Of a DNA stretch of 64,000 nt, positions 1 to 64,000 are shown piece by piece. The notes beneath the pieces were generated by a model. It did no database searches. It saw nothing but the letters and a program-made list of their open reading frames with translations, and was not told the origin of the DNA. The translations under genes and the position numbers were made by a program. Numbering within the stretch: position 1 is the first letter of the stretch; every line of letters starts with the position of its first letter. This DNA comes from Azolla caroliniana (lineage: Eukaryota; Plantae; Polypodiophyta), in NCBI GenBank assembly GCA_043228905.1, contig JBHGNT010000021.1:6076001-6140000 (forward strand), read 5' to 3'.

Positions 1-17
1 GTAATGAAGACTCTCCC

Positions 18-2009
18 GTGCTCTCCCCGCGCAAGGAACCAAGGAGACGGTTCACGCGCAAAGAGAAGGGGGAGAAGAAGATGCCGGATTATGAAACCGG
101 TAATGATGAGTTGGATCAGAGCGGATCCAACTCCGGAAAGGAAAATGACGGCTCTTCGACACCGAAGACCGAACCGGCAAGGAAGGGCCTCAAACCGGGT
201 AACGGTGGGTTACGCCGGTCAACCCGCCAGAAGGAACCTGTTAAGCAGTACGGGTACAATGAGTACATGGCGCATCACTATGTGTACATGACCAAGGTGG
301 CGGAAGTGCGTGAGCCGGAGAGCTACGTAGAAGTGGCAAAGGACGCACATTGGTGTGCCGCTATGGAAGAAGAGATGCGGGCACTTGATGCCAACGTGAC
401 ATGGGACCTGGTTGACCCTCCCCGTCACTGTAAACCGATCGGATGCAAGTGGGTGTACAAGGTAAAGTACAACGCCGACAGCTCAATTAACCGGTACAAG
501 GCCCGGTTAGTGGAGAAGGGATACGCAAAGACCCACGGAATCGACTATGACGAGACCTTCACTCCAATAGCGAAGATGACGACAGTTAGTGTGGTGCTGG
601 TGGTTGCTACAGTAAGGGGGTGGCATCTTCACCAGATGGATGTGAAGAATGCATTTCTTCAAGGAGATCTTGAAGAAGAGGTCTTTATGATACAACCCCC
701 CGGTTTCCAAACGGAGATGAACAAGTCGGCAGTATGTCGGTTGAAGAAGTCACTTTATGGCCTAAAGCAAGCCCCCCGAGCTTGGAATGCGAAGATCACG
801 CACCGGTTTCATAAGATGGGGTTTGCGGCCTCGAAGTCCGACTCTTTGTTGTTCATCCGGCAAGGTCCGGACGGTTCGGTTTGCATCTTGTTGTATGTTG
901 ATGATCTGATCATCACAGGACCCGGACTCGATGAAAATCAGCCGAGTCAAGTCCCGGTTGTTGGATGTGTTTGAGATGAAGGACCTAGGGGACCTTCATT
1001 ATTTTCTTGGGATCGAAGTGATCCAAACCCTGGACGGCATATTGCTCTCACAGAGGCAGTATGTGTTGAATATGCTGTACAAGTTCGGCACATGGGGGAC
1101 CTTCATTATTTTCTTGGGATCGAGGTGATTCGAACCCCCGATGGCATATTGCTCTCACAGAGGCACTATGTGTTGAATATGTTGTACAAGTTCGGCATGA
1201 CAGAATGCAGACCTATCTCAACACCCTTCGACCGAAACCAGAAGCTCTGTCCCAACTCCGGACCGGCCTGCGATGAGAAACGGTTCCGACAAATTGTCAG
1301 AAGCCTTATATATTTGACCATCACCTGACCCGACATCAGCTATCCGGTCAGTGTGATTAGCCAATTCATGCAGAAGCCGACCGTAGAGCATCTTCAGTGC
1401 GTGCACCGAATACTGTGGTATGTGAGCGGCATGAAGGACCGAGGATTGTTATACCGGCGAGGTATAACCGAAGAGTTGGTTGGTTACACAAATGTCGACT
1501 TGGCCGGCGATGCATCAGATTGCCGATCAACCTCCGGTTATATGTTTTCCCTAGGTAGCACGGTTGTTGTGTGGAGTAGCAAAAAGCAGCCAATAGTTGT
1601 CCTGTCGAGCACTGAGGCTGAGTATCGGGGCGCTACCATTGCCACCTGTGAAGCCATTTGGCTTCGGCGACTACTGCAAGACCTACGGATCGAGGTACCA
1701 ACCCCGATTCTGATCTACTGCGACAACATAAGCAGCATGCAGCTCGCCAAGAACCCCGTATTCCATGCTCGCACAAAGCACATAGAAGTGCACTATCACT
1801 TCTTGCGTGAGCGTGTCCTGAGCGGTGTGGTCGAACTTCGGTATGTTCACACGGATCGGCAAGTTGCCGACATCTTCACCAAACCACTCGGATCTGACAA
1901 GTTGCAGCACTTCACCGAAATGCTTGGTGTTCAACATCTCGATGTGCCACACTTGAGGGGGAAAATGGGCAAAAACACCGAAACGGGAGACTTCCGATTG
2001 TGCCGGTGA
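18..2009 (+). pseudogene. pol: Copia pol (RT + RNase H), disrupted
   Basis: Split over ORFs 18-974, 931-1128, 1092-1328 and 1353-2009 by frameshifts, stops and a ~107-bp internal duplication. Confidence 0.9.
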
Positions 2010-2576
2010 GGGAAGAACCGATAAAGGGAGAGACAAGAAGAAGAAAGGAGTCGAGTCGACAAAGGAAGTTGACACATCCGAACAAGTCGGAACAAGCGGC
2101 GGCGGCGGCAGAGTCAAGAAGGATAGAGCCGATTGAAGGAAGAAGGCCAAGACCCGAACATGGTCCGATGTGGGAAGGGCCTCGAATCGGAAGATGAATC
2201 AGGAGCGACCGATTTGGACAAGAGCTGGAACGAATCAGAGACAGTCGATTCGGTTCAACAGACAGATTCAGAGGAGCCCGATCAAATAAAGGCCGAGCAG
2301 ACACAGACGCAGTGGAAGTCGATGCCATCGCAGAGGAACCGACGGATCGGCAAGCACCGGAGTCACAGCAGCGAGGGAGCTGAATTGGGCCTGTTGAGCA
2401 AACAAGCCGACCGAGGAGGTAGAGGTGCGTAGAACAAGAGGGGTTGCGGCAAACAGAACCGGACCAGACGAGGAGCGTGAGCAAGGCGGAGTGACGCTAG
2501 AAGGAGCCGGGCAGAAGGACCAGTTGCCACAAACGTTAACACTACGACTGGACCTCAACTTGAGCTTGACGGGGAG

Positions 2577-3000
2577 TGTTGAGCAGCCAGCTCAATTGGA
2601 GCCGGATCGACTGAACAAGCCTGAGCCGGTGAGCGAGACGAATCGGTGAGCCGGTGAGCACCCGGTGAGCAAAAGAGCCGGTCAGCTAGGGAGCCGGTTA
2701 GCCAGATCCATCAGTAACTGGAAGCCTAGTAGCAGCTAGACTACTAGGGAGTTAATACTCTCGTAGTTAGTGTCAGACGCTCGAATGAGCATTGAAGTAC
2801 ACCGTATTTCTGTCAGTCCATATGGACTTGTATAAAAGTGTTCGCTGAACACATACTATGTACAGAGTGTTGATATAATTTTTGAATAGTGATTCTTGTT
2901 CTGCTCTCTTTGTCTCTCCCACGTACTGTTAAGCTCTCCATTAAAACCTATTCTCTATTTTCTGTTTTTCTATTGCTTCCGCACGCTATTTGTTTTTACA
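2577..3000 (+). repeat. 3' LTR of copia element
   Basis: Starts TGTTGAG right after the PPT, has TATAAAA near 2831, ends TTTTACA, and is followed directly by LINE sequence. Confidence 0.8.
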
Positions 3001-3170
3001 AGTGGCAATTTAGAATGCCAACTACATTGTAAGATCTACCACCACCCATGATCAGATTTGTGTAATCTCCATTTTTCTTTAGCCTTAGATGATACAGAGC
3101 AATGATACAAAAGATTAGTTGTCACTTGTAACAATGATGTTTGACCCTTTAAACACCAATCAAGCCACGG

Positions 3171-6100
3171 TCATTCTCCTGTTTGTAGAGGTAAGGGACC
3201 TTGCATCAATGCAATATTTTGTAGTTGTTGCCAAATAAACCCATAATTAGGCGGAATGCGTAATAATTGTTGCGCTTCAACAAACTCCAAATTTCTTTGA
3301 GATGGAGCCTCAACTATATCTGCCACCTCTTTGACCCCCGAACGAAACAAACGATTAAATTGAGAGTGCAATCTCTCCTTTCCTAGCCAACATAATAACC
3401 GAGAAGATGCAAGAACTCTTTTTGCAAAGAATTACAATGCTCTCTACTAGATGATGGTTTCCATACACATAACAAGACTGCTTCTTGCCATGAGGTAACC
3501 AAGTGTTGAACACATGTAGAGCCTGGAATCCTAATTGAAATACATCCATTCAGTAATTGCCACCATGAAGCCTTAATCGTTGTCCTCCCATGTATTAAAC
3601 CCTTGTTCTCAATGAAACATTGAACAATAGATATCCATGGTTGTGAGTTTGAACACATATGCTTAGATAAGTTCAATATTCCAACTCCCCCCAAGCGCTT
3701 AGGGGTTGCTAGATGATTCCATGCAACTTAAGTGATTCCCATCTTATCCCTCTTCTTCCACAATAAATATCGAAGAGGTTGCAAAATAGAATGCAAAGTC
3801 TTCTTTGTCCATGGCAACAATGGTAAGTAATATAATATCATGGGTTCCATAATACATTGTACAACCTTCAAGCATACATGAAATGGCCAAGGTTATGACT
3901 TCCAATACATGAACTTATCCCTCAACGTACTAGAGATCCATTCAATCAATTGACCATTTGTAACATTCATTCCTAATGGATAGCCCAAGTGTCGAAAAAT
4001 AGAGCCTTGCTTCACCACGGATCCTTGCCATCCTAAACATTCCAAATCTCTTTCAATACATGATATGAGACTAGAGTTCCTCCAATTAATATGTAATCCA
4101 GAAGCCAATGCAAATTGGTTCCATACAAGCATCCCCTTCTCAAGATTATCTCGTGAGGCTTGTAGAAACATGAAAGAATCATCAGCTAAGCTTGTGCTAC
4201 TAGTTGCCCTACAGATGGAAGGTGTAGACCCACAATATCACCATTTGTTGCAAGCCTGGATAGCATCACTAACAAGGGATGAGTAACAATAGCAAACAAC
4301 AATGGACTAATAGGGCATCCTTTACGAACGGATCTTGTGAGGGAAATATTTGATGTAACTCCCCCATTAAGCATTACTTGAGACACCGAATCTTGTCCTA
4401 ATAAAAATATGAAGTGAGACATACGAGGTCCAAAGCCCATTGTATGCATTAACCCAGAAACAAAGGACCAATTAACATGATCATAAGCTTTCTCCAAATC
4501 TAATTGCACCATAATCAATTCTTGATGAGTGTTTTGAGCATAATCCATGGCCATTTGAACATTCAACACATTATGCAATATATTCCTACTTGCAATAAAA
4601 CCATATTGGGCGGGATGTATCAACTTTGACAAATACTTTTGTAATCTATTTGCCAAGACCTTTGTAAATATCTTATACAACCCCCCCATCAAAGAAATAG
4701 GTCTCCATTGATGAAATGACTCTAGAGATGCCACATTTGGAACTAATTTAATTAGATCAACCTTCCAAGCTTGAGGCATATGACCAGAATCCCAAGAATG
4801 TTGAAATATCAAAGTTAAGGGTCCCTTTAAAATGCTCAAATATCGCTTAAAAACTTCATTTGTCAAGCCATCCCAATTGGGGTTCTTACCACAAGGAAGA
4901 TGCCTTAAAACTTTGTCCACCTCATCCTTAGTGAAATCCGCATCCAATTCATGACTAATGAGGTCATGCACAATACATCCAACCACATCATAAAACTCAT
5001 GACATGCCCTACTCACCTCATTTGTCATTAACAATTGTGGGCTAATCAACTCCTTAAAGTAATGAACACATATGTCAATTATTGTAGTAGGATCCACTAT
5101 CCATTCATCCCCTTGCTTCACATGTACCACATTAGATCGAGTATAAGTAGGATGCAATGCTTGGAAAAACAAATGAGATAGACATTGATTATCTATGAGC
5201 CCTTCCCTCAATTGTCACATCTTCGCATAACGATAACTTTGGCATTGCAACTGAGAAATAATAACATGCAATTGACTTTGGATATCCAAAAGCTCCTCAT
5301 CTAATGGTGCATGTATCAATAATGCATTACACCTAGAGAGAACTTGTGAGAATTTTCGAAGAAGACCTCTTCTTCGTTGAGCATTAGTTACTCCATACAT
5401 GCGATGAATGATCTTAATGTTTCGTAATGTGATTTCCCATGATTTAACTCCTTTAAGATTCACTTCTTGTGAAATTTACCAAAATTTGCTCCATGAGAGA
5501 ATCAAAGTGAGGTTGAAGCAAAAGAGAAGAGTTAAAGCGGAATGGAGGCTTTCCAAATAATGACTTATACATGTCAATTGCATGACCAGAAACCTCAAAC
5601 AAATAAGAAAGTGATCTGAAGTTCCTACATCTTGTAAAACTGTCATACGAAGTGATGTCAATAAAAAAGAATCATTGTGCATCATATACATTCCATCTAA
5701 CCGACTCCATGTTTGTCTATGTTGCACAGATTGGAAAGTAAAACCTAGATCATTCCCATGCAACCATGTCCAAACATCCAACTTCGGAACCTCCATAGCT
5801 AATGAATCCCAAGCAAGTTGCTCAGGATCATCCATGGTTGAATGTTCAAACGTAGATTGAGATGCATCAACACACATGTTAAAATCACCCATAAGTAATC
5901 TTGGACGACCCACACATAAGGTTTGATGGAGTGAGCCCCATAATGCACTACATTGAGTGGCTTGGTTGGGGGCATAAATCCCAACCACCCACACAACCTC
6001 ACCAAAAAACGTGATTTCTAGAACCAAAAACCGACCATAAGGATGATTATGAACCACTTGAGGATAATATTTATCCCAAACGACTAATAGCACACCTAAA

Positions 6101-6201
6101 AAATGATTATTAAGATGTCCTGCATAGAATGATGAATATCCATGCAAATGAACTGTGGATCCCGCTAACTCATGACACATGCTCAACTGCACATAATACA
6201 T
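3171..6201 (-). pseudogene. L1 ORF2 (endonuclease + reverse transcriptase), disrupted
   Basis: EN and RT motifs in collinear order on the minus strand, with stops and frameshifts. Confidence 0.88.
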
Positions 6202-6659
6202 CCCATTCTTTATTTAACAAAGTTTGTCATAATATATACTTCTTATGAGGAGAACATGCCCCTCTCACATTCCATGTTACCACTTTCATTCAGTCAACAA
6301 TGTTATGGGTGCACTTGCTCCTTCAGAGCAACCGATGTAATGAAACTAGTCAACGCATGTTCCAATGCTGCATATGGATTTTCATGCACCACATCCTTAG
6401 GGCCGTCTATCGAAATCTTTTGTTTAGGTTCTCCCGCTTAACGAAAACCTCGAGAATTCGATGAATTTACAACCCGCCCCAATGAATCAAATTGAAGGTG
6501 AAGGGGTAATCCCTTATCCCTAAATTATCTTTGCCAATGAACTTTTCGAGAACCTTGTCTAGTTCCTGAATTACCTTTCCAAGTAGTCTCACAAGTAGTG
6601 GGCAAACTATTACGTTGCATATTCATTGATTTCCCCTTCAACCTGCCCGTAACCTGATG

Positions 6660-7819
6660 TCAATCCTTTTCAACAACATCACTACTCGTTCTATCCAATG
6701 GTTTTCTCCCCTTATCTATAACCACCAAACTTTGTTTTTCCATATCCAAAGATTGAGCTCCCTTATTCTTAGGGCCCAAACCTTGAAGTGAAACCTCTTT
6801 ATAACCCACTCTAGATGATGTTCCTTCATCCATAACAACCACAATAGCTGATACACCAACATCTCTCCCAACTCCTTCCTTACCATTCCCTTCATTAGGA
6901 ACCTCTATAGTTGAAGGACAATGGCGCTGACATTCCGCCATAAAGTGACCCCATTCACCACATCCAAAACAATGACCTGCAAATGTCTCCCACTTCAATT
7001 TATAACAAAGTCTTTTCATACCAAATTTGTTCATACACACCCAACTTGGCCTCTTATGACTTGTATCTCATAACACAAAATCTACACTTATTTGTAGCAT
7101 TTGCATGTGGAGATACCAACACTTTACCCATTTGACTCATCAACTCTGGTAAAAGTGGTCATAAAAAAGCATGCTACAATCCACTGTTGCCCAAACGGGG
7201 CATTCTTGTTTTAACAAAGCATGATAGTCTACAACGGGGAACCATTGCATTACATGCACCAATCGTTTATCAAAAAACACAAGAACTTTATTCAACAATG
7301 CACTTCGATGTTCCAGTGAGCGAAACACTACTCAAAAAACCCTCGTGGTGCTGAATATATATTTTCAACACAATTTGGTGACACGAGTGTGTTCAACCAT
7401 TGTTTAATCCAATTAATGTATGGGAGTTTCCCGGTAAAAAACAATATAACCACATGATCATAGAATACATCAAAAGATTGCAACACTGCCTTAGCATCAA
7501 CTTCCACATCATGCACATCCTCATGAATGCATTCTTTTGCTGCATTTTCATTTTCTTCCACAATATCAAACAACAAGGTATTGGCAATTCCCCATAAATT
7601 ATCCCAATTACAATGATCATTGTCAACCTCATTTACATGTATTACTTCGGCATATGTCGCTTTTTTCTTATAAATTTTCTCAATACCCTTAAACCTCTTA
7701 GAGCTTCCAATGTTTTCCCTTTCATGATTACATTCAACTATCACATTACTCTGTTTTGGATCAATTGTGTCCATATCGATGTCCCTCACAATTTGAGAGG
7801 AATTCATGTTCATATCCAT
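6660..7819 (-). pseudogene. L1 ORF1 (DUF4283-like region + CCHC knuckle), disrupted
   Basis: Lies upstream of ORF2 and carries a CX2CX4HX4C motif. Confidence 0.7.
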
Positions 7820-8157
7820 TATTCTTGATATGATAGTGATCCGGGTTTAAAACAATTTTCCATAAACAAGAAAGATAACCGGAACTCACCCAATTGAAGA
7901 GGTCGAAGATGATGAATACAATAGAAGACCCACATTGTGTGTTGAGTATGTGGATGCCAACAACACAAGATTCCTTATTTCTATCGTTTCTTCTCACATA
8001 GACCACCAAATTTAACTTGTTATATCTCGTTACAAAGATCTCATCGAGGGCTTTCTAACACATGTCTTTATGGTCAATTCCGTTACTGATAGAGAGTGCA
8101 ACAACAAAAACAATTTCACTTCTTCTTCCCCTCTCCACTCTTGCTTTTTTTCCTCTA

Positions 8158-8160
<3 letters not shown>

Positions 8161-8210
<50 letters not shown>
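8161..8210. repeat. (CT)n/(GA)n microsatellite
   Basis: Direct reading. Confidence 0.95.
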
Positions 8211-8213
<3 letters not shown>

Positions 8214-8583
8214 CATAGGAAAAAGAAAAATTAGAAATTCAATGGCTAGCCCAACACCAAGTGTTAACATCTACACCACCAAGGACATTGGTGACCACAA
8301 TGACATCTTGATCAATCTACCTCAACAAATTAAATGGTACAAACTACCGCAATTGGAGAATAAAAATGTATCTCAAAAGACTTTGAAATGTTTGGGATAT
8401 CGTGTAAGGCTCTGAAAAATATGTCAATGCCAAAGACAATTTTGCACATCATGCATGGAGAGAAAAAGACTTCGAAACACAATTGGAGATTATATTCAAT
8501 ATTTTAGACAAGCAACTTCACATGGTGGAAAGTTAACAATCAACAAATGCAATGTGGAAATTCCTAAAGATGAAATATAATCA

Positions 8584-9005
8584 TGTTGAGAGACAAGCTC
8601 AACATTGGGAGCGTAAACGGGTGCGTAACCCAGTGCGTAGACTGGGTGCGCAAAACCGTGCGCAAAATATTGTCGTAGTGGTATGTAAACCGAGAGGCCG
8701 TTAGAATTTTATTCCTCATAAGGAATAATTTTGGGGGTAAGTGTAGGATGCTCATTTATGAGCAGTTAGGTACCGTAAGTACTTGTGTCAGCCCGATAGT
8801 CGGGGCTTGTATAAAAGGTGCTCATTGAGCACCAAGTATGTACACAGAACATACAAAGAATTACGTTTTTTGAATATAGTTACGTTTTCTACTCTCTCTC
8901 TCTCTCTCTCCTTCTCTGTGATTTCTGTGTTTTACGAACTGTCGTACTTCCGAACCATGTACTCAATGTCTTATGCATATGTTTCCGCACACGTATTCTT
9001 TTACA
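8584..9005 (+). repeat. 5' LTR of copia element
   Basis: TGTTGAG...TTTTACA, TATAAAA near 8808, followed immediately by a tRNA-iMet PBS. Confidence 0.85.
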
Positions 9006-11755
9006 TGGTATCAGAGCGCGAGGGTTGAGACTCCTCTGCAGCCGACAAAAAAGCTTGTGATAAAGACAGAGTTAAGTTATTGTTTTTCGGAAAGTTATGC
9101 ATACACTTCTGCACCCGTATTCTTTTACATGGTATCAGAGCGCGAGGGTTGAGACTCCTCTACAGCCGACATAAAAGCTTGAGATAAAGACAGAGTTAAG
9201 TTATTGCTTTTTGAAAAGGATAAGACAATAATATGGACAGAGGAATGGGAAGCTCGCTAACGATTGAGAAGCTCGACAGGAGCAACTACGCATGATGCAC
9301 CAATATCTGCTTGGTCATGGTTACTGGAGTTATGTCGAAGGAGCTAATGATGCAGCACCCGAATCGACACACAGAAATTTTTCGGCTTCGGAACAAGCGG
9401 CAAGTAGAGTTCTTTACTACTTTGCGTCCTGTGTGAGCGATTAGCTCTTGAGCTACATTCAGGATGCTACGATGCCAAAGGACACGTGGACGAATCTCAA
9501 GAGGATTTTCGCCACTAGCAGAATGGCCAAGAAGTTGCAACTCAGACAAGAGCTCAATAATGTCCGACAGAAAGATCTGTTTGTGGCCGTCTGCACAAGG
9601 GAGATTACGCCTTCGTTCTTCGAGCTTCAATCGATGTTGCTCGTGGAGGAAAATCACGGAGGTGCGCCAACGAGTATGCACACCGACAGCAAGATGTTGT
9701 ACACGGAGGAAGATAGGCCCCGTAGTCCTAACAGATGAGGCGAATCGGCGCGCAATGGAGACGGCCGAAAAGAGCAAAACATGTAGCATAATCGAAATGC
9801 CGGAAGCAGGGGGAGTCACAGCGGCGCCAAAAGCCGGCAAGAGAACGCCGCAATGGAATGTGGGTATTGTGGCAAGAAAGGCCACAGGGAGAGAGAGTGC
9901 TGGAAGAAGAGAGCCGATTCGGGCAAAGCCAAATCAAGTGAAAGAGACGCAGGACGGCATCAAAAATCGCACTACGTCGAAGGCTCTGAACGAGCCGTAA
10001 ATGGATCGGGCCTAGCCTTCATAATGAAGGACAAGGCCAATCTGATGGCCGAGAACACCTTGAAATCAAGCGAGGTGTGGTATGTTGATTCCGGAGTGTC
10101 AAGTCATATGACGACTCATAAGGAATGGTTCTCGTACTTGGAGAAACCGGAAAAACAAGGAGTGATCGAAACAGGAGATGACACTCCACATACCATTGAA
10201 CATGTTAGAGAAGTTCCTCTCAGCCACGTTGGGCAAAAAGGGAAACTTATGAACGTGTTGCACGTCATGACAATAACCAAGAACCTGGTGTTAGTCAGTC
10301 AGATCGTCGACCAGGGGATGCAAGTTCGATTCATGCACCTCGAGTGCTACATCGAAGAGGAAGGCCAAGTTATTGCCCAAGGGCACCGTGAAGGGAGGAT
10401 GCTCATCCTCGACACCAATCAAGCCGGAACCGTGCTGTTCGTTGGAGGATAGAAGGTTGAGTCAGATGTCGACCAGTGGCACAAGCGGTTTGGCCACGTT
10501 AACTTCCCACGGCTTCGTGAAATGCAAACGACGAACATTGTTTACAGCTTGCCGAAATTTCGGAGCCGTAATGGCCAAGTCTGCAACGCCTGTCAACTCG
10601 GGAAGCAACACTGACTTCCATTCCCCAATGAGCGTAATCGTAGTCGAAATCTGTTGGATTTGATCCATTCGGATGTATGGGGACCGACACAGAACGTGAG
10701 TCTTGGTGGAAGCCATTACTTCGTAACCTTCATCGATGACTTCACTCGACATACCTGGGCGTGCTTGATTGCGAAAAAGAGCGAAGTCTTCGCGTGGTTC
10801 CTGAAGGTGAAAAACCTTGCAGAAAGGGAAACAAGGCGTAAGATCAAGTGCCTACAGTCCGATGGCGGGAAGGAGTACTTCTCCGACTAATTCACGAGTT
10901 ATCTACTGAAGGAGGGAATTCGACGCGAATTCTCGTGTAGATATACGCCGGAGCAGAACGGCGTAGCACGAGCGGAAGAATCGGACGATTGAAGAAGCCA
11001 CCAGGGCAATGCTTGAAGAGAAGCATATGCCGAAGTTTTACTAGGCTGAAGCCATAAGGACGACTATTTATTTACAGAATCGAACTTCTACTAATGGAGA
11101 AGTGTCGCCACACGAGTTGTATTTCGGAAAGAAGCCAAACTTGGTACACTTGAGGATTTTCAACAGCATTGCGTATGTGCATATGCCGAAGGAGAAGAGG
11201 AGGAAACTAGATGCCAAAGCCGAGAAGTGTATCTTGGTCGGCTATTCAGACGAGCAGAAGGGGTATAAGTGTTATAACCCCCGGACAAAGGAAGTTCACA
11301 TAAGTCAAGATGTCGTGTTCGACGAGTCCGCTCCATGGTAATTGCTTTCACCTCCAATACCTCATGATTCAAGTCTAAATTCTGAAGAAGAGGTTAGCGT
11401 GATGAGGATATCGAAGCTCTGATAGTGAGTCCGATCTCATTTCAGCTAAGTGGGCCGAATGAGGGGTTGGGCCGAGATGGCCAACCAAATGAAGAGCCGG
11501 CGAGTAGTGGAGACTCGGTTGTGTTGTCCCCGCATAAAGAACCAAGAAGACGGTTTACGCATAAAGAAAAGGGAATAAGAAAATGTCGGAATACGATTTC
11601 AGCTGTGTCGAGTCTGACCGAAGCGAGTCTGACTTCGAACCAATTGAGAAGGAACCTCCGCGGAAGCAGTCAAAATCTACTGAAAAGGTCGTGAAATCGG
11701 GTAATCACGAATTACGCTGATCTACCCGCCTGAAGAACCCCGTAAAGAGGTACGA

Positions 11756-12644
11756 TGCCGTGATGTTTTCGACACATAGTGTGAAACCACCCTCAAAAGA
11801 GAGTAAAGTAGTGGTCCAAATAAACTAATATTGCAAAGTCAACTTTTGTAATAAATGATGAAAAGATAGTAAGGTAGAAGCGGTTTTTCAAAAGTAGATA
11901 AAAATAGAAAAAGTAGATAGTAAGGTGACTCTAAACGCAAGGCGTGGAATTGAGGAGCAAGGTAGAGAAAAAAGCTCATAATTTCCTCATCTGATGTCCA
12001 AATTAGACAAGAAAAGATCCATAAGAAAGATAACTCAAAGGGTTTTCCAAAAATAACTTGTATGTCTAATTTGGACGTACAAAATAAAATAATGATAGAA
12101 ATAAAATGTGACTCATATAGACAAGTTTTTGTTTAGGAGAAAAATAAAGCAAGCCATAGAAACCCTATAAATAAGAGCTATTCTTAAGAAGAAGGGGGGA
12201 GATGGATAGTGATTTGAAGAAGAAAAGATTTATGCTTCCTCTCTCATACTCTTAACCCTAAAGGGGGATATAAAAAAATCATGTATCAAAATAAGTCCAT
12301 TATATGGATGATTTTGTAATAAAAACTCTCTATGTTTCCTCTCTCATACTCTCTTAATTTAAGTTTTGCTTACGTATAGATATAATTTAGTGCTATTCAT
12401 ACTCTCTTACTCTAAGCGTTCTTACTCATAAGCATAATTAATCATTATTCGATCTTGCATACTCTCTTACTCGAAGATTTGTTTATGCATTAATATAATT
12501 AAGTATTATTCAATTTCTCATACTATCTTACTCTTATTTGAGGGAAATATCTCATCTTAAAACTTAAAGTGCATAAATCATTCTGGTCTAGAACCCCGGC
12601 GGTTCCGTCTCACAATCCGCACTAGCTGACGGATTTTCATGACA
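11756..12644 (+). mobile_element. Solo LTR (AT-rich, TGCCGTGA...TCATGACA) inserted in copia pol
   Basis: The copia sequence resumes on both sides. Terminal inverted 8-mers, 4-bp flanks ACGA/ACAG, TATAAATA near 12166, and internal CATACTCTCTTACTC repeats. Confidence 0.75.
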
Positions 12645-14614
12645 ACAGGTACAATGAATACATGGTGCACCATTACGCGTACATGACACGAGTGGCGGAA
12701 GTGCATGAGCCAGAGAGCTACGCAGAAGCGGCGACAGACGCAAGCTGGCGTGCCGCAATGGAGGAAGAGATGCGCGCATTATCGGACAATGAGACTTGGG
12801 ACCTGGTTGACGCACCTAAAGGTGTTAAGCCGATCGGATGTAGATCGGTGTTTAAGGTGAAATACAACACTGAAGGCTCGGTCAATCGATATAAGGCCCA
12901 TTTCATTGCAAAAGGCTACGCACAAAAGCACCACGTAGATTACGACGAGACCTTCACCCCAGTCGCGAAGATGACTATCGTGTGAGTTCTGCTAGCCGTA
13001 GCTGCTGCGAAGGGGTGGCATCTGCATCAAATGGATGTAAAGAATGCGTTCCTACAAGGTGTACATGGTACAGCCCCTTGGATTCCTATCCGAACAGAAC
13101 ACTTCGGCATTTTGCCGATTGAAGAAGGCGGTATATGGCCTTAAGCAAGCCCTGCGAGCTTGGAACACAAAGATTACGCAACGGTTGCGTAGGATGGGGT
13201 TTACGACATCAAAGTCAAACTCTTCATTGTTCGTTCGGCAGGGTTGACATGGACCGGTTTGTCTTTTACTTTATGTTGATGATTTAGTCATCGCCGATGC
13301 CAACCTGGAAGAAATCGGTCGCGTAAAGTCTCAGCTTGTAGCCTTCATTACTTCCTCGGGATCGAAGTGATCCGTTCCCCCGAAGGCATATTGATCAATC
13401 AACGTCACTACGCATTGAATTTGCTCTTCAAGTTTGGGATGGAAAATTGTAAGCCCATCTCAACCCCTCTGGATAGAAACGTAAAGCTTCGCCGAGATTC
13501 GGGAAAGGTGTGCGACCTGACACAGTTTCAACAGATTGTCGAAAGCCTCATCTGCTTGACGATAACTCAGTCGGACCTCAGCTATCCGGTCGGAATGATC
13601 AGTTAATTTACGTCGTAGCCCACGACCAAACACCTTCAATGCGCACAAAGGATATTACGATATGTCAACGGCATGAAAGACATGGCGTTGTTGTATCGTG
13701 CAAGCATAGCCGAATAGTTAGTTGGCTACACGGATGTCGATTGGGCTGGAAATGCCGATGATCGTAGATCCACATCTGGATACACATTCTCATTGGGAAG
13801 TGCGACGATCGCGTGGAGCAGTAAGAAGTAGCTGATAGTCACATTGTCGAGCATAGAGGCTGAATATTGAGGGGTGACTATCACTACATGCGAAGTCATT
13901 TAGCTGAAACGGCTATTACAGGATCTGCACGTAGAGGTGTCCGATCCAACAACGATCTACTATGACAACCTCAGCAACATCCACCTTGCGAAAAACCCTG
14001 TATTCCACGCTCGGACCAAGCACATTGAGGTGCACTACCATTTTTTCTGTGAGCATGTCCTTTCTAGTGAAGTTGAACTGGCGTATGTTCCGACGGTTGA
14101 GCATTTCTCGGTTGAGCAGCATCCACCTTGCGAAAAACCCTATATTCCACGCTTGGACCAAGCACATTGAGGTGCATTGATGCCTTGACCATGTCCACTA
14201 TAAGACTATATTTGGCAAATAGTGTCTACTTTACTGTTTTTAGACACCCAAAACTCCAAAGAACTTTGGAAAAAGCTATGCAATACCTATGAGAAGCAAA
14301 CTACAGCTAACAAAGTGTATTTGATGAGAAAGCTCTATGACCTTCGTATGAAGGATATAGATAGTATTGCGTCTTATTTAAATTAGTTTGATGCATTATG
14401 GTCGCAATTGCAAGCTCAGAAAAGGACCGTGAATGATGAGCTAAAAGTTGTATTTTTGCTATGCACATTGCCTAGCTCATGGGACACATTTTGCACCGCT
14501 ATTAGCGCTAGTGTACCAAACGGGAAATTGGTGTATAATGACATAAGTGGAGCACTATTGGGTGAAGAAATACATAGGATATCTATGGTTTCCTCACAAG
14601 TTGGAGATGCACAT

Positions 14615-15073
14615 TGTTGAGAATCAAGCTCAACATAGAGCAACGTGTGAACACACCTTTTGAGAATCTATGATTACTCAAAGGTCAAGAGTCACACCAC
14701 CACTCTCTACACATTAACTATGTGTCATAGAATCATATTCTATGACACATAACTAATGGTTCCACATTCCCCACGACCATAAGACTTCACATTCCTCAAG
14801 GCTCTAGTGAGAGAGTGAATGTTGTAGTGAGTAAATGAAGAGAGAGGGTGACTCTATATAAAGCACCCTCCTCCTACTCCATATTAAGTCTATTGTGACT
14901 CCTTGTAACACTATCTTGTATCTCATATTCTACTTGTTAATATACATCTCCTTCTTCTTCTTAAGTACTTCATATTGTCTCTTATCTATCTTGTGTTTCT
15001 CTCCTCTCCTCTCTTCTCTCACACATAACTCACATCTCTTCCGCTTCACAAGAATCATATCCGATTCTTTACA
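14615..15073 (+). repeat. 5' LTR (copia)
   Basis: Direct repeat of 30889-31355; TG...CA termini. Confidence 0.95.
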
Positions 15074-15978
15074 TGGTATCAGAGCGATTTGGTAGCTCAA
15101 TCTAGCCCACTCACCTCATCGTGATCGTGTGTTGTGCTCTACGCTGAGTTCAAGAAGAACCGGCTCATCGCTATCGTAGTGCGACTACATAGCTCGTGTT
15201 CGAGAGAGAAGGACCAGAAAAGAAGGAAGAAATCTACATCGACAATGAATACTCAAATGGGGAGTGCTCTCCCTAGCGAGAAGTTGGATCACAACAACTT
15301 TGCATCTTGGGAGTACAAGATGCACCAATACCTTGTCGGCCAAGGCTATTGGAGCTACATCAAAGGAGCACAAGAAAATCGGCCCAAACCGGTGTCGTGA
15401 AGAAAACCGTCCCCAGGCGCAAACTGTGTATAGTGTGTGTGAACCAGCCCTTACACGTGGGCACGTCCCTTGTCGTATAGTAGATAGGTAGGCACAAAGG
15501 TTAAATCCTAAGTAGCAATATTCTGTAAGGGAAATCGAGGAGTATCTCTGTCCAAAAGGACAGAGAATTAATGTGATGTAAACGGGTGAAACGGCCTCCC
15601 TCCTTGAGCTATAAAAGAGAGGGAGACGGGGGAGAGAAAAGGGGTGGCTAGAAGGAACGAAGTGCTATTAGACTGGGACCGAGCTCTTCTTCTCTGTCAT
15701 TCCCCATAGCTTTCTTTTGCGCAGGCTCGCAGGAGGCTGAATCTGCTCCGTGGAACGCCCGTGTGCTTCCGACAGAATCTCCATCTTGCTCTCCTGTGTG
15801 CGTGGGTGATCAGGCGTCGGCATCCACCTCGCCGACCTGGTCGGCTGTAACCGTTCGAGTCGTCTGCATACATACAAATACATGCCTATATTTACATACA
15901 CACTCTAGTGTTCTCAACTCGCGTCTCCTGTGTTGTTGTGACGCGTCCCCGTGCGCTTCTTTGTCTATACGTGAGTGA

Positions 15979-16013
<35 letters not shown>

Positions 16014-16599
16014 ACGGCTCTCTCTGTCGTTGCGTTGTTGTCGCTGTCGTCGTGGTCGCCGTCACCGTCGTCGTCGTCTGCAGCCGTTGTCTGCAGCCGC
16101 TGCAACCGTCGCCATCTACTCTCTCTCTCTCTCTCTCTCTCGCTTCCTCGTCTACTCTCTGCCATTGCTGTCGCCGGCTAGTGTCGTCGCCGTCGCCGTC
16201 GTCTGTTGCTGTCGTCGTCCGACGACTACCGTTATCTGCGGCCGTCGCCGTCTTCTACAGTCTGCAGTCGTCTGTCGTCGTCTGCCGTATGCTGCTGCCG
16301 TCGTCTACTGTCTACTGCCGTCGTTTGACAACTTCCGCCGTCACGGGGTGTTTCTTCTCCGTTTTCTCTTGATGTGGTGAAGTGCCATTTTCTTGACGAG
16401 TTCGTGGGTGGGTTCTTTTGGTGTGCTCGTCGCGTGCTACAAAATGCCGATGTGATTGCGACATACACACAAACTCGGCTAAGTCTCGAACCCATTTATT
16501 TTACCTTTTTTTTCTTATTGACACCACAATGACGTCTAGACGGACTAAGGAACATAAGGATATACAAGACGAGGCTATAAGTAAGGAGGACTTTTTTAT

Positions 16600-17340
16600 A
16601 TGTTTAATCGTTTAACAAAAATAGAGATGGATATGAAAAAATGGGTGAAAGACACCGAAACCCACAAGAAAAAAGATAGAGAGGAAAAAGACGCCCTCAA
16701 GGCCGAAATAGAACAACTTAAAGTAGAAAACATCGACCTTAAAAAACAACTTAAGGACATCGAGGTATCTCGAGAAGACGGTGAAATATCCTCTATAGAG
16801 GATATAAAGGACGAAATTAAAAAAGTTAAAGAGGAAGTTAATAATAACATAGAGTTAGCTAAAACGGGTTGGGTAGATGTGGTTAAAAGAAACATTAAAA
16901 AAGAAATAAAAGATGAAAATATTGTTAATACCACCCTTGAAGAAGAGAAAATGTGTCAGGCCCGACGCTTAAATGTACGTGTCACTGGGCTCAAGGAAGG
17001 TGCATCCCCAAATGAGGACGCACAAACACTTGGGAAAATGTTAGGGTACACAGAGGCCCTACCTATCACCAAAGCATGGAGGGCCGGGCGTGACACAACT
17101 AGGAAGAGAGCCTTAGTCCTTCAATTTAAAGACTTAGACTATAGAACCACTTTCTTTAAGAAGAGACCAATCCTTCGAGGAATGGATGGGGAACCCATCT
17201 ATCTCGATGAAGACCTCACTAAGATGCAAATTGAGCATCGCAAGAGTTGTATGCCACGAGTTATGCAAGCTCGTAAAGAAGGCCATCGCGCCTTTTACCG
17301 AGACGGGCGAGTGATCATAAATGATCGCACTACTAATTGA
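16600..17340 (+). CDS. LINE ORF1 (coiled coil + conserved C-terminal region ending IYLDEDLT...)
   Basis: Uninterrupted 246-aa ORF directly upstream of the endonuclease. Confidence 0.8.
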   Translation: MFNRLTKIEMDMKKWVKDTETHKKKDREEKDALKAEIEQLKVENIDLKKQLKDIEVSREDGEISSIEDIKDEIKKVKEEVNNNIELAKTGWVDVVKRNIKKEIKDENIVNTTLEEEKMCQARRLNVRVTGLKEGASPNEDAQTLGKMLGYTEALPITKAWRAGRDTTRKRALVLQFKDLDYRTTFFKKRPILRGMDGEPIYLDEDLTKMQIEHRKSCMPRVMQARKEGHRAFYRDGRVIINDRTTN

Positions 17341-17346
17341 CGGCGT

Positions 17347-20300
17347 GTGGCCCATGTGACAGAAAATGCACTTAGGATGACCCTATGGAATTGTAATGGC
17401 ACACTCTGGGCACACCCCGGCCGCCTAGAGGAGATACTAAAGGTATCTGATATACTTTTCTTGGTAGAAACACATCAGAGCCCAAATAGAGGACTCCCAC
17501 GGGTCGAAGGATTCCGTTGGGAGTCCGCTTTTAGACAAACCTCACGTCGACACACTACTAGGGGATCTGGAGGTGTCGCGATACTATTTCGTAGAGAGCT
17601 ACATAATAGGATAGAAATAATGAAGATAGACCCAGAAGCTCGTTTTATGTGGGTGAAAGTCTCCACAAGCAAAGACCATGCAGTATTTTTCGCCATTTGT
17701 TACTTTCCCCCAAAAGGATCCCGTTATAATATTGGTGGCTTGACGAGATTAGTCGATGAAGGAATGCCACATGGGCCTTCTCCATACAAACCCCTATCGG
17801 ATGACATAATCCGATATTCTTCCCAAGGAGAAGTATTTCTTGTAGGAGACTTCAATGCGAGAACCCAATCCCGACAATGCACAGTATTTCAGATGAATAG
17901 AAACCTAGAAATGGTAAATGTTGATCCTTTAGACATAGACACCACATGTAGATCAAAGGATCAAGGTGCGGACGCCACGAGCTTTGGCCATCATCTGCTC
18001 GAACTTGGGAGTCGGCACGAGATGGTCATATATAATGGTTTAGCTAAGTGGCCAGGTTCGGAAGAGCTCACATGTTTCCCACATGGAGGAGGGGAAAGCA
18101 CAGTTGACTATCTAATAGGGCGCCCTGAAGCTACCCACATGATTAACTCCTTCCGAGTGGCTCCATGCCCTATTGGCGCAGACCATAGTTTCTTATACTT
18201 CGAGCTAAAATGTGATATCTCTAAGGTCACCAAGTCTAGTCAACCTTGCCATCACACCACAATACATTTCACACATGAGCTCTCTGACATATACTCTCAA
18301 CATGTTCATGCTAGCAGTTTCCCATATACAAAACACTCAAATCAAGGTAGATCAGGATCAATGCCACAAAATAAATGGTATGACGAGGATTGTAGGGACC
18401 TACATAGACAACTTACAGTATCGCAACTCAATGGTAGTATTACCTCCATACAAGCTCGCAAAGAAATGCGTAAGATGACACGTCGTAAGAGACGAGCGTG
18501 GGAGGCATCCCAATACTGGGAACTCTACCATATGCTCATGAGTAGCGATTGTGCCATGGCATGGAAGAGACTACGGGAGCCAAGACCACAAACACCCATC
18601 GAAGATCCTGAAACTTGGCACACATATACAGAGAGACTTTACCAAATCCCAAATTAACCACCCTTTCCAATGCCTTCCACACCCCGGCCTACCACGGGGA
18701 CACTTTTCACGACCTCTAGGGTCATGAAGGTCATAAAGAAATTACAACATAGGAAGTCCATGGACCACACAGGATTGCGAGCAGAACACATTATATATGC
18801 GAGAGAGTGCCTAGCTCCCTTGCTAACTCTAATCTTCAATCGTGCCCTTGCGGAGGGTTTTCCACCACAGTGGACTATGAATACAGTGGCCCCCATACAT
18901 AAAGGGGGGGACCCCATGGACCCAAATACATATAGGACCATTATGATAGGCCATACCCTTGCTAAGTTATATGGTGTAGTAATGGAAGCAGAGCTTAGCG
19001 ACTACATGGAGACCCTAAACCTTCGTGCACCTGAACAAGCTGGCTTTAGATGAGCCTTCTCCACTATTGATCATATCTTCACACTTAGATGCCTAATTGA
19101 CCAAAGTAAGGCTCGCAAGAAGAAATTATATTGTTGTTTTGTGGACTTCCGCAAAGCCTTTGACACAGTCCCTAGAGAGCAGTTGTTTGATAGACTTAAA
19201 AGCTTGAGGATACCAGATGATATGGTATGGGCCATCTACGCACTATATGAACAAGTGTCCGGGTGTGTCTGATGCCCAGGTGGCCTATCCAATCGTTTCA
19301 CTAGCACTATTGGTGTAAAACAAGGTTGCCCCCTATCACCGATGCTTTTTGGGATCTACATTGATGAGATCACAGATTTTATTGCTCGTGAGGGAGGCAC
19401 CGGAGTGGTCCTTGGGGATACGCAGGTTCGTATCTTGCTCTATGCGGATGACATAGTTTTGCTCTCTGAATCCGAACACGACCTACAAAGGCACCTTAAT
19501 GCCTTAGATGACTTTTGTGTACAACGAGGATTGGTAGTGAATCTAGGGAAAACGAAAGTCCTTATCTTCCACACATCGGCCCAAGTTAGAGCTAAGTGTC
19601 ACCTAACTATCTCCCATAGCCCAGTCGAGGTGGTTGGATCGTACGTCTATCTCGGAGTCACTTTTAATGCCCGCTCAGGTAAATTTTCGATGACACAGGC
19701 AGCGAAGGATAGACTCACGAGAGGACATGCATCCCTCTCACTCCTAGAGAGACAATGCCACCAAGCACACTTTCAAGAGCCACGGACTAAAGGGTGGCTC
19801 TTTGACTCATTAGTGACCCCCTCCCTCATGTATGCATCAGCGGTTTGGGCTCCAGGATTACCATCTTTCATGTGGACGCAATTAGAGAGACCATTGGTTA
19901 TGATGCTATCACGCCAACTCCGAAGCAAATCGATTGTACCACATGACATTATTAGGGCCGAGTTCACGTTACCCCCAATGCTAGTAGAGGCACTTTTTCA
20001 ACTTGTAGTCTTCATTGATAGGATACATAGCCAACCACATGATAGAATATCTCATCAAGCCTTTAAGGCCTCTCGATCATTGTATGAGTCCGGCTATACT
20101 AGCTCATGGTATGGCATGATGGTGAGTTGGCTTCTTGCGAATGGTCTAGACATTAATAACCTACCTCCCCTTAGGTACAACCACACGAGTGATAACACCT
20201 TAATCTCTCATGAGAACCGCAATAAAGTAATACGCCAAGAAATATGGCAAATTTACACTCGGTGTAAATGGATCACCCCACTAGAGCCACTCCCATCTAA

Positions 20301-20997
20301 AATGTCGTACTATAAGAAACACTTCATGCACTTCTCTGAGTTAGGTTTTATCACGCGGCCAAAATATCTAGATGTATTCTTACCACATGCACTAAGGGTT
20401 GCCATTGGACAACTTAGAATATCATCTCACCAACTTGAGATTGAAAATGGCCGTACTAGTGGAGTCCCTAGGGAGGAAAGGATATGTAGGTTATGTCACA
20501 TAGAGATAGAGGATGAGTACCACTTTACATGCAAGTGTCCAACCTATGCCGAGATAAGGGCAAAATACCAAGACATACTTGGTCCGTCTCCCACCCTCCC
20601 CAAACTATTAGATACTCTAGATATAAAGAAATTAGGCAAATACATTCTAGAGCTAAAACAACACAGAGAGAATAAGTTACAAAATGTTGACAATAATGCT
20701 GCTAATGATCACGAACATGTAACAAATGAAGTTTTTCAGGAACCTGAGGAGACAACGAATGCCGACACACTTGCACCACTCGGCCTTTCCATTGATGAGG
20801 CAGAAAACCAGAGAAGAACCAAACGTCCTCAGGTGCCGGGTTTCAAAGCAACTCGACGTGATGTGGAAGCAATATTGAAAATAAGGGAACGTGAGCTACA
20901 CCGCCTAGAAGCCATGGCTAGGGCACTCTCTACATTGGAACCCACATCAAGACCCTTTGACCCCCCACTTCTTTTCGAGAGGCTTGGGTGGAAATAA
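17347..20997 (+). pseudogene. LINE ORF2 (APE endonuclease, RT, C-terminal Cys/His motif), one reading frame with a few premature stops
   Basis: ORFs 17347-18657, 18670-19053 and 19342-20997 are all in the same frame. Confidence 0.9.
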
Positions 20998-21279
20998 AAT
21001 TAGGCTTAGTGTATAGTCACTTTCGAGTATACTACATATTGTACACTACTAGAACTCTTTTAGTTTAAGTTCTATTTTTTACTTAATTTTATTTTAGTTA
21101 TGATGACTGGATAAATACTCTATTGTTGTAAACCAATTGTCTCATGGGCCAAATTTGGCCTTAGAAGACGTTAATATATCTTTCTTTCTTTCTCTCTCTT
21201 TTCCTCACCTATTCCTCGGTCCAAGACCCCAGTGGTCCCACCTTGTTCTCCACGCACACGCGTAACAACGCGACATATT

Positions 21280-21297
21280 TGGTGAACCCGACGTGAA
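21280..21297 (+). promoter_or_regulatory. Primer-binding site complementary to the 3' end of plant cytosolic tRNA-Trp
   Basis: Reverse complement TTCACGTCGGGTTCACCA matches the recalled tRNA-Trp(CCA) 3' end. The same PBS occurs at 47363-47380 and 58005-58022 (minus). Confidence 0.8.
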
Positions 21298-21318
21298 CAA
21301 GCGGCAGAGGAGTAGAAG

Positions 21319-23445
21319 ATGAGGGGGTCGAACCTTGCAGAAGCCATGGCTTCGGCTATAGACCGTATAGTGAGTGCGCACAAAGGCACCGGCGCCCTTG
21401 ATAGGGCTATCGAGGCGGTTGTCGGTACGATCGGCCGGTTTAGTGGGAACGATTCCACGAGCTACTTGGCGTCCTACCGGGCTGAGATGGTAATGAGGGA
21501 CATTCCGGAAGAGAGGCATCTAGCCGGATTCCCTCGAGTGGCGATGCCGGGTGTCCATACGGAGGTGCTCAAGGTACGGGCCGACAGCCGGACCTGGGAG
21601 GAGTTCGAAGGTCGGCTCCTCGAAAGATTCGGGCTTGAAGATGCGCTTCGACTTTCGAAGCGGGACTTCATGGAGTGGGTGGAGACCCTCGACAAAGGAA
21701 GGAACGCGTCAGTGCTCCTTCGGGAGTTTGAGGAACGCTTCGCGCGCCTCTCGATGCTTGACCGGACCGTTCCGGACACAAGCCGTGTCCTATTGTTTGT
21801 TAAGTCGGTTAACGAGTGGGATCGGGAGCAGGTAGGCCTCCTATTGGAGACTGATGATGAGCTGACGGCCGACTAGGCCGTGGTGAAAAGGGTCTGTGGC
21901 CGTTTCGACAAACGGCGGGAATGGGTTGCCAAAGGATTGACAGGGGCGGGCTCTGTCGCAGCAAAGAAGCTCGAGCCAACACCACCAACGCGAAGGGAAG
22001 AGACCCGAGATTGGCTCGAGACCGGGTCGGCTTCAACCGGCATGGTCAAGGGCTCATCCGGGGGAGCAGCTCTGGAGGAGCTAACGCGGATGGTAAAGGA
22101 TCTCCAGATCGCCCAGGCACGGAGGGATGGTGGCGAACAGGCCCGTGACCGACGACCTTTGGCTGAAAACAGGTGCATGTGGTGTGACGCGGTTGGGCAC
22201 ATCCGGAAGGACTGCGGGGACTTCACCGAGGCGATGAGAAGCAACGTGGTATACCTGTGGAACGGTCGGGTGCACGCCAACCAGACCCGAAGGGCCCTGA
22301 ACCTGAACGTCGGGCGAGGGGGTATGAAAAGGCTAATGGAGAAGGCGGCGGCTCGTCACGCGGAGACCGTCCACTACTCGGCGTGAACTGGTATTTGGGT
22401 TGGAGGTGGCAAGGCCCCAAAGACGAACAAAGCCGGGTTCTGGCCGACGATGCTGGAAGGCCTCGCCGGCACATGGCTGAGGAAAGAAGAGGTGGACCGC
22501 GCGGAAAAACGGGTCCGGGAGGTAACCGGGTGGAGTGACCTGGTAGAAGAAAAGACGGGCTTCGTCGAAGCCGCTAGTCAAAACTACGAGGCTCTGGTGG
22601 AGGACAAGCGGGTAGGGAAAACCGGAGGGGCCGGGCCCTCGCAGCGATATGAAACTCGATTCGGTCAAAGACGGAATGAGGCCGTTGTAACCGGCGCCCA
22701 GGATAATCCCAAGAAGGGCTGGTACCGGCTGGGCACAGAAATCGAAAGATCCACGGACCTACGAAAGGTCCTAGAAGAACGAATCCTCGACAACAAGGTG
22801 GAGCTATCGCTAAGGGAAGTGCTCGGGATTGCCAAGAAGGAGTTCCACGACTCCATCATAGACTTGGTGAAGAGGAAGAGGCTGTCGACAGAGACAGAAC
22901 CGGAGAAGCCGGTGGAGGTGCGAACGACGCACATAGAGGACATGGCGTTGGAAGACGAGTTGGCGGAGAGCCACTATTCGAGGCCGCATTGGGCCAGGGC
23001 GACCACGGAGACCCCCGTGAAGATTGGAGATGTTCATGAACCGGTGGTGGCGTTGGTGGACCATGGTTCAGAAATCAATTTGATGTCCATGGACTTCTAT
23101 AAGAAGGGAAAATGGCCGATCAACACCAAGCACGGGTGAAAAATACGGACGGCGACGCGTGCCACCGAAGAACTGCATGGAGCCTGCCCGAACGTACGAG
23201 TAAAGATCGGCGATGTCGAGATTGACCAGCACTTCTTCGTACAGGTGACGTCCTCACATCCGGTTATACTAGGAGAACCGTACATCACGGTAGCACGGAT
23301 GGAGACCAAGGTGTAGGACAACGGCTCGGCCTATGCAAGGGTCAAGAGCCAGGATGGGCGTCACTCGGTCCAGTTCCTGACGGTGAAACCGAACCATGAG
23401 AGGAACCGCGAGACCCTCGGGGGCGAAAGCCGGGAGGATTTTTGA
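21319..23445 (+). pseudogene. gag: Gypsy gag-protease ORF with premature stops
   Basis: Same frame throughout; CMWCDAVGHIRKDC knuckle; ALVDHGSEINLM protease motif; ends GAG GAT TTT TGA. Confidence 0.88.
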
Positions 23446-23501
23446 AGAGGGCTATCAAGGCGTGGGGCCGCGATAGTCCGGACACTCCGGGAAAACCCCA
23501 C
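23436..23501 (+). promoter_or_regulatory. Candidate -1 programmed ribosomal frameshift signal (G GAU UUU + pseudoknot)
   Basis: Slippery heptamer 23436-23442; 6-nt spacer; stem 23449-23456 / 23472-23479; loop GTGGGG pairs with CCCCAC at 23496-23501; pol is in the -1 frame. Confidence 0.72.
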
Positions 23502-25820
23502 AAGTGTATAATAGCGAAGAAGACCTGTGCTATAAGTAGGGAATTTTGGTTCTCCGACAACGGAGGGTGTACGAGAGTCGACGTTGTTGGCCGGAAGAAG
23601 AGAAGGGCGGAGGAGCGACTTCGGGCATGTGGCGTCCTCAACCTCGGAGAAGAAATCAACGGAGCCATGGAGGCGGTCTCTTTCGTCGATACCTTGGGGG
23701 AGTTGCGGGAGGTAGTCGGAGGAGTCCTTAAAGAGGACCGGACAATTCCGGTATGTTCGGAAAAGATGTACGAAGTCATCGCGGACTTCAGTATAGGGTT
23801 AGAGTCGGATCGGACGGCCCGGGTGGACACGAGGTACAAGACTGTGGACCGGAAGGTGAGGCTAGTCGCGGCTCCCTTGCCGGAGGGCAGCGAGTTGCGA
23901 ATCAAGGGGGTTGCGTCGGACCCGAGTTTACAAAATCCGGCCTGCATAGGACACACGTTCACCGACATAACGCTGCGCGAGCTCAAAATCGGTGGGGGCG
24001 GCTTCCTACGGTTGGCGGAAGAGGACCGTTTTCGGGGAATCCTCGGAAGGCACGGGAAGGCTTTCGCATTGTCACCGGAGGAGATCGGGTGTGTAGACCC
24101 GACAGTTGTGAAACCGATGGTGATATTCACGGTACCGCATGTGCCGTGGAGTCTCAAACCGATTCCAGTACCCAAAGCTCACATCCCGAAGCTGATGGAG
24201 CTGTTAAAGCAGAAGGTCGAGATGGGAATCCTCAAACCATCGAGTGCCCCATACTCGAATCGGTGGTTTACCGTGCCGAAGAAGGACGGCACGATGCGCT
24301 TTATTCAAGACCTGCAGCCGGTCAACAAGGTGACCGTTCGAAATGCAGGAATCGAACCAACAATAGACGAGTTCGCGGAGGCCTTCGCCGGAAGGTCGAT
24401 TTATTCGGTCGGTGATCTCTACTCGGGGTACGATCAGTTCCAGCCTGCCGTAGAGAGCAGAGACATCACGACAATACGAACTCCTCTCGGCCTAGTACGG
24501 ATGTGTACCCTACCGCAAGGAGGGACGAACTCGGTGGCTCACATGGTGAACGCAATGAACAAAGTGTTGAGGGATTGTATCCCGGACATCACCATGCCGT
24601 TTTTGGACGACGTCCCAATCAAGGGATGCCCGGTGGAGGAAAGGGACGAGACGATCGGACCGGACGGATGCCAGAAATTCGTGCCGACGCACATCAATGC
24701 CTGCGAGAAGGTGCTGTAGAGGTTGGAGGGAGCAAGGCTTACCTTCTCCGTGGGGAAATCGGCCTTTGGGCAATCAGAGATCATGGTTGTCGGACACCTA
24801 TGCGGGCCGTACGGCCAGAAACCGTCTCCAGCTAAGGTAGAAGCCATCTCCGCGATGAAGAACGATTGTAGCTCGGTCACGGAGGTTCGGAGGTTCTTGG
24901 GAGCGTGCACGTTCTACCACATATGGATCCCGCATTACGCTCATGTCGCGGAGCCGTTATACGGGTTGCTGAAAAAGGGGCGAAAATTCGAGTGGAGAGA
25001 CGAGGATACAGAGTCTGTCCGGAAGATGAAGGAAGCACTTGTCGCGGCTCCGGCGCTCTGAAAGGTTGTCTACGGAAAGAGCACTCCAATTTACGTAACG
25101 GTAGACACGAGTCCGACCGGGATCGGATGGGTCGTCAACCAAGAGGACGAGGACGGCATGCGTTCCCCGATCCGGTTCGGCACGAAGGTCCTCAGCGAAC
25201 GACAGTGAGGATACGCCCAGGTTAAGCGCGAGCTCTGGGGTATCGTTTCGGCGGTAAAGGCCGATAAAGACTACCTGATCGGGACAGAGGTAATTATCGA
25301 GACGGACTGCCTGCCGATTCTTGGCATGGTTTCCGGATGCGTGACACCGGACCTGGCAATGCTCAGGTGGATAGCGTACATCAAGTCCCTAAATCCGGAA
25401 ATACGACACATTTCCGAGAAAGACAACGCCATGGCCGACATGCTTTCAAGGGCGAGGTTCGAAAACGACGGCGACATGGTTTCAGGGGACGAGGAAGTCG
25501 GCGTGGACTTCTTCGAGGCGGCTCATGTAACAACCGGCAGGGAATGCTCTCCAACGCTTAACGATTTCGACGAGAGCAAGTACGACGGGGAGTGGCTGCA
25601 GATCGGCGGGTTCCTGAGAACAATGACACTGGACGCAGCATGGACAACGGACGAGGCCAACCGGATTCGGAAGAAAGCCTACCGATTCTTTCTCCGGGAC
25701 GGATACATATGGAAGCACGCAAAGAAGAGGAACGGCAGCCCGCTCCGAGTGGTGGCGAAGAAGGAGGAACATGAGGATTTGTTGGCGGCGTACCACGATA
25801 GCCTGTGGGCTGGACACCGT

Positions 25821-26577
25821 TGTCGTACCTTTCGGCGCCGGATCGTTGCGTGAGTCGGGTGGGAACCACTGAGATTTTGGACTAGGAGAAAGAAGAATAT
25901 GAGATGAGGCTAGTAATGAATAGATTATTAGAAAGAGAGATAGAAACTTCGTGAATCCCACGAGTGTATTGTATTCGATTAATCAATATTTAGATAAGAA
26001 TATGTATTTAGATTGAAAGAAAGATATAAGAAACTTGTGAATCCCACAAGTATAGATTATATTATTTTCGTGAATCCCACGATTATATTAATCGGTTGGT
26101 GTTTTCGGAAATATATCCAATTTCCAAATATTTCACACACCTATTACATTGTGCTCCCCATCCTTATGTAGTGATGAGGGAGTCCATGCTTCTTTTTTTC
26201 TAACTATAGACTCCATGCTTTTCCTATAGATAGACTATATGCTTTATCTAAAGTGATCATGCTTTTTCTAACTTGTGCGTTTTTTATCAACTATAGCGTT
26301 CATGCACGCTAGATGTGCATGCGTAGCTTTTTCTTTTAACTAAAGTTTATCCCAGGTGAACTAAGCTTTCTATGCGGAACATCTATTTTTGAACACTAAT
26401 GAAATGCTAGTGTAATGGTAAGACATTACATTATTAACATGGAGGTGCAAGGTTCGAATCTTGCCCTATCCACGTGATAAATATTTTGATATATTATTTA
26501 TTTATTTATTTATATGTATCTAAAATCAGATATATTATTTTATGGTTTTCATGTAGTGTGTGGAATACACTACGACA
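25821..26577 (-). mobile_element. Solo LTR (TGTCGTA...TACGACA) with perfect 4-bp TSD CCGT
   Basis: Interrupts the integrase codons G-H-R-G. 7-bp terminal inverted repeat and three GTGAATCCCAC repeats. Orientation inferred from a CAGTGGTTCCCA motif resembling the 3' end of the gypsy LTRs. Confidence 0.88.
26403..26472 (+). other. tRNA-like Pol III promoter cassette (A box + B box) inside the solo LTR
   Basis: TAGTGTAATGG at 26408 and GGTTCGAATC at 26451, with tRNA-like spacing; GCAAG/CTTGC stem around the B box. Confidence 0.6.
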
Positions 26578-27768
26578 CCGTGGAACGTGGGCCACGTTTG
26601 AAAAGCTAAAGGGGAAGTACTGGTGGCCGGGACTATACCGGGACGTGCATCGGTTCGTGACGACTTGTGAAAGCTGTCAGGTGCACTCCATGATCCGACA
26701 TCGGGACGAGCTTCACCCGACCTACCCTCCGACCGTCCACTTCAAGTGGATGGTGGATTTGGTGACGATGCCAATGGGGGTAGGACAGATGCGGTATCTG
26801 GTGCTGGCTCGGGAAGATCTAACGAACCAGGTTGAAGGCCGAGCCCTGCAGAACAAGACGACGGCAGCCGTGTGCTGGTTTTTGATTAAGGACGTAGTAT
26901 GCCGATACGGGTGCGTAGGGAAGATCGTGGCTGACCGTGGTGAGTTGGACGCAGAAGAGGCCGAAGAGCTGTTCGACCGGCTAGGAGTCAAACTTTCGCT
27001 CACCACAGCGTACAATCCGGAGGCGAACGGGAAGGTGGAGCGCGGACACGGGCCTATTGTCAAAGCGCTAGTATGGGCGTGCGGAGGCCGAGTCGAGGAC
27101 TGGCCACGGCTGCTACCTTATGCCTTGTGGGCAGACCGGACTACGCACAGTTCAGTAACCGGGTTCATGCCGGCCGAGCTGATGTTCCGACAAAAGTCGA
27201 TCATGCCAACAGAGCGAACGATCTCCTCGTGGGCCACGCTGGACTGGAGGGATGAGATGAGCCGGGAGGAACTGTTGGCGGCGCGGATTTGACAACTCGA
27301 GCGGAGGCCGGAGGACGTAGAGCGAGCCGCGGAGAAACATCGAGTAGCGAGGATAAGGAACAAAGCCCGGTTCGACCGAACACACCAGTTCAGGTCAAGG
27401 AAGATCGAGGAAGGCGACTAGGTGCTAGTCTACGACAGCAGCCTCGACAATCAGCACAGGGCCACGAGGAAGTTTGCGAGGAGGTGGTTCGGGCCTTACG
27501 TAGTAACAGGCGCCAACGGCAATGGGACGTACCATCTCGCGGAGCTCGACGGTACGAGAATGGCGATACCGGTAGCGGGGAAGAGGATCAAAGCGTTCAA
27601 GAAACGGCACAACGGGGAGCCGGAGCTAGGGGGCATGGACAGCGACGACGAGCAGCCCGAGGCGGAGGACGAACCCGTAAACGAGGAATAAAAGCAAGGA
27701 TCAGTTTTCTCCCATAGGAACCCAATTTTGGCGCATACCGGTGGATGCGCGGTTAGGTGGGGGGCGGA

Positions 27769-28356
27769 TGTCGTGAAGAAAACCGTCCCCAGGTGCAAAC
27801 CGTGTATAGTGTGTGTGAACCGGCCCTTACACGTGGGCACGTCCCTTGTCGTATAGTAGATAGGTAGGCACAAAGGTTAAATCCTAGGTAGCAATATTCT
27901 GTAAGGGAAATCGAGGAGTATCTCTGTCCGAAAGGACAAAGAATTAATGTGATGTAAACGGGTGAAACAGCCTCCCTCCTTGAGCTATAAAAGAGAGGGA
28001 GATGGGGGAGAGAAAAGGGGGGGCTAGAAGGAACGAAGTGCTGTCGGACTGGGACCGAGCTCTTCTTCTCTGTCGTTCCCCATAGCTTTCTTTTGCGCAG
28101 GCTCGCAGGAGGTTGAATCTGCTCCGTGGAACGCCCGTGTGTTTCCGGTAGAATCTCCATCTTGCTCTCCTGTGTGCGTGGGTGATCAGGCATCGGCATC
28201 CACCTCGCCGACCTGGTCGGCTGTAACCGTTTGAGTCGTCTACATACATACAAATACATGCCTATATTTACATACACACTCTAGTGTTCTCAACTCGCGT
28301 CTCCTGTGTTGTTGTGACGCGTCCCCGTGCGCTTCTTTGTCTATACGTGAGTGAGC

Positions 28357-28401
<45 letters not shown>

Positions 28402-28498
28402 TCCCTCTCTCTCTCTCTCTCTTTTCCTCACCTATTCCTCGGTCCAAGACCCCAGTGGTCCCGCCTTGTTCTCCACGCACGCGCGTAACAACGCGACA
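27769..28498 (+). repeat. 3' LTR (gypsy)
   Basis: Matches 15393-16012 plus ~21190-21275. Confidence 0.95.
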
Positions 28499-30520
28499 CC
28501 GAAAGACGCCGACTATGCAACATGGGAGCAAGCGGCAAGCCGAGTGATGTATTGCTTGGCGACATGTGTTCACAACCACATGCTCAGGTACATTCTAGAA
28601 GCCAAGACGCCGAAGGAAGCATGGGAGAACCGACGAAAGATTTTCGCCACCAACACTACCGCGAGAAAGCTTCAACTCCGCCAAGAGTTGAATAATATCC
28701 AACAAAGGGATATGTCCATCACAAGCTACACCTTGAAGATCAAGAAACTTTGTGATTCGCTCGGCTCGATAAGCGTAAACGTGGAGGATGACGAGATGGT
28801 GCAAATATGCCTCGGCGGCCTTGCGGACCACCGTACTAGCACAGGAGAATCTGCCCTCCTTCTTCGATCTTCAATCCATGTTGTTGGTTGAAGAGAATCA
28901 TGTTCGAACAAGGAACAATGCCTCGGAAGGCCAAATGCTCTACATGCATTCAGACGAGGCGGACAAGGCCCGATTTACGAAAACAACTCGCAATTTCGGC
29001 ATCAAGATGGAAGCCATCGAGGAACCTTTGGAAGAAGGGGGAGCTTCCATTCCTAACCGAACCGACAAAGCTCGGTTGAATGCGGATATTGCGGAAAAAT
29101 CGATCACCACGAAGAAGAATGTCGTAAGAAGATACGCGAGTCAGCTTCCACTAGCCGACAACTCACCAACTACGCCATCAACTCCGACTATGATGATCGC
29201 AGTGGAATGTTCGTGATGAGACATAGAGCGAATTCTATGTCGGCCTCTACTTCTCTTAGTGCCTTTGGTCCGGAAGACGTATGGTTCGTCGATTCCGGTG
29301 CCTCGAACCATATGACGTCACATCAAGAATGGTTGAGAGAACTTCGAGAGCCGGACCAACCCGGTTATGTCGAAACCGGAGACGACACTACGCACCCGAT
29401 TCGGCACATCGGCAATGTTCCGTTCAGAGAAGAAGGTAAGCAAACTTATATTAAAAATGTCTTGCATGTACCAACTATCACGAAGAATTTGGTCTCCGTC
29501 GGCCAAATTGTAGAGCAAGGAATGCAAGTACGATTTAATCAAGGCGGTTGCTTCATCGAAAAAGAGGGCCGACTCATCGCTCGCGGACGAAGAGAGGTCC
29601 GAATGTTCATTCTCGACTCACACGAGATGAAATCAGCCATGTTCGTGAAGGGCGTGAAAGCCGATTCCGACATAGAGTTATGGCACAAGCGGATTGGCCA
29701 TATAAATCTCCAAAAGCTCAAGGCAATGCAATCGAAAGGAGTCATCATCGGGCTCCCGACATTCACGGAGAAAGAGATTGAAGGCGTGTGTGCCGCTTGC
29801 CAAATCGGCAAGCAACATCGGCACCCATTTCCGAAGGAGCGGAATGTGAGCAAAGGCGTACTCGACGTAATTCATTCTGATGTATGGGGTCCAGCTCAGA
29901 TGGCAACATTCGGCGGAAGCCGATTCTATGTGACCTTCATCAATGACTTCTCTAGGCACACTTGGATCTACCTGATGTGGCAAAAGAGCGAAGTGTTCGG
30001 ACACTTCCAAAAATTCAAGAATGAAGTCGAGAAAGCCACGGGCCGACATGTATGATGTCTTCGGTCAAATGGAGGCAAGGAGTACTTCTCCAACGAATTT
30101 TCGGTGTTTCTACGGAAAGAAGGAATACGGCGAGAGTTTTCATGTCGACATACGCCGCAACAAAACGAAGTGGCCGAACGCAAGAATCGGCACATCCTCG
30201 AAGTGGCACAGGCTATGCTTAACGAAAAGCACATGCCGAAATCGTATTGAGCGGAAGCAGCTAACAAGGCCGTCTATCTCATGAATCGGTGTACGACATC
30301 GGGTGTGCACGAACTTACTCCGCACGAGAAGTTCTTCAGAAAGATGTCGGACCTATCGCATGTTCGGATATTCGGCTCCATTGCGTACGTGCACATCTCC
30401 GACGAGAAGCGTCAAAAGATTGACCCGAAATCGGAGAAATGTATCCTTGGAGCAAAAGGGGTACAAGTGCAACAACCCCTCAACTCGAAAATCTTGAGTA
30501 AGTCAAGACGTCATTTTTGA
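28499..30520 (+). pseudogene. Copia gag-PR-integrase remnant
   Basis: ARKLQLRQEL, WFVDSGASNHM, LWHKRIGH, HSDVWGP, DPKSEKCI. Confidence 0.9.
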
Positions 30521-30888
30521 CGAGTCTGCATCCTGGTATGCACCAGAGACAACTTCGACTCTGATCCCGCTCGACCCGGAATACGCCGAACAAGAGATAG
30601 AGGATGAAGATCGCCTTACGCGCATGTTCGAAGAAAGTCCGATCACGACCCGACTGAGCAGACCACAAGAGCCTTTGAGCGATCAAAGCACACCTCGACC
30701 AAGTCCAAAGTTAGACAAAGGGAAGGCCAAATGCCAGAGTATGAAGACACTCATTTCGATGGCAACGAATCAGATATCGACTGAACCGGGTACGAGCCGA
30801 AACGGACAACGAAGATCGTCTGAACCAGATACCAGTCGAAGCAGACATCAACCGAAAGGAGCCGACCCGAGTTGAGCTTGAGGGGGCG

Positions 30889-31355
30889 TGTTGAGAATCA
30901 AGCTCAACATAGAGCAACGTGTGAACACACCTTTTGAGAATCTATGATTACTCAAAAGTCAAGAGTCACACCACCACTCTCTACACATTAACTATGTGTC
31001 ATAGAATCATATTCTATGACACATAACTAATGGTTCCACATTCCCCATGACCGTAAGACTTCACATTCCTCAAGGCTCTAGTGAGAGAGTGAACGTTGTA
31101 GTGAGTAAATGAAGAGAGAGGGTGGCTCTATATAAAGCACCCTCCTCCTACTCCATATTAAGTCTAGTGTGACTCCTTGTAACACTATCTTGTGTCTCAT
31201 ATTCTACTTGTTAATATACATCTCCTTCTTCTTCTTGAGTACTTCATATTGTCTCTTATCTATCTTGTGTTTCTCTCCTCTCCTCTCTTCTCTCACACAT
31301 GCACACATAACTCACATCTCTTCCGCTTCACAAGAATCATATCTGATTCTTTACA
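30889..31355 (+). repeat. 3' LTR (copia)
   Basis: Direct repeat of 14615-15073. Confidence 0.95.
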
Positions 31356-34300
31356 CATATAGTGTTCAAGATTTTGGTTATGGTAAAAACCAGCAACGTG
31401 GTAGAAGCCATACTAGAAATAGTCATGGAAATCATGACAAGAGCAGAAGTAAGTCTAGGAAGAGACTTGTGGAGTGCTATTATTGCCACAAGAAGGGTCA
31501 TATCAAGAAAGATTGTTATGCCTTGAAGAACAAAGAAAAGGAAAAGGGCAAAACTCATGATGATAGGCATGTTAAACAATTGACTGGTTCATCATCTTCG
31601 CTGACAATAGAGGAAATAAATGTTGCATGCGATGATGGTGTTGACATCTTGGTCATGGATGATGATGCTACCTATATTGAGGCTAATATTTCTCATGCGC
31701 TTGCTCATACATGGTTGTTGGACTCTGGTGCTTCATTCCATGTGACTCCACATAGAGAGTGGTTCACACGATACGAAGCTAAACCACTTGGTACAGTACG
31801 ACTTGGTTATTCACATCAGTGTGATGTGATTGGCATCGGAGATGTCATGGTACAATTTTTTGATGGCGCTCAGTTTACCGTACAAAATGTACGCCATGTG
31901 CCTGAGCTAACTCGTAGCTTATTGTCTGTTGGAAAGCTTGATAACATTGGTTTTAAAGTGATTTTTGATGCCCAATCCTTTCGTATTATGAAAGGAAATA
32001 TGGTTATTTCCAAAGGGAACAAAGTTGGTTCACTCTATCCTTTAGATGTCCATCAAAAGGAGTATCTTTTGATAGTCACAGAACAGCTTATGACTTGTAT
32101 TTGGCATGACCGTTTAGGTCACATGTCTTGTACTGGAATGGAAACATTATCACGTTTTGGCTATTTACCTGTGTTATCATTTTCAAATTTTTCAGTTTGT
32201 GGGCATTGTCAATATGGTAAACAAACTAGAAGTGTGCATCAGAATATTAATTCTGATTCGTCTACTCAACCCTTGGATCTAGTTCATACATATGTATGCG
32301 GCCCTATGCCTACCAGATCATTGGGTGGAGCTTTGTACTTTGTTACATTTATTGATGATGCCACAAGAAAGGTTTGGGTGTATCCCATAAAACAAAAGGA
32401 CGATGTATACTCTACTTTCAGAAAATAGCTTGCCTTGGTTGAGACTGAAAAAGGAATAAAGCTTAAGACTTTACATTCTGATAATGGAGGTGAGTATACC
32501 TCTCATGAGTTCAAAGATTTTTGTGAGTCTAGAGGCATACGTAGAGAGTTTACTGCCCCTTACACTCCGGTACAAAATGGTGTGGCAGAAAGGATGAATA
32601 GAACCATCCAAGACAGAGTTGTTTCTATGTTGCATCATGCAAATCTGCCACCAGGTTTTTGGGTGTTCGGACAACAGTCAAAGGTTGTCAAAGACTTGAA
32701 AGTGGCACAAGAGTTGTGGACAAGAAAAACCCCAAACTATGATCATCTTAGGGTATTTGGATGTGAAGCGTATGTTCATGTTCCAAACAATTAAGGAAAA
32801 AACGAGATTTTAAAAGCAAGAAATGTATTTTCCTTGGCTATGGCGTAGATGGTCAATTTGGATATCATTTGTGGGATCCTGAAACATGCACTATAGTTAG
32901 AAGTAGTGATGTCGTTTTCAATGAAAAGATTATGCATAAGCAGCCAATTAAGGAAGTGGAAGTGAGGAAAGTGGCATTTCAAGATGTTACACCCTCTATT
33001 AGTGTGCAAAAGGATAACCCCACACCTATGCTAAACAATCCTGTAAATGTTCACCCATATGAGGATGTTCAAAATGAGGATGCATGTGTACAAGCTGAAA
33101 ACAATCCAACTCCGGTTCAGCAACCAGTGAGACAATTTACTCGTGTCTCCAGGCCACCTACTAAACTTATGGACTATGTGATGTTAACGGATGTTGGTGA
33201 ACCATCTTGTTATAAGGAAGCTATTTTGGCCAATGATCATGCTAAGTGGGAGCGAGCCATGCAAAGTGAATTGGATAGTATTCATAATAATGATACTTGG
33301 GATTTAGTACCTTTGCCAAAGGACAGGAAAGCATTGACATGCAAGTGGGTATACAAGCACAAGTATACATCTGATAGTGTTTCCCCAAAGTATAAAGCAT
33401 GCTTGGTAGCCAAAGGTTTCAAGCAAGAACATGGAATTGATTTTGATGAAACCTTCTCTCATGTAGTTAAGATCACTACATTACGTATGTTGCTTTCATT
33501 GGCTGCAAATCAGAATTTGGAATTAGTCCAAATGGATGTGAAGACTGCCTTTTTACATGGGGACCTTGATGGGGACATCTATATGGAACAACCAGAAGCT
33601 CATGAAGTCTCGGGAAAAGAACATTTGGTTTGTAGACTCAAGAAGAGTTTGTATGGGCTTAAACAGTCCCCTAGATTGTGGTACCAGAAGTTTGATGCTT
33701 TTATGAAGACTCAAGGATATACTAGAAGCAGTGAGGATGCATGTCTTTATACGAAAACATGTTCAGATGGGAGTTTTATCACATTGATACTATATGTTGA
33801 TGACATGCTTATTGTTGGTAAAAACAAGGATGAGTTATCGTTGTTAAAGAAAAACTTGGGCCAGAATTTTGACATGAAGGATTTGGGAGATGCAAAACAT
33901 ATTATTGGTATGCGTATTACTCGTGATAGGAGTAAGCGATGCATTTACTTGTCTCAGGCTGAGTACATATCGAAAGTGCTCAAGAGATTTAATCTGGAGA
34001 ATGCAAAGCCATTGAGCACTCCATTGCCTACATATGTAAAACTGAGCACATGTGATTGCCCCACATTTTATGAGGACAAGGAATTCATGTCCAAGGTTCC
34101 TTATCAATCCGCAGTTCGGAGTCTTATGTACGCCATGGTGGCCATTAGACCAGCCATTGCATTTGTAGTGGGAGCCGTAAGTGGATTCATGTCAAATCCT
34201 GGTAAGAAACACTGGGATTCAATCAAGTTGATACTGAGATATCTGAGTGGCACTAAGGATAAGTGCCTTTGTTTAGGCAAAGGGGATGCCTCTATCATTG

Positions 34301-34740
34301 GATACATAGATTCAAATTATGCCGGATGCGCTGACAGTAGGAAATCCACTTCAAGGTACATCTTTTAGATTATGGGAGGTGTTATTGCTTGGAGATCTCA
34401 TCTTCAAGATTGTGTCGCATTGTCAACAATAGAGGTTGAGTATGTTGCAGCCAGTGAGGCGTGTAAGGAAGCAGTTTGGTTGTCTCAATTAGCTAGTGGT
34501 ATGGGTATACCGCAACATGTACCCAAACTGTTTTGTGACAGTCAGAGTGCCATTGATTTGGCTAAGAATCCGGTATATCATGCGAACACCAAACATATTG
34601 GAGTGTGATACCAATGCATAGCTAATGGTTGTATAAGCCTTGAGAAGGTTGTTTCTCGCAAAAATGATGCAGATGCATTGACTAAGGCCTTACCATAAGA
34701 TGCGTTGGAGCATTGTTGTTACTTGATGGGAATTACTTAG
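31356..34740 (+). pseudogene. pol: Copia gag-pol of the outer element (knuckle, PR, IN, RT, RH), disrupted
   Basis: ORFs to 32428, then 32435-32794, 32869-34368 and 34372-34608. Confidence 0.92.
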
Positions 34741-34869
34741 TGCCTTATGTTACACACTTGTCATGTACATTGTGTAACATGCCCATCATGTGGGAGGTAT
34801 AGGTCTAGGTCTTGTACAGGTCAACCTTTCATTATTTGTACTCCTAGTTTAGGCCTTTTAGTGGGAGAT

Positions 34870-35148
34870 TGTTATACATGTACCCCCGATACATGCTAAG
34901 TGTGAAAAGGCCAAAACTGGTCTTCCACTTAGTAGTGTGGGGAGAGAGAGAGAGAGAGAAAGACAGAGAGTGTGTGAGTGTGAGTGAGTGAGTGAGTGAG
35001 TGAGTGAGTGTCTACTTCCTCTCTATGGCTTTTTCCCCCTTTTCTTAGTTGCAGAGATTCACTACCTCTTCATCTCTGTTGTAACCTCCACCTTGCAGTA
35101 TCTATTGAACCCCTTTGTTGCTTGCCTCCTATTCCTCTCGTGCATACA
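34870..35148 (+). repeat. Probable 3' LTR of the outer copia, with (GA)n and (GAGT)n tracts
   Basis: TGTTATACA follows the purine tract; no partner LTR in the window, so the right end is uncertain. Confidence 0.5.
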
Positions 35149-36299
35149 ACTAAGAAGGAGCACCACTCCTTCATCCTTTACTATCCGTGTATTACGATCA
35201 AGAGCAAAATAGAAAATTTTCGCTCCATCGATTGACAACAGCACCATCAAAAAAAACTCCAGAAACATGTTGGATGTTCTAAAGAAAAGAAAAACAACAA
35301 GAAAATGTTACATTTCATGGAAGAAATGAGCCGTTTCCACAAGAACCGATCCATTTCCACAAGAAATTTATCTGTTTCCCGTAAGAAACGATCCATTTCC
35401 GGCAAGAAATGATCTATTTCTTGTTGGTCTTACCTCTGATGCGACATCGAACCTTTGAGATGTCGCCAACAGCTGAAGTAACAAGATTCAAAGCAATAGT
35501 TCAGGTTACCCGTCGTTGCTCCCGTCTCTCTTGACCCTCATTTGACCACGAATGCGAGTTACCATAGTTCAATTATTGAAACATTCTCGAATGCGAGAAT
35601 GTGAATGCACGTATGGTTCATACTATGATATTATTACTCCACAACTATGGGCTTCTTTCTAACACATCCACACCTAAGGCTCGTCTCTATCCGCTACCAA
35701 ATCAAAAATAGGGTTGGCGAGGGAATCACGGCCACTGACGGTGCAGGTCACGCAGCCAATGCCACATGCGATCTGCACCATCCGGTTTGGAATAAGAAAG
35801 AATGTGCGAAAAAAAAAGATGTTAGAGGTCGCCCAACTCTAAGTCCTCGCTCGCCCAACCACATTTGGTCGCCCAACTCTGACCGTTGCAGGTCGCCCAA
35901 CCAAATGTATCATTTCCACCAAAATCTTCTAATAAGTCTAAACTTGAAACTTAAAATCACAAATCAAACAACCACAAACTTAAACATTAAAACTTCCAAA
36001 ATCGACGAACTTCACCATACTTAAAACTTAGTCTTAACAACAAAAAATCATCTTAAAACATAAAGACATAAAAGTTCAAAAAATACACACACCAAATTTC
36101 AACTTTAAACAAAAAACTTAAAATATACTGGAAACATAAAATTTAAAACATAAATCAACTTAAAATGTACTTGAAACATAAAACTTAAAACATACTTTAA
36201 ACATAAATCAACTTAAAACATACTTGATTCGTAAACTCAATTACAATGGTCCGCAAAACCAAACAAATTCGGTCATTTGAAATTGACTAAATTAAAGTT

Positions 36300-38560
36300 C
36301 CTAAACTAAACATCCTAAACTAAAGTTTCTAAACAACCACTTAAGCCATGTTTATGGCTCATCTGGAGATGATGGCAAGATGCGGCCACAATTCTTGCAA
36401 CAATCAACATTCAAGTCCCTTGATCTAAAGGTCAAGGCATTAGAATGCAACCATTGAATCTTCTCTGCCGCACATATTGGCAACCGCCTCCTAGCTCAAC
36501 TCACACCTCTTTGCATTTTTCCCATGTGTGTTCTGGAAGCGTTTGGGGAGCTGCCAATAAGATCTTGTGAAATGTCAACTGATGCTCCTCTCCTCGCACC
36601 AATTTCTTGCTCCCGCCTTATGGATCCACCGTCTTCTTCATTGGTTGGTTTTGGTGCACCAACGTGATACACCACCATTGTCTCATTTCTGAAATGGACG
36701 CCATACATGCCAAAACTTTTGCACAGTCGAGGGATCATAACCCTTGCCTGAGACATTGAATAATTGCCTCGGTTGTTTGTAATTCCAACTCCCATTCCTC
36801 CATATCTTATGCGCATATGGGCCTCAACTGGTTCTACCTCTATCTCCACTTCTATTTCTGTGAAATGGTCATTGTGCATATGGGCCGCATGATCTATAAA
36901 AGGCAACGACCCACGAAGATGTGGCATGTGCCTCTCAATAATCATCCGAATGACAAGTATATGCTTACATTTACTCACAAGGTCTTGGCAATCACAATAT
37001 GAGTATTGAAGTGATACATTATACCATAGAGTGAGAGTTGTCAAGCTCAATATTTTAAACCAATATTGGGGCTCGTCCACAATATGCATTATCGCAATAT
37101 TAGTTTCATACCTCTCTGGTATCCTCTCGGCCTCATTAAGTCTTGACCTTTGATCCCTACAATTTGCACGGGGAGCAAATCTACCACTCTCACATATTTC
37201 TTGTCGTTGTTCGTCTGACGCAAGTGCCAGTTTCACTATCCCCGATTAAAACATGCACAAGATTGGTAATTGATCGATTTATTCTTCCTATCAAGACAGT
37301 ATATTTGATAAATTGCCAATGTTTCTCCACAATATTGGTAGTGTCAACATGTCCGTATTTGAACATTCTACCAAACTTGGGCCATAGTTTCCTCCACACA
37401 CATGTCAAGCCACACCATCCTCCTTCTATATATTGCCAAACACCTGGCTTGTTAGCGACGAGAATAAGTGCAAAAATATTTCTCGGCCACAACCGAGTCT
37501 TAGGATCAACCACATAAAAACAAAAATATGCAGGAATGCACTTATACACAAACAATATGAGAGAGAAAAGAGGGTACGCAATATGTTTACGTGGAAAACC
37601 CTAACAAGGGAAAAACCACAGGAGTCCACAAACTCCAACTATCACTATGTAAAGAATACAATAGGTAAACATAGAGGCAATGAACTCATGCTCACAATCT
37701 ACGCCTAGAGGCGGTTACAATAGAGAGTATCTCTATATCACTCTCTCTCTCTCTCTCTGTTACGCTCTGTACAGCAGTTACTCCAATAACTCTATAACAA
37801 AAATAATGACAACAACCCAAATACTATTTGCCCTAGGTCATATTTATACTAATATGACTTTTGGGCTATTTACAAATATAGCCCCAGTGGGCTCTCTGGA
37901 ACATATTTACATATATGTCCCTTCATCCAGTGAGAGGTTCTCACTAGGCCTGCAACATCCGGTTCTCACCGGGTCTTCCTTGCCGGGTACTCATCATCCG
38001 GTTCTTACCAGGCCTCCATCATCAAGTTCTCACCAGGCCTCCATTATCCAGTTCTCACCGGGCCTTCATCATCCCAACCAGAGGGATCGAAATCCTAACA
38101 ATTAGCATATTCTACCTTTAACTCCTCACATTGGGTATTGAATGCGGATTTTGTAATGCATTGCATGAGTTGGCACATACAGTTATAAAGATAGTTTCTC
38201 TTAGTTGCACTTACCTTTGGCAACTTTAATACCTGCCTTGTTTGCATATTCTACCTTTAACTCCTCACATTGGGTATTGAATGTGGATTCCGTAATGCAT
38301 TGCATGAGTTGGCACATACGGTGATAAAGATAGTTTCTCTCAGTTGCACTTATCTTTGGCAACAAGTTGTCCACCCATGCTTTTTTGGCGTACAACTGAC
38401 ACAACAAAAGGTGACAATGTGTTTGCGACCTTTTGTCATGGACATGACAATGGTCATGTCAATATTTGTACTCGTGACCTCTTTTGTTATAATCAAGTGT
38501 TATATGTTAACCAACATATCCAACATACAATCATGTAGATAATTGCTCCTTGCATTTTTT
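36300..38560 (-). pseudogene. Mutator-like (MULE) transposase remnant with SWIM zinc finger
   Basis: Minus-strand order LCQLYAKKAW (decayed CxxH) ... DTTNIVEKHW (TN..E) ... CDCQDLVSKCKH (SWIM). Split by a solo LTR and a ~138-bp duplication. Confidence 0.68.
37456..38100 (-). mobile_element. Solo LTR related to the LTRs of the intact copia at 40695
   Basis: Reverse complement starts TGTTAGGATTTCGATCCCTC and shares CATAGTGATAGTTGGAGTTTG, GGGTTTTCCACGTAAA and CTCGGTTGTGGCCGAG; flanks GTTAG/ATTAG. Confidence 0.85.
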
Positions 38561-38819
38561 AAGCTAGCATCATGTGCATAATAGCTCCCTTGTATTATTT
38601 ACACTTGGCACATGCATGCATACATACATGCTCTATTGTATCACATGCATGCAACAGGTATGCATACTTCTTCGTATAAATATTTGAGTTCACCTTGAAT
38701 GAATTCAAGGTGAACAACACCAGTTAATTATATTCTCTCTTTTGCGCTTGTCAATTGCGTCCTTGCTCCTGCCAATAACTTCTTGTGGTTCCGTTAAATT
38801 ACTTCTGTCTTTAATAGTT

Positions 38820-39575
38820 TGGTCATCGCGAGCCGAAATGGGCCCGGCCTTCATAATGAAGCACAAAGCCAATTCGATGGCGGTGAACACCTCAAGGTCA
38901 AACGAGGTGTGGTATGTGGACTCGGGCGCATCAAACCACATGACGAATCACAAGGAGTGGTTCTCGAAGAAGAAGGCAAGATCATCGCGCAAGGGCGCTG
39001 AGAAGGGAGGATGTTCATTCTCGAAACCAATGACGTCAGCACCGCTATGTTCGCCAAGGGGCAAAAAGTCAAATCAAACATCGACATGTGGCACAAGCGG
39101 TTCGACCACGTCAACTTCCTGCGGCTTCAGGAGATGCAAAACATAAACATCGTTTTCGGCTTGCTGAACTTCAGTGGCCGAAAGGGCCAAGTCTAGGAAG
39201 CCTGCTAGTTAGGGAAGCATCACCGACTTCCATTCCCAAATGAAAGAAATCAGAGCCAAACAAAGCTCGATTTAATCCATTCGAATGTATGGGGACCGGT
39301 GCAGAACGTGAGTATCAGTGGAAGTCATTACTTTCTAACCTTCATTGATGACTACACTCGGCACACTTGGGCATGCTTGATCGAGAAGAAAAGAAAAGTC
39401 TCGTCCTGCTTCTTGAAGGTGAAAAGCCTTGTCGAACGGGAGACATGCCAAAAGATCAAGTGCCTAAGGTCCGATTGTGGGAAAGAGTACTTTTCCGACC
39501 AATTCTCTAACTATCTGCAAAAGGAAGGAATTCGACGTGAATTCTCTTGTAGATACACGCCAAAGCAGAACGGCT
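38820..39575 (+). pseudogene. Copia PR-integrase fragment with internal deletion
   Basis: WYVDSGASNHM, MWHKRF, FIDDYTR, RSDCGKEY. Confidence 0.85.
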
Positions 39576-40417
39576 ATCATAGAATATGATTCTATCACAC
39601 ATAGTTAATGTGTAGAAATTAGTGATGACCCTTGACCTTTGAGTGCTTATAGATTCTCAAAAGGTGTGTTCATGCACTAGACTAGGTTGGGCTTGATTCT
39701 CAACACGTGCCCTTAAGCTCAACTTTGGTTGGCTTTCAGCTTTCGGCCTTCCTATGGTATCCATCTTAGCCGATGTCCGCTTCATATGGTGTTTGTTTCT
39801 CTCTTGTACTCCCCCTCAAGCTTGGCAAGTCATGGATTGTCAGTCCAAGTTCTAGCATGAATTACCGAAGCTTGTCGACTCCTAGGTCTTTCGTGAAGAT
39901 GTCGGTTGTTTGAAGATTTGTGTTGATGTGTTGAAGGTCGACATGTCCAACCTGAACACGCTCTCAGATAAAGTGATAGTGTACTTCGATATGCTTTCTG
40001 CGTGCGTGGAACACTAGGTTCCGAGCCAGATGAATATTGCTCATGTTACCACAGTAAAGGGGAATCGGATCCTTGATGGGAATGCCCAGATCCTTCAAGA
40101 TTCTCTTCAACCGAACGGCTTCACATGCAGCCACAGTTGCCCCTGTATTCGGCCTCTATGCTCGAAGGTGCGACAGTCGGCTGCTCCAAGAGATGGCTCC
40201 ACTTCTGACAAAGAAGACAAACCCTGAGGTTGATCGTCGATCAGCTCTGTAGCCTTCCCAACCGGCATCTATGTACCCTTTGAGTCGAATTAGCATTTCC
40301 ATCTTGTAGAGAATGCCACACTCCATTGTGCCGATCACGTATCATAATACTCGCTTAGTGTAATCCACGTGAATGTCACGTGGTTTTTGCATGATTTTGC
40401 CATAGACAGGATGCCAC

Positions 40418-40488
40418 ATGGATTGGTGGGGGTTGAACCCATGACCTTCTAGTCTTATTGGCAACCTTACCAGTTAAGCTACATCCAT
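40418..40488 (-). other. tRNA-like Pol III promoter cassette inside the solo LTR
   Basis: Minus strand reads ATGGATG-TAGCTTAACTGG-...-GGTCATGGGTTCAACCCCCA-CCAATCCAT: A box, B box and paired ends. Confidence 0.62.
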
Positions 40489-40762
40489 CTGTGCATTATT
40501 GCATTGTATAAGATTCAACTTATTTCATTATAGATTGATCACTAGAACTTTCAAGAACCTTCTAGAGAATGCATCTTCATGCACTCTCTAGAAGTTTCCA
40601 TGCACTCTCTAGAAGTCTTCTAGCTTTCATGCATACCTCCACATTCTTGTATACATACTAGGGTGCACCTTGATTACAATCAAGGTGAACATCATGTTGG
40701 GATTTCGGTCCCTCCGGATGGGATGTCCCCGGAGATAAATGACGGCAAGCCCGGTTGCGGTT

Positions 40763-40920
40763 ACGGAGCCGGATGATGAAGACCCCGGCTACGGAGCCGG
40801 ATGATGAAGACCCCGGCTACGGAGCCGGATGATGAAAACCCCGGTTACGGAGCCGGATGATGAAGACCCCGGCTACGGAGCCGGATGATGAAGACCCCGG
40901 CTACGGAGCCGGATGATGAA
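40763..40920 (+). repeat. 28-bp tandem repeat in LTR U3 (ACGGAGCCGGATGATGAAGACCCCGGCT, ~5.6 copies)
   Basis: Direct reading; ~1.6 copies in the 3' LTR and variant copies at ~59240-59362. Confidence 0.95.
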
Positions 40921-41409
40921 TGTACCCGGAGAGAGATCCGGATGCGGGGACATATTTGTGAATATGTTTGCCAAGGGCCCTTGAGGCTATATTTGTAAAT
41001 AGCCCGAAAGTCATATGTGTATAAATATGACTTAGGGCAAACAGTTTATGTTGTTGCTCAATTTTTTATGCGAAGTGAGAGCAGTCGAGAGACGAGGAGA
41101 GCGAGAGAGAGAGTCGAAGAGGTCGTTGCCTCTGTGTATTACCGCCGCCTGTGGCGAAGACAGTGAGCTCAAGGTTGTTGCCTTGTAGCTTCACCAGTGT
41201 ACATCTCTGTTCATAGTGATAGTTGGAGTTTGAGGACTCCCGTGGTTTTTCCCATTTAGGGTTTTCCACGTAAAACATCCAGTGTACCTTTCTCTCTATT
41301 GTCCTCGTGCACTTTGTATTTCCCGTTTTCTGTGAGTTGATCTTATTCCTCGGTTGTGGCCGAGCGCTGTTTTACAACAAGTGGTATCAGAGCGACGGTA
41401 ACACAGAAA

Positions 41410-44400
41410 ATGGAAGGCGGCGGTAGTGGGCCTCCGGGCATGATGGTGTTGAACTCACAGAACTACGCCGACTGGAAGATAAAGATGGAAGACCTTCTCA
41501 TCGTCCGAGACCTGTACGAACCGATCGACAATGCCAAGATACCCAAGGGGGTAATAGAGTCGGAGTGGAAGCTCCTGAACCGGAAAGCCGTAGCGACGAT
41601 CCGGCAATATGTCGATGTAAGTGTCCTGCAACATGTGGCGAACGATACGAACGCCTATGAGATGTGGAAGAAGCTGTCGGGCCTCTACGAGAGGAAGAAT
41701 GCGTTGAACCGGACCTCCCTGATGAGGAAGATAGTGAACCTCAAGTACCGGGACGGCGAGAATATGGTGGAACACGTGAGCACGTTCATGGGATTCGTGA
41801 ACCAGCTTGCGGCGATCAAGTTCCCGTTGGAGGATGCAATGCAAGCCATCATTCTGATGTGTACATTGCCGGAAAGCTGGGAGAACTTGGTCGTGACCCT
41901 CAGCACCTCCTGCACGGAAGCTAACTTGTCCCTACAAACGGTAAAGACAAGTATTTTGAACGAAGAAGCGCGTCGGAGAGATAAAGAACCGGCCTCCGAC
42001 TCAAAGGCGCTGCTTACCGAATCGGATCGGGGAAGACAATGGAACCGGAGTCCGCAAAGACGGGAGAAGTCGGGGACCCGGTCGCAGTCAAGAGGAAGGC
42101 CCACATGCTTCCACTGTGGGAAGCCGGGGCACTTCCGGAAGAATTGTCGGCATTACCGAAAGGACAACGGAGCCGACGACACCGATTCGAAGAAGTCACC
42201 GGAGAGAAACGGTGCATACCGGGGAGCCACGGACCGGAGATGTCCAGATCGGCGAGGGCAGGACCGGAAAGGAACGACGGCACTCGCGGCAAGTGAAGAA
42301 GAGATAATGCTCATTACCGAAGAGAAGGAGCTGAACCTTGCCGATGAAGAGATGACCTGGGTGGTCGATTCCGGAGCGTCGTTCCACCTGACCCCGGAGA
42401 AGAAATACTTCTCATCCTACACAGCCGGTGAGCACGGCTGTGTCCGGATGGGAAATGAAGGGACATGCCGGATTGCCGGCATAGGAGACGTGTGGCTGAT
42501 GACATCAACCGGATGCAAGATGCTGCTGAAGGATGTTCGACACGTTCCGGAGGTCCGATTGAACCTGATCTCGGCCGGGAGGCTAGATGATGAAGGCTAC
42601 ACGGGTAGCATCCGGAACGGTGTCATGAAGTTCAGCAAAGGGAGCCTGATAGTGGCTCGGGCCCGGAAGGTCAATACACTGTACCTGATGAATTCCCGGC
42701 TATGTCCGGAAGAGCTGAACGTGGCAGCCGACACTGCCGGTGAGCTGTGGCACAAGAGACTGTGCCACATGAGTGAGAAGGGGATGAAAAGGCTTGCCGA
42801 TGACAACCTGATACCGGTAAAGCACGTACACCTGGGGAAGTGTACCGACTGTCTGGCCGGTAAGCAAAACCGGACCTCCTTCCACTCAAGGCCACCAACG
42901 AGACGTAGCGCACCATTGGAGTTGGTACACACTGATGTGTGTCAAGTAGAAGCGAAGTCACATGGCGGAGCTCAGTACTTCGTAACATTCATAGATGCGC
43001 ATAGTCGGAAGCTGTGGACGGCACCGTTGAAGACAAAGGACCAAGTATTGTCTGTCTTCAAAGAACTCCACGCGAGAGTGGAAAGGGAATCCGGCAAGAA
43101 GCTGAAAGCGATACGAGCGGATAACGGAGGGGAATACCGGGGGCAGTTCCAAGAGTACTGTCGCTCGAAGGGAATCCGGCTCGAGTTTACTGTGCCGAAG
43201 ACGCCGGAACTGAACGGGCTGGCCGAGAGGATGAACCGGACCATAATGGAGAGGGTCCGGAGTATGCTAGCACATGCGAAATTACCCAAGGGATTTTGGG
43301 CTGAGGCAATGTCGACGGCGACATACGTGATAAACAGATCACCCTCAGTACCTTTGGACGGAGACACGCCGCAGAAAGTGTGGACCGGTAAGGAAGTGTC
43401 CTACCGGCATCTGAAGGTGTTCGGGTGTCTCGCATATGTGCATGTGGCAAAAGACCGGAGAGGAAAGCTAGATCCAAAGACCCGGCCATGCATATTCCTC
43501 GGTTACGACGACGACGAGTTCGGCTACCGAGTATGGGATCCGGTCGACAAGAAGATATTCAGGAGTCGTGATATCATCTTCATGGAGGACAAGACACTCG
43601 CCAACTGGGAGTCGGAGAAGAAGATGAAGAGCTCCAAGTCGACCGGTGAGAATCAACTCTACGAAGAGCAGTCCCGACCGGCAAGGGACCGGTTAGCACT
43701 CGAGGATCCGGCCGAAGACGGTGAAGAAACAGAACCGGCCGAGGAAGATGAAACAGATACCGGAACCGGCCCCGATCCCGAAATGGATTCGGATGAAGAA
43801 GAAACGGAAGAGCCGGTTACCGAAGCTCCGGAACGGAGATATCCTCTAAGAGAGAGAAGGGCCCCCCGGAGATTTCCGGAACCAGAACACGTGCTGCTAA
43901 CCGACGAGGGGGAGCCAGAGAGTTTTGAAGAAGCAAAGCTTGACACCCATAGCCGCAGGTGGTTAAGTGCCATGCAGGAGGAGATGGATTCCCTGCATGA
44001 GAACCACACATATGAACTTGTGGAGTTGCCGAAAGGAAAGCGGCCACTTCGAAACAAGTGGGTGTTCAAGCTGAAACCGGGAGATGCCAGAAACCCCCCG
44101 AGATACAAAGCCAGGATCGTGGTGAAGGGGTTCCAGCAGAAGAAGGGCGTCGACTTCGACGAAATATTTGCCCCGGTAGTAAAGATGACCTCCATCCGGA
44201 CGGTGCTGAGCATAGCGGCAAGCATGGACCTCGAGGTAGAACAGATGGACGTGAAGACGGCATTCCTTCACGGTGACCTCGAAGAAGAGATCTACATGCA
44301 GCAACCGGAAGGATTCGAGAAGAAAGGGAAGGAGCACCTGGTATGCCGGTTGAAGAAGAGCCTTTACGGACTGAAGCAGGCTCCCCGGCAATGGTACCGG

Positions 44401-45483
44401 AAGTTCGACTCCTTCATGACCGACGAAGGGTACCACAAAACGCAGTCCGATCACTGCGTGTTTGTGAAGAAGTTCGAAGGAGGAGACTCTCTAATACTCC
44501 TCCTGTACGTGGACGACATGTTGATCGTCGGACGGGACCAGGGCAAGATACGGATGCTGAAGAAAGCACTTCACCGAACCTTCTCAATGAAGGACCTGGG
44601 TCCGGCGAGGCAAATACTAGGGATACACATCATCCGAGACCGGAAGAAGAAGCAGTTGTGGCTGTCACAGGAGAAGTACGTAACAAAGGTACTTCACCGG
44701 TTCAACATGTCGGAAGCAAGACCGGTCGGATCAACCCTCCCGGCAAACTGCAAGCTGTCCAGCAAGCAAAGCCCCAAGACAAAGGCTGAGAAAGAGGACA
44801 TGATGAAAGTACCATATGCCTCTGCCGTCGGAAGCTTGATGTACGCAATGGTGTGTACAAGACCGGACATAGGATATGCAGTCGGAGTGGTGAGCCGGTA
44901 CATGAGCAATCCCGGCAAAGAACACTGGAACGCGGTCAAGTGGATACTGCGATACCTGAAGGGCACGGCAAACGTATGCCTCCGATTCGGCTCTGGTAAG
45001 CCCGAACTCGACGGCTTTACCGATTCGGATATGTCGGCTGATGCAGATACCAGCCGGTCCACATCAGGGTATGTGATGACGTATGCAGGGGGAGCTGTTT
45101 CGTGGCAGTCGAGGCTGCAGAAGACGGTTGCGTTGTCAACCACGGAGGCGGAGTACATGGCGGCTGTTGAAGCCGGCAAGGAAATGATATGGATGAAGGA
45201 CTTCATTAGAGAGCTCGGTATCCGGCAGGAGGAGTACCGACTCTACTGTGACAGTCAGAGTGCCATCCACCTTGCGAAGAACGCGGCCTATCACTCCCGG
45301 ACGAAGCACATCCAGCGAAGATATCACTGGATCCGGGAAAGGATAGAAGACCAGGAGTTCGTGTTGACGAAGATCCACACGGGCGAGAACGGCTCAGATA
45401 TGCTGACCAAAGTGCTCACACCCGACAAGTTGGAAGCATGCCGGAAGAGGATTGGATTGGAGAGACATCCCATGCCGAAGTGA
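41410..45483 (+). CDS. gag-pol: Copia Gag-Pol polyprotein (1357 aa from ATG 41410)
   Basis: CFHCGKPGHFRKNC, WVVDSGAS, WHKRLCH, HTDVC/RADNGGEY/AERMNR (DDE), QMDVKTAFL, LYVDDM, TEAEY, CDSQSA; no stops. Confidence 0.97.
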   Translation: MEGGGSGPPGMMVLNSQNYADWKIKMEDLLIVRDLYEPIDNAKIPKGVIESEWKLLNRKAVATIRQYVDVSVLQHVANDTNAYEMWKKLSGLYERKNALNRTSLMRKIVNLKYRDGENMVEHVSTFMGFVNQLAAIKFPLEDAMQAIILMCTLPESWENLVVTLSTSCTEANLSLQTVKTSILNEEARRRDKEPASDSKALLTESDRGRQWNRSPQRREKSGTRSQSRGRPTCFHCGKPGHFRKNCRHYRKDNGADDTDSKKSPERNGAYRGATDRRCPDRRGQDRKGTTALAASEEEIMLITEEKELNLADEEMTWVVDSGASFHLTPEKKYFSSYTAGEHGCVRMGNEGTCRIAGIGDVWLMTSTGCKMLLKDVRHVPEVRLNLISAGRLDDEGYTGSIRNGVMKFSKGSLIVARARKVNTLYLMNSRLCPEELNVAADTAGELWHKRLCHMSEKGMKRLADDNLIPVKHVHLGKCTDCLAGKQNRTSFHSRPPTRRSAPLELVHTDVCQVEAKSHGGAQYFVTFIDAHSRKLWTAPLKTKDQVLSVFKELHARVERESGKKLKAIRADNGGEYRGQFQEYCRSKGIRLEFTVPKTPELNGLAERMNRTIMERVRSMLAHAKLPKGFWAEAMSTATYVINRSPSVPLDGDTPQKVWTGKEVSYRHLKVFGCLAYVHVAKDRRGKLDPKTRPCIFLGYDDDEFGYRVWDPVDKKIFRSRDIIFMEDKTLANWESEKKMKSSKSTGENQLYEEQSRPARDRLALEDPAEDGEETEPAEEDETDTGTGPDPEMDSDEEETEEPVTEAPERRYPLRERRAPRRFPEPEHVLLTDEGEPESFEEAKLDTHSRRWLSAMQEEMDSLHENHTYELVELPKGKRPLRNKWVFKLKPGDARNPPRYKARIVVKGFQQKKGVDFDEIFAPVVKMTSIRTVLSIAASMDLEVEQMDVKTAFLHGDLEEEIYMQQPEGFEKKGKEHLVCRLKKSLYGLKQAPRQWYRKFDSFMTDEGYHKTQSDHCVFVKKFEGGDSLILLLYVDDMLIVGRDQGKIRMLKKALHRTFSMKDLGPARQILGIHIIRDRKKKQLWLSQEKYVTKVLHRFNMSEARPVGSTLPANCKLSSKQSPKTKAEKEDMMKVPYASAVGSLMYAMVCTRPDIGYAVGVVSRYMSNPGKEHWNAVKWILRYLKGTANVCLRFGSGKPELDGFTDSDMSADADTSRSTSGYVMTYAGGAVSWQSRLQKTVALSTTEAEYMAAVEAGKEMIWMKDFIRELGIRQEEYRLYCDSQSAIHLAKNAAYHSRTKHIQRRYHWIRERIEDQEFVLTKIHTGENGSDMLTKVLTPDKLEACRKRIGLERHPMPK

Positions 45484-47402
45484 AGGGGGAGTTTGTTGGG
45501 ATTTCGGTCCCTCCGGATGGGATGTCCCCGGAGATAAATGACGGCAACGGAGCCGGATGATGAAGACCCCGGCTACGGAGCCGGATGATGAATGTACCCG
45601 GAGAGAGATCCGGATGCGGGGACATATTTGTGAATATGTTTGCCAAGGGCCCTTGAGGCTATATTTGTAAATAGCCCGAAAGTCATATGTGTATAAATAT
45701 GACTTAGGGCAAACAGTTTATGTTGTTGCTCAATTTTTTATGCGAAGTGAGAGCAGCCGAGAGACGAGGAGAGCGAGAGAGAGAGTCGAAGAGGTCGTTG
45801 CCTCTGTGTATTACCGCCGCCTGTGGCGAAGACAGTGAGCTCAAGGTTGTTGCCTTGTAGCTTCACCAGTGTACATCTCTGTTCATAGTGATAGTTGGAG
45901 TTTGAGGACTCCCGTGGTTTTTCCCATTTAGGGTTTTCCACGTAAAACATCCAGTGTACCTTTCTCTCTATTGTCCTCGTGCACTTTGTATTTCCCGTTT
46001 TCTGTGAGTTGATCTTATTCCTCGGTTGTGGCCGAGCGCTGTTTTACAACACATCACCAGTTACGAAAGCATATACAGTTCTTGTTTATTTGTCTATTCT
46101 CTCTCTCTTGCTTGTTCTCTTGTCTAAGCTCTCTCTCCCGCTATCTCTTAATATTGAGCCTCGTCTACTTGTCCTTGACAATCTTGTGGTCTTGCTTATG
46201 CTCTCGATCTCTCTTAGTGCTTAGCCTCATTCCACCTGTTCGTGACAAAATTGGCCGAGGAGACCAACCAGGTAGCTAAGGTCGGAATGACTGATCGTGA
46301 GGTAGATGAGGTGCCCAATCAGTTGTCGATATTGAGTTGGCTCGCACTCTTTTGTGCCAGAGTCAGTATCTAGTTTCCGGTTTTGATCCAAAGGGGTTGC
46401 CACATATTTGCACCCAATCATCCCGAACTTGGATAACAAGTTGAGGATGTAGTGTCGTTGGGAGATCATAATGCCAGCTGGATTCTGAATTACTTCAATA
46501 CCTAGGAAGTAATGAAGCTCTTTCATGTTCGTCATCTCGAATTTGCTAGAGAGGAGGAACTTGACCTTTTTTATGTTGACTAGATGTTCAACTCCAATGA
46601 CCAGCTCATCCACATATAGGATGATGACAATCAGGATTCCAAAATTGCTTCTTACATAGACGGAGTTGTCAGATTTTGACATTCTAAAGTCGATTTGATG
46701 AAGATATTGTGTTATCTTTGAGTGCCAAGCACGTTATCGTGAAGAAAACCGGCCATAGGCGGAATCGGAGAGAAAGCGCGTGAACCGGCCCCTACACGGA
46801 TGGACGCGTGACTGTATACTTTGTACACGAACTGATGGATGTGACTACTAAGCCACACGCATTTATTAGAGGGGATTGTGCGTATCCCTGAGAGGGGACA
46901 AGGAATAAAAGGAAGAAGAGAAGAGAAAAATGATCATCGTGCGCGAGGGAGAAGGGAAGCGCTGCTGCAGAAGGGAAGCCGAGCTCTCTCTCTACTCCTC
47001 GAGCCGTCGTTCTCTATGGGTCTGTCGCCGCCTGTGGGAGTGCGTTGCCTCTGCTTCATGGACAGCCCGTGTGCTTCCAACAGAGTCGCTCCCTTTTCCC
47101 ATTGTTTCTTGGAGTCGGGTGACTGTCGTCGGTGTGCGTGAGTAGGGTCCCCGTGTCGGGTCCGTCGCCGCCACGTCGGTTGTAACTGTCAGGGATTGAA
47201 ATCTCTTGCCATTATTATTAAGTGTTACGATTCTATCTCTTTCCTTCTCGCTTTTCGTGTCGGTGAATCTCTCTCTGTCTCTCTCTCTCTCTCGCTCCTC
47301 GGTCCAAGACCCCCGTGGTCCCGCCCCTTTCCACATGTATGCGCGTAATAACGCGACATCTTTGGTGAACCCGACGTGAAGAGGCAACAAAGGAGTTGAA
47401 AG

Positions 47403-48015
47403 ATGAGGGTATCGGAGCTAGCGGAGGCAATGGCGATGGCTGTCAACCGGCTGGTGAGCGCTCGTGTGGGAACGGGTACCCTCGACAGAGCCATTGAATC
47501 GATCGTCGGCTCTATAGGCCATTTCGGAGGGAAAGACGCCACAAGTTATTTGGAGGCTTACCGGGCCGAAATGATCATGAGGGATATCCCGGTGAACAGG
47601 CAACTGTCCGGATTCCCTCGGGTGGAGACGTCGGGCATCCATGCGGAGGTGCTCGAGGTGTTGGCCGGATGCCAGACGTGGGAGGAGTTCGAGTTGCAAC
47701 TCCTCGAGAAGTACGGGTTTGACGACTCGCTCCAACTGTCGAGACGGGACATCATGGCATGGGTGGAAAGCCCCGAAAAAGGGAGGAACATGTCGGTGCT
47801 CCTCCAGGAGTTCGAAAAACGGTTTGCACGGTTGTCGACGCTGGACCGGACGATGCTCAAAACAAGTTGAGTGCTGTTGTTTGTCAAGTCGGTGGATGCG
47901 CTCGACAGGGAAAAGGTGGGTCCCCTACTGGAAACGGACGAAGGGCTCACGACGGATTGGGCCGTGGTAAACGGGTCTGCAGCCGTTTTGACAAACGGCG
48001 TGATTGGAGTGACGG
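47403..48015 (+). pseudogene. gag: Gypsy gag N-terminal part, truncated
   Basis: Similar to 21319-21876 (SYLEAYRAEM..RDIP). Confidence 0.85.
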
Positions 48016-48787
48016 ATAACAGTGGATGCGCGGTTAGGTGGGGGCGGATGTCGTGAAGAAAACCGTCCCTTAGCGCAATCGGTGTATAGCGCGCGCGAAC
48101 CGGTTCTTCACGCGTGTGCGCCCTCTAATGTATATAATAAAGGATTATGTACAAAGGTATATCCTAGGTAGTTAGATTCGGTAGGTAGGAAGTTAATGAA
48201 GGAAACGGCTCCCTTCTTGGAGCTATAAAAGAGAGGGAGGCGCGGGGAGAAAGGGATCGCGCATTGAGGAGGACGAAGTGTTGTCGGACCGTAACCGAAC
48301 GCTTCTACTCTGTTCATTCTCCATCGCTCTTCTCTGCAGGAAGAGGAAGAGGCTGTCGACGGAGACAGAACCGGAAAGGCCGGTGGAGGTGCGGACGACG
48401 CACATGGAGGACATGGCGCTGGAAGACGAGTGGGCGAAGAGCCACTACTCGAGGCCACACTGGGCCCGAGCGACCACGGAAACCCCGGTGAAGATCGGAG
48501 ATGTTCAGGAACCGGTGGTGGCGCTGGTGGACCACGGTTCGAAAATAAACATGATGTCCATGGACTTCTACAAGAAGGGGAAATGGCCAATCAACACCAA
48601 GCACGGGTGGAAGATACGGGCGGCGACGTGCGCCACCGAGGAACTACACGAGGCCTGCCCCTGGACAACGGGTCGGCTTACGCGAGGGTCAAGAGTCAAG
48701 ACGGGCGTCATTTGATCCAGTTCCTGACGGTGCGACCGAACCAAGAGCGAAACCGCGAGACCCTCGGTGGCGAGAACCGAGAGGATT

Positions 48788-51700
48788 TTTAGAGAGGGCT
48801 ATCAAGGCGTGGGGCCGCGACACTCCGGACACTCCGGGAAAACCCCACAAATGTACGATAGAGGCAAAACCGAAGAAACCTTGTACCATAAGTAGGAAGT
48901 TTTGTTTCTCCGACAACGGAGGGTGTACGATAGTCGGCGTCGTTGGCCGAGAAAAGACAAGGATGGAAGAGCGACTTCGGATGTGCGGAGTTCTCGGTCC
49001 CAGCGAGGAAATCAACGGACCCGTGGAGGCGATACCTTGGGAATACTGCGAGAGGTGGTCGGAGAAGGCCTTAAAGAGGACCGGACGATACCGGTTTGTT
49101 CAGAAGAGATGTACAAAGTCATCACGGACTTCAGTCGGGGGCTCGAGTCGGATCGGACGGCCCGGGTTAACACGAAGTACAAGACTGTGAACCGGAAGGT
49201 AAGGCCAGTCGCGGCACCCTTACAGGAGGGCAGCGACTTGCGAATCAAGGGGGTTGCGTCGGACCCCAGTTTACGAGATCCGGCCTGCATAGGACACACC
49301 TTCACCGACAGAACGCTACGAGAGCTAAAAATTGGTGGGGGCGGTTTCCTACTACCGGCGGAAGAAGACCGGTTTCGGAGAATGCTCAGAAGGCACGGGA
49401 AAGCCTTCGCATTCTCACCGGAAGAGATCGGGTGCGTAGACCCGACAGTCGTGAAGCCGATGGTGATATTCACGGTACCGCATGTGCCATGGAATCTCAA
49501 ACCAATTCCGGTACCGAGAGCTCACATCCCGGAGCTGATGGAGCTATTGAGACAGAAAGTCGATATGGGCATCCTCGAACCGTCGAGTGCCCCGTACTCG
49601 AACCGGTGGTTTACCGTACCAAAGAAGAACGGGACGTTGCGCTTCATTCAAGACCTGCAACCGGTCAACAGAGTGACCATTCGGAACGCAGGAATCGAAC
49701 CAACGATAGACGAGTTCGTGGAGGCCTTCACCGGAAGGTCGATCTACTCGGTCGGGGATCTATACTCGGGGTACGATCAGTTCCAACTAGCCGTAGAGAG
49801 CAGAGACATTACGACGATGCGGACTCCTCTCAGCGTAGTGCGGATGTGTACCCTGCCACAAGGAGGGACGAACTCGGTGGCCCACATGGTGAATGCGATG
49901 AACAAGGTGCTGAGGGATTGTATCCCGGACATCACCATGCCATTCTTGGACGACATCCCGATCAAGGGATGTCCCATGGAGAAAAGGGACGAAACGATCG
50001 GACCGGACGGATGCCGGAAATTCGTGGCGACACACATTGACAACTGCGAGAGGGTGCTACAGAGGCTAGAGGACGCGAGGCTCACCTTCTCCAGGGAGAA
50101 ATCGGCCTTCGGGCAATCGGAGATCATGGTCGTCGGACATCTATGCGGACCGTATGGCCGGAAACCGTCTCCGGCTAAGGTAGAAGCCATCTCCGCAATG
50201 AAGCCCGACTGTAACTCGGTCACAAAGGTACGGAGGTTCTTGGGAGCATGCGCTTTCTACCACATATGGATCCTGCATTACGCCCACGTTTCCGAGCCGC
50301 TATACGGGTTGCTGAAAAAGGGGCCAAAATTGGAGTGGCGGGACGAGCATACGGAGTCGGTCCGAAAGATGAAGGAGGCTCTTGCTGCAGCTCCGGCACT
50401 CCGGAAGGCTGTCTACGAGAAAGGTACTCCCATCTACATGATGGTAGATACGAGTCCGACCGGGATCGGATGGGTCGTCAACCAAGAAGATGAGGACGGC
50501 ATTCGGTTCCCAATCCAGTTCGGCGCGAAGGTCCTCAACGAGCGACAGCGAGGATACGCCCAGGTTAAACGCGAACTCTGGGGTATCGTTTCGGCGGTGA
50601 AGGCCGATAAAGACTATCTGATCGGGACAGAAGTGATTATCGAGACGGACTACCTACCGATTCTCGGCATGGTTTCCGGATGCACAACCCCGGACCTGGC
50701 AATGCTCAGGTGGATAGCGTACATCAAGTCCCTGTGCCCGGAAATACGACATATTTCCGGGAAAGACAATACCATGGCCGACATGCTTTCGAGGGCGCGA
50801 TTCGATGATGAGGGTGGCATGGTTTCGGAGGACGAGGAAGTCGGCATGGACTTCTTCGAGGCGGTTTACGTAACAACCGAGGGGGGGAGCACTCCGGTGC
50901 TGAATGATTTCAACGAGAGCAAGTACGACGGGGAGTGGCTGCAGATTGGGGGATTCTTAAGGACCATGACGCCGGACGCGTCATGGACAAAGAACGAGGC
51001 CAACCGGATCTGGAAGAAAGCGTACCGATTCTTTCTCCGTGACGGATACTTGTGGAAGCACCAGAAGAAGAGAAACGGCATCCCGCTTTGAGTAGTGGCG
51101 ATGAAAGAGGAACAGGAGGAGTTGCTGGAGGCCTACCACGACAGCCCCTGGGCTGGACACCGTGGGACGTGGGCCACATTCGAGAAACTAAAGGGGAAGT
51201 ACTGGTGGCCGGGACTGTATCGGGACGTGCATCGGTTCGTGACAACTTGTGAGAGCTGTCAAATACACTCCATAGTCCGACATCGGGACGAGCTTCACCC
51301 TACATACCCTCCGGCCATCCACTTCAAATGGATGGTAGATTTGGTGACGATGCCGATGGGCGTAGGGCAGATGCGATATATGGTGCTGGCCCGGGAGGAC
51401 CTGACGAACCAGGTGGAAGGCCGAGCCCTACAGAACAAAACGACCGCGGCCATGTGTCGGTTCCTGATCGAGGACATGTTATGCCCGTACGGGTGCGTCG
51501 GGAAGATCGTGGCTGACCGCGGGGAGTTGGAAGCCGAAGAGGCCGAGGAGCTGTTCGACCGGTTAGGGGTCAAGCTCTCGCTCACCACAACGTACAATAC
51601 GGAGGCGAACGGGAAGGTGGAGCGCGGACACGGACCGATCGTCAAAGTGCTAGTCCGGGCATGCGGAGGCCAGGTCGGGAACTGGCCACGACTGTTACCT

Positions 51701-52270
51701 TATGCCTTGTGGGCGGACTGGACAACGCACAGTTCGGTAACCGGGTTCATGCTGTCAGAGCTCATGTTCGGACAGAAGCCGATCATGACGATGGAACGGA
51801 CGATCTCCTCTTGGGCGACAGTGGACTAGAGAGACGAGATGAGCCGAGAAGAACTACTAGCGGCGCATATACGGCAGCTCGAGCGGAGGCCAGGGGACGT
51901 GGAACAAGCAGCGGAGAGACTTCGGGCGTCAAGGATGAGGAACAAAGCCCGGTTCGACCAAACGCACCGGCTCTAACCAAAGAAAATCGAGGAAGGCGAC
52001 TGGGTGCTAGTCTACGACAGCAGCCTCGACAACCAGCACCGGGCAACACAGAAGTTTACAAAGCGGTGGTTCGGGCCTTACGTGGTAACAAGCGCCAACG
52101 ACAATGGGACGTATCACCTGGCGGAACTCGACGGTACGAGGATGGTGGTACCGGTAGTAGGGAAGCGGATCAAGGCATTCAAAAAGCGCCACGACGGCGA
52201 ACCGGATGTAAGAGACCTGGACAGCGACGACAAACAGTCCGAAACGGAGGACGAACCGATGAACAAGTAA
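48788..52270 (+). pseudogene. pol: Gypsy pol (RT-RH-IN) with few lesions
   Basis: ORFs 48902-51091, 51095-51829 and 52004-52270; FLDDIPIKG; integrase HHCC, DDE and GPY motifs. Confidence 0.93.
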
Positions 52271-53980
52271 CCGGAACCCGGACTGGTTTTCTCCAAACCA
52301 GAACCCAATTTTGGCGCATAACAGTGGATGCGCGGTTAGGTGGGGGCGGATGTCGTGAAGAAAACCGTCCCTCAGCGCAATCGGTGTATAGCGCGCGCGA
52401 ACCGGCTCTTCACGCGTGCGCGCCCTCTAATGTATATAATAAAGGATTAGGTACAAAGGTATATCCTAGGTAGTTAGATTCGGTAGGTAGGAAGTTAATG
52501 AGGGAAACGGCTCCCTTCTTGGAGCTATAAAAGAGAGGGAGGCGCGGGGAGAAAGGGATTGCGCATTGAGGAGGACGAAGTGTTGTCGGTCCGTAACCGA
52601 ACGCTTCTCCTCTGTTCATTCTCCATCGCTCTTCTCTGCAGGTTTTCGGGAGGCTCGCGCTGCTTCGAGGAACGCCCGTGTGCTTCCAACAGCACCTCCA
52701 TCCTATCCCCTTTCGTGTGCAGACAAGCAGGCATCGGCATCTGTTCGCCAGCCTGTTCGGTTGTAACCGCTCGCGTGCTCTGTTGTTTTGTGTCATTCGT
52801 TAATATACAAACATTCGTGTCTCTCTGCCTCTGTGTCCATTCGTGTTTTCTACGTTGACGGGCCGTGTCCCTATGTTTCTTTGCTCATATGTAACCGGTC
52901 GTCCCTCTCTTTCTCTTCCCCCTCCTATCACCTGCTCTTCGGTTCAAGACCCCGGTGGTCCCGCCTCGTTTCTCCACGCACGCACGTAGTAATGCGACAA
53001 CGGCACGTCGAAGCCGTTAACTACTCAGTGTCGGCAGGAACTCAGGTCGGGGGTGATGAGACCCGGAAGGCGAAGGACTCTGGATTCTGGCCGCTAGTGC
53101 TAGAAGGCCTCTCCGGAGTTCGGCTGAGGAAGGAAGAGGCGAACCGCGCGGAACAACGGGTCCAGGAGGTCATCGATTGGCACGATCCGGTGGAAGAAAA
53201 AACAGGCTTCGTAGAAGCCACTTGCCAGAACTACGAGGTTCTGGTGGAGGACAAACGGCCAGGAAAGGCTGGAGGGGTTGGGCCCCCGAGGTATGAGACC
53301 CGGTTCGGGCCGAAACCGACCGGTGCCGGCAACCCAAGCGTGCCGGATAGCAAGAAGCAGGCGGGGTTTCGGTTGAGCACCGAAATCGAGAGAGCAACGG
53401 ACCTACGGAAGGTCCTTGAAGAGAGAATCCTCGACAATAGAGTGGAGTTGTCGTTGCGGGAGGTGTTGGGAATCGCCAAGAGGGAGTTCCACGACTCTAT
53501 CGTAGACTTGGTGAAGCGGAAGAGGCTCTTGACGGAGCCGGAACCGGAGAAGCCGGTGAAAGTGCGGACCACGCACCTGGAAGACGGGGCCCTGGAAGAT
53601 GAGTTGGCGGGAAGCCACTACACGAAGCCGCATTGGGCCAGGGCGACTACGGAAACCCCAGTACGGATCGACAACGTTCTAGAACCAGTGGTGGCGTTGG
53701 TAGACCATGGATCCGAAATCAACCTGATGTCCATGGATTTCTACAAGAAGGGTAAATGGCCGATCAACACCAAGCATGGCTGGAAGATACGGGCAGCGAC
53801 GCGCTGTCGCGTTGTTACGCGTGTGCGTGGAGAGAGGTGGGACCACGGGGGTCTTGGACTAGGGAGCGACGGAGCGTAGGAAGTCGCACCTCGCCGTTTT
53901 CTGGGGCACCCCTGAAACGCACCGGAAGCAACCGAAGAGAGAGAGGGAGTGAGAGAGCGTGCTTGACACCGACTCACGCT

Positions 53981-54011
<31 letters not shown>

Positions 54012-55935
54012 GCGCGCGCCCTCTTGTACAGGAAACGCAGGGAAGGAGGGGAGCACCCGACACCAACAAGACGCCAATATACACGGACAAACGCAAAAGT
54101 ATATGTATATATATATAAGAAGAATACACTCCCGGCTTCAAGCCGGACCAGGATAGTTTACAATAGTCGTCTGCTGTCATGCCGCCGTCGGGGAGCTCTC
54201 GGGCTCATCGCGCCGAGCGGGGTCTTGCACAGGAGATAAGCTGCAGCCAACCCTAAACGAACACGAAGGGGAAGAAGAAGAAGCAGAAGAAACCTAACCC
54301 TAAACCTACCGGTATACCCTCTAATCCAAAATGGGCAACCCTTTTACAAAGGGCGTTCCCTCCCTTTTATAGAACAAGGAGAGGGATGCGTTACAATGTG
54401 GGACAAATCCCGACTTTCATGGGATTGTCTGTCCCGACTTGACTACTCTTCGGCGCCATAAAGGCGCCCTCGATATTCATACCAAATGTACATGGGTGCG
54501 TACACATGCTGCACCCCGCCGATGTAGACAATGTTTCCCGGTTTTCGCCTATGGCCGAAATTCTTCACGACATCCGCCCCCACCTAACTGCACGTCCACC
54601 GGTACGTGCCAATCTGGTGGAAGGGTGAGAGATTTCGGCCAGTGAGAAACCGGTCTCCCGTGATCTGCATCTTGGCTCGCTGCCGGTTTGATCCGGCGGC
54701 TTCGAGTTTTCCTTCGCGCTCGCCTCCCTGTAGGCTCGTTCGACCCGTCAATGGGTCCTCTGCCGCGATCTCCATAGCACGCGTTCTTCCGTTGGCCCTT
54801 GTTCGGCCGTATGAACACCCCGCTTCCCGCCGTATGCCCGATGTCCTCCGCTAGAGGAATGCCCGTGGCAGCCCGCTTGGCCTCCATTGTCGAATCGTGA
54901 TGTCCCCATGGTGTTTTGCGTCGCCTTCGTCCTTCCGCCGCCACCTTCCTTCTCCATGGTCTTAAATTGCCATGTCGGCTCGAACCGCCATGGTCTCCAG
55001 AACGGTGTGGAAGATCCCTTTCCGGCCTTCTCCGCGCTCGCCTTTCCGCTCCGGCACCTCCGTGTGCCACCTACCCTCGTCTGTTGTTTGGCACTGCCCG
55101 AGTTGCACTCCTCGTCGGCCCCTTTCCGGCCTGATCGTGCATGTTGTTCACCCGCATACCGGTGTCCTTTGCATCCGAGGAACACCCCGTAGTAGCCCGC
55201 TTGGCCCTTCCCATCGTCGTGCTGCTAAAACAGGTCCTGGGTCTTTCGCTTGCCGTCGTCCCCTCGCCCCCACCAGCTTGTCACCCCGGCTTGCCGTGTC
55301 AGTCTTTGTTACTTCGACAGAGTTACCGAGATCTACGAAGCGAGTGTGGAGGATCCTCCTACAGACTCTCTTGTCATCCTAGTTCCGACCCTGTTCAGTC
55401 CACTAGGCACTTGTCCCTCGTTCTCGGCACCTCCCTTGTGCCGTCTTCCACTTCCTTCGTTCGGCCTCGCCCGCGCCGAGCACCGTCCCGTAGTCCCGCT
55501 TCGATCCGGCCCGTGATGGCCACTCGCGAGACTCTTGTTCTGTCCAAGGTGTGCCTTTCCAGCCTGACACACCTCCCCGTGTTCACCCCTATCGGCTCCT
55601 TCCGATACCTTGTGTCGTCGGGTCCCGTTCCCTGTCGCCACTGTCCTTCTCCCTCGGTCTCACGTTGCCATGTTGGTCGAACTGCCGGAGTCTCCGGATC
55701 AGTGTGAGGGTCCCATAGGGCCGGACTCCGTTTCTATGCTTGCCGTCATTCGGGTGACCTTTGTTTGAGTCCCTCCCGGACTCTCCTCATGTCTTCCGCG
55801 TAGCCGGGTCCCGTTTCCCGCCGCCACCTTCCTTCTCCCTCGGTCTTACGTTGCCACGTTGGCAGCACAGCCGGAGTCTCTGGTTAAGTGTGGGGATCCC
55901 CTAGGACCGGACTTCCTTATGCCCATTGTCTTTGT

Positions 55936-56147
55936 CACCTCGCCGCCACCGTCAGTATCTTGGTCTTACGTCGACCGCGTTGCCGACTGCCGAAGTCTCT
56001 AGATCCGGTGTGAAGGATCCTCCGTAGACCGCCCATCCGTAGCCCTTGCCTTCGCCACCTCGCCGCCACCGTCAGTATCTTGGTCTTACGTCGACCGCGT
56101 TGCCGACTGCCAAAGTCTCTAGAACCGGTGTGAAGGATCCTTCGTAG
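55936..56147. repeat. ~120-bp-period direct repeat inside the gag-only element
   Basis: CACCTCGCCGCCACCGTCAGTATCTTGGTCTTACGTCGACC... occurs twice; more degenerate related units lie at ~55620-55915. Confidence 0.85.
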
Positions 56148-57080
56148 GCCTTCGTCGCCTTCTTGACCCTGTCCTGGGTCGTCCTTTTCCGTATGTCGAG
56201 AGGGCGGTTTACTTTGCACCCCCTCCCGTGGTACCGACGTACCATGTCCTCGGCCTCTTCGTAGGCCTGCTCTCTTCCTCCCTCCCGGAATGGTCATCCG
56301 GGAGTCCGCTCCGCCCGGTTCTCGTCCGGGTCCGTTCATCCTTCTCCAGATTGCCGAGTCCTGTTCTCCTGTCGCACCGTCTCTCGTACAGGACTTACGT
56401 CGACACTCGGGACTGCAACTTGATCGGTGTAAGGAATCCCATAGGACCGGCTTTCATTCTCTTTCCAAATCTCGACCTTCGCCCGGTCGGTCTTTCTCCC
56501 CATGTAAAAGAGGGCGGCTCGTCCCACACCCTCTCTCGTATCGGCACCTTTATGCCGAGTCCGGCCCCGATCGAACGATCCACGACCGGATCACGCTCCA
56601 CCCGTATCGGAATGTTGATCCCCTCGTGTCCTGTCCGTCCTCGGCCTCCTCGCAGGCCGTTTCCCATCCATCTTCGCTGGCATCGTGCCAGGACTCCTCG
56701 GTACCGCCATCCATCTCCTCGGTCTTACATGGGCATACGGGCCCAATTGCCGAGTTCTCCGGAATCGGGTCCGTGGGCTTTCGTCCGCTCCTTCCCCGTA
56801 TCGTCTCGTCGGTGATTCTCGCCCTTTCGCCGTTGCCTTCCTCCGCTTGGGACTCACGTGGGCACTCGGGCCCAACTGCCATCGTCTTGGGAGCAAGTGT
56901 GGGAAGACACAAAGAATCACCCGTCCGTTTTATGCCCTTGTCCGTAGCCACCAACTCTTTGTGGTCGGCGGCGGTCTTCTTACTGATCGCGCAAGCCCCG
57001 TCTGGGCTTGATTCTCCAATTATCGGGATCTCGGGCTGACACGCCCGAAACCGCTAGTCCCAACGTTCCGGTTCCGCGAT

Positions 57081-57989
57081 CTATATCTCGGCCTCGTCCT
57101 TGGCCGTTCCATCTCCGCAAGTCGAGAGGGTGTTTCGTTCCGCACCCTCTCCCGTGGTACCATCATACCGATCTTCCGCAGTCGCGTGGGGCAAGTCCGT
57201 CTCCTCGGTCTCGGCTTCCGGCCTCGATCCTCCCTCTTCCTCGAGCATCGCTTTGAGAGCTGCGTAAGCCTCCGCAATCCTGGCCCCAACGCCGACCCTT
57301 GCCGACTCTCTTTGCCGTTCGGCCTCTTCCCGCTGTGATGGCACGCCGTCGCGTACCTTCCTCTTAGCCTTCTCGGCTCGCTCGTTGTCTAGCCGTTGGC
57401 ACACCCTTCCGACCTTCAACCAGTCATCCGTAATCCCATTCGCTCCATCATCGTCTTCGAGCTCAATCCCGATGGCTTCCCGTTCCGCTCGGTCGATCGA
57501 CCTGACGAAAAAAAGGACTTTGTCCGCCCCCACAAAACCTTGTTCCCGCTCTGGGAGCCGAGCAAGTCGTCGCTCGAACTCCCGGAACGCCTTCGTCGCA
57601 CCCCGGTGGGTCTTTGCCGATGCTACCCACTGGTCGAAGTGGTGTCGTCCCCGGCTCTTCCGCCGTCCTCCGTATGCCTTCAGGAGCGCCTCTTCGAAGG
57701 CCTCCCACGACCCATGAGCCTCATGGAGCTCCATTACTTCCGCATGCTTCCGGACAGCTACGACCCGGCAGAAGAACTCCAGCCTCAACGCCTCGTCTAC
57801 GCCACGCTCTTCCATTTCCGCGTTGTAGGCTTCCAAGTAAGATGGAACTTTGTCCCCATTGAAACGGCCGACTCTTTCGACCACTCGCCCGACCGCTTGT
57901 TGCGCTGCTTCTCACCTCATCACCACTCGTGCCGACTCCAACACCACTTCGGCCACCATCTCTGCAAGGTCGTCGTCTTCCGACTCCAT
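57081..57989 (-). pseudogene. gag: Gag-like ORF of the non-autonomous element
   Basis: VGRFNG..VPSYLEAYNAEM and VLFFVRSID align with the autonomous gag. ATG at 57989, with one early in-frame TGA. Confidence 0.8.
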
Positions 57990-59154
57990 CCTCCCTTGCC
58001 GCCTTTCACGTCGGGTTCACCAAAGATGTCGCGTTGTTACGCGCGTGCGTGGAGAAAGGCGGGACCACGGGGGTCTTGGACTAGGGAGCGACGGAGCGTA
58101 GGAAGTCGCACCTCACCGTTTTCTGGGGCACCCTTGAAACGCACCGGAAGCAGCCGAAGAGAGAGAGGGAGTGAGAGAGCGTGCTTGACACCGACTCACG
58201 CGCGGGCGCACACACACACACCCTCTTGTACAGGAAACGCAGGGAAGGAGGGGAGCACCCGACACCAACAAGACGCCAATATACACGGACAGACGCAAAC
58301 GTATATGTATATATATAAGAAGAATACACTCCTGGCTTCGAGCCGGACCAGGATAGTTTACAACAGTCGTCTGCTGTCAAGCCGCCGTCGGGGAGCTCTC
58401 GGGCTCGTCACGCCGAGCGGGGTCTTGCACAGGAGATAAGTTGTAGCCAACCCTAAACGAACACGAAGGGGAAGAAGAAGAAGCAGAAGAAACCTAACCC
58501 TAAACCTACCGGTATACCCTCTAATCCAAAATGGGCAACCCTTTTACAAAGGGCGTTCCCTCCCTTTTATAGAACAAGGAGAGGGATGCGTTACAATGTG
58601 GGACAAATCCCGACTTTCATGGGATCGTCTGTCCCGACTTGACTACTCTTCGGCGCAATAAAGGCGCCCTCGATATTCACACCAAATGTACATGGGTGCG
58701 CGTACACACGCTGCACCCCGCCGATGTAGACAATGTTTCCCGGTTTTCGCCTATGGCCGAAATTCTTCACGACAGCACGCCACGGAAGAACTACATGGGG
58801 CCCTGTCCGAACGTACGGGTGAAAATCGGCAATGTCGAGATCGACGAGCACTTCTTCGTGCAGGAGATGTCCTCGCATTCAGTTATACTAGGAGAACCAT
58901 ATATCACGGCGGCACAGATGGAGACCAAGGTGTTGGACAACGGTTCAGCCTATGCAAGAGTCAAGAGCCAAGACGGGCGTCACTCGGTCCAGTTCTTAAC
59001 GGTGCGACCAAACCACGAGCGTAACCGCGAGGCCCTCGACAGCGAAACCCGAGGGGATGTTTAGAGAGGGTTGTCAAGGCGTGGGGCCGCGATAGTCCGG
59101 ACACCCGAGAAGAACCCCACAAATATACAGTACGGAAGAAGACCTGTACCATAG

Positions 59155-62100
59155 TGTTGGGATTACGGTCCCTCCGGATGGGATGGTCAGATGTCCGGGA
59201 ATCGGGAATGAAGACCCGAATGAGGAGTACCCGGTATCGGAACCGGATGATGAAGACCCGGTTTCGGATCCGGATGATGAAGACCCCGGCTACGGAGCCG
59301 GATGACGAAGACCCGGTTTCGGAGCCGGATGATGAAGACCCCGGCTACGGAGCCGGATGACGAATGTACCCGGAGAGAGATCCGGATGCGGGGACATATT
59401 TGTGAATATGTTTGCCAAGGGCCCTCTAGGCTATATTTGTAAATAGCCCGAAAGTCATATGTGTATAAATATGACTTAGGGCAAACAGTTTTGTAGTTGT
59501 TGCTCATTTTTCTGTTTTCCACTTAGAGGGAGCGAAGTGAGAGCAGCCGAGAGAGAGAGTGAGAGAGAGAGAGAAAGGAAGAGGTCGACGCCTCTGTGTA
59601 ATACCGCCGCCTGTGGCGAGGACAGCGAGCTCAAGGTCGTCGCCTTGTAGCTCGCCATTGTACATTCTCTGTGTTTTCATTTACTTCTGCATTGATTCGT
59701 GTTTCCTCGGTTGTGGCCGAGAGTTGAAGGTTTTGAAAGCGTCGATTTCCTAACAATCTGGTATCAGAGCGACTGCAGTGCAGAAAATGGAAGGCGGCAG
59801 CAGCGGGCAACCGGGGATGATGGTGCTGAATGCGCAAAACTACGCCGACTGGAAGATAAAGATGGAGGATCTGCTCATTGTTCGGGACCTGTATGAACCG
59901 ATCGACAGGTCGGAAATACCCAAGGGGGTACTTGAGACGGAATGGAGGCTTCTGAACCGGAAAGCCGTTGCAACCATTCGGCAATACGTCGACGTGAGCG
60001 TTCTACAACATGTGGCGAACAACACCAACGCATATGAGATGTGGCAGAAGCTGTCGGGCCTCTACGAGAGGAAGAATGCGTTGAACCGGACCTCCCTGAT
60101 GAGGAGGATAGTGAACCTCAAGTACCGGGACGGCGAGAGTATGGTGGAACACGTAAGCACGTTCATGGGATTCGTGAACCAGCTTGCGGCGATCAAGTTC
60201 CCGTTGGAGGATGCAATGCAAGCCATCATGCTGATGTGTACATTGCCGGAAAGCTGGGAGAACTTGGTGGTGACTCTCAGCACCTCCTGCACCGAAGATA
60301 ACTTGTCTTTACAAACGGTAAAGACAAGCATTTTGAACGAAGAAGCGCGTCGGAGAGATAAAGAACCGGCCTCCGATCCGAAGATGCTGCTTACCGAATC
60401 GGATCGGGGAAGACAACGGAACCGGAGTCCGCAAAGACGGGAGAAGTCGGGGACCCGGTCGCAGTCAAGAGGAAGGCCCACATGCTTCCACTGTGGGAAG
60501 CCGGGGCACTTCCGAAAGAATTGTCGGTATTACCGAAAAGACAACGGAGCCGACGACACCGATTCGAAGAAGTCTTCGGAACGGAACGGTGCTTACCGGG
60601 GAGCCACGGACCGGAATGGTTCGGATCGGCGAGGGCAGGACCGGAAAGGAACGACGGCACTCGCGGCAAGTGAAGAGGAGATCATGCTCATCACCGAAGA
60701 AGGTGAACTAAACATTGCCGGCGATGAGACTACCTGGGTGGTCGATTCCGGAGCGTCGTTCCACCTGACCCCGGAAAGAAGATACTTCTCATCCTATACA
60801 GCCGGTGAGCATGGCTGTGTTCGGATGGGAAATGAAGGTACGTGCCGGATTGCCGGCATAGGAGACGTGTGGTTGACAACCTCGACCGGATGCAAAATGT
60901 TGCTAAAGAATGTCCGACACGTTCCGGAGGTTCGATTGAACCTGATTTCGGCCGGGAGGCTAGACGATGAAGGCTACACAGGTAGCATCCGGAACTGCGT
61001 AATGAAGTTCAGCAAGGGGAGCCTGATAGTGGCTCGGGCCCGGAAAGTCAACACATTGTACCTTATGAATGCCTGGCTGTGTCCGGAGGAGTTGAACGTG
61101 GCAGCCGACACTGCCGGTGAGCTGTGGCACAAGAGACTGTGCCACATGAGTGAGAAGGGGATGAAGAGGCTTGCAGAAGACAACCTTATTCCAGTGAAGC
61201 ATGTGCACCTGGAGAAGTGCACCGATTGCCTGGCCGGTAAGCAGAACCGAACCTCCTTCCACTCAAGGCCACCGACGAGACGTAGCGCACCATTGGAGTT
61301 GGTGCACACTGACGTGTGTCAAGTAGAAACGAAGTCACATGGCGGAGCCCAGTACTTCGTGACATTCATTGATGACCACAGCCGGAAGCTGTGGACGGCA
61401 CCGTTGAAGACAAAGGACCAAGTGTTGTGCGTCTTCAAAGAACTCCACGCGAGAGTGGAAAGGGAATCCGGCAAGAAGCTGAAAGCGATACGAGCGGATA
61501 ACGGAGGGGAATATCGGGGGCAGTTCAAGGAGTACTGTCGCTCGAAGGGAATCCGGCTCGAGTTTACTATGCCGAAGATGCCGGAACTGAACGGGCTGGC
61601 CGAGAGGATGAACCGGACCATAATGGAGAGGGTCCGGAGTATGCTGGCGCATGCGAAATTACCCAAGGGGTTTTTGGGCTGAGGCAATGTCGACGGCGAC
61701 ATACGTGATAAACAGATCACCCTCAGTACCTTTGGACGGAGACACGCCGCAGAGAGTGTGGACCGGCAGGGAAGTATCCTACCGGCATCTGAAGGTGTTC
61801 GGGTGTCTCGCATATGTGCATGTGGCAAAGGACCGGAGAGGAAAGCTAGATCCAAAGACCCGGCCATGCATATTCCTCGGTTACGGCGATGACGAGTTCG
61901 GCTACCGAGTATGGGACCCGGTCGACAAAAAGATATTCCGGAGTCGTGATATCATCTTCATGGAGGACAAGACACTCGCCGACTGGGAGTCGGAGAAGAA
62001 GATGAAGAGCTCCAAGTCGACCGGTGAGGATCAACTCTACGAGGAGCAGTCCCGACCGGCAAGGGACCGGTTAGCACTCGAGGATCCGGCCGAAGACGGT

Positions 62101-63825
62101 GAAGAAACAGAACCGGCCAAGGAAGATGAAACTGATACCGGAACCGGCCCCGATCCCGAAATGGATTCGGATGAAGAGGAAACGGAGGAGCCGGTTACCA
62201 AAGCTCCGGAACGGAGATATCCTCTAAGAGAGAGAAGGGCCCCCCGGAGATTTCCGGAACCAGAGCACGTGCTGCTAACCGACGAGGGGGAGCCAGAGAG
62301 TTTTGAAGAAGCAAAGCTTGACACCCAGAGCCGCAGGTGGTTAAGTGCCATGCAGGAGGAGATGGATTCCCTGCATGAGAACCACACATATGAACTTGTG
62401 GAGTTGCCGAAAGGAAAGCGGGCACTTCGAAACAAGTGGGTGTTCAAGCTGAAACCGGGAGATGCCGGAAACCCCCCGAGATACAAAGCCAGGATCGTGG
62501 TGAAGGGGTTCCAGCAGAAGAAGGGCGTCGACTTCGACGAGATATTTGCCCCGGTAGTGAAGATGACCTCCATCCGGACGGTGCTGAGCATAGCGGCAAG
62601 CATGGACCTCGAGGTAGAACAGATGGACGTGAAGACGGCATTCCTTCACGGTGACCTCGAAGAAGAGATCTACATGCAGCAACCGGAAGGATTCGAGAAG
62701 AAAGGAAAGGAGCACCTGGTATGCCGGTTGAAGAAGAGCCTTTACGGACTGAAGCAGGCTCCCCGGCAATGGTACCGGAAGTTCGACTCTTTCATGACCG
62801 ACGAAGGGTACCACAAAACGCAGTCCGATCACTGCGTGTTTGTGAAGAAGTTCGAAGGAGGAAACTTTCTAATACTCCTCTTGTACGTGGACGACATGTT
62901 GATCGTCGGACGGGACCAGGTCAAGATACGGATGCTGAAGAAAGCACTTCACCGAACCTTCTCAATGAAGGACTTGGGTCCGGCGAGGCAAATACTAGGG
63001 ATGCACATCATCCGGGACCGGAAGAAAAAGCAGTTGTGGCTGTCACAGGAGAAGTACGTGACAAAGGTGCTTCACTGGTTCAACATGTCGGAAGCAAGAC
63101 CGGTCGGGTCAACCCTCCCGGCAAACTGCAAGTTATCCAGCAAGCAAAGCCCCAAGACAAAGGCTGAGAAGGAGGACATGATGAAAGTACCATATGCCTC
63201 TGCCGTCGGAAGCTTGATGTACGCAATGGTGTGTACAAGACCGGACATAGGATATGCAGTCGGAGTGGTGAGCCGGTACATGAGCAATCCCGGCAAAGAG
63301 CACTGGAACGCGGCCAAGTGGATACTCCGATACCTGAAGGGCACGGCAAACGTGTGCCTCCGATTCGGCTCCGGTAAGCCCAAACTCGACGGCTTTACCG
63401 ATTCGGATATGTCGGCTGATGCAGATACCAGCCGGTCCACGTCAGGGTATGTGATGACGTATGCAGGGGGAGCTGTTTCGTGGCAGTCGAGGCTGCAGAA
63501 GACGGTTGCGTTGTCGACCACGGAGGCGGAGTACATGGCGGCTGTTGAAGCCGGCAAGGAAATAATATGGATGAAGGACTTCATTAGGGAGCTCGGTATC
63601 CGGCAGGAGGAGTACCGACTCTACTGCGACAGTCAGAGTGCCATCCACCTTGCGAAGAACGCGGCCTATCACTCACGGACGAAGCACATCCAGCGAAGAT
63701 ATCACTGGATCCGGGAAAGGATAGAAGACCAGGAGTTCGTGCTGACGAAGATCCACACGGACGAGAACGGGTCAGATATGCTGACCAAAGTGCTCACACC
63801 CGACAAGCTGGAAGCGTGCCGGAAG
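59155..63825 (+). mobile_element. Second copy of the young copia family; 5' LTR 59155-59755, PBS 59759-59770; cut off just before the stop codon
   Basis: High similarity to 40695-45483; homology ends abruptly at 63825. Confidence 0.95.
59787..63825 (+). pseudogene. gag-pol: Copia gag-pol with a single 1-nt frameshift near 61670
   Basis: ORFs 59778-61682 and 61651-63891; AAGGGGTTTTTGG here versus AAGGGATTTTGG in the intact copy. Confidence 0.92.
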
Positions 63826-64000
63826 CCCGGGGGCTTCACTTTGAAAACTTGTATGATAGCACGTGAGTTCATCAAAAGGAGTTTAAATTAACCATTGAGA
63901 TACAAAATGTATATATATAAGGGTATTAACAAATGCATAAAAAATATATTTACATAAGGGTATTATCAATTATGTTATAGAAAAAAATTACATAAGCCCA
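63826..64000. other. Start of an unidentified AT-rich insertion beginning CCCGGGGGC
   Basis: Sharp junction in copia RNase H; runs off the window. Confidence 0.45.

What the first reader, a model, noticed from the sequence alone, without database searches (positions are those of the whole stretch)
11752..58778. CpG-centred 4-bp target sites for all TGTCG...CGACA-type LTR insertions
Seen: the flanks are CCGG/CCGA (15389, 28499), CCGT/CCGT (25817, 26578), GCGC/GCAC (53801, 58775) and ACGA/ACAG (11752, 12645; the homologous copia sequence reads ACGG), plus unpaired ACGT (46731) and ACGG (53000). All six sites fit N-C-G-N, and every mismatch is a G>A change as expected from methyl-C deamination. 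The copia TSDs here are 5 bp with no CpG (CATCA, CACAT, GTTAG). Inference: this integrase, which has no chromodomain, cuts symmetrically around a CpG. That could steer it into CpG-rich or methylated transposon DNA and explain the self-nesting.
Basis: partly seen in the sequence, partly recalled or inferred. Interest (0 to 1): 0.82.

Follow-up and report, generated by a model that had tools for sequence, protein, structure and literature searches.

The report
Phygy-like retrotransposons insert at CpG
These jumping genes, likely from a moss or liverwort, almost always sit on a four-base site with CG in the middle; the pattern is real but was already published for the moss Phygy lineage, to which they likely belong, and whether they sense DNA methylation is untested.

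Summary
All 6 window sites carry a central CG in at least one copy. Alignments to empty paralogous sites fit a 4-bp duplication at the 4 paired sites. The pattern extends beyond the window. In 121 metagenome loci, LTR ends picked without looking at the flank gave central CG in 19 of 22 flanks and 25 of 30 in an overlapping, looser screen, against a background of about 5%. In 4 of 4 sequencing runs that hold this family, the consensus after the LTR end begins ACGT.

It is not new. Neumann et al. 2019 (PMC6317226) report that Phygy, a chromodomain-less Ty3/gypsy lineage of Physcomitrella, has 4-bp TSDs with an NCGN preference and a tRNA-Trp primer site. The window elements match those features. 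No labelled Phygy sequence was available for a tree, so membership is likely, not shown.

Steering into CpG-rich or methylated DNA is unsupported: 6 of 26 flanks are CG-poor, and copia and LINE elements nest here too. This scan earlier noted a similar CpG preference in fungal elements (e1-10582392, unreviewed).

The parts
15389..15392 (.). Left TSD of element A (CCGG), inside a copia gag
15393..28498 (+). Element A: full-length Ty3/gypsy (Phygy-like); about 7.2 kb net of the LINE in its 5' LTR and the solo LTR B in its integrase
21280..21297 (+). Primer binding site of A, TGGTGAACCCGACGTGAA, 4 nt after the LTR end; tRNA-Trp type (identity recalled, not tool-verified)
27769..28498 (+). 3' LTR of A (730 bp), preceded by a polypurine tract
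28499..28502 (.). Right TSD of A (CCGA)
25817..25820 (.). Left TSD of solo LTR B (CCGT)
25821..26577 (-). Solo LTR B (757 bp, 34% GC) of a related family with the same PBS type, inserted in A's integrase zinc-finger region
26578..26581 (.). Right TSD of B (CCGT)
53801..53804 (.). Left TSD of element C (GCGC)
53805..58774 (-). Element C: 4970 bp, LTRs 53805-54572 and 58027-58774, intact PBS and PPT, no Pfam domain in 5 ORFs tested (likely non-autonomous); inserted in the gag region of the same lineage
58775..58778 (.). Right TSD of C (GCAC; G>A at the CpG relative to paralogues)
11752..11755 (.). Left flank of insert D (ACGA; paralogous empty site ACGG)
11756..12644 (.). Insert D: 889 bp, 32% GC, TGCCG...TGACA; probable old solo LTR, family not shown
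12645..12648 (.). Right flank of D (ACAG)
46731..46734 (.). Unpaired left flank of element E (ACGT)
46735..47358 (+). 5' LTR of element E (begins TATCG), followed by the same PBS
48810..52255 (+). pol of element F: RT, RNase H, integrase (H2C2 + rve); no chromodomain or archaeal RNase H detected
52351..52999 (+). 3' LTR of element F
53000..53003 (.). Unpaired right flank of F (ACGG), in gag of the same lineage
40690..46056 (+). Control: copia element with exact 5-bp TSD CATCA/CATCA, no CpG

Best explanation
These are chromodomain-less Ty3/gypsy retrotransposons, likely of the Phygy lineage in a bryophyte, that sit in 4-bp duplications centred on CG, likely because their integrase itself selects the CG pair at the centre of a 4-bp staggered cut. 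Shown: the 4-bp duplication, the central CG, its presence in empty sites, and its sharing by several LTR families. Inferred: the two-fold symmetric integrase complex kinks target DNA at the central pyrimidine-purine step, as described for 4-bp retroviral integrases (PMC4422553), and adds base-specific readout that admits CG but not TA, CA or TG. Inferred: later deamination of methylated CG and CCG erodes the TSD copies. I judge the choice most likely to be sequence readout that does not need methylation; this is untested.
For: Window: 6 of 6 sites with CG in at least one copy; 4-bp register at 4 of 4 paired sites.

Blind flank screens in 121 loci: 19 of 22 (background 26 of 550; p about 1e-22; CG peaks only at flank position 2) and 25 of 30. 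The two sets overlap. The loose-end consensus after the LTR end starts ACGT in 4 of 4 runs (23, 28, 28, 28 contigs).

The CG is target-derived: empty paralogous sites carry it for B and D and for L029 and L036. No central TA or CA occurs in the curated 26-flank set, with 1 TG, so flexibility alone does not explain the preference.

Lineage: RT-RH tree places the window element in a clade with Riccia elements (SH-aLRT 99), apart from chromodomain-bearing and angiosperm rows (quick tree). Same PBS in A, C and E; no chromodomain or aRH. Phygy is published as 4 bp 100%, NCGN, tRNA-Trp 81%, no extra domain.
Against: No labelled Phygy sequence was obtainable, so clade membership was not tested (REXdb FASTA too large; no Physcomitrium-named hit in the listings). 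The tRNA-Trp identity of the PBS is recalled; three attempts to verify it failed. Net length of A (about 7.2 kb) is just below the published Phygy range (7.66-9.97 kb).

Misses in the screens: 3 of 22 and 5 of 30. Post hoc, L011 and L002 look like PBS junctions and L070 a degenerate PPT, L041 reads ATGG, and L037 (ACCT) is unexplained. Most metagenome flanks are single-sided, from short contigs of few samples and unknown hosts. No biochemical or methylation data.
Confidence: 0.72

Rival explanations
1. The integrase, or a tether, prefers methylated CG, so the CG-centred TSD is a chromodomain-free route into silenced transposon DNA.
For: All six window sites lie in other transposons, in DNA whose LTR pairs decay mainly at CG and CHG. 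At least 6 of 26 metagenome flanks are LTR-retrotransposon DNA. Phygy is reported as enriched in centromeres of the liverwort Apopellia (PMC12885004, passages) and as nested in Tcn1 in Physcomitrella (PMC6911290, passages).
Against: A sequence preference for CG explains the TSD data without it. Copia and LINE elements nest in the same window without CG TSDs, so nesting needs no special cause. No methyl-binding domain was detected. CG-centred TSDs also occur in Drosophila ZAM-group elements (CGCG, PMC5408687), in a host recalled to have almost no CG methylation. CG-poor flanks (6 of 26) argue against steering to CG-rich DNA but not against methylation.
Confidence: 0.15
2. The elements are a sister lineage of Phygy that shares the target preference, not members of it; the CG preference would then be older than Phygy.
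For: Membership untested. Length is slightly below the Phygy range. The wider clade (SH-aLRT 99) includes Chara, Tilletia and Colletotrichum elements. An unreviewed scan note reports NCGN TSDs in fungal elements (e1-10582392).
Against: TSD length, TSD motif, PBS type and domain content match Phygy's published row jointly. The other 4-bp non-chromoviral rows differ: TatI has aRH, and Selgy uses tRNA-Ala and is about 5 kb.
Confidence: 0.12
3. The pattern is chance, or an artefact of misplaced LTR boundaries or a CG-rich neighbourhood.
For: Small window sample; window CpG o/e is 0.94; site D has decayed termini and a 2-of-4 TSD match.
Against: Boundaries were fixed independently by PBS- and PPT-adjacent copies and by empty sites. 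Enrichment is over 15-fold and confined to one register, and it replicates in 4 runs.
Confidence: 0.01

Closest known systems
Phygy, non-chromoviral Ty3/gypsy lineage of Physcomitrella patens (Neumann et al. 2019, PMC6317226; seen: passages, section 9, supplementary file MOESM5)
   Same: 4-bp TSD, NCGN preference, tRNA-Trp-type PBS (81% in Phygy; identity here recalled), no chromodomain, no aRH, coding region filling most of the interior, non-seed-plant relatives.
   Different: Described from one moss species; the element here is about 7.2 kb against 7.66-9.97 kb. The paper states the motif without a mechanism in the passages seen. Here there is a soft extra bias against T at position 1 and A at position 4 (23 of 25). 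Clade membership was not tested.
Ginger1 DNA transposons with gypsy-like integrase (Bao et al. 2010, PMC2836005; seen: passages)
   Same: 4-bp TSD centred on CG (CCGG 75%, CCGT/ACGG 24%); TGT... termini.
   Different: DNA transposons of animals with TIRs and no RT; much narrower target set.
Drosophila ZAM-subgroup errantiviruses (review PMC5408687; seen: passages)
   Same: LTR elements whose preferred target is a short palindrome containing CG (CGCG).
   Different: Insect lineage with env, and a fixed tetramer rather than NCGN; not a close relative.
Prototype foamy virus integrase, 4-bp stagger (Serrao et al. 2015, PMC4422553; seen: abstract and passages)
   Same: 4-bp duplication with a flexible pyrimidine-purine step at the centre; nearest solved integrases after Ty3.
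   Different: Weak preference for any YR step, not near-obligate CG; small neutral residue at Ala188, where this lineage aligns a Glu.

Membership tests
Phygy (REXdb non-chromovirus|Phygy) | RT/RH/INT sequences group in the Phygy clade | not testable with these tools
   REXdb FASTA too large to read; no Physcomitrium-named homologue in the listings. An own tree shows only a Riccia-containing clade apart from chromodomain-bearing rows (quick tree).
Phygy (REXdb non-chromovirus|Phygy) | Ty3/gypsy domain order RT-RH-INT | tested here: met
Phygy (REXdb non-chromovirus|Phygy) | No chromodomain | tested here: met
   No Chromo hit at E<=1 in 6 of 6 proteins; pol ends about 100 bp before the 3' LTR
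Phygy (REXdb non-chromovirus|Phygy) | 4-bp TSD with NCGN motif | tested here: met
Phygy (REXdb non-chromovirus|Phygy) | PBS complementary to tRNA-Trp | tested here: inconclusive
   18-nt PBS identical in A, C and E and matching plant cytosolic tRNA-Trp as recalled; tool checks found no tRNA (0 of 31 loci) and no paper
Phygy (REXdb non-chromovirus|Phygy) | Length 7.66-9.97 kb (descriptive, one species; the authors call size relatively insignificant for classification) | tested here: inconclusive
   Element A about 7.19 kb after subtracting inserts with approximate LINE limits; slightly below the range
TatI (4-bp TSD, tRNA-Trp) | Archaeal-type RNase H domain (100%) | tested here: not met
   No RNase_H or RVT_3 Pfam hit at E<=1 in P0001, P0002, P0034
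Selgy (4-bp TSD) | tRNA-Ala PBS, about 5 kb | tested here: not met
   Length about 7.2 kb, above the 4.4-6.7 kb range; PBS read as Trp-type by recall
Chromoviruses (Tcn1, Galadriel) | C-terminal chromodomain; chromovirus clade | tested here: not met

The most novel reading that the evidence does not exclude
The Phygy-type integrase core reads 5-methyl-CG directly at the centre of its 4-bp cut, giving a chromodomain-free mechanism for targeting silenced DNA, and this CG-centred targeting is ancestral to a clade spanning bryophytes, Chara and fungi.
Probability: 0.12. Interest if true: 0.7.

Novelty: new member of a known kind. Interest (0 to 1): 0.2.

Why it matters
As it stands, modestly. It extends a one-line published observation from one moss to several related LTR families in other hosts, and adds a soft flanking bias. 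A plant LTR integrase with near-obligate CG targeting is a convenient system for asking how integrases read target bases. If it proved methylation-sensitive, it would be a new way for a retrotransposon to find heterochromatin without a chromodomain.

Tried and rejected
No whole genome is held, so the genome-wide TSD logo was replaced by metagenome loci and contig laying. A viral-contig scan for the LTR-PBS junction found 0.

Labelled Phygy sequences were not obtained: the REXdb FASTA and the per-element table are too large (they may bear on termini, per-position TSD bias and membership), the RLG2 transcript cell is cut at 400 letters and is not labelled Phygy, 0 of 10 clusters gave an organism name, and the ESM Atlas gave no informative taxa. 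tRNA-Trp verification failed. The careful tree did not finish; the quick tree is used.

The idea that T at position 1 is forbidden was dropped when 2 TCGN sites appeared. It remains a bias, 23 of 25 against 47.5% expected (p about 3e-6; noticed post hoc). The profile uses 26 of 30 flanks, after I dropped L002, L011, L037 and L070, so it is not a blind count.

Literature searches: 'NCGN'+'retrotransposon' gave only PMC6317226 as relevant. 'Phygy' gave 18 papers, of which I opened 3. A CpG/integrase/bryophyte search gave no mechanism paper (PMC6839031 passages show a 6-bp TSD with no motif). PMC2864245, PMC5014426 and PMC7466625 (passages) gave no TSD motif for Ylt1-like or RLG2/3 elements.

No structure or complex prediction was run, since it could not decide base specificity.
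Full report
Setting. The window is a stack of nested transposons (49% GC, CpG o/e 0.94): several copia elements, at least two LINEs, and a Ty3/gypsy lineage. The gypsy pol's nearest named relatives are Riccia proteins at 57-59% identity, with unnamed metagenome proteins at up to 78%; Chara and fungal elements follow at 32-41%. The host is therefore likely a bryophyte, but it was not identified. No whole genome is held.

Anatomy. Element A spans 15393-28498; its 5' LTR is split by a LINE and its integrase by the solo LTR B (25821-26577, minus strand). Element C (53805-58774, minus strand, 4970 bp) has both LTRs, PBS and PPT but no Pfam domain in 5 of 5 ORFs tested. E contributes a 5' LTR at 46735-47358, and F a pol and a 3' LTR ending at 52999. 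Insert D (11756-12644) is an AT-rich 889-bp segment with decayed termini. A, C and E share the PBS TGGTGAACCCGACGTGAA 4 nt after the LTR end. B matches the LTR end of a PBS-bearing element in L002 at 80.6%; D has no match among the 122 loci.

The observation. All quoted tetramers are in place. Joining the flanks and aligning them to empty paralogous sites in the window gives gapless alignments with exactly four duplicated bases for B, C and D and for A. The empty sites read CCGT for B, GCGT and GTGC for C, and ACGG for D, so the CG comes from the target. With CG at 5.6% of dinucleotides, 6 of 6 is about 3e-8, or 4e-5 if TG and CA are allowed.

Beyond the window. I defined LTR ends from PBS-adjacent copies and LTR starts from PPT-adjacent copies, then read the flanks at all other occurrences. 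Of 22 external flanks, 19 had CG at positions 2-3, against 26 of 550 further out (p about 1e-22), with no comparable peak at other offsets. A second screen anchored on each PBS (66 of 122 had enough upstream sequence) gave 12 of 13, 18 of 20, 22 of 26 and 25 of 30 at 0-3 mismatches; the two sets overlap. Post hoc, L011 and L002 look like PBS junctions and L070 a degenerate PPT, L041 is ATGG, and L037 is unexplained. In sequencing runs that hold this family, contigs leaving the LTR end have a consensus beginning ACGT in 4 of 4 runs (23, 28, 28 and 28 contigs; consensus only, no per-base counts, and one run may be the window's source). Contigs also show LTR end and LTR start joined through CCGC (X1, X2, X4; X1 and X4 are one sample) or ACGT (X3), as expected if a copy inserts into an existing TSD.

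What it is. Neumann et al. [quoted passage not shown] Jedlicka et al. (PMC6911290, passages) also report 4-bp TSDs as commonest for Phygy. The window elements have the RT-RH-INT order, no chromodomain and no archaeal RNase H. In a quick RT-RH tree of 42 rows that I chose, they group with Riccia elements (SH-aLRT 99) inside a larger clade with Chara and fungal rows, apart from chromodomain-bearing and angiosperm rows. The defining phylogenetic test against labelled Phygy could not be run, the Trp identity of the PBS rests on recall, and A is about 0.5 kb shorter than the published minimum. I call them Phygy-like and likely Phygy (about 85%).

How it likely works. Integrases with a 4-bp stagger bend target DNA sharply and favour a flexible pyrimidine-purine step at the centre (PMC4422553, abstract and passages). 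CG is such a step, but in the curated set of 26 flanks 25 are CG, 1 is TG and none is TA or CA, so base-specific readout is inferred in addition. There is a softer symmetric bias against T at position 1 and A at position 4 (23 of 25 against 47.5%). After insertion, methylated CG and CHG decay: the LTR pairs of A and C differ at 23 of 206 CG, 12 of 114 CHG and 6 of 466 CHH sites, which accounts for the imperfect TSDs. The contrast is much weaker in the long copia pair (41 of 599, 44 of 510, 83 of 1162).

Steering and self-nesting. Not supported by what could be tested. Flank CG content in 26 loci runs from 0.3% to 9.8%, pooled 5.0%, with 6 at or below 2%. At the junction, 4 of 26 flanks match the same lineage and 2 match window copia, in a small database. 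Copia and LINE elements nest here without CG-centred TSDs. Methyl sensing is neither shown nor excluded; Phygy's reported centromeric enrichment in Apopellia (PMC12885004, passages) is compatible with it but also with selection.

Comparison and verdict. CG-centred 4-bp targets are also described for Ginger1 DNA transposons (PMC2836005, passages) and CGCG for ZAM-group elements (PMC5408687, passages). An unreviewed note of this scan reports NCGN TSDs in fungal elements (e1-10582392); later look-ups by words and by sequence found nothing more. The finding is real and well supported, but it is the known hallmark of the Phygy lineage seen in further families. Interest 0.2.

Noticed in passing
window 21276-21279, 47359-47362; loci L001-L122: The PBS is set 3-5 nt (mostly TCTT or TATT; 66 of 124 matches) from the LTR end rather than the 2 nt recalled as usual, which would imply a longer overhang processed at this end. 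The search pattern allowed only 3-5 nt.
   Followed up: partly
runs X1, X2, X4, X3 laid on window 27700-28600: Contigs join an LTR end to an LTR start through a 4-bp NCGN spacer (CCGC, ACGT), suggesting re-insertion into an existing TSD, which itself remains a target.
   Followed up: no
window integrase 51092-51826; P0207: The integrase motif D-R-G-E-L (114 of 119 motif-bearing homologues) puts Glu where PFV has the target-contacting Ala188 (next to an alignment gap); retroviruses have small neutral residues there (PMC4422553). A lead only.
   Followed up: partly
L001-L077 flanks: Soft symmetric bias of the TSD against T at position 1 and A at position 4 (23 of 25 against 47.5% expected).
   Followed up: partly
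window 53805-58774: Likely non-autonomous 5-kb derivative with intact PBS and PPT and an interior with no Pfam hit and internal repeats (55619-56150).
   Followed up: no
window 16026-21182: A LINE (endonuclease + RT) sits inside the (CT)n tract of element A's 5' LTR.
   Followed up: no
window 2766-8769: A 6-kb TG...CA segment flanked by GTTAG/GTTAG holds a reverse-strand LINE; its identity is unclear.
   Followed up: partly
window 48010-48340: A PPT plus LTR start lies directly after E's gag fragment and then jumps into gag sequence, suggesting a rearranged tandem of the gypsy lineage.
   Followed up: no
window 40730-40948, 45514-45620, 59231-59392: Copia LTRs carry a 28-bp tandem repeat whose copy number differs between the two LTRs of one element.
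   Followed up: no
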